Source: Moniliella sp. 'wahieum' (lineage: Eukaryota). From it: a stretch of DNA of 64,000 nt. Location: positions 248,001-312,000 of the forward strand of contig RSEE01000050.1 of NCBI GenBank assembly GCA_003971905.1, written 5' to 3'. Of the stretch, positions 1 through 64,000 are shown piece by piece. A program made the position numbers and the translations under genes. Each line of letters starts with the position of its first letter. Position 1 is the first letter of the stretch. Under the pieces are notes generated by a model that was not told the origin of the DNA, did not search any database, and saw nothing but the letters and a program-made list of their open reading frames with translations.

Positions 1-559
1 CTGATGTGAAATGGGAGTGTGGGGAAGCTATAATAGCGCGATGTATATACTCTTTCCGTGCTTGTACTCCCACCCTGGTCGCGGGAGAGGAACAAGGCGG
101 GAACTTGTCCGCAGACACTTGGGGCTGCACCAGGTCCTCCCCTGGCGTACGCGCAGGGCGCGTACAGAAGGCAAACCGCATTACTTGGGTACTCGTGTAG
201 AAGACGCAAGAAGTTGAAAGTATACGCCGCGTCTCTGCACCACCCAGTCTGGGCAAATCAGAGCTGCCAGGGGCTTGGCCAGAACGGGCGTGCGCATCAC
301 GTGACGTGGCGCTGCCTGCAAGGCTGCCAATGCAGTATTCAATTAGGCAATTGAGGCGGGCCGGTGATCGGGTGGACGTGTGCGTGACCGCGTGATACTC
401 GCGTGCCGACGCAGTTGGGCTGGGGACGATGCTCAGGCGGCCAGGCTGTCACGCCCCTCAGACCACAGGAGGTCATAAGCTGAGGCCTTGAGCCCAGCTA
501 TCGATCTATCTGCCCACCACCACCATCCTGCATCACTGCGGGCCCACCCAGACGTTGCT

Positions 560-1872
560 ATGGCAGATCTGTACTCGGTGCCGCTCAGTGAGCGACCCAC
601 TCCGCCCATCCGGCTAGCAAAGACGCTGACCGTGCTGGTCTGGTTCCATCTCTCGTGCTTCATGATCAATGGCCTCCAGTTCCTCGTCTGGCCCTTGAGC
701 ATCGTCCTGCCGGGTGCGTACTCGCGTATCATTCGGTACACTAAGCACTCTTTTGGCTTGCTTCTTGTGTCTCTCAGTCAGCTTTTTGCCCCAACCCGCC
801 TTGTGCTCAGCTTCACCGACGCCAATGGCAATCCCGTCGATCCTTCCCCGTTTCTCCGCAAGCAGGGGGACAAGGTCACTGGCCTCAACCTTCCGCCTCG
901 AAGCGTGGCAATGTCGAACCACCAAATCTACCTTGATTGGCTCTACCTTTGGGTGTATCTTATTACGCCGGTCTGTCCTCCTACCTGTACATCATCCTCA
1001 AAGCGTCACTTAAATGGGTTCCCGTCCTTGGGTGGGGGATGCAGTTCTTCCGCTTCATCTTTCTCAAGCGCAATTGGCTCGCCGACCGCTCCCCTTTGGC
1101 AAAAAGCCTGGCCCACATGGCCGATCTCTACGCCCACAAGATAAAAAAGAGGATGAATCGCTGGGAAAACTTTTGCTCCTGATTTTTCCAGAAGGCACGC
1201 TGGTCTCACGCGACACACGCCCGGTCTCGGCCAAGTTTGCTGCCAAGCTCGGCTTGGAGGATCCAAAGAACCTCCTACTTCCGCGTAGCACAGGGCTTTT
1301 CTTTTGTCTGCGAACGTTGGCGGCGGAGGTGGAGGACCTGTGGTTGGTGGTACGTCTCCCTATCTCCTATGGCGACTAGGATTGATTAACCCGGTTAGGA
1401 TTACACAATTGGCTACCCCGGTGTTCCCCGAGCGGGATAGGACAAGATTACTACACTCTGCGCAGTGTCTTTGTCTTGGCTATCGCCCCGCCCGCGATCC
1501 ATATCAACTGTATTGTTACCCGCGTCACTCCCAGCAGTACCGGAGGGTACAACGTTTCGTCTGGTGGCGACCCGCCTCCATGGGCAAGCTTCCCCTACGG
1601 CCACCAAGAGCGGGGAGGATGAGTTTGAGGCGACACCGGAAGAGAAGGCCGAGTTCGATGCCTGGTTGCGTAAGCGGTGGGCGGTCAAGGATCGCATGAT
1701 GAGTCGCTTCTACGATCACGGCGACTTTGTGTGGGGGCGTAAAATGCAAATGCCTAACGCGACGGTGGAGGTGCCGGTCCAGCTTCTCCACAAAAGCGAG
1801 TTCCTGGATGTTTTCACCTGGTTCATTCCACTTCTTGTAGTGGCGGGATGTTTGGCCTACTTTGTCGCATGA
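560..1872 (+). CDS. Lysophospholipid/1-acylglycerol-3-phosphate acyltransferase (PlsC family, Cst26/LCLAT-like)
   Basis: Motifs NHQIYLDW (HX4D), ILKASLKWVPVLGWGMQFFRFIFLKRNW, IFPEGT and LLLPRSTGL lie across adjacent frames. Intron ~1350-1399 (GTACGT..TAG). C-terminal hydrophobic segment. Several indels. Confidence 0.9.
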
Positions 1873-2443
1873 TCGAGACCTTGCCTGGCTGTGCTTCACT
1901 GTTGTCTCCTAACGCCCTGCCACGATCATCATTTCCGTGATTCATTCAACTCGTCTGATGAATATAGCTGTAGGTCGACGACAACGACTCGCCTCTGCCA
2001 TCACACGAATAGACTCTCTTAAATGGAAAGGAGGGACAAGGCGAAGGGGGGGGAACTGGCGCGTGAATGACGTGCACTTTATTAAAAGCACATCAGCTGT
2101 GGTAGGGCCGAAGACAGGTTCTGAACGCGGCGTCAGGAAGATGGAACGGGCGGGGAAGGGGGCGCCCCTACCGGCGAGCGAAGGAGGGGGGTCGCGGTGG
2201 CTACCAGATGAATTGAATGTGCGTTGGCGCTGGGTCAAGTTAAGTACCTTTGGTCAGGCCTCAGGCTGAGGTGGATAATGGCAACCAGGATAACCCTAGG
2301 GCTGGGTGGCTGAGGCACCCAGGCACCCGCAGACCGGCTCCCGGGACCGGTGACATCATCGGTCGACCGGGCGACTGCTGCGCTCGTGCCTGCTGCCATG
2401 GCGGTCCTGCTGTGCCCCACCACCATCTCCACGTACGTGCGCC

Positions 2444-3612
2444 ATGGCAGAGGCAGACGAAGCACCCAAAGCATCCGTGACCGCATCAAGGCCTTTGAGG
2501 GCGGCCCTTCTCCAACACCTCCCGCCCCATCTGCGCCCAAGCCCTCCGTCACACCCAAGCCTTCCACCACACCTAAGCCTGCCACCACACCCAAACCTGT
2601 GACTACACCCAAGCCTGTGTCCACACCCAAGCCTGCGCCAACGGTTGCCTTGGCCCCTGCCACGCCTGCAACACCCAAGCCATCGGCAACCCCTTCGCCA
2701 AAGCCCCCTGAGGACGATCACCCCCTCCCGCCCCGCCAGGCCATCATTGGACCCGCCCCGACCCTCAACTGACTCGCTCGCCCCCCCATCTTCCCCAGCA
2801 TTGGTCTCTGGTCCCACCAGAGGCAAGACGCCCCCACCTCCCATGCCCGATCGGGCGTCCAAGCCGGTGCCTTCATCTCTTCCCTCACCTAAGCCATCGT
2901 CTTCGCCTTTGCTTGCACCTGTATCGGGAGCTGCTTCCACTGATCCATCGGGAGAGCCAGCGCCTCCGCCCCCTCCGCCTCGTCCGAGCGCGGCGTCGAG
3001 TGCGAGCGCCAGCTCGACACCCATACTTCCTCCGCGGCCGCTCCAGACGAGCCCCAGTGCACCATCAATTGGTCCCCCCGTTCCGCGCCGGCCGGCCGAG
3101 CCGGTACCTGCCCAGGCACCTCGGCTTCCTCCCCGGGACCATTCTCACCCTGTCATGCGCAGCAACACGACCCCCGCCCCACTCCGCCGCAGTACCGAGG
3201 CGAAACCGCAATTTACCTCGAATCTGTGACCTCGGGCTCGGCCTTGCTCGACTCGGTCGAGTGGGACTTTTCGATCTCTGTTCCGTCTGCTCCGAGATGG
3301 GTGCGGCCCGGAGAAGGGATCAGCGTTCCGCAGGAGGCGGATACGGAGGAGAAGGTGCGTTCCCTTGCCGGGGTACCCATCGACCCATCGGCCCGTGGGC
3401 GGTACAAAACGGTTTTCCTCTCCGTACGGGGCAGTGGGGCATCGGTGCCCAAGAGCGAGGCAGAAAAGGTGTTTGCTTACTCCAAGTTGGAGCCCCCCTT
3501 CCTTCAGGCGGTGCTGGCGTACGTATCTGCCAGCCAAGAGTTGGACGAAGACAGCTTTATCAAGGCCATGCACTTGATCGATACAGAGCGTTGGAGCGCA
3601 AGTTTTCGGTAG
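2444..3612 (+). CDS. Proline-rich protein with C-terminal EH-domain-like region
   Basis: N-terminal MAEADEAP/SIRDRIKAFE, then TPKP repeats and PPxP-R tracts. C-terminus ARGRYKTVF..SKLEPPFLQAVL..LDEDSFIKAMHLID resembles an EH fold. Frameshifted. Confidence 0.6.
2532..2680 (+). repeat. Coding 18-bp degenerate tandem repeat (xxTPKP)
   Basis: ACACCCAAGCCT-like units encode SVTPKP STTPKP ATTPKP VTTPKP VSTPKP. Confidence 0.85.
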
Positions 3613-4441
3613 TCGACCTTTAACTAAGCCACTGGAACGACATTCCTTGGCGTCCACACGATCCACTAAGAACGATCAACATTCCGGCTCGAGTCAGTCG
3701 GGTCTGGGCAAAGAGTGATCCCTTCGGTTCTGGCAGACCGAAGGGGAAGTATAGTCGGGCAAGACAAACGCTCGCATAGATCTGGATGCCAAAGCGGTTG
3801 TAGTACAGGAAGGCATCCGCTGGGAGATGGGGACCCTTGTCCATAAGAGGGGGGCCAATAGGTCCAATGAGAGCGGGCCTTACGCAGCGACACCCGTGTT
3901 CTAGCAGCCTGCACATGCATGCGCTCTGCCATTTCGAATATATGCAACTGCCAATGCACTGCCTCAGCAGACGAAACAGCAGGGCTTGCATCTTGACCTA
4001 TTTGATGCCGAGAGTGTCTCTTCGAGACAGAAACGTATATGTTTGGCGAAGAAAATCATTGGGCCGCAAGCGGACAAGACATGATGGTCTCACTCCTGGC
4101 ACCAAATCCGGGCCGTTTTCCAGGACCTGGACAACCTAATCGAGGCTGGAAAAACGTGTTAGAGATCGTAAACGAGTGGGCCTTGAAAAGAAGCCAGTCT
4201 CCTGGGAAGGGTGAACACATCAGAGGTCAGTGGTCTGGTCATGACGAACCAATAGTTGGATTGTCTGGCATTCAGGGCTTTACTCTCTGGATCCTTCAGC
4301 AGTCCGACGTCAATATCAGTTTTTCTCTATGCAGGCTGCAATAGTAGTGCAATTCATACGTGAAGCGGATGGAATCGATGGGCAGAGAACCCAAGATAGA
4401 GTACAGCAGGTGCGAGGCTCGTGGGGCTCGTGGGGCGCACG

Positions 4442-4742
4442 TTAAAGCTTGCCATGAGAGCACTTGCACGACGAGCCACAGTTGCACTCTTCGTCGCACC
4501 CACATGACCCAAGTTGGCCATCTGGGAAGGCTCGCTGGCTGGCGTCGAGGCCATGTCCACTGGCACAGCGGGGGATATCAATGGGTTGGCCTTCGGGGCA
4601 CAGCAGCTAGGGGTACTGGGCTCACTTGGCTTGGAGCAGCACTTGGCCGTCGGTTGAGGGGCGCAGCGACACTTTGGTACAGCGTCAGCACGTCAAGTAT
4701 CCTTGCTTTCCCATGAGGGAGCGGAGAGGGACATACGGGCAT
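4442..4742 (-). CDS. Metallothionein-like Cys-rich small protein
   Basis: ATG CCC, intron 4736-4672 (GTATGT..GCTGAC..AAG), then CRCAPQPTAKCCSKPSEPSTPSCCAPKANP. Restoring one base near 4583 continues IDIPRCASGHGLDASQRAFPDGQLGSCGCDEECNCGSSCKCSHGKL*. 13 Cys in ~78 aa. TATAA about 80 bp upstream. Confidence 0.75.
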
Positions 4743-4994
4743 GAGTAGGAACTGGGGACTGGTGGTGGGTGGTTGTCAGCCAGGTGGGTTGGGAGGGGGG
4801 ACCAGTGACGAGAAGAACGCTTATAAGCCGGCGGGCGCCGTGCTAACCGAGATTAGCTCGATTAGCAGAACCAGCAGTGCGTTGGTGGCTGGGTGGGCCG
4901 CCGCTTTAAGCGCGCTTTGACTGCCCTCGTGCTCCTCTTTCGGGAACCGGATCCTTGAATTCATCTGTTCAGAACTACGTACAGCTGTCAACGA

Positions 4995-5043
4995 GTCACA
5001 TGTCACATGTCACATGCACATGTCACGTGAGTGTCACATGCAC
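4995..5043. repeat. Heptamer array (ACATGT+C)n
   Basis: gtcacatgtcacatgtcacatgcacatgtcacgtgagtgtcacatgcac. Confidence 0.9.
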
Positions 5044-5059
5044 GGCCAATCTTTCAATC

Positions 5060-5707
5060 ACTTGCCTCTGGGTGCAGAGAGAGGTTCCACATGTCCTGAG
5101 AGGGAGTTGGTCAGGCCGTTCAAGCCTGAACCCTCTGAGGAAAGGACAAGCAACGCAAGACTCGTCCATTGGTCATGGGTAGCGGATCTCTCCAATTTCC
5201 GTCTCCTGCTGGCGTTTAAATTGATGCAGAGGGAGTGCGATCTATGATAGAATGTCCCTCTCTGTTGCTGAGCTCTCGCCATCCTCACCTCACAATAACC
5301 ACATCTCTTTCATTGACACAATTGATCAATAACGTGAGCCCACCAGAGTGAACAAAAGGGATGGAGCTTCAACTTGCGAAAGATGAGAAGGGGGTGCCCA
5401 TACACCTATGCGATGAAAAAGGGTTTCGCCTATATAGGGGCGTCAGGGCATGCAGGACCACATTTCAAGAAAAGAGCCCTATGGAGTGTGGGCCGAAGTG
5501 GAGATTGGAGGCTTTTAGTGCTTGCATCCATCGCAGGCGCAGCTCGAACCGCACGAGCAGGACTCGCTGCTGCTCGACCCCTGGGTGCAGGGGCAGGTGT
5601 GCTGGAAACGTTGGATCCGCACGGGCACTGTCCAGGATTCGGTCAGCAAAGCTCTGTCTCCCTAGAAGAGAAAAAATGCGAGGGAGAGTGGGGTTACTTA
5701 CAGACAT
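5060..5707 (-). CDS. Possible orphan protein
   Basis: TATATAAAAA at ~5855-5866 on the minus strand, a CT-rich leader and ATG at 5707 (MSVSNPTLPRIF...). Reading continues only across frameshifts. No recognised domain; end uncertain. Confidence 0.3.
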
Positions 5708-6570
5708 GTTTAGGGAGGAGATGATAGAGGATGAGTTGCGAAATGGCCTGGATGAATGATGAAAGGCTGGAGGGCTGGAATGAGAGAAGAGTACGAGTGA
5801 TTGAAGGGGGGTGGGAGGGTGGGTGTATTTCTGTGCGTGGGTCAGAGCCGTCGCCTTTTTATATATTTTCGCACAACCGGTGGCAGGGAATATATGCCTT
5901 GATGGTGAGAAGCTGTCAGGGCCGAAAACCCTTGTGGAGAGTGCATCGGCTTGCATAGCCTCCGTCAGGGTATCAGATCAGATACGCATATGGTTTGCCT
6001 TTTAAAACTCTCTGCATATAATTGTGCGGAGAAGAGGACGGACCAAAACAAGAAGGTACTTCGGAGAGACGCGGAGCTGTCGGTTTTTCTGGCATTATAC
6101 GGCGATGTTTTGGGTGAGGTGGGTGGTGTGTGTAGGAATGGGAGAGAATGCCGTTTGTGTGAACAAAAGCCGTGTGTGCATCCAATTATTGTTGCTCGAT
6201 GTTAGTTGATGAGACTACCACTGTGTGGGAGAGTATAGAACTGAAGAGCACACACGACAGCACAGACGTACACCACAGTACATTTTCAGTCGTCAGTAGG
6301 GTCTCCCAAACTATCGCCATGCGAGAATTGGCGCATTTTTGCACATCGCCGCTTCGACCTATTGACTCTTGCTAGCAGGGAAGGCGCGAAATGGTAAGCG
6401 CGAACTTTTGTCTTTCGTAAACGCCGGCTGGGCCCACCTGGTAGCGGCGAAGTGCATCTTCTTGTGTGTCCTTATAAAATTGCTGTTCAATTAAGTTCTG
6501 CTCTCAGATCCGCGGCAGCAATTTAAATGAGGGTCTGCTAGGGTTGGGTGGTCCAAGCTCTCGCTTGCGC

Positions 6571-6580
6571 TGACGTGGAG
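6571..6580 (+). promoter_or_regulatory. UPRE/CRE-like bZIP site TGACGTGGAG upstream of HRD3
   Basis: Matches the Hac1/XBP1-type TGACGTGG core, ~100 bp before the predicted HRD3 start. Confidence 0.5.
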
Positions 6581-6677
6581 ACGAGTGGCGGTGTGCACGC
6601 GAGCGGGACTACGCACGGCCGCTGCGAGGAGCGCCGCCGCCACCACCATTTGATCGTCTGTGCGGTGGTGCGCTGCG

Positions 6678-9600
6678 ATGGTTGTGGGCATGCGCCGTTC
6701 CCATCCCGGACGTGCTCAACACGATTACGCCGATTCCGTCGGCCATCGCTCCTTGTCTTTGTCCTCCTGGGTCTCCTTCTCCCCTTTGCGGCCTCTTCCG
6801 CCTCGACCCCGTCCCAGCCCCCACTCGATCCCGCACCCAAGCTTGAGCACTACACCCCAACGAAGCCTACGACCATGCTCTGGCATTACTACGAAGTGTA
6901 ACACTGGCCGAGGACGCTTCCACCTCACCAGCCCGCCCTTCCTCCTCCTCCAGCGATACAGTCCAGGATGGGTTGCACTCCAGCACAAGCGGTCAGTTAC
7001 GAGCTTCGCTGGGGTCCCGGGCACAGTCATGGGTGCATTCAACTCTCTACGACACTGGTCCTGTAGGCCGACTTTTCCACTGGGGGAAAAAGTGGTGGAG
7101 GTCCCCACCACCAGCCCGACTGGGGCGACGGAAGCGCCGACCCGACCTGATGGAGCTCCGCGCTGCATCCCAGGATCACGAGAAGCTCACTTGGCCGGGC
7201 GCTCAGGCACTGCCTCTCTGGCCCGCATGGGAGGCATACCCCGACGATGCGTTTCTCGGACCGTTCTTGGGCGACGATCAGGTATCAGAGGAGAAAAGTT
7301 ATACAGACCGCGTTGCTGGGTATGTCGCACGCACAGTGTTGCGTCTGTTCCAGGCGGACAACGGGGCCGAAGTGGATGAAACGGTAGCCTGGAGTCCACT
7401 CCAGCGCAGGACACAGCGAGTGTCGACTGCTGAGGACCTGCTCCTGTGGGTTGCGGGGGACCCCTGAAAGGCCCCCAGCCGTCGTCAGAAGCCATTGTGG
7501 ATGACGTCCTCTCGCATTACAACGATAGGTTAGGAAACGACACACTTCTTGGCCACTCCCCCCCTCTGCTTGTGAGCGACACGATTGATCGAAAGTCGGA
7601 CGCTTTATGGGTCTTGGGGGAACATTTCCTCTGGGGAAGCCATGGGGTGGAAGCCAACGCATCCAAAGCTCAAACATGTTTCACTCGCCTTGCCGACTTG
7701 ACCGGCAACAGCTCGGCCCATGCGCGCTTAGGCTTCCTCCATGCCAGCCATTGGACATCTTCTACCTCCCAGTTGGTCCGTGCTGATGGACTTTACCTCC
7801 CCTCCAACATTTCTCGGATGGAGTCGGACGAGATTCCTCATCCCCAAGCATTGGCCAACTTGCATTTCGCCACCGCCGCACAACAAGGCAACTCGGAGGC
7901 AAATTGCCCTTGCGTACCGCTACTTTTTTGGTATTGGCACCAGCCCTTCGTGTTCCCTCGCCATGCACTGGTACGAGCAAGCCGCAGACCAAGGTATGCC
8001 CCCTCCCTCTGTAGTTCTGAGTGGCTGACATACCCTGGAGCTTATGCGCGGTTTATCTCGGGTCCCCCGGGGGGCTCTCTCTACCTCCTAACAAGGTGCG
8101 TCTGTCCGACTTTGCCGGGCGTGTACGGAGCCGGTGCATCGGTAGCGAGTTCGGGGTTTGAGGCAGGCAAGCCCCTGATGCGAGCCATCTTGGGCAACCA
8201 TCCGGCCTTGGCCAGGAAGCCGGAAACACCGTGGCCTCGATTTGCTCGAGTTTTACGAGTACCATGCCAACCATGGAGAAGTCTCGTTCATCCAACTCCT
8301 AGCTCAGTGTACTACCATGGTAGTCTCTGGGGTGGGGATGAAGCCGGTATGATCCCAAGAGATTACAAACGTGCGCTTGAGTATTTCGTCAAGATCACCA
8401 CCCAAGTCTGGCCGAGGGATAGTGGCGCTGTGGCCAAGGTGATCTTACCAGGGATGCGACCCGATGAGAAAACGATCCAGAAGGTCGATCCTCAGGTAGC
8501 AGGCGTGAACCCGAGCTGGGAAAGCAAGCTGCGCTGGCAGCCGGCCGCGTGGGCGCCATGTACCTCCGCGGCGAGGGAGTGATGCAAGACTTTGCCCGTG
8601 CGTGGGTCTGGTTCCGCCGTGGGATCGAAGGGGGGGATGCCAGTTCGGTGGTGGTGCTGACCGGGATTATGTTGCGGGATGGGCTTGGTATGGAGAGCAA
8701 GAACGTCTCCTTGGCCGCGCGGCATTTTACCAAATCCGCTGCGGTCCTTCCACCCGGACGCTCCCGCTCAACTGGGCAAGATCTTGTATGATATGGGTGA
8801 GTTTGCCGACGCGAGGGAAAAGTTCGCGACTGCGATTCTGCATGGCAACAACTTTGAAGCACGCTATTTTATGGGCAAGTTGGATGCTGCCGCGGCCCGG
8901 GCAGGCGGCGCGTATTGCCGCTCGGCTGTGCAAGACTTCAAGATGGTTGTTGAGAGGGGCGATTGGGAACACCCGACCTACGCTCTTGCTGAACGGGCAT
9001 GGCGGGGCGAACGATCGATCGGTTGCTTTGCTAGGATGGTCGATGGCGGGAGAATGGGGGTACGAGGCTGCTCAAAACAATCTCGCCTGGATTCTGGACC
9101 GAGACACGTCGCTCCTTCCTCGGCTGCTCGGGAAGAAGCAGGGGGACGAACGGGCAGATCGGTTGGCGTTGTTGCAGTGGTCTCGCTCCGCAGCCCAAGG
9201 CAACATTGACTCGCTGGTCAAGATGGGCGACTATTACTTCCGTGGTCTTGGTGCGCCAGTGGAGTACAACAAGGCGGCGGCTTGCTACCAAAGTGCCTTG
9301 GACCATTCTTCCTCCCTGGCCTATTGGGACATGGCATGGATGTACGAGATGGGCCTGGGGGTGCCGAGGAGGAACTTTTACCTGGCCAAGCGCTACTACG
9401 ATATGGCCTGGGAAACCAACCAACAAGAGCCCTATCTCCCTATCTTTCTTTCCCTTGTCCGCCTCCATTGGCGCGCCTTTTGGGCGGCTATGCTGGAGGG
9501 GGATACTTCAGCGTTGCATCTCTTGTCCCAGTACTCACTGGGACAGCCCAATGACCAGTTTGCTTACACGGAGCAGGAAGAACAAGCTCTCCTCACCCGC

Positions 9601-9822
9601 CCTCCACTTCCGATCCCATTTTTGAGCCGCCCCCCGAACCCGACCGCCTGCCTGAGAGAGGACGGGGAGCTGGATGAAGCGCCGCAAGGGACGGTCGAAA
9701 GCGTGGTGGTGATTCTCATCGTCGGCGCCTTGACCTACCTCTTCTTTGCACGACGGAACGTGCAGGCGCAGATTGCCCGGCTCGACCAAAATCTTGCCGA
9801 GGTGGGGGGGAGGAGCGGCTGA
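6678..9822 (+). CDS. HRD3: ERAD-associated SEL1-repeat protein (Hrd3/SEL1L)
   Basis: Signal-like LLVFVLLGLLLPFAASS. Sel1 repeats DALWVLGEHFLWG, GNSSAHARLGFLHA, GYEAAQNNLAWILD, QWSRSAAQGNIDSLVKMGDYYFRGLG, NFYLAKRYYDMA. C-terminal TM. Intron near 7993-8040. Many indels; start approximate. Confidence 0.92.
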
Positions 9823-11492
9823 TCCTCAGCCAGAGGGCCAGGACGGCGTGCAGGCAGCACGTGCCTTTGCAGAGGCGGCCGCCAACCTGTGATCCCAACG
9901 TGGACTTTTTTCAGCTGTGGCATACCACATGGGAGTGTGGTACTGGCTGTGCCTCCTAGCACATTTGTATTTTCGCCGGGATCGCCTAGCCTCCTGTGCG
10001 TCCCCGAACACCAAAGTAAGAGTGTGTGTCGTGTGGTTGGTGGGCAAAGCGGGGGGATAGGGAGACCGCTTTGTGGCTAAAGTCATACACTTGTTTATAC
10101 CAAGAAACTCTTGTATACGCGTGCCGTTACTAGCCACAATGACTGGTGACTAGTGACTCTGGAAGCAGCACAGCCGCTGCAACATACGCCGAGACAGATG
10201 ACACCTCTATTCGCAAGCTTTCTCTCTCTAGTACTTCGATCGACCATGAAAGAGACGCGCTGGTTGCGCCCCATCCCTTGACCGACGAATGGGGATCCCG
10301 CACCGCATTCGCCTCGCCCCTTCGGGGCACACTCAGCTGATGGCACAGCGAGATGGACAATGGAAGAGGCTGAGCGATCGAGTAGGTAGTCGGGGGGGGT
10401 GCTGGTGAGGGCAAACAGTGGGATGAATGGATGGTAGCAGCGGGCGTTGTGGTCTGGCGTGGCGGCCAGCGCGACCACAAAACACAGCATTTCACCTGCT
10501 GCCCACACCCATCGCCCCATCCCACGCGGGGAGCAGACGGTCGACGAGCTGCTGCCGGCTACCGCCTGCCCCGCACTGCGATCGGATGCCAGCCGCACCA
10601 CACGCTCCCCTTAAGAGCCGCGCGGGGATACGCAGCATCTACCCGCGTACTACTCCGCGTCACCGGTCACCGTCTCTTAACTGCGCCACCAGTCCCACCT
10701 GCACGCCGGTTGGGGTTGAGCATGCGGCGCGGGAGAACCGAAGCAGGCGCAGGCGCAGCCACTAGCCACTAGTCGTCTGACTAGCTGCACGCAGCCGCCG
10801 GGACAGTGACGTGCAAATATACCCTTGCGGGAGCCGCAGGTGGGTTGGAGGAGGGGTCCATCGGACAGAGGAGTCTGCGTACCCACCACCACACCAGCCC
10901 CCCCTCTCCCCGCACCAGCGCGCCCCTCCCATATGCCAAATTCAGTCCATCAGTACGTGACGTTGACGTGACGTTGACGTCGATGTCGGGTGGCGTTGAT
11001 TCAAGCGTTGAAGGTGTGTAGTTGCGGGTGGCACCACGACTATCTCGGCTCTGAGAGATCGCACGTCTCCTCCTGTGTCGGCGCGATTTGGGTTGTGTCC
11101 ACAAAACAACACGTACGTGCTGGAACGCATACATTTGTGGTATCAACAGGCAGCAATGCGGGGGCCCCCCGCACACCCCTTTGGCTTTCTCGCGCGTTTT
11201 CTTCTCCCAGTGCACGTTTGCCACATCTCACCCTCAAAGCCTACCCGCCGATGATGGTGCGAACCATCTATACAATGGGCGAATAAAGGTTTTCTAACCC
11301 AACCATTCGCATCACTGTATGGCTGGCGGCGTTTCTTGATCGCAAGACCCAGTAGGTATAGAAGAGGTTTCTGTCGTCCATACAGGCACATCAAGGCTAT
11401 AAAACGCCCCGTACATTTGGTGCACTCGCCTATTTCGTTATCCGCCCTCACACCCATCACATCTCCCCCCCAATCTTCGGGGATCTTTCCAA

Positions 11493-12592
11493 ATGAGCTC
11501 TAGCAACGTCGAAATCAAAAACACCTTGGGCGCCCAGCACTCGACCATTGACATGGGGACCGAATCTGGCCAAGGCGCGGCTGAGGTCTCGCGCACTAGC
11601 TTCCCAGCCTTACTGCGTGCCCGCACCGCCGGCGGCCACGCTGAAGATACCTCCAGCCGGCCTTCCCAGTATACCATCGGTAAGCATTCTTTGCTGCAAA
11701 GACCACTACCATCATCTGTCTCTGCGTGTCATGTTTATCCCGCCAAATCCAATAGGCCTGACCAGGATGTGTGTGCAGTCGCTTCGGTTCACCGTCGCCG
11801 TTGGGTCTGCTGGGCTTTGCCACTACCACTGGGTTCTTTCGCTGTTCAATGTTGGCACTCGGGGCGTTTCCCACCCCGAACTTGTCGTCGCACTTTGTGT
11901 GGCCACCGGGGGCATGGCCCAGTTTGTTGCGGGTGTGTGGGAATTTGCTGTGGGCAACACTTTTGGTGGTGCAGTCTTTGTACGTTGCTGTTTCGACGGT
12001 GGTCTGATGGGTGCACCACGACCCCTTTTCAGTCTTTTCTATGGTGACAAAAGGTTTGCTAACCGTATCATTTCTGCGATTGCTCCTCTTTTCGACGCAT
12101 CTTCTCCCACCACAGTGCATGTGTACGTTCACTCTCCCTTTTGCAGACACTCTCGAGAGAGAATAAGCAGCCCAGTCGCCACCCCCTTTGTCGTGTAGAT
12201 TCTGACTGTGCTTTTCCCCAGACGGCTCCTTTTGGTGGTCATATGCATGCATTTTCATTCCCTGGTTCGGGATTCAACAAGCCGTGCCTGCTGACGAGTT
12301 ACCCAATGCAATCGGGATCTACCTCAGCGCCTGGGTGATTGTCACCTTCATTTTCCTTGCAGCGTGCGTGCGCAGCTCAATCGCACTCTTTTCCACCGTC
12401 TTCTTCCTCTGGCTCACCTTCATCCTCCTCATGGCCAACGAATTTTCCGGAAGCTCCCATGTCCAAACGGCAGGAGGCGCAATTGGGATCGTCACTGCCC
12501 TGCTTGCTTTCTACACTGCCGCTTGTGGTCTGTGCGATGGAACCACGTCCATCTTCCGCCTTCCACCTGGTGACCTTACGCGCTCGGATTAA
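11493..12592 (+). CDS. ADY2: GPR1/FUN34/YaaH (AceTr) family acetate/ammonia transporter
   Basis: AFPVYHR|RFGSPSPLGLLGFATTT, GGMAQFVAGVWEFAVGNTFG, YGSFWWSY, AIGIYLSAWVIVTFIF. Introns 11680-11778, 11980-12115 and 12123-12221. TATAAAA at ~11398. Confidence 0.9.
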
Positions 12593-13294
12593 CACACGGA
12601 TCCAAGCCGCACTTCTGCCTTCCATCCCTTCTTCGCGTTCTGTCCTTCATGAGCCCCCAGGAGCGTTTTGTAGAACCAGGTGCCATAACCCCACGGGCAA
12701 CACATTTTCTCGTCTCTACTGTATACACCACCTGCCGCTCACCAACACACCTGTTCCACTACCTTCTTCACTGCTGCTTTAATACACGTTTTTGTATAGA
12801 AAACGCTGCCTTCCTCGTCCTGATGATAGCCACATGCGTGTACATGTAATGGCCAACAGCTGCTCGTTTGTTGCGTGGCGCTGGTTTGAGAGGCCTGTGA
12901 CGAGAGTATATCATCTGCGGCGATTGCGTTTGTTGTGGCCCGTGTGCAGGCCTTTTTGCTCGATAAGCATGATGAGCGAGCTCATGAATCTAACTCTCTC
13001 GCCTAAGCAGGTATGTCGGGTGGGGGTGAAAGATGTGAAAACGCGGTGGTTGTGGAGGTGGTTATGCTGGTGGTGGCCAAACCAAGCCAAAATGAATCGC
13101 ACCTATTGGGAGGGCCCCTCGAAAAGGCGCGGGCGAAAAAGGTTGCTGCGCCCACACAGGCGCCATGCCTGGCGTCCACCGAGGGCCGCGGGGCCGCTCA
13201 GGCGCCACTTGACTTTAAATAGGTCAACGCGCAGTGTGGAAGCCCCTGGCGCTTGGATCTTTGACCCACCACCCCATCCCTTTCCCATTCGACC

Positions 13295-14734
13295 ATGGTC
13301 ACTTCAAGTGCCGAGCCCACTCCTCTGGCCGACTTGTCCAACCGTATCCAAGAGCTGTCAACGGCTTCCCCAGCGTAGCTGCCACGGCCACGCTGGACCC
13401 GACCAAAAAGCTGTACGACACGGAGGGCAGCGTGCAGCTGACCCTGGCCGACCAGAGCGAGGCAGCGATCAAAAACTCGCCTCTGTACAGTGTCAAGAGC
13501 TTTGACGAACTGGGCTTGTCTGACGAGCTGCTGAAAGGCATCTATTCCATGAACTTTACCCGTCCGTCCAAGATCCAGGAGCGGGCGCTTCCCTGCTGTT
13601 GCAGAACCCGCCCCGCAACATGATTGGCCAGTCCCAATCCGGAACGGGCAAGACGGCGGCGTTTGTGTTGACCATGTTGTCTCGCATTGATTATTCCATC
13701 AACGCGCCCCAGGCCATTGCGCTTGCCCCCTCGCGCGAGCTGGTGCGGCAAACGATGGGGGCAGCCAAGCAGATGGGCAAGTTTACGCCAGTCAAGACGT
13801 TGCTTGCAGTCCCGATGCCCCGGGGACGAAGCGGTCGGATGGTGCGACGGATGCACAACTGATCATTGGCACTCCCGGCAAGGTCCTCGACTTGATCGCA
13901 GCAAAGTGATTGCTACTGATAAGATCCGGTCTTTGTTCTGGACGAGGCGGATAAGATGTTGGATGCGCAGGGCCTGGGCGACCAGAGCGTACGGGTGAAG
14001 AATGCCATGCCGAAATCCTGCCAGCTCGTCCTTTTTTCTGCCACCTTCCCTGACCATGGTACGTCCCCCCCGCCCTCCCTTGCCCCTCGCCCGAGACAAA
14101 ACGGTGACTAAGTGTGTACAGTGCGTGAGTTTGCGTCCAAGATTGCTCCGGGCGCCAACGAGATTCGTCTCAGGCAGGAAGAGCTCAATGTCGAGGGCAT
14201 CAAGCAGTTTTTCATGGACTGCAATGGGGCTGAGGCGCGGTACGACGTGTTGATTGACTTACAATCTCCTGACTATTGGCCAATCCATCATCTTTTGTTC
14301 GAAGCGGGAGGTGGCGGACCAAGTGACCAAGCGGATGACGGCCGAGGGCCACAAGGTCGACTCGCTTCACGGTAAACTCGACACACACTCGCGCGACGAG
14401 ACCATTGACCGGTTCCGCAAGGGGGAGATCAAGGTATTGATCGCCACCAACGTGCTGGCGCGCGGGATTGATTGTCCGCAGGTCAACCTCGTGCTCAGCT
14501 GGGACATTTCCACCACCCCGCAAAAAGCAGGCGGACGTGGAGACGTACCTGCACCGGATCGGTCGGACCGGTCGCTTTGGCCGCACGGGCGTGTGCATTA
14601 ACTTTGTCTACGACCATCAATCCTGGTTCCACCTGCGCCAGATCGAGGAAACCCTGGGCGTGAACATCGTCCGTGTGCCCACCACCTCGATTGAGGAGAT
14701 GGAGACGACAATCAAGAACGCGCTCAAGAAGTAG
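13295..14734 (+). CDS. DBP5: DEAD-box mRNA export helicase Dbp5
   Basis: [83 protein letters not shown]. Intron 14059-14122. Confidence 0.96.
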
Positions 14735-15898
14735 AGAGACTGAGTGCATCATACCTCGCTGTTCATACCACCCCCCCGCCCTCCCTACCCAACCATATCT
14801 CCCCTTCACGCACGTAACCGCGGCTGATAGAAACGCCGCTGCAGATACATGTAGATACACAACAGAAAGCTATCTTTGTATGCAGAAGACTCTTCGTCTC
14901 CACGCAGGGGGGGCATATCTCATTCTGCCCCACCGTCTCTTGCTCTTCCTCCTCCTCTCTGCCTACGTATGTCTTCCATCGGCTTCGATCGCCGTAACCA
15001 TCAGACATTGGCGGATCGCTTTGTATGTGGGTCTAGTACTATAACGAGGTATGTTTATTGCTACCTGTGTTCGCCTTGTTTCTCTCTTTTACGCCAAAGA
15101 CTTTTCTCGGCTGCCACAACTATAGGAGTGCCATCATCGTGACATGATGCATGAATACCTATCCGGCGGGAGGAGGGGAGAGAGGGGTTAAACCATCATA
15201 CTAGCATTCTTGTTGGTGTGTGCGCCCCACATGCCGAGGAAGTATATTCTCCCACATTGCTGCTTGCTCTCCCAGTGCCCGAGTGATGGGGAGAGAAGAT
15301 GCGTAATGGTTTAAGTTTGTGGCTTTTGGACACCCTTCCAACAGTGGCACAGTGCTGCGGTGGCTGTCGGTTGGATAGACAATGATTAATGATGGCTCAG
15401 CAGCTCGTCACCTACTGCATGGCACGTGACGCGATCCCGAGCGCGTGCCTGTGCGGCGTGTTGGGCGTGTTGGATTGGGAGCAAGATTCCGCAGCGTCGC
15501 TGCGCAGCCGGTGGCATCACATGTGACGGTGGGGTGACTTGGCGTTGCGCAGCGGTGACGCATCCACAATGGATGCTGGCCACGCCCATCCAATGTCCAG
15601 CCCAGGCCGGTGCAGGCAGCTTCTACTGCCGCGCCCAGCCCACACTGCCCCCGTGCGGTGGATCCCGGCAGCCCCCGTCTGTGTGGATGCAGCCGACGCG
15701 CATCCCGGCACGGCGCCTGTCTGGCGGGCGCGGGCATCTGCCGCTGATCCCGCGCGTGATCGGGCACGAGGCCGCAGGCCAGCCGCAAGCAACACTCGCT
15801 GCCCAGCCCAGGCCAGGCCAGGCCAGCGCCGGCTGGCTCCCAGCGACCATCGCTGGCTGTCCGCATCCGTCGCCTATGCTGCACCCACCACACTCGCC

Positions 15899-18800
15899 AT
15901 GACGTCCTCCTCCATCTCGCCGCCCCCGCCATGCCGCCGCCCTCGCCAATACCCCCCGCCCCCTCCTCCTCCGCCGCCGCCATGCCCCCAGCCCGCCCAC
16001 CATCCCCAGCGGCCGCCCCACCCGCAACGGCAACGCTCCTCGCCCTAGCCCCGAAGCGATGCGCGTCTTCCGCTTCCCCCGGCCCTCTCCCCGCCTGAGC
16101 TCCACTCCTCGCCCCCGTCCCCCTCCTCCTCCCCCTCCCCTTCGCCCTCCCATGCGCACCCCATGCCCCCGCCCCCGATCATCGTCCCCCAAGCACCCAT
16201 CCCGTCCCCCCTCCGCGTCCACAGCTGCGCTCCCGCCATGCGTCCGCCAGCTCTTCCACTGCTCTCCGCTCCCACCGCACCAGCCTTATTGGGCTTGTCG
16301 ACCCAGCCCTGGCCCAGTCCTCTCTCTCGTTGGCCTATCGGCAGATGACCCATCGTCGCCCTCGCCATCCCGCAGCGGCAGCCCTCGGAAGATGCACCGC
16401 CATTCCACAGCTGCGGGTACGCCGCCAGCATCTCCTCACTCTCCTTTGCCACGCCATCGCCCCAGTCTCTGAGCCCATCCACCCCCACTCCGTCCCTTAC
16501 TTCCGCCATGGCCATGGGACGGAACTGGTCTATCGCCCCCCCTCTGCACCCAACTCCGTCTCGGCCCGACGGCCTCTCCATCCCTGCCAGCCACGGTCCT
16601 CGTCCAAGCGGGCCACGGTTTACATCGATGCGCCAACTCGTTTCCTCTCGGAGATGGAGGGTGTGAGCATGCTCAAGTCTGACTCTGCCGATTCGCGTCT
16701 GCCATCGGCCAGGGTCAGCATCAGCACGGCCACGTCGGCAACTCGCTCCAGCGCAGGATCACTTCTTGCTTCTTCTCTTTTGCCTCGCCCCTCCCTCCAA
16801 GTCCAGTCCCGCCTGCTTCAGGAGGAAAGGAGAATAGGCACTCCATCTTATCGGCTACCAGCATCGAGTCTGGTGCCGGCCAGTCGGATTGGTCCTCCTC
16901 TCAACTTTGTTCATCACCCACCCTCAACCGCGACTCACACCGGGAACTCCCGCCACTCCACAGCGGATCTCTTCCCTTGCTTCCTCCCCGCCGGAGAAGA
17001 CACCCCGGCACCGTCGCAGGCGATTGACAAAGAGCGAGGATAAACTCATGCAACAACGATACAATGTCGCCCTTGAGCTGCTCGAGAGTGAGAGACGCTA
17101 CGTTGACGGACTCAACTTGATCCAGGAAGTACGTCGTTTCCTCCCGTTAAAATACAAGATGACTGACACCCTTGGTATAGTTCTTTTACAAGCCCTTGTA
17201 CGACGCGGCCTGGCGCCGAGGCGGGCATGGAAGCCACAATTCCCTCAGTATGCTAACATCAGATTCGGGCAAGTTTGCCTTCCCCCTATTGGCCCCGCGG
17301 GAGCACAAGGGCGACAAACTATCGGGCACAGGCTCACGGCCCAACCCTCCCGCTCTCTCCCGCCCTGCACTGAACGAGATGTTCTCCAACTTTTCTCAAA
17401 TTTTGCATCTCAATTCCGAGCTCCTTGCTCTGCTTGAACAGCGGCTCAGTCCACAGGGAAAGCCACCGTGGGATCCGGCGCAGGATGAGGTGGGGGATAT
17501 CTCGTGTCTATTGCCCCTTACCTCAAGCTGTATCTCTATGTCAAAAATTTCTCTGCCGCACTCGAAAGGATTGAGCATGAGCGCCGTGTTTCTTCCGCGT
17601 TTGCTTCTTTCCTTCGTGACGCCGAGAACTTGCCCATGCCCATCAAGTGCAACACACGCCTGCCTCCAAACCCGCGTCTTCCATCCTAGGACTCGGCTTG
17701 CAATCATTCCTTTTATCCATTGTGCAGCGTATCCCACGCTACAAGCTGCTGGTCGAGGGACTGGTCAAATCGACCCCAGACCTTGTCAGACTTTTCTCAC
17801 CTCCAAGCGCTCAGCAGGTCATCCAATCCGTCGCAGCAGGGATCAATGAGAGTGCGACAACATGAGGCGTCACTTGTGTTGCTCGCTGTGCAACGGGCGC
17901 TGCATACGCCGCCGTTTCAGTTGGTCACCCCGGGCCGCACCCTGCTTCGTTCGGGAGTGCTGGGAAAGTCCACCCGCCGGTCGGTTCAGGAACGAACATT
18001 TTCCTCTTTTCCGATTGCCTTTTGTATGCCGCACCGGTCGACACTCCAAAGAAGAATCCTGCCTGGTCACGGTTGGCCCAATATTTGCTTCCCTCACCCC
18101 CATCGGAGCCAGAACGCAAGCATTCCCCGACGAATTTGGGGTGGTCTGGACGGCTCCTGCGGCTCCTGCCGCTTCCTCCTCGTATGAGGTGCCAGGGATG
18201 GTGCATCCTTTTCATCCCTGGCCTCCGAGGACAGCGAACGGGAAGTCGAGCTGACCCCCCATTCCCTCGTCTTTCGTGCCGCGTTTGACCTGCGGGACAT
18301 TATGGTCGTCAACAATGACCCCATGGCCCCGCTCGCACGGAGGCAAGGACGTGAATCGCTCTCGAGCTCCTTCTCCTCCAAGGCCTCGTTGGGGTCTCTA
18401 TCCAACTCCGTCCACGGATCGACATCGAGCGAGTGTGACCTTGTTGGGGTGAGGCATGCATTCGAAATCCGTACTCCCACCCGAAGCTTTGTGCTTTATG
18501 CCGGTGATGAAGCCAGCAAGGAGCGCTGGATCACGGCCATCCGCGACGCCAAGCAAGATTATCTCAGAGCCCGCCGGACCCTCAACCAAAGCGAGGAAGT
18601 AACCGTGCACCGAAAACATGCGTCCGTCTCCTCGATCGAGGCGCTGCGGGCCAGGAGACATTCGCTCATGTCTCCCCCTTCGGGCCAGGTGTCTCCTGCG
18701 CCCACATTCATGCTCGCCGAGCCCAAAATGTCCATCCCTTCTTCTCCCATCGTAGGACGCGGAGGGGCAACCACTTCCCATCCTTGAAGAATACAACGCT

Positions 18801-19247
18801 CCAATTTGGATTCCCGATAATCACTCAACCCTTTGTTCTCGCTGCCAAGAACCTTTCACTCTTTTCCGAAGGAAACACCACTGCCGCCTGTGTGGCCAGA
18901 TTGTGTGTTCACCCTGTTCCAGCGCTCGCTTTCTCATCCCCCCCTTGAAATGGGTGGAGGCACTCTTCCGGCCCGCGCGTGCCAAGTTTGTTTTCACAAT
19001 GTGTTCGATCCTCTGCCCCCTGTCCCTGCTGTCGACGTGCCCGACATTGGGAGCGAGTGGGGATGTCTCCCCCCCCAACGCTCTGCTTCCCCGCGTGACG
19101 AGCGCTCCTACCGGTTCGCTGGGCCGCATCCTCTCCCTCCCCCCCTGCGAAGGTGTGCGGTCCGAGCGCTCTCTTCGTTCTGTCAAGTCGGAGCGCTCGG
19201 AGCGCTCGGAGACAGAGGGCGATGCGACCGTCACGTCGATCCATTGA
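15899..19247 (+). CDS. don1: Cdc42-type RhoGEF with DH-PH-FYVE domains (Don1/FGD-like)
   Basis: Pro-rich N-terminus. [94 protein letters not shown]. Intron ~17129-17180. Symbol assigned from domain order only. Confidence 0.85.
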
Positions 19248-20078
19248 TCCACTTACTTTCTTCTTCGTTTTTCTCTTATCAATTGTCTGTGTCCCTCCCC
19301 TATCGTGTTGTTCGTGTCTTTTGGCCTCATCCACTCCTTCTCGCCTGGTGCGAGACGCTTGCCCCCCACTCTTCTCTCTGATTACCCGCTTTGCATCCAT
19401 TTTTGTTATCCATCCTTCGTTGTCGCTCGCCCCTCGGGTGCCATTTTTTGCTGGCTCTCCTGCTGTAGGGGAGGGAGAACAATCCGCGTAGTCTTGCGCC
19501 TGACCGAGTCCTGATACTCAGCATGTGTTGCTGGGATAGTCGATAGATGTCCGAGCGCGTCCATGTGCTGCGTGTTTGATGTATGTAAGCTGCTGCGCAT
19601 GAACGCGTCCATGCTAGCGCGATGGGCGGAATGGGGCTGGCGGAACCGCGACGCGCGTGATCGGCCGCGGTGTGGGGTCGCATCAACACACTCCCTCGTA
19701 CTACCACCCCCATTTCCTGCATGGCTGCGAGTGAGCGTGCACTGGCGGTGCCAGCCGCCGAGGGCGAGCGGCACCTGGGGCTGCGCAGCAAGCTTGCGAT
19801 CCACGTTCACTTTGATTCGTCTTGTGCCGACGTGGCTCTGTACCTGCGCATCGCCCTCAACCCGGCCCCAGCCACACCCACCGCCTGCTCGCCTGTCCGC
19901 CGCCACGCGTCCCACCGAGCTCCACGCCGCCATAGAGCCCGTTGCGCATGACGATCGCGTCTTCCCTAGCAGCAATATGGTTACGCGGCGGCCAGTGCGC
20001 TGCGCATTCGCTTCGCTTCGGAACCGGTCCGGGGCGAGGCACTGCAGGTGGAGCGCACGGACACTGCTCTCCTCTTGC

Positions 20079-22393
20079 ATGTACCCTCCTTGGCGCCCTA
20101 TGCCGAGGCCCCAGCCAAAGGAGGAAGTTCCTCGTCATTCTCCACGGCGTGGCTCCCTACATTCGTACTCCTCCACGCGACGTGCACGCCATCCACATTC
20201 CTCGCCCGTACTCGCTCAACAGTCGGATCCGCGTCTCAGCATCGGACACGGTACTGGATGCGCATCAAGCCCGTGGCAGACCAGCGATGGACCTCGAGTC
20301 GATCTGGCTCGAAACGTCGCGCAACATACGTCGTGCGCATGACGTGGGAGACGATGTAACGACGTACCGTGGTAGCGAATATGGCGCAGATGAGCTGGAC
20401 GGACCCTATTTTGTTGGCGGCTTCCAAGCTGGCCACGACCCCATCACTATTCGCTGGGTCCGGCCTCGGAGGAATCACCCCCTATGGATGTGGATTGGGC
20501 CCGGACAAAGTTGAAATTGACCCCCGAAGGAGATATCCTACCCTACTTACTTTGCTTTTGAATGCACCATCCTCCTGGGGGATTTGCATCTCCCTGGATA
20601 CGGAGGGCGGTGTGTGAGGTACGTGCTGTTCCTGTTTGTGGAGATGTATGTTGACCGTGTTGATTGATGGACTATGTACAGTGTGGACTTCCTATTTGCC
20701 CATGAAGCGGAACGAGTCGTCCGCTTTGCCGAAGATGGCGTCGTCATCTCCCCGTCTTACCCACGGGACCGAACGCATACACGTAGTGCAGGGGAAGCCA
20801 TTGTCCCCATACCCAGGCGCATTCCTTCTTCTCCCCCTGCTTCCCTCGAGCTCCAGCATGGACGAGAGCGATCTGCTCCACGTCCCTCCCCCGGCCAATC
20901 TGGACGCAATGGACGGATCCCTCCTCTCTCCGCCCCGTGGGTCCCGCCCCCAGGCGAGGGTGACGACGGGTGCGATTCCGACTCGACTCACATCGGTCTT
21001 TGCCCCTCATACGACTGCCACTCTGGTATTACGAGGTGTTTTGAGCCTTGTTCCCCACCATGCGTCCTCCTCCCACGCAGGAAGGAAAGCTACGTCTCTT
21101 TCACGGCTCCTATGGTGCGAGTCCGTCAAGCACACACCTCAGCCGACTTGAGCCTACGTTTCACCCCGCCTTTGTTGGCTGATCCTGATCAATCCAAGGA
21201 ACGCGGGTCCCCCGTTTTTGTGTGGGATGGCACGTCCGACTCTATGCTTCCTCCTAGAGAGGGAAACCGGCAAGTGATGTACCTGCTTTGCCCCCACCCC
21301 AGGGGGCATGGACGTCTCTGCACCAGTGGACGACGGGATGGATGCTGATCTCTCACACGCCACCTCTCTCGCACCCACTGCCAAGCCTGAACCTGACCCC
21401 AACCCCAACTCCAACCCCCCCAATCCCTCAATCCTGAGCCCCCACCCCTTGCAACGGAACATGGCTCCGCACGGGCAGATCGAGCTACTGCAAGGTCTTT
21501 CGGGGACCTTTTTGTGCCGCCTTATCCTCCCCTCTGGTAGCGGAGTGAAACTTATATTGCCTCCCTGGTTGGACAGGTTCGCACCCTCACCCATCACCCT
21601 TTTCTTGTCCCCAGTCTGGGGAACTCGTTTATCCTGCCTCGGATTGGAGTGGACGTTCCCCCCCAATCCCATCGTTCCGCTCCCCGGTATATTCTCGGGG
21701 GTTGAGACGCTCCCCTGTCGTTTCAAGGGAACTTTAACGCTGCAACCTAAGGAGGTGGTCACGCTCCCTGTGCCTGGTGGGATCGAAATCCATTCTCTTC
21801 CCCCCGCGACGGCCCTCCTGGTCGTGCCTACCCCCAAGCACAGGGTGGGATGGAAAGGCGCATTCTTCCTAGCGGCATTCATCGCTTTCTTTGCGATCGC
21901 TAAAGTCTTCGTTATTCAATCAGGCCTTGGAGAACTACAGCGTCAAGTCCACCTCCTTACCCTCGCTGCCAACCTGGACACGAGCGATGGTTCTTGGATC
22001 CCGGAACCAGTCGTGCATCCAGCTCCACACTCTGCTCTTCAAGAGCCTGTGGCGGTGCCAGAGGAAGACTTTGTCCCGGATTTGGCACCACTTGACACTG
22101 CCCCGGATCCAAGAGGGGAAGCTGGCACTTCCCCGGATCCCCCAAAGGAGCCTGACACTACTTCGGACCAAAAGGAGGGGCCGGAACAGGCAAGAACGGC
22201 AGAGGCAGTGGAAGAGAAGGAGGAGGATTGGTTGGATGAGTTTGTGTCTCACCCGGACAGGGACCGACTGGGGTTCTGTCCAGCCTTCACCGACGGATGT
22301 GGGCTTTCGCCGCTCGGTGTTCCGGATTGCCTTTGCTCCTTGCGCTTCGCCCTCGCTAGCCTTGCCTTCTTGCTTGATCGTCTTGCACCCTAG
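20079..22393 (+). CDS. Hypothetical protein with a C-terminal-half transmembrane helix
   Basis: Chain of long overlapping + strand ORFs. Intron ~20618-20681 (GTACGT..CAG). TM GAFFLAAFIAFFAIAKVFVI. No recognised domain; boundaries approximate. Confidence 0.55.
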
Positions 22394-22832
22394 CTCTGCT
22401 CTGGCAGGATGCTCGTGCCTATACCTCGTATGAAACGTAATACATAATACCCGTGTGTGTTGTGGCCAGGTCGCGATGGAGGGGTGGTAGGCCAGTAGTG
22501 GATAGAATGGGATTGGAGCTGACACCCATGGTGGGAGCTACCGGGGGATTGGGCTGTTCCCGATGTTGTTCCTCAATCGCATCAGTCAGTGCATCAGTGC
22601 AGCAGTATCACCGGTCACCGGGCCGCACTCGGTGGTCGGGTATATATGCAGTTTGACGTGTTAGGGTTAACGCGCTGAATCGCAAGACTTTTTTCCGCTG
22701 GGCCGCGACACGGACTAAATACTTCTTCCGACGCGGACTCGACGTGGTTGTGAGTACCAACTGCCTTGTCAGCCATCTCAGCTCTCGGACTGGCATCTCC
22801 TTTGTGTTTTCCAACTTGCGTCCACCACCATC

Positions 22833-24672
22833 ATGCCCTCTTCACCCCTTTCCGCCACCGCGCCGCCATCCTGGATTGTGCAGAAGTACGGAGGAACGAG
22901 TGTTGGCAAGTTCCTCTCTACGATCGTGGGCGAGATTGTGCCTTCCTACCGCGCCTCGCACCGTGTGGCTGTAGTCTGCTCGGCCCGCTCGGGTAAAACC
23001 AAGGCGCTGGGAACGACCAATCTGCTTCTCCAAGCTGCTCGCCAAGCGCTGGAAGAAGAAGACGCCGACCCCCCCTCGCTATCCGCTTCGTTTGCCTCGC
23101 TCGGATCTGTGCCCTCTACACCTGCTCCACGGTCCTCGGTACGCGGGCTGGAGAAGCGCCTGGCCCACCTTGCTACCTCATCGCCTTCTTCTTCTCCGTC
23201 TCGGGGAGACTCGTCGCCTGCGCCCGCCGTACCCTCCTACCAGGCCACCGTCGACCAGATTCTCGAGGACCACCTTGAATCCGCCAGGGCCAACGTAAAA
23301 GACCCAGCGCTGCTCGCTCAACTTGAGCAGGAGCTTACTGAGGATTGCTCGCATTTGCGAGACTTTTTGCTGGCAGCCCGGGTGCGTTTTTCCTTTCTCG
23401 GATTCCCTTTGCTCGATTCGATGGGGCGACAGACACTGACCAGCTTGGTAGATCATTGAGGGATTTCACCCCGGACCAAGGACGTGATCATGGGCCTAGG
23501 CGAGCGTTTGTCCTGTCGCATCGTTTCCTATGCGTTGCAAGACAGCGGTGTGCCTTCGACGCTGATCACGCTGGAGAACGTGATTGATCATCACTTTATG
23601 GAGGATTCAGGTTTGGCGGCCAAGATGAGGCGGCGGGCGGGGGGAAGTGTTTTTGGACCACACGTTTTACTCGCGCCTCGCGCGCGCTTGGGCGAAATTT
23701 TGCACGAGGTACCGAAGGATCATGTGCCGGTCGTGACAGGCTACTTTGGCAATGTACCTGGCTCCATTCTGGCCCAAGTCGGCAGAGGATATACGGACCT
23801 TTGTGCGGCCTTGTGCGCTGTGGGCGTGCGAGCGGAGGAACTGCAGATCTGGAAGGAGGTGGATGGCGTCTTCACGGCGGATCCAAGAAAGGTGCCCTCT
23901 GCTCGTCTGATCCCAGCCATCTCTCCTGAAGAAGCGGCCGAGTTGACCTACTATGGCTCGGAGGTCATCCATCCCTTCACCATGGAGCAGGCCATCCGCG
24001 AGGCCATCCCGATCCGCATCAAGAACGTTGAAAACCCAAAGGGACAAGGGACGGTGATTGTGCCGTCGGCCACGAAGGACCATGGCGTTGATGGCCACGT
24101 GACGCAGCCTGCTACGCCCTTGGCCAGTGGCGCCGCGACCCACCCACGGCTTTACCCCGCTGCCCCAACCCGCCAACAAGCGCAAACTTCCGACGGCAGT
24201 GACGATCAAGGACGATATTGTCGTGCTCAACGTCCACTCCAACCGCAAGACCATCTCGCACGACTTTTTTGCTCGGATCTTTTCAGTGTTGAACCGGTAC
24301 GGAGTCGTGGTGGACCTGATTGCCACGTCAGAGGTGCACGTCTCAATGGCTATCTCCAGCTCGACGCGCCACCTGCACCGTGTCAAGGCCGACCTGTCCC
24401 CGATCGGGAACGTATCTGTGATCCGGGACATGGCCATCGTCTCCCTGGTCGGCAAGGAGATGCCCAGCGCGATCGGCGTGGCAGGCAAGATGTTCACCAC
24501 GCTCGCCGAAGGCAACATCAACATTGAACTCATTTCCCAAGGTGCTTCCGAGATCTCCATCTCGACGGCCATTCATCGTCGGAATGCACTCAAGGCGGTC
24601 AACCTCATCCACTCGGCCGTGCTGGAGGTGGCGCCCCCATCAACAGGAACGTTGGGACGATCGTTCTTCTAA
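22833..24672 (+). CDS. HOM3: Aspartate kinase
   Basis: WIVQKYGGTSVGK, VVCSARSG, GLGERLS, QVGRGYTDL, IWKEVDGVFTADPRKV, EAAELTYYGSEVIHP, two ACT domains (ATSEVHVS; ISQGASEISIS). Intron ~23382-23451. Confidence 0.97.
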
Positions 24673-26631
24673 AGCGCCATGTTAACGCCAGTCCTTATGC
24701 ATCATCGTTTGGATACGCAACTGTACTTTGAGTCGATGCAGGCGTCGATACTAACAGCGTCGCAGAGGCAAGGCTCCCAGCACGCATGCCCGCGTGACGG
24801 GCAATTGGTAATCCCTGTGCATACGCATGCCACATGGTACAACCTATATGACCAACGGAAGAGACTATACACAACCCGGGAGAGGGGGGCGGTCGGATTT
24901 CATATAGTTTGTGCTTGAGGTTGCCAGCGTAACCATCCAAAGGGAGGCTTTTCTTTATACAAAAGGGATGGAAAGGGTGCTTGCTGTTCGCGCCGAACAG
25001 CTTACCAACACACACTTAGCTTACCAACACACTTCCAACAGTGTGGGAGCACAGTTGTCTTCTCCCTGCTCCGCTGTCTTGGTTGTGGATTTTATACTCT
25101 CTATATACTCTCTACTTATAGGGTACTTAGGAGCGAAGGTGCATAGTCCCCCGCCGCTTTTAAACTCTCTATTTCTCTCGTTATGCTCTCATCGATCTGA
25201 TGCTTGGTGGAATTGCCTCTCGATCGGCACCGATCGTTCTGATTCATCGGCATCGACCATCGTCGTGTCCCCAACCTTTGGAAGTGTTGGCGCAATCTAG
25301 TTCGTATCTCCACACAACGAGACAAGCTGCCAGCATGCCGTGGCCCTCATACATTTCGAGGTCACATTTTCTCCTCGGCATCCCTGCAGCAGTGATGCTC
25401 GCGATGTGCATATTATCTCAGATCTCACGCACGCATGGGTGTGACATGGGACGAGATAAGATCCACATGTGGGCCAAGCATGCACGTGCAGAGGATTTGG
25501 TCTAAGGCCAACACATTCCTGCCTTCGTCTGGCTGCACACACATCTTCCACCTCAAAGCTTCATCGGTTCGTCAGGGTATCTACCGAGAGCCTAGCGCCT
25601 ACTGAGTTGAGTAACTGCCTATACTCAGACCGAGGCGTGCCGAGCTACCGGCAGTCACCATGTCCCTGAGGCATTCATGACGTGTGACGTGTGACGGTGA
25701 CGTGCCGCATGTGGCGTGCAGCCACGTGACTGACTCTTGGCATATGGCCAGCCGTCCCATGTCCCACCGGGCACCGTCACCAGCTAGTCACCAGTCCTAG
25801 TCACCCGAGGTGTGCCTACATGCTACCGGCGCAGCTCCGCCCACGCTCGGCTAGTGCGTGGTAGAATGGTCACCGGTCAGCTGTGGAATGGGGCAGGGCG
25901 GTGCAGGCAGCCACCAGCTCGGCAGGAGCGCTGCAGCAGTGCTTCAGCTTGCTTTAGCTCCAGTGCTTGAGCTGCCAGTATGCTGAACGTACTGAACTCG
26001 TTGCTTAATCAGTAGGACGTTACGCGTTATTAGTCACGCGCCATGCAGATCACTTGCCGCCACCGCCACCCGCAGCGGCCACAGTGCTCGGCTGCCCTGC
26101 CCTGCTCGCGTACTCCTGCGCCCGCCTCCGTTGCGAGCAGCACCTCGCCCTGGTGGCACATGGGAGGTCCGATCAACGCGAAGCGGCTGCCTGCCCCCGT
26201 GCTGCGAGGGGGCGCACGCACCTCTCCCCTTGCGGGCATCCTGCGCCCCTGTGGCCGATCGGCGCCGGTGCACCAGCTCCCAGGCCGCCTAGTCATAGGC
26301 AGCGCTCAGCGACCCCCTGCATCTGCATCAGTGCATCAGATTCTCTTGGCACCGCTGCCCCGCAACGCCAAGAGAACACTGCGACACAGCAGCACACAGC
26401 CCGTCTGCCGCAAGCGCCGCGCGAGGCCTCTAGAGCGCCGGCCTGCGCCGGCAGACCCTGGATCTCCGGTGTCGTTGGCATGCAGCAGGCCGGCCACGGC
26501 AGGCTACGCGCCAAGCCGAACCCTCCAATGCGTGTCCGCCTCTCGCGCGCATCCATCCACCCTCCCGCTCGCCCCTTCCCCCCCCCATCCCGCTTCCTAC
26601 CCCCCACCACCTGGCCCCAGCAGCCGACAAC

Positions 26632-28065
26632 ATGCGCCTCTCGCTTACCATCGCTGCCCTCGGCGCCGCCGTGGCCACAGCCAGTGCCCACCGCCTGCAG
26701 CGTGTCCCTCTCGCCCGCCAGTCCGGCGCAGACCCCCTCGACCCAGCCAGCTACTTGGCCAGCAAGTTCAAAAATGGCGATGCTCCCGGCGCTCGTCCCG
26801 GCGATGCGGCGGGTCAGACCGTCATTCTTCAAGGCCAAGACGTCGCGCAGAACTCCCAGACGGCCTGGTGCACCAACACGGCCTTTATTGGGTCGCCTCA
26901 GGTGGGCGGCAGCCAGACCACTGGCTGGACCGAGCTCCCCCAGCTCCTCGGCTTTGACCTCAAGCGTGACCTGCATGTAGGCGGAAACACCAAGGGCGGC
27001 ATTCTGCCTTACTATGTCGAGACGGGCAAAGACCCAACCAAGATCAAACGGGTCGTTGTTATTCAGCCCGGCAAGCCGCGCGATAGTTGGAAGTACGCCA
27101 GCTTGGTCCGCAACGATCTTCTTTGTGCCGCCAACAATGCTACTTTGGGCGTCGACTTGTCCACCATCCTTATTGCTGCCCCCGCGTGGCAGTCCACCCT
27201 CGAGCAGAAAGCCGGTGCTGTTCAAGATGGCGACCTGTACTTTGGCCCGAGCAGCTGGGCCGAAGGGCAAATCTCCCAGGGCCCAGGGGACGCATCCGTC
27301 TCCTCGTTCCGTGCGTTCGATGAAATGCTCGACTTGTTCTTCAACCGCACCACCTACCCTAACCTGAACAACATTGTCCTTGCTGGCCACTCGCTCGGTT
27401 GCTCGTTTACGCAGCGGTACGCCATGCTGCGCAAGCCCGGCCCCAATGATGCCAACCTGCGCTACTGGTACGGCAACTGCGGTTCCTACACCTGGCCGAC
27501 AACCGATCGCCCCGTTTCGCCTGGTCAGGGCCAGTGCCCAGCCACCGGCTTCGACACCTGGCCTTACGGCCTGGACGGTGTGCCGGCTTACGCCAAGAAC
27601 GGATTCGACCGCAACGCTACGATTCAACGCTACTTTTCGCGCACCATGCACCATGCTCTAGGATCCAAAGACAATGGCCCTGGCGACACCAAGCCGGCTG
27701 CGCAATGTGAGGGCTCTACCCATCTCGAGCGCGGAACGAATCTGGAAAACGCATACAAGCCCTTCAATGCAGCCAACTTTACGCTTGATATTCTGCCTTA
27801 CTCGCACCAAGATTACCCTATGCTCTCTGACCCGCAAAGCCAGTACCGCATCTTTGTGCAAGACATTGACGTGCATGTCGAAGCGCCTGCAGGAAGCAGC
27901 AGTGGGAGCGGCACTTCCGCTAGCAGCTCTTCCTCCCCGTCTGGCTCAGCTTCAAGCTCGGGATCTTCCCCATCCTCTTCCTCCTCCAAGTCGGGCGCGA
28001 TGCGCACCCACATTGCTGCCCCCGCGCTTCTCATGACCCTAGGCGCCTTCGCGCTTCTCTTTTGA
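26632..28065 (+). CDS. Secreted, predicted GPI-anchored alpha/beta hydrolase
   Basis: Intact 477-aa ORF with signal peptide, nucleophile elbow IVLAGHSLG, candidate Asp (LGSKD) and His (YSHQD), Ser/Gly stalk and hydrophobic C-terminal GPI-type signal. Confidence 0.85.
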   Translation: MRLSLTIAALGAAVATASAHRLQRVPLARQSGADPLDPASYLASKFKNGDAPGARPGDAAGQTVILQGQDVAQNSQTAWCTNTAFIGSPQVGGSQTTGWTELPQLLGFDLKRDLHVGGNTKGGILPYYVETGKDPTKIKRVVVIQPGKPRDSWKYASLVRNDLLCAANNATLGVDLSTILIAAPAWQSTLEQKAGAVQDGDLYFGPSSWAEGQISQGPGDASVSSFRAFDEMLDLFFNRTTYPNLNNIVLAGHSLGCSFTQRYAMLRKPGPNDANLRYWYGNCGSYTWPTTDRPVSPGQGQCPATGFDTWPYGLDGVPAYAKNGFDRNATIQRYFSRTMHHALGSKDNGPGDTKPAAQCEGSTHLERGTNLENAYKPFNAANFTLDILPYSHQDYPMLSDPQSQYRIFVQDIDVHVEAPAGSSSGSGTSASSSSSPSGSASSSGSSPSSSSSKSGAMRTHIAAPALLMTLGAFALLF

Positions 28066-28366
28066 TTGCACCTTTTCTCTTGTTAGTCTGTGTGAAACAC
28101 AGGTTGTTTTCTTCCGGGCTGCCCCCGTCTTTATTCGTTTTAGTCTCGTGTCCTGGATCAATGCACACCACCGCTCTTTTGGCTTCCCCCCTTGACTTTC
28201 TCAGCACTTGTCCTGTGCACTGGTACCTATGCGCGTGCTTGTGTTACCCAAATAGAATCCCCACAAGGCATCTTATTCCTAACGATTGGACAGCTTGTAT
28301 ATATCGAAGTACGGATCTAATAATCATCAGGTCGTGCACATCACATAGTGTGGAGACACAACGGGG

Positions 28367-28394
28367 GTGACGCGTGACGCCTGAGGCCTGACGT
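28367..28394. repeat. Heptamer array with drifting palindromic unit
   Basis: GTG ACGCGT G ACGCCT G AGGCCT G ACGT. Confidence 0.75.
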
Positions 28395-29136
28395 GCGATC
28401 CTGACATCAATCGATCTGACTAGTAGGCTAGGTATACAGTAGCCGAGTTACCGAAAACGGTCTTCCCCTGTCATCGTGAGTCCACCCCTGACCACACCCT
28501 CTTTTCGATAGGGAAAATGGCGAGGAACAGATAGAATTGTGTTGGCAATCGAAGTGAACCTTCGGACAGCGAGCAATTGCTGCTCCGATCCATCAGATTC
28601 CGACTCATCCCGGGCTAGTTGGGATCGTTGTCCTCGTCTCTTCATTGCACCCACTCATGTCAGCGGTGGTAATCACACTCTGTGCCTTTCGTCCGAAGAT
28701 CGGCATGGATATGCTTGGCAGCGCGGACAGATACAAAGTCGGCGGATGGTGGAGACACCTTCCGCAGCTGGTAGGCGTTCGTCGCAGGATGACCCAGTCC
28801 GTAGCCACTGCATATCGCGGTAGATGCGTCCGAGGACAGGTAACACGCCCTGCCGCTCCTTTCCCAGCGCGTGAACGCGTGGAGGGCAACGCGCAAGTGT
28901 CCGCACAGGGCCAGTGTAGGGCCCGCGTCGCGTAGCCGCTGAGAGTTGCAAATAAATGTCCGCTTTTAGAGTGGGTCGTCGCCACAGTCGGGTGGGGCGG
29001 CTGAGGTCGGCGGTGCCGCACTGGAGGTCACTCCACCACAGGCGGCGTCTGAGCCAACCAGCCGTGAACGTTGAACGTGCAACGCAGCCTCAGCCGCGCG
29101 CCCATCACCCCCACCGTCGCCCCGTTCTCCCTCGCA

Positions 29137-30220
29137 ATGGCTGTGCTCGCCACGCCGCTGGACAAGCGGCCGTCCATGATCCCAAGCCTCTCTTCGCCCG
29201 TCGGCCTCCTCGGCAGGAACGTCGGGCCGCAGGCCGAGGCCGACGATGCTGCGCTGGCCCAGCGCGATGAGCACCCAGCCACCTGGCGGGGCTCCATCTC
29301 GGCCAACAACTACGTCGACGTGCGCATTTTTGACCGTCTGCAGTCCCATCCGGCCCAGATCCGGAGGCGCCTGCTGCGTACCGCTGCGCCCACCAGTTCG
29401 CCCGCTGCCACCGAGGACGATTTGCAGTACATGCGCCGCACCCGTTCCGACTTTGAGCGCACGGCCAGCCTGCCCGTGCGCCACATGAGCCGGGGCCCCG
29501 CCCCGGCCCCTGGGCCCTTCTTTGAACCGGTCAAGGCCAACTACCACCCTCTGTTGAGGCGGGATCGAATGAACTCCAGCCTCTCGCCAGCTTCAAACCC
29601 CAGCCACGTGGAATGACGCTGCGTCTGATTCGCACCTCGGGGGGGATGCAGCGCTACGCCTCGGTCCCAGCCCACGCTTTGTCGACCTATGCTGCTTCTC
29701 GCTCGGACCTTGAGGTGCCAGTGCTCGACGTCTTGGGTGTCAAGCCCTCAGTGGAACATGAAGGTGCCCTGGGGGACAAGATGTCGACTGTCCTTGCCCG
29801 CTGGGCCGAGGAAGATGAAGAAGCGTAAGTGCCCCCCCCCCCCCCGCCCCTGCTCTGAAGCCCTCCTCCACCGCTACTGACCGCTCATTGTGCCTCTGCA
29901 GCAACTTTGGCTCAGATGATGCCAGCTCCAGCTCATCCGATGAAGATGAGACAGTGAACCCGCATGCCCCCACAACAGCGCCGTACGTGCAGCCAGTGCC
30001 GTCGCACCGTCACCCCAAGTTGGGCAAGCCTGTGGCGCCCATTGGTGCAGGAACCCCTTTTGCTCGCCGCACCTTCCGCTCGGCACAGTCAGCTCCGGTA
30101 GGTGCCTTGGAGTTTGGTCGGGCCGGCGGTCGGGAGGGAGCCAGGGACTTGGACGCGGACGCTCCCTGGCGCAAGGTCGACTTTGGCAAATACTTTGACC
30201 CGGACCATGTGGACTTTTAG
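29137..30220 (+). CDS. Hypothetical low-complexity protein
   Basis: Consecutive + ORFs. Clear intron 29825-29900 (GTAAGT..CTGAC..CAG). Ends APWRKVDFGKYFDPDHVDF*. Confidence 0.55.
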
Positions 30221-30567
30221 TAGCCCAGTCTTTCGCCGTGAGTACTCAAACTGAGTACTGAGTGTCCCCTGCCCGGACTCTCTTGGCCTGGCGACTGTGG
30301 TTCGCCCGGGTCTCGTATGGAATCGCGCTGTGCCCCTTGTCCTTGCTCTGGCGCACAGGTGTGCCGTACGTTTTCCTTCATACTCTCTCCTCCCGCTAAT
30401 GTCCACATGTGACTCCGACATATCCCTTCCTGCCCCTCATTGTAGTGCTCTTTATGCATTGTATGTTTCCTCCAAGAGCCCAAACTGGCCAACACTTGGT
30501 AAAAGTGAATGACGGAGCTTCGTATGCATTCATTTCGCACACTGCTTCGAGCGGAGACAGACTGATA

Positions 30568-33500
30568 TCAGACTAGCGCCTCAATCGAAGGCAAACTAGC
30601 GTTGCTCTTCAAGTGAAGCATCAAGCTCCGCAAGTACGGAAGCGAATAATGCTTGCCCCCGATCGTTTCGCTGTCACCCACAATACATAGTTGACGCTTG
30701 GCCCGCGTCAAGGCGACATTGAGCCGGCGAAGGTCTTTGAGGAAGCCCACTTCATGGGCCCGGTTGCTCCGCACCAGAGAAACAATGACCAACTCATTCT
30801 CCTGGCCTTGCATCGAGTCAATGGAGCCAATCGCAATCTCGGGGTAAAATCGAGCGAATCGAGCCGTCGATCCTCCTGCACGCATCACCTCCATCTCCAG
30901 CAACGCGCGCACCTGAGCCGTGTACGGAGTCAAAATCGAGATCTGCTCCGGCCGGACCCCATGAGCCAAGAGTTTGAGCACATGAGCCACGACCAAACGC
31001 GCTTCGCCTTGGTTGCTCTTAGACTTTCCCCAGACCCCACTGGTCGGCTTCGATTCCCAGAGGTCGTATCCTGCCGTGTCGTAGAACACGAGCGGGGCAT
31101 CCCACTCGGCATCCTCCTCTGCATCCTCTTCTTCCTCTTCCGAAGATGAGGCATAGGCCTTCTCCTCGCGCATCGCCTCCTTGGCAGCCTTCTTCCCAGC
31201 ATTCTTGAGCGACCTTTGTTCCTCTTGCTTCTTAGCCTTCTTCTCGGCCCGCAAAGCGGCTTTTTCTCCTTTTGACTCTTGGTCGATGGTTTTTTGCCAT
31301 TTCCCCCAGACTTGGCAGGGCGAGGGGGAGGTCCCTTGCCTTTGCCTTTGCCCTTGTCTTTGTTGAAGTAGGCTGTATGCTTGACACCCGATGGCATCTC
31401 TGTCCCTTTTGTAGGAGGTAGAAGAGGCAAGCCATGCTTGGACGTGAGCTGCGACGTATTGGGCAAATCGTTCAATCTAATGGATGCGTTGGTCGCATAG
31501 GCCCGCAGTCCTTCTTCGTACATGGACGTGTTGGGGAACGCCATGATCTGCTCATTGAATCGGTACTGAACACTGAGGAACGTCTTGATTCCCGGCCAGC
31601 CGCGTAGGCCAAAAGCAGACGCTCAAACATGGTTTCCTGCAGCATCTGAGGAGGAACAAGAACCGGAGCGCCCGCCTTCTCCAACTCCTCAGCATCGGGC
31701 GCGGGGGAGGTGTCATCCCATCCTCCGAAATAATCACTGGACCCAACTGCTTTGGGTCGCCTGCGATCACCACCTTCACGGGTGGGCCTTGCGGATCAGG
31801 ACAGGCCCGTGTCAGCGGCACCCAGCACAGTGGTTCAACCGCCTGACACGCCTCGTCAATAATGATAAAGTCAAACGTCCCGTGAAGATCCCAAACTCCA
31901 CTTGCATGCAAGGTGCTCAGCACCACTTCAGCTGCTTGGTCCCAATTCTTCGAATCAGCAGTGCCGGTTACAGGTTGTTCGAGCAGGTGCTCCGGTGCAG
32001 CTGAGGTGGCACCCCCATCGGCAGGTGAAGGCGATGCGGTACCAGAACCGGTGTCTCCACCAGCCGGCGAAGTAGGCCCGGCTGGAGGAACTGCAGAACT
32101 GGCAGGAGCAGACGCAGAGCTGGTACGAACAGGTGCAGAGCTCACCAGAGCAGACCCATGAAAGTGATGCATGTGCCGTGCCACCCGCTCGGTCATCCTC
32201 ACGGGGTTACCAATTCGGGCCACCTTGATTTGGTGCTCACGGAAAAATCGGAACCAAGGTTTATCATGGGCAACCAGCCGCTCTGCAACCGTATCGATGG
32301 CCAAGTTGGAAGGGGCCGTGACCAAAATTCGGGGGCGACGGCCATAGTTGACAACTTGTCCGTCCACCATCACGGGTTCGGTGCCAATCCTTGTTCCTAG
32401 CACCAACTGAACGATCAGCTCCACCAGCGTTGTCGTCTTGCCTGTTCCAGGCGGGCCATGAAGAAGATGAAGGGGAAGCACGTTCTTCCCCATCTCTAGC
32501 TCGTTGAGTTGGGGAGGACGGAACAGATTCAGACTAGGACTGGGATCCTCCTGTTTTGCACGTCCAAACGAGACATTTGGTCGGTAAGATCATCAAGCTC
32601 ATGTTTCCTCCGAACCAGTTCCGCGGTAACGACAGACGAGTCTGACGCTTGTGACGATGTGTCGTCATCCGACTCATCATTCTTTTCCTGAACCAAAGGC
32701 GGTGGGGGAGAACCGTCTTTAGTGGGCTGGACATAGTGTAGCGAAGGGTGGAGGAAGGAACGGCGAATCGCCTTGAGCTGCTCCTCGTTCAACCCTGGTT
32801 AAACGGCTTGAAGGGCAAAGGGGGGAGATTCTCCTCGTTCGCTTGAGGAGCAGAGGCAAATTCGTCCGAACAGAGAATAGCGCGCATGTGCGTCGAAATG
32901 GCCTGGTATGTCCCAGGTTGTAAGGCGCGCGACGGCCCAACTGTTTGGGGAGTGACCTTCTTGCGGTCCTCAGAGGTCTTATGGTGGCTCGCAGGGAGAC
33001 GAACGTTCAATGGGGTGGCCACTGCCTCAATGGCTTGTCGCATGATTTGGAAAACCTCAAAGTCCGCTCGGGCCACGAGACGCAGTGACGTCGGTAACGA
33101 GGCGGCAAACTTGGCTACCCTATCAGGGGTGGCCTCCTGGCCGTGTGGCAGACGCACAATCACCTCCACAGCCCAAGGAGAGGTGCGACTCACCACGCCC
33201 CACGCTTGGAATGGGGTTTGCGGCTTTATTAGCAGCACGCACTTTGGTGCCATCGTCGTTGGTAGGGGTGACCAATAATCGCCCCATGGAGCGGTTTCGT
33301 CCTGCAAGGCGCAAACGCTACCCTTCTTGAATGCATGGATGGGGAGGTAGCGCGGTCGGATTGATGGCAAGAGCTCCAATGTGAGACTGACGCCTTGCCA
33401 TGTGTGCCGAACCTTCCGGGCATAGAGGTGCAAAATGCCAAGACCCTGTGCCTCGAGCTCCTCGGGCGGATGGGGCTCAACCAGTAGACTGTCCCGGGCC

Positions 33501-33724
33501 TGCGTGGCGGCGAACTCGCGCTGGATCAAGTGCGCCTGTTGCCAGAGAAAACGAGAGGTGGCATCACGCTCTCGCGCTTCAGGTACGCTACTAACCCCAG
33601 GAGAGGATTGGGCCTCGCTTGCGTCCATGGTTGGCGAAAAGTGGTGGTGGTGGTAGAGCGGTGGGTCCTGAGTGGAGGTGGAGGTGCTGAATTGGCGACA
33701 TGCTTGGCATAAACCCGGTGGCAT
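30568..33724 (-). CDS. SF1 Upf1-like DNA/RNA helicase (IGHMBP2/Hcs1-like)
   Basis: LNEEQLKAI, HGPPGTGKTTTLVE, LVTAPSNLAID, IIDEACQAVE, AGDPKQLGP, QYRFNEQI, ILTPYTAQV, SIDSMQGQENE, VSLVRSN..VGFLKDLRRLNVALTRAKR. Alternative start at 33628. Confidence 0.92.
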
Positions 33725-34613
33725 CACCGGTGACGGCTGACAGTGTCAAGCAAGAGCTAAAAATTTGACGTACTGACTAACCAACCACACATCGAAGGAA
33801 TCCAAAAGCTCAACTACCTATAATCACTACTGCACTCACAACACACACTATACACTCGTGAAAGAGACGCATAGTAAGACGGGGAAGAGAGAGCCAATGT
33901 GTGGAATCGACGCTCTATCTCTCAGAGCCAAAACGTATGGACGCGACTCTCACACGCAAACCCTGTGATGCGTCACGTTCGTTCCATTGCTACTGCTTTT
34001 CACGGCTTTAGCAGAGGGTCATCATAGCATCTTAGTCTGGTGCCCTTACAGTCTCTCGCGTTTCTCGCATCTCTTCTATCATGTAGTGTTTGATATAGCC
34101 ATCTGAGAGTTGACAAAAGCACTTTGTGTGCGATTAAGAAGGGATCCAACTTTCCCAAAGTCAACTGCAAATAGAAAGGGAAAGGGAGAGGGAAATGTAG
34201 TAGTAAGATGCGATAGGCTCAAAGTAGATGGCATATGAGGAAGAAAGCAGGGACTATGATTGTTTGTGTGTGTGCTGAAGGCTATAATAGTCCCTAGTAG
34301 CTGTCCTAAAGTTACTGATAAGGACTCTGTCTGTGAGACTACCATTTCTCTTCTCCGTCGCGCACATGTTTTGACCTCTCACGGTATTGACATGCACGAT
34401 ATTGAAGTGGCTATGGGGATGTGGTACTATGAATGTCGCTGGAATGTAAAAGGCCTTCTCAGATCCCACGTCTCATCGCTATGCGCGTGATCTCACAAGC
34501 AGTAGGGGCACTGGAAGAGTTCAGCATGAAAAGTAACACCAAACACGTACCCTCGTCCCGGGTTCACTTTCTCACCTCTTTCCCACGATGGGGATGAAAG
34601 AAAACACCAAAGC

Positions 34614-35567
34614 TTAAGCCAACAGAGTTGTCTTGACTGCCTCTTGGAGAGTCACTTGAGGTTTAAACCCAAGTAGGGCATTGTCCAACTTGTCGGAGGG
34701 AATACACAAGCGCCCATCAGCAATCGATGCACGCAAGAAGTCAGAAAAGCCCTCATCGTCCTCGGTCGCTTGATTCGCATGGGCCTCGTCATAAGCACGG
34801 TAGGTGACGGCCCATTTGGTGCCAGTAACCTTTTCAGCCTCGCTGACCCAGTCGTTCAAAGTAGCCTCAAACCCGGTGATAGCGTATATTCTGCCTTTAC
34901 CCGGGGGTGGCAGAGGTGCCTGCACCGCCAATACGGTAGCGACCAATGTTTTTAGGCTGGTAGCACCAAAGAGTTGCTTCCCATCCCCTACAATAGTGGC
35001 AGTCTGCTTGGATACGTTGAACCCAATCTCAGCGTCCAGGACAAAGTCGGAAAAGAGTCCCGTGGCAAGGGAGATCCAGCGCAAACCCATCTGTGTGTAT
35101 GTACATTGAGTCAGTATAGGTGCCCACAATTCGGTGCCTACTGGGGGGATGTCGCACCTCGTTCAGAGTAGCATGGAAATGCTTTCGGCCCAGGATCCAA
35201 GGGTGCAGTTCCTTGTCGGGCACCGTACGGAAATCAACGCCAAACTCGGCCGAAACAAAGAGGTCAACGTTGGCCTCCTTGGCGGCAGTGGCAATAGGAA
35301 GCTGGCTGGGGCCATTCCGCCGCCTGTGGTTGCCACCAAGGCTTGGATCTTGTGTTCCTTGAGGGACTTGGCCATTGCCTCGGTATCGTCGTAGGATACG
35401 GTGACCACAGTCTTCTCAAGGAACGGTTGCAGCGAAGCATTCTTCGTAGGGTCCCGTGAGAAAATAACAGGTTTCTCTAGCCCTGGTGTGGCCAGCAGCG
35501 CTTCCAAAGTGGGCACCCCCACGTTTCCAATACCGACAAGGGCAATGCGAGTGATGCCGTTGGACAT
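34614..35567 (-). CDS. NmrA-like / isoflavone-reductase-like NAD(P)-binding protein
   Basis: IALVGIGNVG Rossmann start, LFRPSL/EFG region, TGLFSDF, ATIVGDG. Short intron near 35090-35131. Confidence 0.85.
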
Positions 35568-36667
35568 GGCGCGAGCAGATAGGGAGAGGGCGGATGGGCG
35601 ACAAAGGGAAGGGTGTGTGGGTCAAATAGAAGGACGAAGGGCACGCATTCCATTGTCTTTTTATACCACAATCTTCAACACAGTTTATTGGGGCTTGGCC
35701 TCTCTGCCGCATCTCGGTTCTTTCGCGCCTCATGAACCCTCAGAGGCTGAGCACGCCGAGGGCGCTGAATGGTGAACTTCAACAGACATATGACCATAGA
35801 TCACGGTCCGTCATCCGACACACGGGGACATACCGCGCATCTCTTCACATGAGAAAAAGCTTAGGTCCGGTTCTCCTTACCCCCGAGAGAGACCAAAACG
35901 TTGCACGAAGGGGGTGGGATGCGTCGGGAAGTGCCCCCCCACACGCTGCTGTGGTGTGGTATAAGCTTAATTGCGGTCTGCAATCTTTTTTTTCGCGTTG
36001 CTTATTACCACGTACATGCTCTCACTCAATAATGTAGCCGTTGTTGTATTCCCGGTGAGAGAGAAGCTTATTGTTGTGGTGTTTGCAAAGCAGAGAGTCC
36101 CAAACTGTCATAGTTTGGTTGATCACGTTGATATCGTTCGCTGCCATTTCCAATTCTTTTTCGTCCCGAGCGTCTCGCTGCCTTGTTTTTACGCTTCGCG
36201 CCATGTCCTCTGCTCTTGCTTCTCTCTCACGAACGATTGCTGCATCCCTTGGCTTTTAGTCTCGGCTCTGGTCTCTCGCCTTAGCGTCTTAGCCCCGACT
36301 GTGACACAAACCACATAAACGATGTATACCAACACAGATGGCGTATATCCTTTGATCGCGAAATGCAGTATCCGCCTCTATTATACCGAGTCTCGCCGGT
36401 CACTAAAAAGTGAGGCTTTTTCCCCGGTTTGAGGCCAAACTCCGACGCGGAGGGGCTCTCGTCTTGCGTGAATCATTTCTTCATGTCACACCATATGACC
36501 TGACGCGGCTGACGTTGTGTACCATGTTTTCCATCGGATGTAGCCAAGGTACATGCAATGTGTAGAGGTGATGTGGCCCTCTGTCGATCGTACAACCTAA
36601 TTAACGCCACCTGTCTGACACCTTGCAACCGGTATCTCCGGCTCCCCCGTGTTTGAGCTTGTTCCCG

Positions 36668-37159
36668 TCATGCATCATGCATCATGTGCCGAATAACTGA
36701 ACGTACCGAACGAGTCCTAGTTAAGCAACCAAAGGTATTGATTGGGTCATCCGGCCATATAGCATCCACATGTACTGTTCCCTCCTCTCACATATAACTC
36801 GCCCCTCAGGCTCAGGTGCGAGCAACGGGCCCTGCGCGACACATGTCCCAAAGCATGCTTCCGCATAATGCCAGTGACTAGTGACTAGTGACTAGGGACG
36901 CGTGACGAGTGCTAGTGATCTAGTGACCGACCCGACTATTTTCTCTCGCCGCTATCATCGATATATCACCGGCAGCGTCAAGTCAGATCACACGTCACAT
37001 GTCACATGTCACAGATCTCATATTTTAAGTGTAGATCAAGTTTCAAGCTAAAGTCCGGGGGCTGTCACTACAAACGCTTCTCCACACTGTCTTCTGTTTT
37101 GGCAACTGAATATTTCCCCAGATATCACTGGCTGTGGGATAATCGATAATCGATAATCG
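36668..37159. repeat. Cluster of four different heptamer arrays
   Basis: (ATGCAT+C) 36668-36686; (ACTAGT+G) 36873-36895; (ACATGT+C) 36994-37013; (ATCGAT+A) 37138-37159. Confidence 0.9.
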
Positions 37160-37890
37160 CTTGTCTCGCAATGACGTTCCCCCCCCCGATGCACTCTCAA
37201 GTTCACCACCATACATTCTGCCCTCCTACTTAGCCACAGCCTGTGGGGGTACCCAACTCTCTTTCTCTCCTTTCTGTTCTGATATCATAACCCGCCTATG
37301 GTGTATACTCACATCACACAGAGGGCATGACTTTCTGGCTCCTCTGGCAGCACTCCTCTGCGTCCGCGAATGGATGCAGATGCGATGAAGATGTGAGCGA
37401 TGTTCTCAATGGGCAGCATCTCCAACGCTCGTTCATGGGTGGCCAACTATCTTCTTGGCGCTTTCAGTGTATAATAGTAGGCTCAGAGAGCGATTATGGC
37501 TATAGGGAGCAACTCCAACGGATGCTGGTGCGTTCTTCGTCTTTTCTGGAGCTTTCATCTAACAGTTCGGTTGCCCCAACAGGCGACTTGCAGCTCCTTC
37601 ATTTGTGCCTTATCAGTTTGATTGATTGTAGCTGGGCATTTCTTAGGGACCAGTAGTGTTATACTGGTGCATTGACACGCCATGAGCACATGTGGAACGA
37701 GACGGCACCGAGTCTTCGGGTTTTGTACCGTGTAGGAACCATGATGGCAGAATGGCCATTGAACACCATGATCCCATGCACTTTGGCCTCAAGGGGGCGT
37801 CCCATCCAAACTACGTTATTACCCAACTCCAGCCTCCTTGGGGACACAGATTCACGGCATCTTTCGTATCTCATTGGCAGACAACCCCAC

Positions 37891-38827
37891 TTAGTCCTTC
37901 TTGAGTTCCCTACGAATGACCAATGTCGCACCAGGAAGCTGCTCATCTTCTCCCCCTTGCGCCTCAACGGCATTGAACGGCGCGGCGAGGAGGTTAAGCG
38001 CGTTCGCCGGCGGCGGCACCGCCACCGATCCATCTTGCCCCGTCATCGTCGCATCCTCCTCCTTTGCCTCGGTCTCCGCCTTGGGGTTGCGTACAACAAA
38101 GATCTCCAGACCATCACCACAACTTCAATGTGTCGCTCGGTGGCCGAGGTGAACGAGTCGGTGGCGATGCTGATCGCATGCTGGAGCGAAATGTGGCCTG
38201 GGATGGGCAACGGCCGCCCCGGAGTGGCGGTTTGGTTCTTGTACATCACCTGGGAGTCGAGGAAAGGCTGCAGCAAGCTTTGTGCCGCTCCGGCCGCTCG
38301 GCACACCTCGCGCTCGTACGAACCGACCGGATCAAACGAGTAGACAGCACCCTTCCCCTCCTCGTCCAGACCGCCAAGCACATTCCACACATAGTACGGG
38401 AAGAATCGCTTGCCATACAGAATCGTGCAGAGCATGCGTGCAATCCCCGCAAGGGGCATCGATGTACCATGTGCATAGCGGTACAGCTCCAAGCGGGCCC
38501 GAACCAGTTGCACCAGCGCCTCGGCGTCGGCGGCAAACCCATTGGTCGCCAGCGTCGCACGGTCGTTCCTACATCGTAAGAGTTAGCATGGCAGAACAGC
38601 CCAACAGAAGAAAGGCAGGTACGCACAGACGAAATACGCGCGGCTTGTAGCGGGTCTGGATGTTAGCCTTCAGACTGACGAGTGTCACCAGCCAGGACGC
38701 AGAAGTCTTGTCCTGCCACAGCGAGGATGGAGCCTCCGTTGGACGTGTAGGGGTTGAAGCCACGCTGGTTGGCTCCCGCGGCAGACAGGCCGCCGGGGGC
38801 CGAGGCAGGAGCGAGTACGGTCTGCAT
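37891..38827 (-). CDS. PRE7: 20S proteasome subunit beta6 (PSMB1 orthologue)
   Basis: [89 protein letters not shown]. Intron ~38573-38625. Confidence 0.96.
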
Positions 38828-39862
38828 GGGTCGGATGGAGGGGGAGGGGAGGGGGGACGACGGTGGGTTGGGCGTGAGCGGGTGTGCGCCGCCGCTGTGG
38901 TTGGTGGAACGCGTATGCCCAGGCGGGCGGAATTGGAGAGGGGGTGAAATATGAAAGTTCATTAATTCGTGTGCCCAACTACTCCGCCGGAAATTGCTGC
39001 TGGACCCATGGGACGCGGGACCGTCAATTCTCCAATTAGCGCACATGCGCACTCGCTACATTTACGACCTGTACTACGCGAGCTGTACGACTGGTTGATC
39101 GAGGAACGCCATGCGGATGCCAAGTACCTTGGAGCCTGTGCTGGACGGGGGCTGTGCTGCTGGATGCCCACTGGTGCTGACCCGAGGTGTTTTGATGGGG
39201 TGTAGTCTGATGGCCAAGTGGAAGCGGCAGGGGTACGGAAAGTGAAAGTTGTGCTGCGTGCGCTGCATCCAAGCGCGCGACAACAACTCCGAGGGCGCGA
39301 CGTGCATTTGCCGCGTGCCCAATGCGGGCTGCGGGCGGGACGGTGGTGGAGTGCCAGAACTGGGTGGCGGGGACGTGCGTCGCAGGACGTGGCTAGTGGG
39401 CATGGATGCGGGGGTGCGCGGGCGGACACGCAGGGCATAGCCGACAGGATGCAGGCAGCGCGGGCAGGCGCGTGGCAGGTGGCGGCTATTCCGCCAGCAG
39501 CCAAGCGGCTGCGCGGCGCTGCTCCGTCGTGGCGGCCAATTTGGCCCGCCCCGCCGAGAGCCGCGGCAACCCCGGCAACCCGACAGCCCCGGCAGCCGCG
39601 CCCAGCCGCCGCTGGCAGCCGCCGCACCGCACGGCACCCGCCGCACCCGCCGCACCCCAGCCGCAGCAGCGCCACCACTGGCCAGCGCACCCTCACCGCT
39701 CACTCGCACTGGTCCTGCGTCCTGCTCAGCCGCCGTCGGCACGCCCACTCCCCTGCCCCTCCGTGCCCGCCGCCCCCCGGTCTTGCGTGTCCAGCCCCAT
39801 CCTATCCTCTTTGCTCGCGCCGCCACCATCCCCCCCCTGCCCCCACCACCACCGCCGCCACC

Positions 39863-41575
39863 ATGCCCAGCTTCGCCTCCGACTCGGAGCGCACCGAGTC
39901 CGCTGCTGCCTCGCCCGAGCCTGAAAGCAGCCCCCACCCTAGCCGCAGCCGCAGCGCCAGCCTCGCCGATACGCCCGCCGCCGCCGCCGCCTCTGCCCCC
40001 AGCAAACCAACGTCTGCGCCCGTGCCCCGGCGCAAGCTCAAGTCGGCGGCGGAAAAGTCGATGGAGATCAACGATCGCGACATTCGCACGCTCCTCCGTG
40101 GCGTGCACAAGTGGGGCGACCCAGGCTACCGCTATGATCAGCTGGTGGAGGGGCCCGTCTGCAAGGTAAGAACAAGGCCGTTGTCATGCGTACCACGGCC
40201 GACCTCCTTGCGATCTGTACGGCGGCTGTTCAAGCCCACGACCGCCAGCTGCGCGCGATGCTAGCACGCGGTGAGGATGTATCCAAACTACGACAGAAGG
40301 CTGTCCTAGTCAAGTTTCATGGCGTCGACAAGATCAATGCCGAGACGACGGTCATTCGCCACAACGACCTTCGCCTCTTGGGCGAAACACTGGACCCACT
40401 AGACGAGGAGGAACAGAATGCGTGGCGCGTGCCGGCCAAGTCACTCAAGACGACCATGAACTGGTCTGTGCCCTGGAGTGCCGAGGATGACGCCCACCTG
40501 CTTATCGGGTGCTACCGCTATGGCTTGGGCTCGTGGGAGCAAGTCGAAGCTGATCCGGGTCCTTAAGCTGACAGGCAAATTCTCTTGATGGAAGAAAAGG
40601 AGAGAAATAAGAAGTGGAGGAAGCCAAGAAGGAAAAACACAAACCTAAGGACAGCCCCGCCCAGCCATTCAGTCTGGCGATGACGGGTCTAAAGTCAAGG
40701 CCATTCCCAGCTCAGTCCACCTCGTGCGGAGGGAGATTATCTGCTCAAGGTTTTGCGGGAACACGACGATCATCTCAAGGCCGTGGTTGCTGATGCGCCG
40801 GATTTTCCATGAGTGAGGGATTCCCAGCCCGTGCCTCCGTCGGGCCAGGGGGCGTATCGCTGGATTACTCTGACTCGGAAGAAGAGGAAGAGGAGGATCA
40901 AGATGACGATGGATGAAGCGCAATGCAAAGAACTTCTTCGTCCCTGTCGCAAGCATCTCAAACGTCTACGGAATGGACTCGACCCGATGGATCGCGAACA
41001 CACAGTGCCGATTCTCAAGCTCGCGCTCGCTGCAATCGGAAAACAGATCGATCGCTTGGTCAAGACCCAGTCCCAGACTCAGTCGCGCGCTCAACGTCAA
41101 AAACTTGAGCGTCACCTGTGGACGTTTGCATCCTACTTTTGGCCTTCCGAGGTACGTCCCCCATTCCCATTCATCTCTTGTTAGGGTGGAAGCTAACATG
41201 ATTGATGCTCCTAGGTTCAGCCAAGTAAGATGCGTGACCTCTTCAACAGCTTGTCCAGAACAATTCTCCCGCCTTGGATGAAAGTTCGTCGGAGGCCCCT
41301 CCACGTCGGATAGAGGACGACCGTCCTACGAAGCGCAAGCATAGCTCTCTGGGCCCTGACTTGGCCAAGAAACGAAGGGCAAGCGATATGCTTTCTCCTC
41401 CTTCACCTGGCGAGTATGACCGTTCTTCTCCGTCGGTCCGGGATACCGTTCAGAGTCCAGAGGGTACGATGCGCGCTCAAGCCACGGTTCCAGGGACCAG
41501 CTGCGGCGGGATCATTCGATTCGGGGCCACAGGGACCGTCAAGCGCGTTCCCCGCGATCTAGTTGGGGCCCTTAG
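39863..41575 (+). CDS. CHD1 C-terminal module only (SANT/SLIDE DNA-binding domain plus CHCT/DUF4208); no chromodomains or Snf2 ATPase
   Basis: RDIRTLLRGVHKWGD, NWSVPWSAEDDAHLLIGCYRYGLGSWEQVEADP, IPSSVHLVRRGDYLLKVL, CKELLRPCRKHLKRL..LERHLWTFASYFWP. Intron ~41152-41214. ATG in CCACCATG context. Confidence 0.8.
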
Positions 41576-42551
41576 CTCTATCTATTTTTTTCTGGACAAG
41601 AGACGACCACATGTGCTTTCTTTGCACGCAATATCCCTATTTGGCCTGTTGTAGCTGTGTTAGCAGTGCCCTTCTGATAGCGGCCATGAACTATAACCAG
41701 GTCGTATCGTACTAGTTGAAGCCGCCAGAGTGCACCCGTTACAGTTCTTCACCTTCGTCAGCCGCGCCTGTGCACCTCATCCTTACTACTCTCGTCTTCA
41801 TGACCGTTGCCTCCTTCGACATCTAGAGAACAGGCACCCTTCGGCTGCCCCGAACCGCAGAAGCCCTGGGGTCGATCGTCATGTCCCGCCAGTTGTCGAT
41901 GGCCTCAAATAAAAAACTATATGTAATGTTTAGGTATCCACACTCTCGGAGCGAACTTGGACCTGTCCTGAATTGACGAAACGCATTCAAAGCGTGCACT
42001 TCAAGCCAAGAGTAAGGGTTTTGTGGGGTCAACATGGTTTGCGGATGCAAGGTATACTTCCTAGATCAGAAGGATGCATCAGAGTTAATGTCATTTATCA
42101 GACCAAAGACTTTTTCAGCAGACCCGGTTGCATTTTTGAGTGGGAGCGGTCTCCTACTTGTTTACAAAAGCATGAGTATTTGCCTCCTGTTTGGGGGGAA
42201 ACGCTGCCATCGTGGTGTTGAAGTCGTCGCGCCCCCACTATCAGAACGCCAGAGCTGTCATATCGCCCCGCCTCACTAACTCAGTTTGCAGCAATTTCTT
42301 ATGCACCGCCGTCTACTGCCGGGCATGCATACCTCGATCGAAAGCTGGTCCGCCTTCCCGGAATGGTTTCCAGGCCTGCACTCTGTTCCTCGTGGATGCA
42401 TACGAGAGCAGATTGGATGAGATGTAAGCGAACCATGTGGTCACAGTGGGACACTCCCGTACGTTGCTCCCGCAGTAGAAAGGGAAAGCCAGCCGAGCAA
42501 AAGGGGGTAGGGCGCATGGCACGGTGAGGATGGGCTATGGGCGGGTTGGCC

Positions 42552-44424
42552 TTATTCTCGGTGCAGTATGCAAATTCCCTCGACATGGCTGCAAGCAAGG
42601 GTTAGTATGTCCAATGACCAATGATTATGACCATGCGCATCGGGGATGAACATACTGGGTCTGAGGGAAAAAGTCGGCACCACGGAGGAGAAGATGGAGT
42701 AGGCGGGATCGTGATTGAGAGATAGCCCACATCGCGAGCTTGGTATGCACGTTGCAAATACATAGATGATCAGTTTGGGACGCAGCTTGAGTAGTTGATT
42801 CAGGAAGACTGGGTCGGACCCACGTCGCGGTGGGTCAATCACCACCGTTCCTCTCCGGTTCAAACATTTTGATGTGCTTGGTGCCAAAAATCTTTTCGGC
42901 CGAGCCCAATTGAAAGGTAACGTTGGCGACGTTGTTGGCCGCCGCGTTTTCCACGGCACATTCGACTGCCTTTGACGAGATTTCCACCCCAGCCACTTGT
43001 TTGAACAGGGGTGCCAGCGTCAGCGCAAACAGTCCCGACCCGCAGTATGCGTCAATCAAGTAATTTGGCTCGGCGCTCTGGGCCGCTGGGAGGGTGGACT
43101 CAGCGTACAATCTCGTTGCGTATGTATTCGACAAAGGGAACGAGGATGGAACGGTTGAACTGGAAGAAGTCGTTGGCCGGGACATGGAACCACGTAGTAC
43201 CCACTTTTTCATACGCCACGCCACGTTTTTGATCCGTAACCCTTGCGAGGCGAGTGGTTCCCCATTCGAAACCGAGTCCAAGTTGGGAGGGACCAGCGAA
43301 TCCCGTATCAGCAGTGACGCCCCATTACGGTAGTGGTGGATTTTGTCCTGCACCTCTTTCCGCACCTCTTTCAAGCGTTGATTCATCGCATCAGTCGCAA
43401 GACGGCAGTCATCAATATCCATCACGAGGCCATCTCCGCTCATCCCAATAGGAAATGGTTCTGGCGGGGTGGTGGGTTAAACTGGGTTCGACAAGTCCAA
43501 AGACTTTTTGGACAACTTGGCGTAGAGCGTTTCTTGTTCCCTCCACTTGCGTATTCTGGAAGGCAGCTCAAAGTGAGGTAACAATTTGGTGCGATAGCCA
43601 TATTCCTTGGGCGAAGGCAGAGTTTCCTCCGCCCGCGGGATGAGGGAGGCCTTCAACCCACTGTAGTTTGCAAACGCCTTATCCACCACTTGCCGTTTCA
43701 GATCAAGTTGTTGGGGATAGGACAGCATCTGGTACTGGCATCCACCGCAGGAATGGAAGTTCTTACAAAGGGGAGTCTCGGTACGCATTTCAGAGGGGAC
43801 CAAAATGTCCTCGATGAGAGCTTTAGAATGCATCTCAAAATTGTGCACGACCCTCACTACCAATTTGTCGCCGGGCAACGCCTTGGGAACAAGGATGGCC
43901 CAATCCTCATTTAGTGGATCTCGCGCAAGGCCGCACCCGGTCGGTGTGAGCCTTTCAATAGTGACCTGAAAGGCGTGTCCAATGGAATGTACATGCTCCT
44001 GGGTCGTACTTGGCGACCTACGCCGCTCCACCGCCTCAGGGCCCAAAAACTGCTGCACCTCCAGCTCTTCGGGATCAATACCAATGATTTTGGCCTTCTT
44101 GGCGGAGACGAACGGTGAACGACGTTTTTTCGTATGTTTAGTACTGTTAGAGTTGCGCAAAGGAGTGCGAACGTTAGAGTTGCGCGAAGGAGTGTGAACG
44201 TTAGAGTTGCGCGAAGGAGTGCGGTCGGGGGCAGAGGAAGCTGGAACACCCATGATCTGTTCCGCGTCCGGACGGGCTGCCGAGAACGGGGTTTCGATGC
44301 TTGGTGGGCGCCGGCGCACGCGAGAGGCCAGACCGCTTGTCTCTTCGGCAGACGAGATTGGCGAAGAAGAAAAAGAGGATAAGAAGCGTGTGTGCCTCAC
44401 AAGGTGTGGGGGAGGGTAGCCCAT
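42552..44424 (-). CDS. TRM2: tRNA (uracil-54-C5)-methyltransferase
   Basis: TRAM-like region, CKNFHSCGGCQYQMLSYPQQLDLKR, YGYRTKLLPHF, FFQFNRS, LIDAYCGSGLF, VVIDPPRRG, DFFPQT|HVEGICIL. Intron ~42589-42655. Confidence 0.93.
44143..44226 (-). repeat. Coding 27-bp tandem repeat x3 (RTPSRNSNV)
   Basis: gttagagttgcgcgaaggagtg(c/t)gaac units in the TRM2 N-terminus. Confidence 0.9.
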
Positions 44425-44755
44425 GCACGAATGCTTGTCATGGTGGATAGGTTGGAGTGGAGAACAAGGAGATGCTTTCCTTAGTTGGACAAGCCTTTTT
44501 CTTCGCCACTTGGTACTTCAACGTTCCATGTTCGACAGAAAAGCAGCTTAAAAATCCGGTGCGGGGCGGAATGATCGGTGACCGGTGATCGATTGTCGGT
44601 GTAATGTGCGCGTCAATTAATGACAGCTCCAGTACTTCGTTGGCAGTGCACCCATGTAGACCTAAGTCCCAAGAGTAAAGATAGAGCATCGATCAGGTCC
44701 GCAAGCCCCTGTGTTATATACCCCTTCAGCTTCCTGGCCCCACCTTTAAAGCAAC

Positions 44756-45168
44756 ATGATCCACACCCAGACGGATCCTAAGGCGGACTGCACTCTCGTA
44801 TACCAAAAACTCCATAAGGCAACACACAAAAACGGCTTAGACGTTAGTAGGACTGACAAAATAGAAGCTGACGCAATAAGAGTGTGGAAGTACTGGATAA
44901 GTGATCTCCCATGCGTTCGTCTTCTCAAAAGGAACCATACTCGTGGCATTTAGATTCAGAACGGTCGGACATGTTGTCTCGTGAATCTCACTATATATGG
45001 GAGAGGAGAGGGAGACAATTGAGGATTAAGTTCGGGCAATCGGAGGTCCGGGTGACTCTCATCAAAGAGCCGAGCGCTGCGGATTGGATGGCTCCCAAAG
45101 AGCAGATGTGGTGTGATGATCATTGGGAAAGGGAAATAGCGGAGGCTAAGGGCTCGGATTGTGCGTGA
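44756..45168 (+). CDS. Possible small orphan protein, convergent with LCL2
   Basis: TATATA at ~44714 and ATG 44756. Two overlapping ORFs can be joined by one indel. No recognised domain. Confidence 0.3.
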
Positions 45169-45725
45169 GAGCTTGGGCAAGCATGACGGCATGGCAATCA
45201 GGTGCTTGCACACAAAAGTATCCTCCCGAATCGATGCGCGCGGCCTCCCTGGGGCCGGCTCCGACGAGTAGATACACCGCTGCTGTTCGGCGAAAGGACA
45301 GGGGCATGCTGATGGGTTCGGAACACAGGCAAGAGTATCGGGACAAAGGTAAGATGTGCATTTGGCTGTGAGCAAAGCACAATTGTCAGTCATACCATCC
45401 AAGCGTTATGATAGAATCACACTTTGGCGCCTCAACCGAGTCTGCGACGAATCGGGGCAGGCGTGGCCGACGAATCATCCGGAACAAACCATGCAGACCG
45501 AATAAGGAGGGGATGTAGCATAGATTCAAACGTACCTGCGTCAACGCGTTCGCGGAACCAAGATGGATCGCCGGACGTAGTGGGTTCCTTCTCAGCACCA
45601 CTGGGCCCACCATGCTGACCAAATATATGCTGGAAGAAACCCTGGGCCTGAACACTGCTCGCACAGAACACAAGTCCAAGTAGAACCCAGATGAAGATAG
45701 CCGCCGCACGGGGGGAGCGCGTCAT
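45146..45725 (-). CDS. LCL2: Lcl2 family small secretory/ER protein (ERAD-associated)
   Basis: Signal peptide, then QGFFQHIFG..DPSWFRERVDA|AKCTSYLCPDTLACVPNPSACPCP. Intron 45535-45366. Confidence 0.85.
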
Positions 45726-45806
45726 GGTGGTTGCCGCAATCGTGATGGTGGTGCCGGTACTGTGACCTCGCATCCGACATTTGCTCCTCGGCTTGGTGCC
45801 CCAAGA

Positions 45807-45827
45807 TGACGTGGAATGATGACGTAA
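45807..45827. promoter_or_regulatory. Tandem UPRE/CRE-like sites TGACGTGGAAT and TGACGTAA upstream of LCL2
   Basis: Two bZIP-type ACGT cores 80-100 bp 5' of the LCL2 ATG. Confidence 0.55.
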
Positions 45828-46348
45828 TCGTTGCGCTAGGGAAATTGAATATTGACTGCTTAGCCGTTTCCCGTTGGTGCCCCACCAATTTCCAGTGGGC
45901 ATAGGCAAGTGCAGGTGAATGGTTCTACGCACTCTTTGGCACAGCCATCCGAGTTCCATTGAACGAGGCGGCAGCCGGCCATTGCCTCAACGTTCAACTG
46001 GCTGGACGATGATAGACGATGTTAACCCATTTGTGTGAAAGCGCTAGGCAAGTCCAAATTCTGGCTACCGTATATCTGGTGTAGCTCGGTACTACTAGTA
46101 GTATGTAGTCCACACTCAGAGACGCTCGCCATCAACACTCGACAAAACAAAAGAATAAAAGAGAAGGTATCCCAATAAGTAGACAACCAGTATCTATGCC
46201 AGCCTTGCACCTCTACAACATCCAGGAGTTCACTAAAATATGGGACTACGGTCAAGTGAACGGCCATTGTGTCGCAAGTTGTGGCAGAACTCCATATGAA
46301 AAAAGACAAAACAAGTTCAGGTATTGAAATACGCGACAAGCCGCGGCA

Positions 46349-49157
46349 TTACGCGGGCGTCCCATCTCCGTCCAGGAGGAAGGAGCCATCGACTCGTCTG
46401 CCTGCGTCTCATCGGCCTGGGTCGTCCTGCGTCTCGTCGGCCTGCGTTGCGTCAGGTTCCAATTGACCGTCAGCCTGTGACGCCTCCTGTGTCGCTGGAT
46501 CATCCTCGAAGTCCTCATCTTCTGCATCGTCGGGAGAAGAAGACGAGTCAGAGTGAGGGGGGTGTCAACTGTACAGAAGGTCCGTTCTGTGGAGATTCGC
46601 TCTCGAGTTGCGTCTGGGTCTGCGATTCGGGCTCCACTCCAGGTTCCGCGTCGTTTGCAAGCTCACGCCCCAACTGGGGCTGTGGCGAGGGAGCAGACTG
46701 GCCAGGTGGCGCCAAGGCAGGCGAGGACAAGCGGGGGCGCTTGGGCTTGCTGATGGTGTCGTTCAACCATACTAGCTAGCTGCAACACTTGCGACTGAGC
46801 CGCGAGCCGTTCCGCATACAGCTCAGATCGTCTCTTGGCCAGCTGCTGCCGCTTTTCTCCCAAGCGGGCCTCATACGCTTCAAAGTCATTGAGGTAGGTG
46901 TCGAAAGCGCTCCGTGTGCGCCTCCACCACATCCCTCAAGTTCTCCCGTGCCCGCAATTCTTCGGGCGTGAGGCGAACGTACATATTGACCCACTGCTCC
47001 GCTGCCTTGTCGTCCAAGGAGGCACATGAATCATTTTCCTTGTTGACTCCGTTTGCCTGTAGAGATGCCTCGTTTTGCTTTTCGGGCGATTTGGGCGCCG
47101 ATACACCAGGTTTCAATGAACCTTTTTCACCGACAGGCACACTGCGGCTAGGGCCATCTTCCCCCACGGATGAAGCTGGCTCTGCGCCGTCTTTGGTGGA
47201 AGCAGTTTGGAAGTAATACTCTGAGGCAAGATGACCAGCCGGCCCTGACTCGGGCTTGTCCACGGTACTTTCATCTTCAGTTTGGCTCGGTTGAGCGGGC
47301 TCCTTACCATGCTCTTGCTTATTTTCTGGATCGCCTCCAGATGTGTCTTCGCCAGAGCCGCCTTCTTCTCCTTTGGAGGGACCCGTTTCCACATCCTTAG
47401 GCTCATCTTGGACTGACCACCGGCCTGGGCTTCAGCAGTGCTTTCTTCCGGGCCGTTGGTTCGGAGCTGGTTTTGGCTTGTTCCTTCTTCTGGGCAAGAG
47501 CATGGGCCTTGGCCTTGGCTTCCATCTGCTCAGCCCGTTGTTCCGTTCCTTGGTGATAATTTCTCCAGCGCAACAAGGGCACGCCCAGTAGCATGCTGCA
47601 CCACGTCCGATGGAACCAAAGAGGATAAGACGGCCAAGACGGACAACACAGGGTTGTCCGTATTGTTGAAAGGAGCAGCAAACCGGCCTTGTCCGGTCAA
47701 CTCATATGGGCCCAGCACGGGGTGGCGTGATGCTGCGCCCGATTCAGTTTCTCCCGTTTTATTAGGTTCCATCTCGTTCAAAAACTGATCCTCCAACGGC
47801 ATCTTCAAGAACTTGAGCGCGCATTCTTGAGGCGAACGAGTACCCACCGTATTGGACACTGCGTCCCAATTAATGCCATGTGTACGCACAGCACGAAGGA
47901 GGAACACGTTTCCATCTCCGACCAATCATCCGAGGCTGAGGAGCCCGCCAAAGAGACGTGTGTGCCTTCCTGTGGATTAAAGGGGTCGAATTCGGTTCGA
48001 AGCAGATCGCCCACCCCACAGAGGAAGGAAAACGACCTGCCTCGTAGCACAGAGTGCACCACGAGCTTCCTTCCTCCTCCTTCGAGGGGTGCAGTAGCAT
48101 ATACCGTGTTCGGGTACAATCTACCCCGCACGTATCGCAAGTGAACCGCACCATAGGGCGAACAGGCGGTGCAATGTCCCTGTTCTGGGGGCAACCTTTT
48201 CCGGCGCAGCAGTCAGGGACAGATCCAGCCCCTTGGCAAACGACTCGATGTCCACTCGGGTTCGTGCGGTGTGGGGACGGCGCGCCGCCTGGAATGGGGC
48301 AGCTTGGCGGGACCCAGCCCACGATCCACATCCACCGTGATACGGAAGTGGTCGACAAAGGGGGGGGCCTAATCGTTGTGGCCGCGAGTCGGGCAGAGCT
48401 GATGGTTGATCACGCCCATTGGTCCAAGAATTTATGGATCCGCAGGAGAGTGCACACGTCCCCACGCAAGTTCCGACGGCAAGCGGTAAACGTAAGGTAT
48501 TCCGATGGGTTAAGGCGGTACGTGCACACCATAAAGTCACGGTACTGCTTGTACACCCGCTCGTCTTGCTTCGGTTTTGACCTGTGAAGAATTCCGGGAA
48601 AGAACGTCTCTCAATGGGGTGGATGCGCTGCAAAGAAAACCAGGCAGCCTGGACAGGCAAAACGAACTCCTCCCCGGGAGGGCGGATGACCTCGGTACCT
48701 TCAGGGAGGGGAATATCCTGCGTATCTCCATGGCGGAATATCCTGCGTATCTCCAGTGACGGGAATATTCTGCGTATCTCCAGTGGTGGGGAATATCCTG
48801 CGTATCTCAGCAGTGCTGGGAATGTCCTGTGTGCTCTTGGTGGGATGTAGGGGGGGCGGACGTAGGGAGAGTTGATGAAGGCAAAGGGTGTGCGGGTGGG
48901 GTGCCACTTGCACTTTCTGGCATAGGCGTTGGCTCCATCTCCAGGCGCACCTTTTTGATACTTGCTCCCTCTGGCGTGTCGAGCTCATCAGGCAAACGGC
49001 GCTTGGTACCCTGGGCAGCAGCATCGGAAACACTTAGCTCCGCATGGGGGTCGGCGGCAGAAGAAGCAGGAGGAAGGTCGAAGTCCTCTTCGTCCAAGAT
49101 TTCGTTGTACAATGCACTCTTCTCAAGCCATGCCGAACTTGTCTCACGCCCTCGCAT
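46349..49157 (-). CDS. SWI/SNF-RSC core subunit (Swi3/Rsc8/SMARCC family)
   Basis: [50 protein letters not shown]-like [64 protein letters not shown]-terminal coiled coil. Ends approximate. Confidence 0.9.
48709..48836 (-). repeat. Coding ~27-bp tandem repeat x5 (GDTQDIPxx)
   Basis: GGAATATCCTGCGTATCTC core four times (one with a mismatch) plus one degenerate copy. Confidence 0.9.
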
Positions 49158-49379
49158 AGGTTGGACACGGGGAGGCACTTCCCCTGAGGAGGGGCCAAAT
49201 CGGTCCTGTTGATCACCCAGCGATCATACGAGCCGGGCCCCGCCCGTAAAAATGCAACAGTGCTTTGGGCCCATCGACCACCACAGTGCGGTATGCCTGG
49301 TGGCCTTCAATTTTCTCTTCTCCAGGAATCGTGTCTCTTAAGATGTGGGTGGCCGAGGCACGGTCCGTCGTCCAGTCAA

Positions 49380-50075
49380 CTAGCAAAGCAGAAGTAGTAT
49401 GGAGGTCAGCCCCACCAAACAGTACAAAGGGGTTAGAGGGAAGCAGTGCGTACGCTCAAGAAAGTCAGACCAGCTCTTGGCCTGCGCCTTCTTTTCCTCA
49501 GGCCATTCGGGTGGGACAAAGACTGAGATGGAGGGGAGAATGCCCTGGGCTTTGAGCTGGGCGCGTGCGGTGGCCAAGACGGAGGCGTAGAAGGGCGGCG
49601 AGCAGGTTCCAGGATGTCCTCTCCGGTTGAAGGGACGAAGCGGGCATACTGCCGGAGGACAGAGAGAAGCAGGGCGTGTAGGGCCTGCTCTGAGCGCGCG
49701 TCGGGCGGCAGTCGGAAGCACCAAGCCGGTAGGCGGGTGGGTGGCGTGCAGCAGACTCAGACGCGTCGGGGTTGGCGGGGCGCGGAGCATCCATGCCGAG
49801 CACATGCTCCTGGAAGAGCTGGATCTGGTACAGCACTCCGGCCAGGTCAGCGCCAGTGAGGCGGCCGGTGGGCGTAGGTGCGGCGCCATCGACGCTGCCG
49901 AGCTCGGCTGCGAGGGGGGCGGAGAGGACTTCGAGGCGGCGGTGCCACTCGGTGTCGTAGAGTGGTCTGGGTCGGGCGCGCCCGTCACACGCAGTGCGGG
50001 CAGCAGCAGCGGCGGTGTTGTGGCCATCGGCGGCGGGGCGGCGTCAGCGTCAGCCGCACTGGGGTCGCTTGCCAT
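49380..50075 (-). CDS. Hypothetical protein
   Basis: Minus-strand ORF MASDPSAADA... with plausible coding segments in neighbouring frames. No recognised domain. Confidence 0.4.
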   Translation of the reverse strand: MASDPSAADADAAPPPMATTPPLLLPALRVTGAPDPDHSTTPSGTAASKSSPPPSQPSSAASMAPHLRPPAASLALTWPECCTRSSSSRSMCSAWMLRAPPTPTRLSLLHATHPPTGLVLPTAARRALRAGPTRPASLCPPAVCPLRPFNRRGHPGTCSPPFYASVLATARAQLKAQGILPSISVFVPPEWPEEKKAQAKSWSDFLERTHCFPLTPLYCLVGLTSILLLLC

Positions 50076-50394
50076 GGCGATCGCGAGGCGGGGCAGGGTA
50101 GTTGGGGATGAGCATTCGTCCTGCCCATGCTCGCAGCACGAGCTGCTGGCATCCGCTGCCATGCCCAATTCCGCCGCGCGTTCCGCCCTAGCACGCGACG
50201 CGATTGTCGTGCTTCAATATTCAATGTCTTTTGGGCCAGAAAAATGCACCCCCCTGGGAATAGCATGTGACACCCCGCCCCGGCGCTTCAGCCCACCCGC
50301 TCCTCGTCGAACACCACCCTGACGGTGGCACGGACTGAGATGGGCATAGGCATCGCCGTTCCATTATGCTCTTGCGCTCCGCTACTGCCACTTA

Positions 50395-51784
<1,390 letters not shown>

Positions 51785-52031
51785 GGTGTACAGTTGTGGC
51801 GGCGGTGACAGGAAGGAGAATGGAAAGGGGAAGAGCGGGAGGACAGAATGGGTCACATGATGCCCTGAGGCCACAGGTTTCATCGATCATGCATGGGCCT
51901 CCAAATTTTTTTCGTTGGCTGGGGCTAAGCAGTTACATCAGCTGCGTCATTCCGCCTACCCTTCCGCCGCTGCACGCACCTTGCTTTATATTGGGCAGCT
52001 AGCTGATGGCAGGCTGACCCGGCGAGTACCA

Positions 52032-52973
52032 ATGGCCGCGCGGGACGCCGACCCAGCCGGGTCTGGTAGCCGCCACGCTTCACCCCATCACCAAGCCAGC
52101 CAGCCGCTGCAGCAGCACATATTCATCGCCATCATCCACCTACTGGGCCCGCTGGTCTACATTTCCACCCTCCAACTGCTTGCGGGTCCTGCGGTTCCTC
52201 TCCGGGAATCATACGAACAGGCCATGGCTCGCGCCAAGCGGGAAGCCAAGAGCTTATGGCCGTGCTGAAGTGAACTAACGTTGTGTTGTCTAGTGACGCA
52301 ACTACTTCACGCAACGATGTACCCGTTTGTTGTATTTATCTCACCCCAGCCACAAACCCAGTCCCACCCTGGTGCACCAACTCGCATGGCCGTCTTGTCA
52401 CAGCACGAAGGGCTGGAAGTGCAAGGCTTGCCACTCTATTGGAGCATTCGTACTGTCTCGTTCCCAGGGTAGGGAGCTGCCTCCCTGCCTACAACGGAAG
52501 CAAAAGCAACGCGACCACATTGACGATTGTCCCTTCTCTCCTCGGAGGGGTGCCTGCTGTTGACCAGTGGCCCAGTTTGATCCTAGCAGGAAGGTGTACC
52601 TTGCATGGTGGCTTTGGGCCTCGACGAACGATGCGAAGTTTCAAAGAGTGTGGATCAAAGTGATCCTCAGGCCTCAAGCCTCAGACCATTGCGTCTCTGG
52701 TTCGTTCCGCCTCGAGGCATAGCACCGGGGTTCATCGCGTACGTACCCCCCCAGTCGGTACCAGTTGATGTGCTCTTTCTCGCTGTGGAACTGGATGCAC
52801 TGCCTCTCCTTCCCGTGAACGGGCCAGATGAAGAAAGAGTGGAGGAACCCCCGTGGCCTACGTACAATTTCCCCTTCATCTCAATCAGCGCCCATACCCC
52901 CTGTTTCTTCACCGGGACCCTTCAGCTTCAAGCTTCGAGCTTCAAGCTTCACCAGCTTCACCTTCGCCCCTGA
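52032..52973 (+). CDS. Possible hypothetical membrane protein
   Basis: ATG 52032, hydrophobic segment HIFIAIIHLLGPLVYISTLQLLAG, then successive + ORFs. No recognised domain. Confidence 0.3.
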
Positions 52974-53798
52974 TCGATGATCTGAGCGCCCTGAGCGCCC
53001 TGAGCGGGAGATGCTAGCACAGCCCTTCGGGTGCATCAGGCTTAGTAGCGCTGGACGTGCTCCCCATGATTAATGGGATAAGTTAACACAATCTAGTTGT
53101 TACGGGGCCGTTCCTGGGAACGTGGCGCAGCGCGACAGAATCAGGTACAGGACAGTGAATGTCCGTGTCATGGAACAGGGTCGCGAGCAACTGGCCATTT
53201 TCAGCCAAAAAATGCCTCTTGGCCGAATCGAACGACCGATCTTCTCATATACCAGGTTTACTAGTGAGATGCTTTACCACTGAGCCAAAGAGGCCTGGAT
53301 GTCCAGGCTATATTTTGACTCACTCAGTCTACGTTGAGCGGATAACGACTTGGAAACGCGTGCAAACAAAGCGTGTATTTGGTGTGGCCCAAGTCTTCGA
53401 GCATATCTGAAAGAGACAGGAGACAGGGCAGGGAGATGGAGATTGAGCAAACTGGAGGCGGTGCAGCCTGCCAAGGAAGAAACCCTTCCAGCTTCCGCCC
53501 CGATAATCAGCGAGCGCACGTCACCGGTGAGGTCACTGTTGAAGTTCAACGTTCAACCTGAGAGCCGTGCGGGGGAACCATAGCACTATTCTGCACATCC
53601 CCGTGGCGCATGCACGGCGCAATATGCATCGAGGATCGACTATCGATGATCGATGGCGCTCGCAAGGGCTCAGGCGCTCAGGCATGCTCGGGCGGGACGA
53701 GGCGCCTATTAGCATCCTGGGGCTACCGGTTACCGGTTACATTTTACCGGTTACCCGTTGCATGGTATTGTGCCTGGAGCAGCGATGATCGATCGATG
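52921..53798. repeat. Cluster of short palindromic arrays
   Basis: (AAGCTT+C) 52921-52960; (ATCGAT+G) 52971, 53641, 53783; TGAGCGCCC x3 at 52983; (ACCGGT+T) 53724-53757. Confidence 0.85.
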
Positions 53799-54723
53799 AA
53801 GGTGCTCGTTTGAAAGTTGTAATTGGCACGCGCTTCGTACAACGATCGGGTTCCAATGGCTATCTGTGGGCACAAGTTGTTGTGCCTGATACGTGAGCGG
53901 TGCCCCACCCGCTAAGCCATGCGACGGGCTTGGCGTGCACGATGCGGAGCTTGGCGTCCAGGATGCGGAGCACGGCGTGGATAAATTCAGCGCGACAGTA
54001 CTGAGTTACTGAGCAAGAGCCAGGTGCATGTACCGCCACCGCCACCGCCATCTCAACAGAAGAGACAGCTGCATGCTTTTGATGACGATATGATAATAGA
54101 GCGATCACACTGATCTCGTAGGTCTCTCAGTGAAGAAGAGAGAGAATGGACGCCGCGCGAGCACCCCTAAAACAACCCGATAGTCCATCGGGAAACAAAC
54201 GTCGCTCTCATTATAACGTTTCTGCTTACCCACACTCTCTCTTGACAGATGCGCTGACAGAGGCCACACAGGGCCGATGCGTTGAGAGTATTGATAGAGT
54301 GGCAAAATGGATGGCAGCACAGGCATTGCTGACAGGGATGATGATGATTGATGGAAGCAGGATGGTGTTACCGAGGAAGGAGTACGAGAGGGCAAGAGAG
54401 TTATTGTACTCCGCAGCACTGCTAATGTATACGTACTTTAGAGTACCCGCAAAAAGCACATAGTGATTCTAAACATTACCATCTTTTTTGCGGTACGCCA
54501 GACTACGCCACACCAAAACACAGAAGAAAGAAGGTACCCCAACCCCGGCCGAGGGTCTCATCGTCTTGAACAGAAGTGTGTGTGGCATGCGAGCCTATAT
54601 ATAGAGAGAGAACGTACCGAAGCACTTGCCCAATTCCCTGTCTCCCTCTATCACCCCCACACCATTTCACTCACTTTATAGCACACCGCATTCCCTGCCC
54701 ACCTCCCCCCCAGTACTTTTTCA

Positions 54724-55610
54724 ATGTCCAAGGAAAAGGTCGCCAACTTTCTCCCCGTCGCCATTCCTCAGCAATGCGCGCGTTGTATGGACCCCAAGTG
54801 GGCGTACGGCTACCCGATGGTTTACTCCTCCGCCCTCGCGCTGCACGACGTGGACGAAGTCGCGTTTCATGACTTTCTTGAGCACCTCAACAGGGCCACG
54901 CTCGGGTCCCAATTTCTGGAAATGGTTGAAGTTGCGGGGGCCGTAGTCAGCCTCGTGCCCATCGAGCTGGTGCAACTGGTAGGTGCGTCCATGGCTCTGT
55001 CGGCCATTATGCTTCGTTCGGCCAAAAGCAAAGTGAGCACCCACTTTTACCTCAAACGCATCAACCAAACGTTGTTTTACCCTCGCGGATTGAAGGCCAC
55101 GATTCTTTCGACCAAAAAACTCCTTCTCCTCCTCCAACAGCAGGGGGGAACCCAAGCGGCACCGGATAAAGACTCGCTTTTCCTTCGTCTCCCAGATTCA
55201 CCTCCACTTGAGTCGGTATCGTTCGAAAGTGACCCAAGAGAGCCGATTTTCGAAGGCCGTTGTTCCGCGCTCGGAGGCAAAGTTGCGCCCCTCGAGTACT
55301 TCCCCAATGCTGAAGCAATGGGGCAAAGGCGCGGGGTTTTCAAGGAGTGGAACCAGCGGAGGGCGAATACGCGTGTCAAAGAAGAAGACGAGGCACGCGA
55401 GAAGGAGTGGAAGGCGGCTGTCAAGCGCAAGGCGATTCTTGACAAGGCCATCAGCGAGACTGCAACCAAGGGGAAGCGTCCTCTTGGCTTCACCCTCGCC
55501 GCTCGGTTCCGAGGCAACAGCGTAAGACCCAGAAAGCGCTGGACTGGTGTTTCCGCCAAGACCAGAAGGCTGCTCAGAGAATTGGCTGGATCGTTGTGAC
55601 GGAACGGTAA
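54724..55610 (+). CDS. Uncharacterised fungal protein
   Basis: 291-aa ORF with PVAIPQ..AFHDFLEHLNRA..AGAVVSLVP..YLKRINQTLFYPRGL, resembling an uncharacterised fungal family. A final indel gives ..AQRIGWIVVTER*. TATATA at ~54597. Confidence 0.7.
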
Positions 55611-55673
55611 ATGCGGTATAGTGGCTGTCGTTTTGGTTGGCTGCTCTCGCTTCCTTTTCAAACCTTCTCTCTA

Positions 55674-55720
55674 TCTTTCGAGCGTCTTTCGAGCGTCTTT
55701 CGAGCGTCTTTCGAGCGTCT
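55674..55720 (+). repeat. 11-bp tandem repeat x4 (TCTTTCGAGCG)
   Basis: Perfect copies just 3' of the CDS. Confidence 0.95.
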
Positions 55721-56752
55721 CTTTCTTTGTGCCTGTTCTGTTCGTCCGCTTGTGGTTCCATTTCGATTACCCTTTACTGCTTCCTCTTCCTCGCGATGAA
55801 CGACGGTTACTTCCCTCCATTTCTCTCGACTGAGGTCTCCTTCACCTTATCCCTCGACCTGCAACAGTGAATGCCAGTTGTGATTGTTTGCGACCGCTTG
55901 AGGATGGAAATATCCTCGAGATGATGCTACGAACCCAACCCTTGTGATGACTGCCACTTTCGTCTCCTTTGTGACTCAATCTCCTTCGGGTGGGTCATGA
56001 TTACTGCCCCAGAAATGCGACGCAGTGAGGGGGATTCCTCTCTGTGTTGGTTCTGGGTTACAGTCTCACCTTCTCCCCCTACTACACACCAACTACCCAC
56101 TTCTCGTTTCAACCACAGTGACGTTGACGACTGCTGTGCCTCCATCTTGGCTGACCATCGCCTCCTACTACGGGCCAGTGAACCTACATGGATGGTTGCA
56201 CGGTGCACGTAACGAATGAACGAACGAACGGACGAACGAGTGGCGTACGCCACAACCTCGGCAGGACTCCCGGAGCATGTATGCATGGATCTATAGACTT
56301 GTCAACCCGCACAGCGACAGGGCAAGCTTCAGCTGGACACGGTCGACCACGCTGGGGTTGGAACAGAGAAATCGTTCAGGCTTCCCTCCTCGCGAGGAGA
56401 GAGAGAGAGAGACAGCAAACCGAGAGGGGGGTAAAGAGCGTCCAGCAAAGCAGAAAGTGAAAGTCCAGAGTTATATAGTAGAGCGGGGGGCGGGGCGGGG
56501 GAACAGGAAAGGGGGGAAAGGGAGGAAAAGAGGGACAGGGGGCGGTCAACGTTCCAGCTGCCATCAACGTGAACCTTACCCCACGCGAGAGGCATGGGGC
56601 AACTTGGCCCCCCAGGTGGACCAAGCATCAAAGTCCAACGATTGGGGTAGGCCGTCGAGAAAGGTAGGATCGACAGCGGGGAAAGCAGGAGCGCCAGCAG
56701 ACGCTCCGCTTCGCCCTGGCGAAGGGGGTGACGGGTTGCTCTCGCCTGCCCA

Positions 56753-59700
56753 CTAGGGCCTGGTAAGGCCCACGCCGTCGGGCCAGGCGAGCCGGCTGGA
56801 GCCTCAAACACAAATGTGGTAGGCGTCGACCAGATCAGGTCGTTTAGTCTCGGATTCAGGTTGGGCGCGCTGCCTACCACAACGGGAGGCGCAGAGGGAT
56901 GCGGACTGGCCAGCGAGGAGATGGGGGCTGAGCAGCAGCGCCGAATCCAGAGCTGGGGGGGCACGGGAACGTGGTGACCACCTTGGCCCCCGGTACCGGG
57001 CTCGAACCTAACGGGCTTGCCATCATAGGCGCTCCCCACCGGCCGCGAAGGCGACCGAAGCGGGTGCATCCGTCGCCCGCCCTGTGCGAGGATATGAAGG
57101 AGCGAAGCCGACGTGATGGGCCACTTACTTGCCTTCGGGTTGCAAACGTCCTGCGAAGGGGTGCGATGTGCGCGAAGCGGACTTGCTGCAGATCCGGATC
57201 GGTCGCTCCGCGTCCACATTCGCACCGGCATCCGCATCCGCATCCGCATCCGAGCGCTTGCGTTTCAATTCGCCTTTGGCTTTCTCGGTGCTCTGAATTA
57301 CTGTTCCACCAGGCAAGTCCTTGGCCACCAACATGTCGGCATCCGCAACGAACACCCCGCCCCCGGGCAGGGTGGGATCGGGGCGGAACTTGAGCGAAGC
57401 CACCATTTCCACCGTCTTGCGGTTGCTCACTCCAGCTGTGGGATTCAGCACTCCGTCCCAGAGAGAGGCACGACGCGGACCCTTGGCAGGAGCGTCGGAA
57501 GGATAAGCACCCTGAGCTGCATCGAGAAGAATCTTGAGCACCGCCCCACACTTGCTGCGCCAGGAAGCGTCCGTGGAAGAGATGGCCTCCACATGTTCCT
57601 GCACCTCCTGCGAGGACGCAGCTGGCGTGGTCTTTGGCGAAACTCCACTCTTCTTGCGAACGTGCATTGACGGGGTCCGCCGACGCATACACCTTCTCAA
57701 TCGTTCGGAGCTTTTCCAGGGCCACTGGTCCTTCCTTCGCACATACGCGTGGTAGAGCAGGGTGGCACACGAGACGATGCAGTACGAGATGCAGGACAAG
57801 GTGTCGCAATAGAATGGGTGGGCGGCAGCCCAGTCGCAGGCGCTCTTGCACGCCGTGAGCATCGCCGTCATTCGCTCGATCGTGATGGAGAAGCGAAGAT
57901 GAGTGGGACAGACATACGAGATGCGCATAAAGACACGGAAGAAGAGAACCAAGAGACAGGCATAGCTCACTTGCAAGATTCCGGCCCGGGGTTGGCCGTC
58001 GTATCAGTGTATTTCAACTGAGGCGGCAGCGCATCATGCCATGCGTCAATGTCAGCCAGCAGACCTTCGATCTGAGCATCGGTAGCATTCATCAGCCCCG
58101 TGGGGGAGTAGATCGTTTTCAGCACCCTGCCCAGCAAAATGCTCAACTTGACCATCTCAGTGTTAAACGCAAACACCTGTGTCTCCCCTGTCACGGCGGT
58201 TGAGCCAGGAAGGGGCATGTCGGAACCGGGCTTGCTACGTACCACCTCGACGGGCGAGGGGAGCCGGACATCGCAGTCGGTCAAATCGATAGAAAGCGGG
58301 CGGCCGGCGTACAAAGACGCCCATCGATCCGCGACACACAAGCACCCCAGATCCGCCGGCGTTGTTCGATATGATACGCATCAGGCGTGCTGCCATTGGC
58401 GCGGGAGATGGACTCACGGTGGAAACCGAGATCTTGGGCCATCCGAATCCCCAGCCCGGTCCGATTCCAGTGGCGCGAGGGCGCTTGGAGGAAGGAACCA
58501 TGAACATCGTGGTGCAAGGACATGATCAAAAGGGAGCGAATGGTGGTCGTGTGGGAGCGGGAAAGCATCGCGCCGTCTTTGAAAAGGGTGGCCACTTCCC
58601 CTCGCAACACAGCCCGCACCTCCGACGGCACTTCCCGGCTCTGCGCAGCAACAAACAGATAGAGTAGAGCAACGCCGGTGGGGTCGGGGTGGTATAGACA
58701 AACTCACTCTTGGTGACCACCGGAAAGAGAGTGCCCAATTCAGCAAAGTACGAATTGGTCAGTTTCTCGGCCACATCGCCAGCCAGCTGGCGACGGGCCA
58801 TGTCCGCTTCCAACTTGATGGAAGCCGGCGCGCCCACGGGCAAGTCATCCCCATCCGAATCGCTCTCGGCCACCGCGCTCCGGCCTCTGGGTGGCTTGTG
58901 GAATTTGATGACTCCATCTCCATTGGCACCCACCTCAAAGGTCTGATGAGCCTGGCGGTCGTGCTCCTCAATCGCACCTGTCGGCACAAAGGGCGTGGAA
59001 TGCACGAGATAAGCGATGGAGGTGGGCCCCAGGACAGTAGCGTCGACAGCAGCCACACCCGACTCGGCACTGCCACGAAGGCCAGAGGTCGATGGCGGGC
59101 GAAGACCTTCGTCGTCGACTGAGTCTTCCGGACTCGGCTTTTCCGGCGGCAAGAGAGAGCCTTCGCCGAGGAGGGACCTGCCACAGCAGCATACGTGCCG
59201 GATGTGTCACCGTCTGCCTCCTTCTTCTTTTTGAACCGCGTCTCGGAAATGGGCAGAACGAAGGAGCATTCTAAGGCAGACTCATGGTTAGCAAGCGATG
59301 ACAGCAACAGAGTAAAATGACGCACCTAGGCCGTAAGTGCGACAATGGACACACATCTTGAGGGGCTCGATGATGTCGCAGCGGATGCGCTTGCGGCGGC
59401 AGCAGTCGCACGCACGCTGCGTCTTTTGTCGCTTACTTGCCGGGGAGGGATGGGGACACCGCCGACAGTGGTGGGTGCAGATATAGCGGCAGCAGACGTG
59501 GGTGCTCCGGACGAGGCTGGCAGGCCGGCGGGGGCGCTGGCCTGCGGAGCAAGGTGGCGCTGGTGGGCATAGGCAAAGGCCTGCTCCTCGTGGGGAGAGG
59601 GGGCGGTGGGAGGTAGGACAGGGAGGCGCGGGCAGAGGGCGGGGCGTAGCGGGGACGCTTGTGGGGCGGTGGCGGGTAGAAGTAGGGTCGTACTCGTACC

Positions 59701-59988
59701 CGTACTCGTACTCGTACGCGTCTTGGGGGGCAGCCCCGTCTTCGGGGGCGGTAGGTGGGGCGGGCATGGCGTAGGCGCCGTAGGCGCCGTATGCGGGCAA
59801 GTCGGGCGGGGGGCGGGGCGGGAGGGCGGAGTAGCCGCTGCTGGAGGGGCGGCGTGCGGGTGGGCGGAGGGGAGGGGCATGGCGGCCAGCGCGGTCGGCA
59901 GCGGCGGGAGCGTGCTGGGCGTGGACGCAGCCGCGGCCGGGGCGGCGTGGCCGAGGGCGACGGACGAGCGGGGGCGCGGGGCAGACAT
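56753..59988 (-). CDS. Zn(II)2Cys6 fungal transcription factor with fungal-specific TF middle domain
   Basis: RACDCCRRKRIRCD..CVHCRTYGL|ECSF (intron ~59273-59326). YFAELGTLFPVV, GIRMAQDLGFHRE, EQRRRIW, ADRWASLYAGRPLSID, KLSILLGRVLKTIYSP. Ends approximate. Confidence 0.9.
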
Positions 59989-60450
59989 GCGGGTGGGCAC
60001 TGTGGGCACGGCACGCGCAGCAACGCGAGCAGCCCAGGCGAAGCAACGGCAGGCAGCGGCGAGCAGGCGGAGGCAGGAGAGGAGGAGACGGGAGGCGCGA
60101 GCAGCCGTCTGCCGGTGCTGCCGGCTGCCTGTGCGGCGCCCGGCGCGGGTGTGCGCTGTGTGGTGTCCTGCCCGGCCGCGCTGACGGGCCGAGGTGTCTG
60201 GGCACTGCAGTAGGCAGCAGTGCTCATGCAGGCCGCAGCAAGCCGCAGCGCCATGCTGTGTGCTGCTCTGTGCGGCTCTGTGCTGCTGCGTGCTGCTCTG
60301 TGCGGCTCTGCGCTGCCATGCTCCCTGCCCGCTCCGGCACGCTTGCTCGCCGCGCCGGCACGCCCACTGCTGCTCTGCCGCCCCCTGCCGCCGCCGCCGC
60401 CCCCTTGCCGCTGTGCCGCTCTCCCCGCCCCATCGCCATCTCACCAGCAT

Positions 60451-61090
60451 TCACCGGTCACGCTCGGGTCACCGGTCACTGGCCGCCCGCCTCCATCTGC
60501 GGGTCCGGCCGCGCTCATGCGTCCGGCCGTTGTTCCGGCGCTCCCCCACGTCACAAATCGCACACGCCACATGTCACTCCGGCCTCACCGGTCGCCACCG
60601 CCCACCAGGCACCACGCCTCTCGCGTTGCCGGCGTCACCGGTCACCGATCAACGGCCACCCGGGACCACCCCCCTGGGTCGTGGGATGCAGCACGGCGGG
60701 GCACATCCCGCATCCCGCTTCCCGCATCATGCATCATGCATCATGCCATGCATCATGCATCATGCATCATGACTCGTACTCGTACCATCTCGAGCGTGCG
60801 AACTGGTGCGCTGGTGCGCGGAGGCTGCGGCGCGAAAAATGCTTGCTGTGTGGTGCGTGGGGTGACAAGTTTCGGACACTCAGGCACTGCCAGCCCAGGC
60901 CAGCATCCAGGCCCCCGCCCAGGACGCGATCATCCATAGCGACCATACTTCTCATGCATCCCAGCGCTCGCGCTCATCGATCATCGATCATCTCGATCAT
61001 CAACCGTCCTGTACTACGAATGGGTCCATGCCTATGGGACAGCTCGCTGGTTCGCCAATGAGATCGATGATCGATGATCGATCTGATCTC
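60451..61090. repeat. Cluster of heptamer arrays upstream of the Zn2Cys6 gene
   Basis: (ACCGGT+C) 60451-60480 and 60635; (ATGCAT+C) about 6 copies 60724-60771; (ATCGAT+C) 60975-61001; (ATCGAT+G) 61059-61090. Confidence 0.9.
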
Positions 61091-62779
61091 TCATGCATCC
61101 TACCTCGGCCTCATGCATCCTGGCCTCATATTCATGCCGATCGCACTCATCGTGTTGCCTCTTTTACTGGTCTACTGCCGCTCCAGTTGCCGAGGAATGG
61201 CCAAACCCAGCGCCTGAGGCTGGCTGTGGGCGCCTGAGTACTGGGCGAGAGCCGAATGGGGGTTTGGCGTACTGGGCTGGGCGAGGTGCTCTGTGCAACG
61301 TGTATATCTCGGGTAGCTGTGTAGGCTTGTGCACTAGCCCCATGCCAAGCAGCCAAGGCTGCTCGCAGCCGCGCCTGATTATGATTTGAAGCTTGGCATT
61401 TGAGTGCCTCCTGCCGCCACAGAGGCCGCGCGCAGCGACTGGGTGCTCAGACAGCCAGACGAGCGGGCAGAGCCAGCAGAGCTCCCCCCTTGCATTCATC
61501 CACCTAGTTCGCACCACAACAGCGTGGCATAAGTGCGACAGGGCGTTACATACTATGGGGCGCCACATAGGATGAGTGTGACATTTGCCGACACTTACTT
61601 TCCTCCCCTGAGATCGATGAGAGCCTGAGGCCTCTGGACCTCAGGCCAGCATCCGCAGGTCGCTCCCGCCCATTGAGTTGCATGCAGTGCTTGTCTGTCC
61701 CAAGTCCGGCCTCCACTAGCCACTCCAGCACCCCTGCCCGCCGGGACCAAGTGGCCACTGTAAAAAAACGCTCCGACCGCGACGAAACAGCTAGGGAACT
61801 CATCGATATCACCAGCACGGAGATGATCGATGACCAGTGATCGGTGCACGAATTGTAGCGAGTGGAAAAGCGGTGTCGGCCATAGAGGGTAGGACGGAGA
61901 CACAAGAGCACGAAGGAAGGTGCAGTCTAACGAGGACACGACTGTCACACAGCATCATTTATCACCGCTATGAGCATGTCGGCGCCGCAAAGGATTTGTT
62001 AGGGAAGATATCACCTCCACGTCGCCAACTCCCCCTCCTCCACACCAGAAAGCTTGTCTAAACAAGAGCAAGGTGGAGAAATAGAGATCGGTCAGCCGGC
62101 ACAGCTACGGAGCATGTTAAGAAAGAAAAGAGTCGTCACTATAATGGTGGCAGAACCCACACCATCAAATACGACGCCAAATGAAAACCCGAAGGAGAGG
62201 GGCAGCAGTACGGTCGGCGATGATCATGCAGCGCATCAGGCCTCCCTGTGAGGCCTCCTCAGCCTCAGGCCTCAGGGTGCTACGAGCAGAGAGATGAAAA
62301 TAACACGAACGCTTGCTTACCGAGCTCACTCGGTACTCAATCAGATCGTCAGTTCGATTGTGCCATACCAGGTCATACCATGTATTTATACACTCCGTGG
62401 ATGGGCTCAGAAACGGGGGGATTCGAGGACCATGTGTGTTGCTCAGTCCGAGCCTTGTCATACATCATGTTTCAACTGTAATGCGTAACGGAACGGATCA
62501 TGCAGTACCCCAGCGTACGGGCGCTTCAAGCTTCAAGCTTCAAACTTCAGCGGTTATGCGAAGAGCGGCCACGGTTGGGGAAGCTTTATGATAAAGCAGT
62601 ATCGGGGGGGCTCTCGGGGCTTGAACAACTAATAGTACCTAGTAACAAAACTTACTCCCGAGGAAAGGATCAAAAACGATAAGGCAAATCCATGCGCCCA
62701 GGCAAAGCGGTGAGCGAGAGAGAGGACGGGCCTTTGGGGGCCAAGCGCCAAGCGCAAAGAAACAATTAGTACAGTCCTT

Positions 62780-63520
62780 TTGATATTCTTCTTTGTGTGA
62801 TAGTAGATCGAACACGACGGAAGAGGCTACCTTCGAGACGTCTTAGTAGTTTTTCTGAAGATCAGTCCATTTAGTGAGCATTTCTTAGCCCATGTAGAGC
62901 GGGAAAGAGGGAAGGTGTTACGGGGCGCTCCGGTTATCTCCGGACGCTGAGCCCCGCATGTCGTAGACATCTCAGCCCAACATGCGTCAGTCCGGTTAGA
63001 CTAGCGAGAGAGAGCCAGTTGACATGTGACATGTGACACCTTATCCTTGCTGCGGATATCATCCGCGGCCCGTCATGGTCGCATGGGCTTATCGGTACGA
63101 TGCTTTGTGCCTATTGCGCCCAGTCTTGTCAGAACCCTTCCTGCTGCGCCCGACTACGCAGCGTCAGCGCCTTGGGAAGCAAGGGCTGTGTATTAGTCTT
63201 TTCCTTTCTGGGAAGTGCCCCGCATTCTGTCTATACCTGTCATGAGGCACTTGTGGCCTGGTTCCTTCTGCTGAATATAAGCAGCCATGTCTAAGGCTTG
63301 CTAGCTGTGGTCCTTGTCGACCGTCCTGTCTATTACCGTTGGTCTCCCCGACTACCAGTTCCTCTCTCGCCCTTCCACCTTCTACCACCCTTACGCTTAC
63401 GAATTTACGACTTACGTCGAGTGCACTGCAGGCCGCGGTTACTCTCACCAGTAGCGCTTGCTCTTCTTTAGGACTCTGTCTGTTCCCGCCAGCTACAGCG
63501 TACCAAGTGTGGTAACGCTG
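62780..63520 (+). mobile_element. Probable degenerate LTR retrotransposon 3' end (chromodomain relic, PPT, LTR)
   Basis: Purine tract AGAGCGGGAAAGAGGGAAGG directly abuts TGTTACGG at 62916. Stop-riddled FFV**..NTTEEATFE upstream. TATAAG at ~63276. Right end of the LTR not determined. Confidence 0.5.
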
Positions 63521-64000
63521 TGAGGAACAGAGTAATTCCGGAGCTCCTGGACCCCTTCAGCTGGTCTAACGACCTACGTGCACGGCTCCTACCTCGGAGG
63601 GTCTGGACTGCGATATTTGCACGCAGGCAGCCACCCAAACTAGAAGGTCTCTCCCTAGCCTCTACACCCGCTCGGTTCAACCAGGATCTGGAGCAGGACC
63701 TAACGTACGAGCACCGAATGATCTGTCCAAGGGTTTATACCCCTAAACTACAGGGGGGGTCCCATCTCGGGACCCCCCCCATGACAGAAGGGGACGATCT
63801 GATAGTCGCGAACATGCAGCCATTGTAGCTACCCTCTATGCCAGCGAAGGCGAGAGTGTGTATTTTGGATTGGGGGGAAGGTGCGGCATTACATGCCCAT
63901 CCCCTTTATATAAAACACAGAGGACGTTCTGACGCTCTGACCTAATAGCACATGAAGCCCAGCCATCCCCCGATACAGCGGATTATGCACATGGGTGTGA

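What the first reader, a model, noticed from the sequence alone, without database searches (positions are those of the whole stretch)
2254..63038. Intergenic 7-bp arrays with one shared grammar: 6-bp A....T palindrome plus one spacer base
Seen: short tandem arrays of different sequence but the same construction recur between genes. ACATGT+C (4995, 36994) or +G (63020); ACTAGT+G (10141, 36873); ATGCAT+C (36668, 60724); ATCGAT+G/C/A (53641, 61059, 60975, 37138); AGGCCT+C (2254, 52665, 62260); AAGCTT+C (52921, 62525); ACCGGT+C/T/G (22608, 60451, 53724, 44577); ACGCGT+G (28367); AGTACT+G (30239). Units begin with A and end with T, so junctions read T-N-A, mostly TCA/TGA. Each array alternates even and odd centres of symmetry and is nearly its own reverse complement. 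Slippage alone does not explain a fixed period of 7 across about nine unrelated cores. Inference: a shared generating process, e.g. repeated cleavage and hairpin/fold-back repair at TSA sites (footprints of a 3-bp-TSD transposase such as PIF/Harbinger, or a nuclease), template switching, or selection for a structure-reading promoter protein. I recall intergenic heptamer repeats (CACGAAT-type) in Ustilago maydis, but that is from memory and is a different unit.
Basis: partly seen in the sequence, partly recalled or inferred. Interest (0 to 1): 0.8.

Follow-up and report, generated by a model that had tools for sequence, protein, structure and literature searches.

The report
Iterated transposon excision scars in fungus
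The 7-base repeats between the genes of this smut-related fungus are real and look like healed scars left each time a jumping gene landed on a T-any-A site and cut itself out again, so they form a dense natural record of DNA-hairpin repair and show one way that new tandem repeats arise.

Summary
Confirmed. The window holds 50 exact TNA-(4-bp palindrome)-TNA units against 2.3 in shuffles, mostly outside genes. The assembly contains allelic contigs. In all 21 of 21 clean 7-bp allele differences with a 5-bp duplication, the spacer is the reverse complement of the two adjacent duplicated bases. The full rule is a 7-bp target duplication centred on TNA plus 1-3 P-nucleotides, usually trimmed to a net 7 bp. 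Among 79 multi-unit arrays, 56 never change core, 23 change once and none changes twice, as repeated hits on one site predict. Best reading (0.75): excision footprints of a cut-and-paste transposase that hairpins its flanks at the exact border. A 3-bp PIF/Harbinger duplication, hAT-type odd palindromes and pure slippage do not fit. I did not find the element; only end-less CACTA-like genes turned up. The scan noted this pattern before on many other pieces of this genome, and unchecked notes there report 5-kb EnSpm-like copies with 7-bp duplications.

The parts
2254..2263 (.). single footprint TCA-GGCC-TCA
4851..4866 (.). untrimmed footprint: 7-bp duplication GATTAGC with 2 P-nucleotides
4996..5012 (.). 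two-unit array TCA-CATG (degenerate array extends 4995-5026)
10147..10156 (.). footprint TGA-CTAG-TGA; allelic contig C2 lacks 7 bp
10660..10669 (.). footprint TCA-CCGG-TCA
15145..15154 (.). footprint TGA-TGCA-TGA; C2 lacks 7 bp
15383..15392 (.). footprint TGA-TTAA-TGA; C2 lacks 7 bp
22608..22617 (.). footprint TCA-CCGG-TCA upstream of the aspartate kinase gene; C2 lacks 7 bp
25418..25427 (.). footprint TCA-GATC-TCA; C2 lacks 7 bp
25870..25879 (.). footprint TCA-CCGG-TCA, shared with C2
26020..26029 (.). footprint TTA-CGCG-TTA; C2 has the empty 5-bp site
28368..28391 (.). two neighbouring footprints (TGA-CGCG-TGA, TGA-GGCC-TGA) in a degenerate array
29065..29074 (.). footprint TGA-ACGT-TGA, shared with C2
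30252..30261 (.). footprint TGA-GTAC-TGA, shared with C2
35809..35815 (+). empty target site in the window; C2 carries the filled form (5-bp duplication plus 2 inverted bases)
36668..36684 (.). two-unit array TCA-TGCA
36875..36891 (.). two-unit array TGA-CTAG (degenerate array to 36927); one unit fewer in C2
36995..37011 (.). two-unit array TCA-CATG; one unit fewer in C2
37140..37156 (.). two-unit array TAA-TCGA
44579..44588 (.). footprint TGA-CCGG-TGA
45846..45996 (.). two single footprints (45846 TGA-ATAT-TGA; 45987 TCA-ACGT-TCA)
50214..50223 (.). footprint TCA-ATAT-TCA
51880..51889 (.). footprint TCA-TCGA-TCA
52667..52676 (.). footprint TCA-GGCC-TCA
52920..52980 (.). cluster: TCA-AGCT array, untrimmed 7+2+7 footprint at 52947-52962, TGA-TCGA-TGA at 52971
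52990..53005 (.). untrimmed footprint: 7-bp duplication CCTGAGC with 2 P-nucleotides
53546..53555 (.). footprint TCA-ACGT-TCA
53628..53682 (.). eroded TGA-TCGA array and an untrimmed 7+1+7 footprint at 53668-53682
53730..53753 (.). TTA-CCGG units in a degenerate array (53724-53759)
60451..60644 (.). three TCA-CCGG-TCA footprints (60451, 60469, 60635)
60727..60769 (.). long TCA-TGCA array; shorter in C2
60974..61077 (.). TCA-TCGA array, untrimmed 7+2+7 footprint at 60986-61001, TGA-TCGA unit at 61068
61824..61833 (.). footprint TGA-TCGA-TGA
62265..62274 (.). footprint TCA-GGCC-TCA
62526..62542 (.). two-unit array TCA-AGCT; longer in C2
63020..63036 (.). two-unit array TGA-CATG inside a solo LTR; two other copies of this LTR lack the 14 bp, so it was gained
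62916..63786 (+). solo LTR (TG...CA, 5-bp duplication GAAGG) hosting the 63020 array; context only, not the source

Best explanation
The arrays are accumulated donor-site footprints of a cut-and-paste DNA transposon. (1, inferred) A dimeric transposase inserts at xy-TNA-ab (weak consensus C-n-T-S-A-n-G) with a 7-base stagger, so xyTNAab flanks the element on both sides. (2, inferred) On excision each flank is sealed as a hairpin exactly at the border. (3, inferred) A host nuclease opens the hairpin 1-3 bases off the tip, which gives P-nucleotides. (4, sequence outcome shown, chemistry inferred) End joining gives either TSD + P + TSD, or far more often xyTNAab-b'a'-TNAab, where the P extension b'a'T can pair with the T of the other TSD copy. 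The mirror outcome from the other flank is about as frequent. (5, structure shown) Every footprint still contains target sites, so further hits add units with the left core to the left and the right core to the right. This builds period-7 arrays with at most one core switch. Slippage probably lengthens the longest arrays. The enzyme is most likely of the CACTA/Transib/RAG-like or Kyakuja kind; I did not identify it.
For: Empty versus filled alleles: 21 of 21 clean 7-bp indels with a 5-bp duplication have the inverted spacer; 41 of 66 clean 7-bp indels fit the model, 30 with a TNA centre, against 0 of 25 TNA-centred fits at 5 bp. Untrimmed 7+P+7 products: 14.3 (P=2) and 11.6 (P=1) per 10,000 TNA sites, against 0.2-1.2 and 0.8-1.8 for seven control trimer classes. 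P matches are confined to duplications ending exactly 2 bases after TNA and fall away beyond 2 bases before it: 162/214, 14/31, 17/44, then 1/3. Site preference is symmetric about N: x=C 11.8 and b=G 11.9 events per 1,000 sites. 79 multi-unit arrays: 56, 23 and 0 with zero, one and two switches; 17 of 23 mosaics have both flanks as predicted; one-sided singles 142 versus 132. Mirrored products are followed by ab in 41 of 128. Gain polarity inside an LTR. Flank hairpins are documented for hAT, Transib, RAG and Muta1 (PMC5499845, passages).
Against: No element with ends and a 7-bp TNA-centred duplication was found in about 1 Mb fetched. No hAT, RAG1, Harbinger, MULE or KDZ family match was found in the assembly (controls did not ring for 33, 34, 47). 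The Transposase_21-like genes found (C17 with its allele C62, and C34) lack recognisable ends, and the one CACTA-type element seen to be polymorphic has a 2-bp duplication. 25 of 66 clean 7-bp indels do not fit; 67 of 402 single units match neither flank prediction. Extrapolation gives tens of thousands of scars, which is a lot for a low-copy element. Polarity was shown at one LTR site only; the wider polarity test had no power.
Confidence: 0.75

Rival explanations
1. A host-retained (domesticated, end-less) transposase or other nuclease makes the scar in a hit-and-run reaction: a 7-base staggered cut at TNA, fill-in, hairpin sealing and rejoining, without a stably inserted element.
For: The process is seen in every subgenome sampled, 20-270 units per 100 kb, although their aspartate kinase genes are only 67-82% alike. 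No intact element was found. End-less Transposase_21-like genes sit among host genes at C17/C62 and C34.
Against: P-nucleotides start exactly at the edge of an already completed 7-bp duplication, which is natural after insertion and later excision but needs an unexplained blunt-end hairpin step otherwise. Plain 7-bp duplications without P are not clearly above background (80 non-canonical per 44,114 sites, controls 13-26 per 10,000). The C17/C62 gene is broken and no C34 allele was returned. Unchecked notes report elements with this duplication.
Confidence: 0.17
2. Replication template switching (fold-back of the nascent strand after TNAab, return at the T) creates the unit, and slippage amplifies it; no transposase is involved.
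For: It explains 5-bp duplication plus 2-3 inverted bases formally. Long arrays differ between alleles by many units.
Against: It does not predict the untrimmed 7+P+7 class or the sharp two-base limits on both sides, nor the restriction to T.A (162 of 214, most other classes near background). Other symmetric classes that would fold equally well are absent (6 of 227; control 0).
Confidence: 0.05
3. The arrays are selected binding sites for a protein that reads TGA/TCA spaced 7 bp apart or a cruciform-like structure in promoters.
For: They are intergenic and clustered (variance 31 versus mean 2.9 per 2 kb).
Against: All 16 cores occur, cores are templated by the flank, and many sites are presence/absence differences between alleles. 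Later co-option of some arrays is not excluded.
Confidence: 0.02
4. Basecalling or assembly artefact of long reads.
For: Housekeeping genes in this assembly carry frameshifts, and no independent reads were checked.
Against: Many arrays are shared base for base by two separately assembled allelic contigs, they avoid coding DNA, and they obey a rule with a one-switch structure.
Confidence: 0.01

Closest known systems
V(D)J coding joints (RAG1/2) and Transib excision
   Same: Hairpin on the flanking DNA, opened and joined by host end joining (PMC6854553 and PMC5499845, passages). Even-centred P-nucleotides at the exact border are recalled from general knowledge and match the pattern here.
   Different: RAG transposition makes a 5-bp duplication; here it is 7 bp centred on TNA. 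No RAG1 match was found.
Ac/Ds and other hAT excision footprints
   Same: Stereotyped footprints with short P-nucleotides and a few dominant products, as in Candida albicans (PMC5873905, passages). A fungal hAT7 group makes 7-bp duplications (PMC12730594, passages).
   Different: hAT palindromes are centred on the complement of the bordering base; these are even palindromes with no central base. No hAT dimerisation domain was found.
EnSpm/CACTA (CMC/CMCT clade; CNIRT6 of Cryptococcus)
   Same: RAG1-related clade (PMC12730594); Transposase_21-like genes are in this assembly. Unchecked scan notes describe 5-kb EnSpm-like copies here with 7-bp NN-TNA-NN duplications.
   Different: Described fungal members make 2-3-bp duplications, and the CAC-ended element I saw makes 2 bp. 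The link to the scars is not shown here.
Kyakuja (KDZ) transposons of Agaricomycotina
   Same: Basidiomycete elements with 7-bp duplications and no terminal inverted repeats (PMC12730594 section 19), which my inverted-repeat scan would miss.
   Different: No KDZ domain match (control silent); I saw no report of their target motif or footprints.
Muta1 (MULE)
   Same: Flank hairpin of 43+43 nt, consistent with cleavage at the border (PMC5499845, passages).
   Different: 8-9-bp duplication and more than 90% precise excision in yeast; no MULE match here.
[quoted passage not shown]
   Same: Short intergenic repeats in a related subphylum member, suggested to be TE footprints (PMC4081816, passages).
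   Different: The passages give no sequence or rule; I did not see the primary papers, so identity with this pattern is untested.

Membership tests
PIF/Harbinger footprint | 3-bp target duplication | tested here: not met
   Duplication reaches 2 bases on each side of TNA
PIF/Harbinger footprint | DDE_Tnp_4 transposase in the genome | tested here: not met
   0 matches; control rang in 1 of 14 genomes; the assembly has frameshifts, so absence is not proven
hAT / hAT7 footprint | 7- or 8-bp target duplication | tested here: met
   7 bp; hAT7 described in PMC12730594
hAT / hAT7 footprint | palindrome centred on the complement of the bordering base | tested here: not met
   Palindromes are even and start at the duplication edge versus PMC5873905
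hAT / hAT7 footprint | hAT dimerisation domain in the genome | tested here: inconclusive
   0 matches, control silent
Transib / RAG | flank hairpin leaving P-nucleotides at the exact border | tested here: met
   Sequence outcome fits; the hairpin itself is inferred
Transib / RAG | 5-bp target duplication | tested here: not met
   The 5+2 look is a trimmed 7-bp duplication
Transib / RAG | RAG1-like transposase in the genome | tested here: inconclusive
   0 matches, control silent
EnSpm/CACTA (CMC) | Transposase_21 domain in the genome | tested here: met
   C17 E 1e-12 over cut-off, C34 below cut-off; not linked to the scars
EnSpm/CACTA (CMC) | 2-3-bp target duplication | tested here: not met
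   Scars imply 7 bp
EnSpm/CACTA (CMC) | CAC...GTG-type ends flanked by the scar's 7-bp duplication | tested here: inconclusive
   None in about 1 Mb of 69.5 Mb; reported only in unchecked notes
Kyakuja (KDZ) | 7-bp target duplication | tested here: met
Kyakuja (KDZ) | KDZ transposase in the genome | tested here: inconclusive
   0 matches, control silent
MULE | 8-10-bp target duplication and MULE domain | tested here: not met
   7 bp; 0 matches, control rang in 3 of 14
Tc1/mariner-type footprint (TSD plus element end bases; recalled) | core derived from fixed element ends | tested here: not met
   Core is copied from the flank in 21 of 21; 16 of 16 cores occur
Slippage microsatellite | new unit is a direct copy of an adjacent unit | tested here: not met
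   First unit arises from a site with no repeat and includes inverted bases; later growth of long arrays may be slippage
Any hairpin-forming transposase | hairpin intermediate and excision in vitro or in vivo | not testable with these tools
   needs experiment

The most novel reading that the evidence does not exclude
A so far undescribed RAG1/CACTA-related transposase lineage with a 7-bp TNA-centred duplication, or a host-retained form of it, has acted throughout the history of this deep Ustilaginomycotina clade as a standing mutator of intergenic DNA. It has written tens of thousands of V(D)J-like joints into spacers and built a whole class of tandem repeats by re-hitting its own scars.
Probability: 0.4. 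Interest if true: 0.8.

Novelty: new variant of a known kind. Interest (0 to 1): 0.62.

Why it matters
Excision footprints are normally seen a few at a time in reporter assays. Here 481 chains in 564 kb extrapolate to roughly 50,000-60,000 in the assembly (my extrapolation from 0.8% of it). That is a ready-made library for reading where a fungal nuclease opens hairpins and how one-base pairing steers end joining. It shows a route to microsatellite birth that needs no pre-existing repeat, and it allows a transposase's stagger and target preference to be read without the element. It may also bear on the unexplained short repeats of Ustilago maydis. I found no paper describing this genome-wide pattern in five searches aimed at it; the library lacks most subscription papers, so that is weak evidence.

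Tried and rejected
Generic hairpin-favoured slippage: rejected, other palindrome+1 classes are at background. 5-bp TSD model: replaced by 7 bp. 3-bp TSD model: does not produce the copied ab bases, and TCA-2-TCA is not enriched. LTR insertions as the source: their duplications are 5 bp, with TNA in 2 of the 9 I read by eye. Large allele indels were LTR elements, a non-LTR element, a gene deletion and a CAC-ended element with a 2-bp duplication. Inverted-repeat plus 7-bp duplication scan: top hits were arrays or host regions shared by both alleles. Family searches for hAT, RAG1, Harbinger, MULE and KDZ were empty. The C17 Transposase_21 protein found no longer relatives; a distant full-length relative found only C17 and C34. 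A 7-base end-motif count was uninformative and a scan for such ends in fetched DNA found no family. Sequencing runs: none was listed, so no reads were laid. The repeat-family polarity test had no power beyond the window's LTR. The paper search on Moniliella as a possible genus gave nothing useful (listing only); the genus is not determined.

Full report
Setting. The window is part of contig C50 of a 69.5-Mb, 223-contig assembly. Its genes are fungal: acyltransferase, Sel1-repeat, Gpr1/Fun34, PH-domain, AAA_12 helicase, proteasome subunit and CHD1 pieces (7 of 15 ORFs matched), MetAP2 and aspartate kinase, whose best hits are smut fungi at about 50% identity. In a single-gene FastTree of 28 sequences the 8 assembly copies form one clade (support 1.0) among Ustilaginomycotina and outside Ustilaginales; deeper placement is weak and several copies are frameshifted. 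The aspartate kinase region occurs on nine contigs, which form allele-like pairs: C50/C2 94%, C9/C38 92%, C6/C124 94.5%. These pairs made the key test possible. The genome could not be read whole, so the counts below come from about 1 Mb of fetched stretches: ten arbitrary 20-kb blocks plus the syntenic regions.

Observation. Confirmed. The window has 50 exact TNA-(4-bp palindrome)-TNA units against 2.33 in shuffles. In 664 kb, period 7 is the commonest short period, and 138 of 227 runs are of the A....T class against 6 for the other three palindrome classes. The trimer is repeated directly (33-35x) and not mirrored (3-6x). One pattern counted genome-wide gave 670 overlapping matches and its equally symmetric backward control 0. 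Units are about six times rarer per TNA site in long ORFs and cluster in hot spots.

How a unit is born. I aligned about 260 kb of allele pairs and kept indels with at most 2 mismatches and no other gap in 14 columns on each side. 7-bp indels stand out: 66, against 25, 39, 17 and 9 at 5, 6, 8 and 9 bp. Of the 66, 21 have an exact 5-bp duplication, 11 a 6-bp one, 16 are tandem, and 18 have 3 bp or less. In 21 of 21 of the first group the two extra bases are the reverse complement of the adjacent end of the duplicated 5-mer. So TNAab becomes TNAab-b'a'-TNAab, and the short allele has no repeat at all. The core comes from the flank, which explains why all 16 cores occur. At window 63020 the array lies in a solo LTR, and two other copies of that LTR lack the 14 bp, so the event is a gain.

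The real duplication is 7 bp. The site logo is symmetric about the N of TNA, not about the middle of the 5-mer. That predicts a stagger spanning xyTNAab. In 564 kb with one allele of each pair dropped, complete 7-bp duplications with 1 or 2 inverted bases between them are about ten times above seven control trimer classes; 38 of 46 and 61 of 91 such duplications with 1- and 2-base spacers are explained by P-nucleotides, against 29 of 62 and 15 of 109 in controls. Inverted spacers occur in excess only when the duplication ends exactly two bases after TNA, and they stop when it begins more than two bases before. The dominant product (688 counts over both strands, 156 per 10,000 sites) has lost xy from the second copy. 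It can be written as two P bases with two lost, or three with three lost and a shared T; the sequence cannot tell these apart. Because the untrimmed class is also TNA-centred, the preference belongs to targeting and not only to joining. A minor CNA class exists (17 of 73).

How arrays grow. A symmetric site can be scarred from either flank, so an array should carry at most two cores, the left set by xy and the right by ab. Of 481 chains, 79 have several units: 56 have no core switch, 23 have one, none has two; 17 of the 23 have both flanks as predicted, and single units are one-sided to the right or left about equally, 142 and 132. Against this, 67 of 402 singles match neither flank; chance matches and later mutation may account for them, which I did not test. 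Large allele differences in long arrays suggest added slippage.

Mechanism. Shown: the sequence rule, its limits, both directions, the one-switch structure, non-coding location, one polarity case. Inferred: insertion, hairpin, opening and joining. A duplication followed by P-nucleotides is the known outcome of transposases that hairpin the flank: hAT, Transib, RAG and Muta1 (PMC5499845, 12 passages; PMC6854553, 12 passages). Ac/Ds palindromes are centred on the complement of the bordering base (PMC5873905, 8 passages), whereas these are even, which points to border-exact chemistry like RAG (the even form for RAG is recalled). Fungal groups with 7-bp duplications are hAT7 and Kyakuja; EnSpm-like groups make 2-3 bp (PMC12730594, 12 passages and section 19; bioRxiv 10.1101/2025.05.19.654958, 12 passages). 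PMC4455052 (4 passages) only confirms that hAT entries with 7-bp duplications exist. I did not open any supplements; the TSD tables of PMC12730594 and the closed bioRxiv supplements could hold a matching family.

The enzyme was not found. Five family searches were empty, three of them with silent controls. Transposase_21 matched C17 and weakly C34. C17 and C62 are alleles of one broken gene without ends. C34 has three reading-frame pieces, no ends, and nine distant relatives, 7 of 9 with Transposase_21. A CAC-ended element present only in C2 makes a 2-bp duplication. About 30 clean TNA-centred events in 260 kb at 6-8% divergence could be produced by a low-copy element active over a long time (inference), so not finding it in 1.5% of the assembly is not surprising.

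Earlier scan notes. I had reached this reading before the first look-up (stated). Searches show that many agents noted the same pattern on other pieces of this genome; that is not independent support. Four notes describe decayed 5-kb EnSpm-like copies with 7-bp duplications, three of them said to fit NN-TNA-NN. I could not locate them, so they remain a lead. If their reported ends hold, the ends are two bases longer than CACTG and the duplication four bases longer than the usual three, which would suggest a shifted cutting register; this is speculation.

Verdict. Real, mechanistically well constrained, and a new variant of a known kind: excision footprints are known, but their use as a genome-wide, self-iterating source of tandem repeats with a 7-bp TNA-centred duplication did not appear in my searches (listings only). 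Interest 0.62, held down by the missing enzyme and the lack of any sign of function.

Noticed in passing
whole assembly: Nine copies of the aspartate kinase region at 67-97% identity fall into allele-like pairs, while seven 18S copies compared are 99.0-99.8% alike. Either a high-ploidy hybrid or a mixture of related strains of a poorly sampled Ustilaginomycotina lineage.
   Followed up: partly
window 62916-63786: Solo LTR with a 5-bp duplication, absent from the C2 allele; other family copies carry their own 7-bp insertions at different places.
   Followed up: partly
window about 36100-36306: Another solo-LTR-like repeat, with relatives elsewhere in the sample.
   Followed up: no
L016 (C2:1002909-1005629): 2.7-kb element with CACGGGCG-type inverted ends and a 2-bp duplication, inserted in an LTR and absent from the C50 allele; no transposase recognised by eye.
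   Followed up: partly
L091-L092 (C2 about 977400-981660): 4.25-kb insertion with a 961-aa reading frame that looks by eye like a non-LTR reverse transcriptase with a terminal endonuclease-like part; direct repeats near its ends, no clear duplication; about 10 partial copies in the sample.
   Followed up: no
L098 5259-8872 (C34, minus strand): End-less Transposase_21-like gene in three frames, about 1,200 codons in all, with only distant relatives; could be a domesticated gene broken by sequencing errors.
   Followed up: partly
L039-L040 (C38 about 379300-384450 region of the syntenic block): An LTR element inserted inside an AAGCTTC array with the duplication TCAAG, so arrays also receive retroelement insertions.
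   Followed up: no
L033 123-1999: A 1.9-kb part of a gene of unknown family (window 19700-22400 orthologue) is deleted in the C38 allele between two TCA trimers.
   Followed up: no
window 10955-10980 and 25678-25704: Degenerate TGACGT-rich arrays of mixed period 5-7 that do not fit the exact rule; possibly eroded scars.
   Followed up: no
C50:326000-334000 (L075-L076): Hot spot with up to 42 units per 2 kb against a mean of 2.9.
   Followed up: no
window, many genes: Frequent frameshifts in housekeeping genes point to unpolished long-read sequence, which lowers the sensitivity of protein searches.
   Followed up: no

What the first reader, a model, noticed from the sequence alone, without database searches (positions are those of the whole stretch)
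39863..41575. Stand-alone CHD1 C-terminal gene: possible split remodeller or ATPase-less paralogue
Established: Chd1 is chromodomains, Snf2 ATPase, SANT/SLIDE, then CHCT. Seen: only SANT/SLIDE and CHCT are present. The ATG is in a CCACCATG context after a C-rich leader like other genes here. Only ~1 kb of GC-rich DNA with no helicase motifs separates it from the divergently transcribed PRE7, leaving no room for an ATPase. Inference: either gene fission, with the motor encoded elsewhere and acting in trans, or a truncated duplicate acting as a DNA-binding adaptor or competitor.
Basis: partly seen in the sequence, partly recalled or inferred. Interest (0 to 1): 0.7.

Follow-up and report, generated by a model that had tools for sequence, protein, structure and literature searches.

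The report
CHD1 tail fragment in noisy assembly
The stretch really holds only the last third of a fungal CHD1 chromatin-remodeller gene, but its reading frame is broken many times in an error-rich assembly and a damaged BUD31 gene lies just upstream, so it is a truncated gene end or an assembly fault, not a proven new stand-alone protein.

Summary
The homology is real. Window 40016-41300 (+) encodes the CHD1 linker, the SANT-SLIDE DNA-binding domain and CHCT (Pfam; yeast Chd1 structures). It is 56-67% identical to four CHD1 proteins carrying the Snf2 motor. No chromodomain or Snf2 sequence occurs anywhere in the 64 kb.

The ORF 39863-41575 does not exist as written. It needs at least 7-8 frame changes plus one canonical 63-nt intron.

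The neighbours are broken the same way. PRE7 has 2 breaks and a helicase has 7, nearly all 1-2-base gaps with no stops. So the breaks look like assembly errors, not decay.

The "empty" 1-kb spacer holds a BUD31-like gene on the same strand with larger lesions, including an in-frame stop.

Tilletiaria CHD1 and PRE7 sit on a scaffold of the same length. This suggests the ancestral CHD1 locus with its 5' two thirds missing.

My odds:
- real 5' deletion remnant: about 0.5
- assembly loss: about 0.28
- functional motor-less protein: about 0.12

No reads or whole genome were available to settle it. Earlier notes of this scan reported the same kind of thing in this genome.

The parts
37894..38827 (-). 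PRE7 (20S proteasome beta-6) gene. It has a 58-nt intron at 38569-38626 and two frame breaks (about 38665 and 38120) inside highly conserved sequence.
   Evidence: Pfam Proteasome, E 3.2e-21. 94% identical to P0005 and 76-78% to named smut-relative PRE7 proteins. Frameshift-aware alignment to P0005, P0012 and P0006.
38915..39400 (+). BUD31-like gene remnant on the same strand as the CHD1 tail. Lesions seen: N-terminal third unrecognisable; about 6 conserved residues missing after DLYY with a frame change (about 39085); a probable intron at about 39124-39201; an in-frame TGA inside a 6-nt tandem duplication (39238-39249); a C-terminal Cys motif out of frame.
   Evidence: Pfam BUD31 PF01125 in three ordered pieces: profile 49-68, 71-92 and 100-125. 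PDB Bud31/Cwf14 alignments. Three-frame reading.
39400..39862 (+). C-rich, 77-79% G+C low-complexity spacer with short simple repeats. It could be a leader or promoter for the tail, or the site of the junction.
   Evidence: Composition. Tandem and direct repeats. No codon-position periodicity.
39863..40015 (+). These have no detectable homologue and are in frame with the first conserved CHD1 block.
   Evidence: Sequence. 0 PDB hits. Representative search matches only from query residue 50 on for the best hit. BLASTP E>=20 to P0003 and P0002.
40016..41151 (+). CHD1 linker end, SANT-SLIDE DNA-binding domain and most of CHCT. It is spread over three frames, with breaks near 40145-52, 40555-61, 40583, 40590-40705 (one or more), 40730-34, 40795-40856 and 40905.
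   Evidence: tblastn. Frameshift-aware alignments to five CHD1 proteins. Pfam. PDB.
41152..41214 (+). Canonical phase-0 intron (GTACGT...CTAAC...TAG, 63 nt) inside the CHCT region.
   Evidence: Placed identically by alignments to P0003 and P0260. Signals read.
41215..41575 (+). End of CHCT (VQPSKMRDLFN...) and a low-complexity C-terminal tail. There is one more frame break near 41248. The true stop is uncertain (41575 in one frame, 41651 in another).
   Evidence: Alignment to P0003. Three-frame translation.
42560..44424 (-). TRM2-like tRNA (uracil-5) methyltransferase, convergent with the tail. Its 3' end (about 42640-42850) changes frame several times within about 250 nt.
   Evidence: Pfam tRNA_U5-meth_tr. 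Three-frame reading. Weak PDB match (E 0.058) of the next frame to an RNA m5U methyltransferase.

Best explanation
This is the 3' third of the fungus's CHD1 orthologue. It covers the linker end, the SANT-SLIDE DNA-binding domain and the CHCT domain, and it probably sits at the ancestral CHD1 locus next to PRE7. The 5' two thirds (N-terminal region, chromodomains, Snf2 motor; about 3.5 kb) are absent from the DNA as assembled.

I read it as a 5'-truncated remnant left by a fairly recent deletion that ended in GC-rich simple-repeat DNA downstream of a damaged BUD31 gene. The many frame breaks inside the tail are mostly one- or two-base assembly errors of the kind seen in every conserved neighbour. 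They are not evidence of decay.

Shown:
- the domain content
- the absence of a motor in the 64 kb
- the broken frame
- the same error type in the neighbours
- the BUD31 remnant

Inferred:
- that the loss is real and not an assembly fault
- that it is recent
- that the remnant has no demonstrated function of its own
For: - Homology begins abruptly at about 40016, at residues 809/901/1160/568 of P0001-P0004. The conserved post-ATPase block that precedes the DNA-binding domain in all 8 of 8 fetched relatives is missing.
- No motor sequence occurs anywhere in the window.
- Tilletiaria anomala CHD1 (P0003) and PRE7 (P0012) both lie on a contig of 106,952 nt. So this is probably the native CHD1 locus and not a dispersed copy.
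- The retained canonical intron shows a genomic origin, not a retrocopy.
- Frame breaks are the assembly's usual 1-2-base gaps. PRE7 has 2 in 0.88 kb. The helicase has 7 in 3.1 kb. M24 peptidase and Fungal_trans domains abut across frames. The TRM2 3' end changes frame several times.
- The adjacent BUD31 carries multi-base lesions and an in-frame stop. So real damage may also exist at this locus.
- By general knowledge, long-read assemblies that are noisy at base level are usually structurally sound. An internal loss of 3.5 kb of unique sequence is therefore more easily a property of the DNA than of the assembler.
Against: - The tail shows no sign of decay beyond error-type gaps. No substitution stop occurs on the P0003, P0002 or P0260 alignment paths.
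- Its identity to outgroups is almost the same as that of intact relatives: 57% to P0003 against 60 and 58% for P0001 and P0002, over 292 columns.
- Intron signals are intact. This fits a live gene, whether a full-length CHD1 whose 5' part the assembly lost or a selected stand-alone gene.
- Frame-break density is about 3 times that of the two measured neighbours (8 in 1.22 kb against 9 in 3.97 kb; binomial P 0.028). However, breaks cluster in purine-rich low-complexity DNA, and a similar cluster occurs in TRM2, so this is weak either way.
- The junction lies in 77-79% G+C simple repeats, and BUD31's larger lesions could also be poor local consensus.
- No reads, no whole assembly and no close relative's locus could be examined.
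Confidence: 0.5

Rival explanations
1. Assembly loss. The organism has an ordinary full-length CHD1 here, and the draft assembly dropped the 5' ~3.5 kb at the GC-rich simple-repeat stretch. The tail is then simply the normal DNA-binding and Rtf1-binding end of CHD1.
For: - The assembly is demonstrably poor at base level. There are frame breaks in PRE7, the helicase, M24 peptidase, a Zn-cluster factor and TRM2.
- The tail looks like a live gene: no stops, no rate acceleration, intact intron.
- Homology ends at simple repeats in 77-79% G+C DNA.
- BUD31 just upstream has unusual multi-base lesions that could mark a badly resolved stretch.
- All 4 nearest homologues carry the Snf2 motor together with the C-terminal domains.
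Against: - Loss of 3.5 kb of unique, non-repetitive coding sequence inside a contig is not a usual long-read assembler error (general knowledge).
- The short simple repeats here are tens of bases long.
- The flanks are in a plausible native context.
Confidence: 0.28
2. Functional motor-less CHD1 protein. A short low-complexity N-terminus joined to SANT-SLIDE and CHCT is expressed from the C-rich leader. It binds linker DNA and, through CHCT, the Paf1-complex subunit Rtf1. It would act as an adaptor, or as a competitor of a full-length remodeller encoded elsewhere.
For: - An in-frame ATG sits in a CCACC context behind a C-rich leader. Similar kb-scale C-rich stretches precede two other genes in the window.
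- The tail is conserved without stops or rate acceleration although the motor is gone.
- In yeast and mouse the CHCT domain alone suffices to bind Rtf1 (passages of PMC12390759 read).
Against: - The frame is not intact as assembled.
- The N-terminal 51 codons have no homologue.
- No tail-only relative was found. Of 21 representative hits, the 8 inspected all carry upstream CHD1 sequence.
- There is no expression data.
- Conservation is equally explained by a recent deletion or by an assembly loss.
Confidence: 0.12
3. Gene fission. The motor half of CHD1 is encoded at another locus without a DNA-binding domain, and the two halves assemble in trans.
For: Only that the tail lacks a motor and looks conserved.
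Against: - No motor-only CHD1 could be looked for, because no genome is held.
- The conserved segment between the ATPase and the DNA-binding domain is simply missing and not neatly partitioned.
- No such split CHD1 appeared among the homologues retrieved.
Confidence: 0.05

Closest known systems
Full-length CHD1/Hrp3-type remodellers of smut-related basidiomycetes: unnamed P0001 (1255 aa), P0002 (1316 aa) and P0004 (944 aa, N-terminally cut), and Tilletiaria anomala K437DRAFT_274892 (P0003, 1758 aa)
   Same: 56-67% identity over the 135-aa SANT piece and 54-60% over 292 ungapped tail columns. The order is the same: linker end, SANT-SLIDE, acidic stretch, CHCT. The intron position in CHCT is compatible with P0003 and P0260.
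   Different: The window lacks the N-terminal region, the double chromodomain, the Snf2 ATPase and the conserved post-ATPase block. Its frame is broken at least 7-8 times.
Saccharomyces cerevisiae Chd1 DNA-binding domain (PDB 3ted, 2xb0; full-length 5o9g and others)
   Same: Window residues align to Chd1 1109-1202 at E 7e-15 to 8e-14.
   Different: The yeast domain is part of a 1468-aa motor protein. Here it stands without a motor in the assembled DNA.
Chd1 CHCT domain as Rtf1-binding module (PMC12390759)
   Same: Pfam CHD1-like_C match, E 4e-21. The paper's passages state that CHCT alone suffices for Rtf1 binding.
   Different: No binding was tested here. The relevance holds only if the tail is expressed.

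Membership tests
CHD1 subfamily remodeller | Tandem chromodomains | tested here: not met
   No tblastn HSP to the chromodomain region of P0001-P0003 in the 64 kb. No Chromo Pfam hit in 196 ORFs.
CHD1 subfamily remodeller | Snf2-type ATPase (SNF2_N + Helicase_C) | tested here: not met
   No HSP and no Pfam hit in the window. The rest of the genome could not be searched.
CHD1 subfamily remodeller | SANT-SLIDE DNA-binding domain | tested here: met
   Pfam HTH_CHD1_Hrp3, E 2.8e-11. Yeast Chd1 DBD structures, E 7e-15. Continuous alignment through the SLIDE block '...VHLVRRGDYLLKVLREH'.
CHD1 subfamily remodeller | CHCT (CHD1-like_C) domain | tested here: met
   Pfam PF13907, E 4.1e-21, profile 5-84 of 96.
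Stand-alone protein-coding gene | Continuous reading frame from start to stop (introns allowed) | tested here: not met
   7-10 frame changes not explained by introns, with 5 references. Probably assembly errors, so the true state is unknown.
Stand-alone protein-coding gene | Own start and N-terminus supported by homologues or transcripts | tested here: inconclusive
   ATG in a CCACC context. However, the first 51 codons have no homologue, and no expression data could be had.
Stand-alone protein-coding gene | Same tail-only architecture in related species | tested here: inconclusive
   None found. All 4 close homologues carry the Snf2 motor, and 8 of 8 inspected shorter hits carry upstream CHD1 sequence. 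The searches cannot see genomic context.
Processed or decaying pseudogene | Substitution stops, loss of conserved residues, accelerated rate, loss of introns | tested here: not met
   No stops on 3 of 5 alignment paths. The 2 stops on the other two paths lie in low-complexity stretches where the frame is ambiguous. Identity to outgroups is like that of intact relatives. The intron is retained.
BUD31/G10 (neighbour) | Full-length G10 domain with intact Cys motifs | tested here: not met
   Only Pfam profile 49-125 of 146 is found, in three frames, with an in-frame TGA.

The most novel reading that the evidence does not exclude
A natural motor-less CHD1. The native CHD1 promoter and start would drive a protein made only of the SANT-SLIDE DNA-binding domain and the Rtf1-binding CHCT domain. 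It would be kept by selection as a chromatin or elongation-complex adaptor, or as a competitor.
Probability: 0.1. Interest if true: 0.6.

Novelty: new member of a known kind. Interest (0 to 1): 0.15.

Why it matters
If the tail-only gene were real and expressed, it would be a natural experiment separating CHD1's targeting modules (DNA binding, Rtf1 binding) from its motor. That would be of some interest to chromatin biologists.

As it stands, the finding is mainly a caution. In this assembly, open frames, starts and stops cannot be trusted. What looked like an intact novel gene is a broken CHD1 end beside a damaged BUD31. Re-sequencing the locus is needed before any biology is built on it.

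Tried and rejected
- **Whole genome:** none is held for this window. The search for a full-length or motor-only CHD1 elsewhere could not be done.
- **Sequencing runs for 38900-41700:** none was listed, and no RNA holder was listed. So read laying was not used.
- **Earlier notes by sequence or place-relatives:** 0 look-alike windows.
- **BUD31 in the outer flanks:** small ORFs of 41.5-42.9 kb (38 ORFs) and 33.7-37.9 kb (83 ORFs) gave no BUD31 hit. It turned out to lie between PRE7 and the tail.
- **Homology of the upstream ORF 39449-40015 to CHD1 N-termini:** only noise, E>=20. Two of these noise-level hits fall on the same pre-chromodomain region of P0002 and P0003. I do not count this as evidence.
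- **Codon-position G+C for finding the coding start:** the clear coding signature begins about 39980-40040. The Ser/Ala/Pro-rich stretch before it is uninformative.
- **Frame-break density as a sign of decay:** P 0.028 against two neighbours. Rejected as evidence because breaks cluster in low-complexity DNA and a similar cluster occurs in TRM2.
- **PDB search of a second TRM2 piece:** 0 hits.
- **Literature:** a search for Chd1 + Ustilago returned 13 papers, of which 8 were listed. No listed title concerns a truncated or split CHD1 (titles and abstract starts only).
- **Other tools:** structure prediction, complex prediction and the atlas search were not used, because they would not bear on the open question.

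Full report
**What is there**

The window is from a GC-rich basidiomycete. The nearest named relatives are smut allies: Tilletiaria anomala, Exobasidium, Pseudozyma and Sporisorium.

- Pfam finds HTH_CHD1_Hrp3 (E 2.8e-11) and CHD1-like_C (E 4.1e-21) in 2 of 3 translated pieces.
- All 9 PDB sequences found at E<=0.01 are Chd1/CHD1. The alignment falls on yeast Chd1 residues 1109-1202.
- A word-based search for longer proteins returned 4 hits among 620 candidates. All carry Snf2 ATPase and CHD1 C-terminal domains, and they are 67, 64, 61 and 56% identical to the 135-aa SANT piece.
- tblastn of these four against the whole window gives significant matches only at 40016-41253 (+). The matches start at protein residues 809, 901, 1160 and 568. 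Nothing matches any residue upstream of the linker.
- Pfam scans of 59 and 137 ORFs across the window found no SNF2_N, Helicase_C or Chromo domain.

**The frame is not intact**

I wrote a protein-to-DNA aligner that allows frameshifts and GT..AG introns, and ran it with five CHD1 references. The homology runs through all three frames.

Breaks recur near these positions:
- 40145-52
- 40555-61
- 40583
- one or more between 40590 and 40705
- 40730-34
- one between 40795 and 40856
- 40905
- 41248 (the latter seen only with P0003, the only reference that extends that far)

That is 7-10 events depending on the reference. Nearly all are equivalent to one or two missing bases.

One canonical 63-nt intron (GTACGT...CTAAC...TAG, 41152-41214) is placed identically by P0003 and P0260.

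On three of the five paths no stop codon has to be read through. On the other two, the two stops lie in the Lys/Glu-rich low-complexity linker, where the frame is ambiguous.

**Are the breaks decay or assembly error?**

I measured the neighbours.
- PRE7 (37894-38827, minus) is 94% identical to an unnamed relative and 76-78% to named smut-ally PRE7 proteins. It still needs two frame corrections inside invariant sequence, with no stops.
- A 1,000-aa AAA_11/AAA_12 helicase (30571-33706, minus) needs 7 corrections against P0125. Six are single missing bases, and again there are no stops.
- Pfam profile coordinates show M24 peptidase and Fungal_trans domains continuing directly from one frame into another.
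- The 3' end of the TRM2-like methyltransferase changes frame several times within about 250 nt (weak PDB support).

This independently agrees with earlier notes of this scan that the assembly is full of small gaps.

The tail has about three times the break density of PRE7 plus helicase: 8 in 1.22 kb against 9 in 3.97 kb (binomial P 0.028). However, its breaks cluster in purine-rich low-complexity DNA, and TRM2 shows a similar cluster. I do not read this as decay.

A relative-rate look agrees. Over 292 ungapped columns the window is 57, 54 and 45% identical to P0003, P0004 and P0260. P0001 is 60, 53 and 48% identical, and P0002 is 58, 55 and 48%.

**The 5' boundary and the spacer**

Homology starts at "PVPRRKLKSAAEKSMEINDRDIRTLLRG" (about 40016).

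The conserved block that precedes the DNA-binding domain (…LDEMDLDDIL…) is not in the window. It is present in all 8 shorter representative hits that I inspected, out of 21 hits in total.

The 51 codons after the proposed ATG have no homologue.

The DNA from 39400 to 40010 is 77-79% G+C with short simple repeats such as GCACCCGCC x4.7 and CCG x5.7. It shows no codon periodicity.

Two comparable kb-scale C-rich stretches lie at the 5' ends of other genes in the window.

The spacer is not empty.
- Pfam PF01125 matches three ordered pieces: profile 49-68, 71-92 and 100-125.
- These pieces align to Bud31/Cwf14 of solved spliceosomes.
- Its lesions are larger than the usual one-base gaps. The N-terminal third is unrecognisable. 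About six conserved residues are missing after DLYY, with a frame change. A 6-nt tandem duplication carries an in-frame TGA (39238-39249). The C-terminal cysteine motif is out of frame.

**Locus identity**

Tilletiaria CHD1 (P0003) and PRE7 (P0012) are both reported on a contig of 106,952 nt. For two random genes to share such a scaffold would be unlikely. I therefore take the window's tail to be the CHD1 orthologue at or near its ancestral place, and not a dispersed duplicate. Adjacency and orientation in Tilletiaria could not be checked.

**Interpretation**

The data fit three readings.

1. *A real, fairly recent 5' deletion that left a motor-less remnant (my preference, about 0.5).* Structural loss of 3.5 kb of unique sequence is not a usual assembler error. 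The neighbouring BUD31 shows what look like real lesions. A recent event explains why the tail has not decayed.
2. *Assembly loss of the 5' part of an ordinary CHD1 (about 0.28).* This is favoured by the live-gene look of the tail, by the GC-rich repeat junction and by the poor assembly.
3. *A functional motor-less protein (about 0.12) or a split gene (about 0.05).* If expressed, such a protein could bind DNA through SANT-SLIDE and Rtf1 through CHCT. Passages of PMC12390759 state that CHCT alone suffices for Rtf1 binding. Nothing here shows expression, an intact frame or conservation of the architecture.

No reads and no whole genome were available.

**Comparison and novelty**

The tail is a member of the CHD1 family by its two C-terminal domains. 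It fails the two N-terminal defining features in this window. I found no relative with a tail-only architecture. A literature search (Chd1 + Ustilago: 13 papers, 8 listed, titles and abstract starts seen) showed nothing on truncated or split CHD1.

Earlier notes of this scan describe the same kind of CHD1 tail, one of them beside a dead BUD31, on what are labelled other pieces of this genome. I could not tell whether these are the same locus, so I do not treat them as independent.

Verdict: an ordinary truncated gene end, or an assembly fault, in a noisy draft. Interest is low unless re-sequencing and RNA data show an intact, expressed tail-only gene.

Noticed in passing
window 38915-39400 (+): BUD31-like splicing-factor gene between PRE7 and the CHD1 tail. 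Its lesions are larger than the assembly's usual one-base gaps: an in-frame TGA within a 6-nt tandem duplication at 39238-39249, about 6 conserved residues missing after DLYY, and an unrecognisable N-terminal third. It is either a young pseudogene or badly resolved consensus.
   Followed up: partly
window 30571-33706 (-), 37894-38827 (-), 42640-42850 (-), about 51077-51102 (-), about 58335-58338 (-): Conserved genes across the window need 1-2-base frame corrections without any stop codons. These are the helicase, PRE7, the TRM2-like methyltransferase, M24 peptidase and a Fungal_trans factor. ORFs, starts and stops in this assembly are unreliable.
   Followed up: yes
window 30571-33706 (-): The AAA_11/AAA_12 superfamily-1 helicase of about 1,000 aa has only two close homologues in the large protein collection (P0125 64%, P0126 55%). 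The next hits are HCS1/IGHMBP2-like at 32-34%. It carries a long Lys/Glu-rich insert. It may be a lineage-restricted helicase.
   Followed up: no
window 15414-16447 (+ strand C-rich) and 59336-60774 (- strand C-rich): Kb-scale 77-80% G+C stretches, C-rich on the coding strand, lie at the 5' ends of a PH/FYVE-domain gene and a Zn-cluster transcription-factor gene. They resemble the stretch upstream of the CHD1 tail. It is not clear whether they are low-complexity coding sequence or leaders.
   Followed up: no
P0005: An unnamed PRE7 protein 94% identical to the window's PRE7 exists in public read assemblies, so a close relative has been sequenced. No CHD1 of comparable closeness was returned; the best was 67%.
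   Followed up: no
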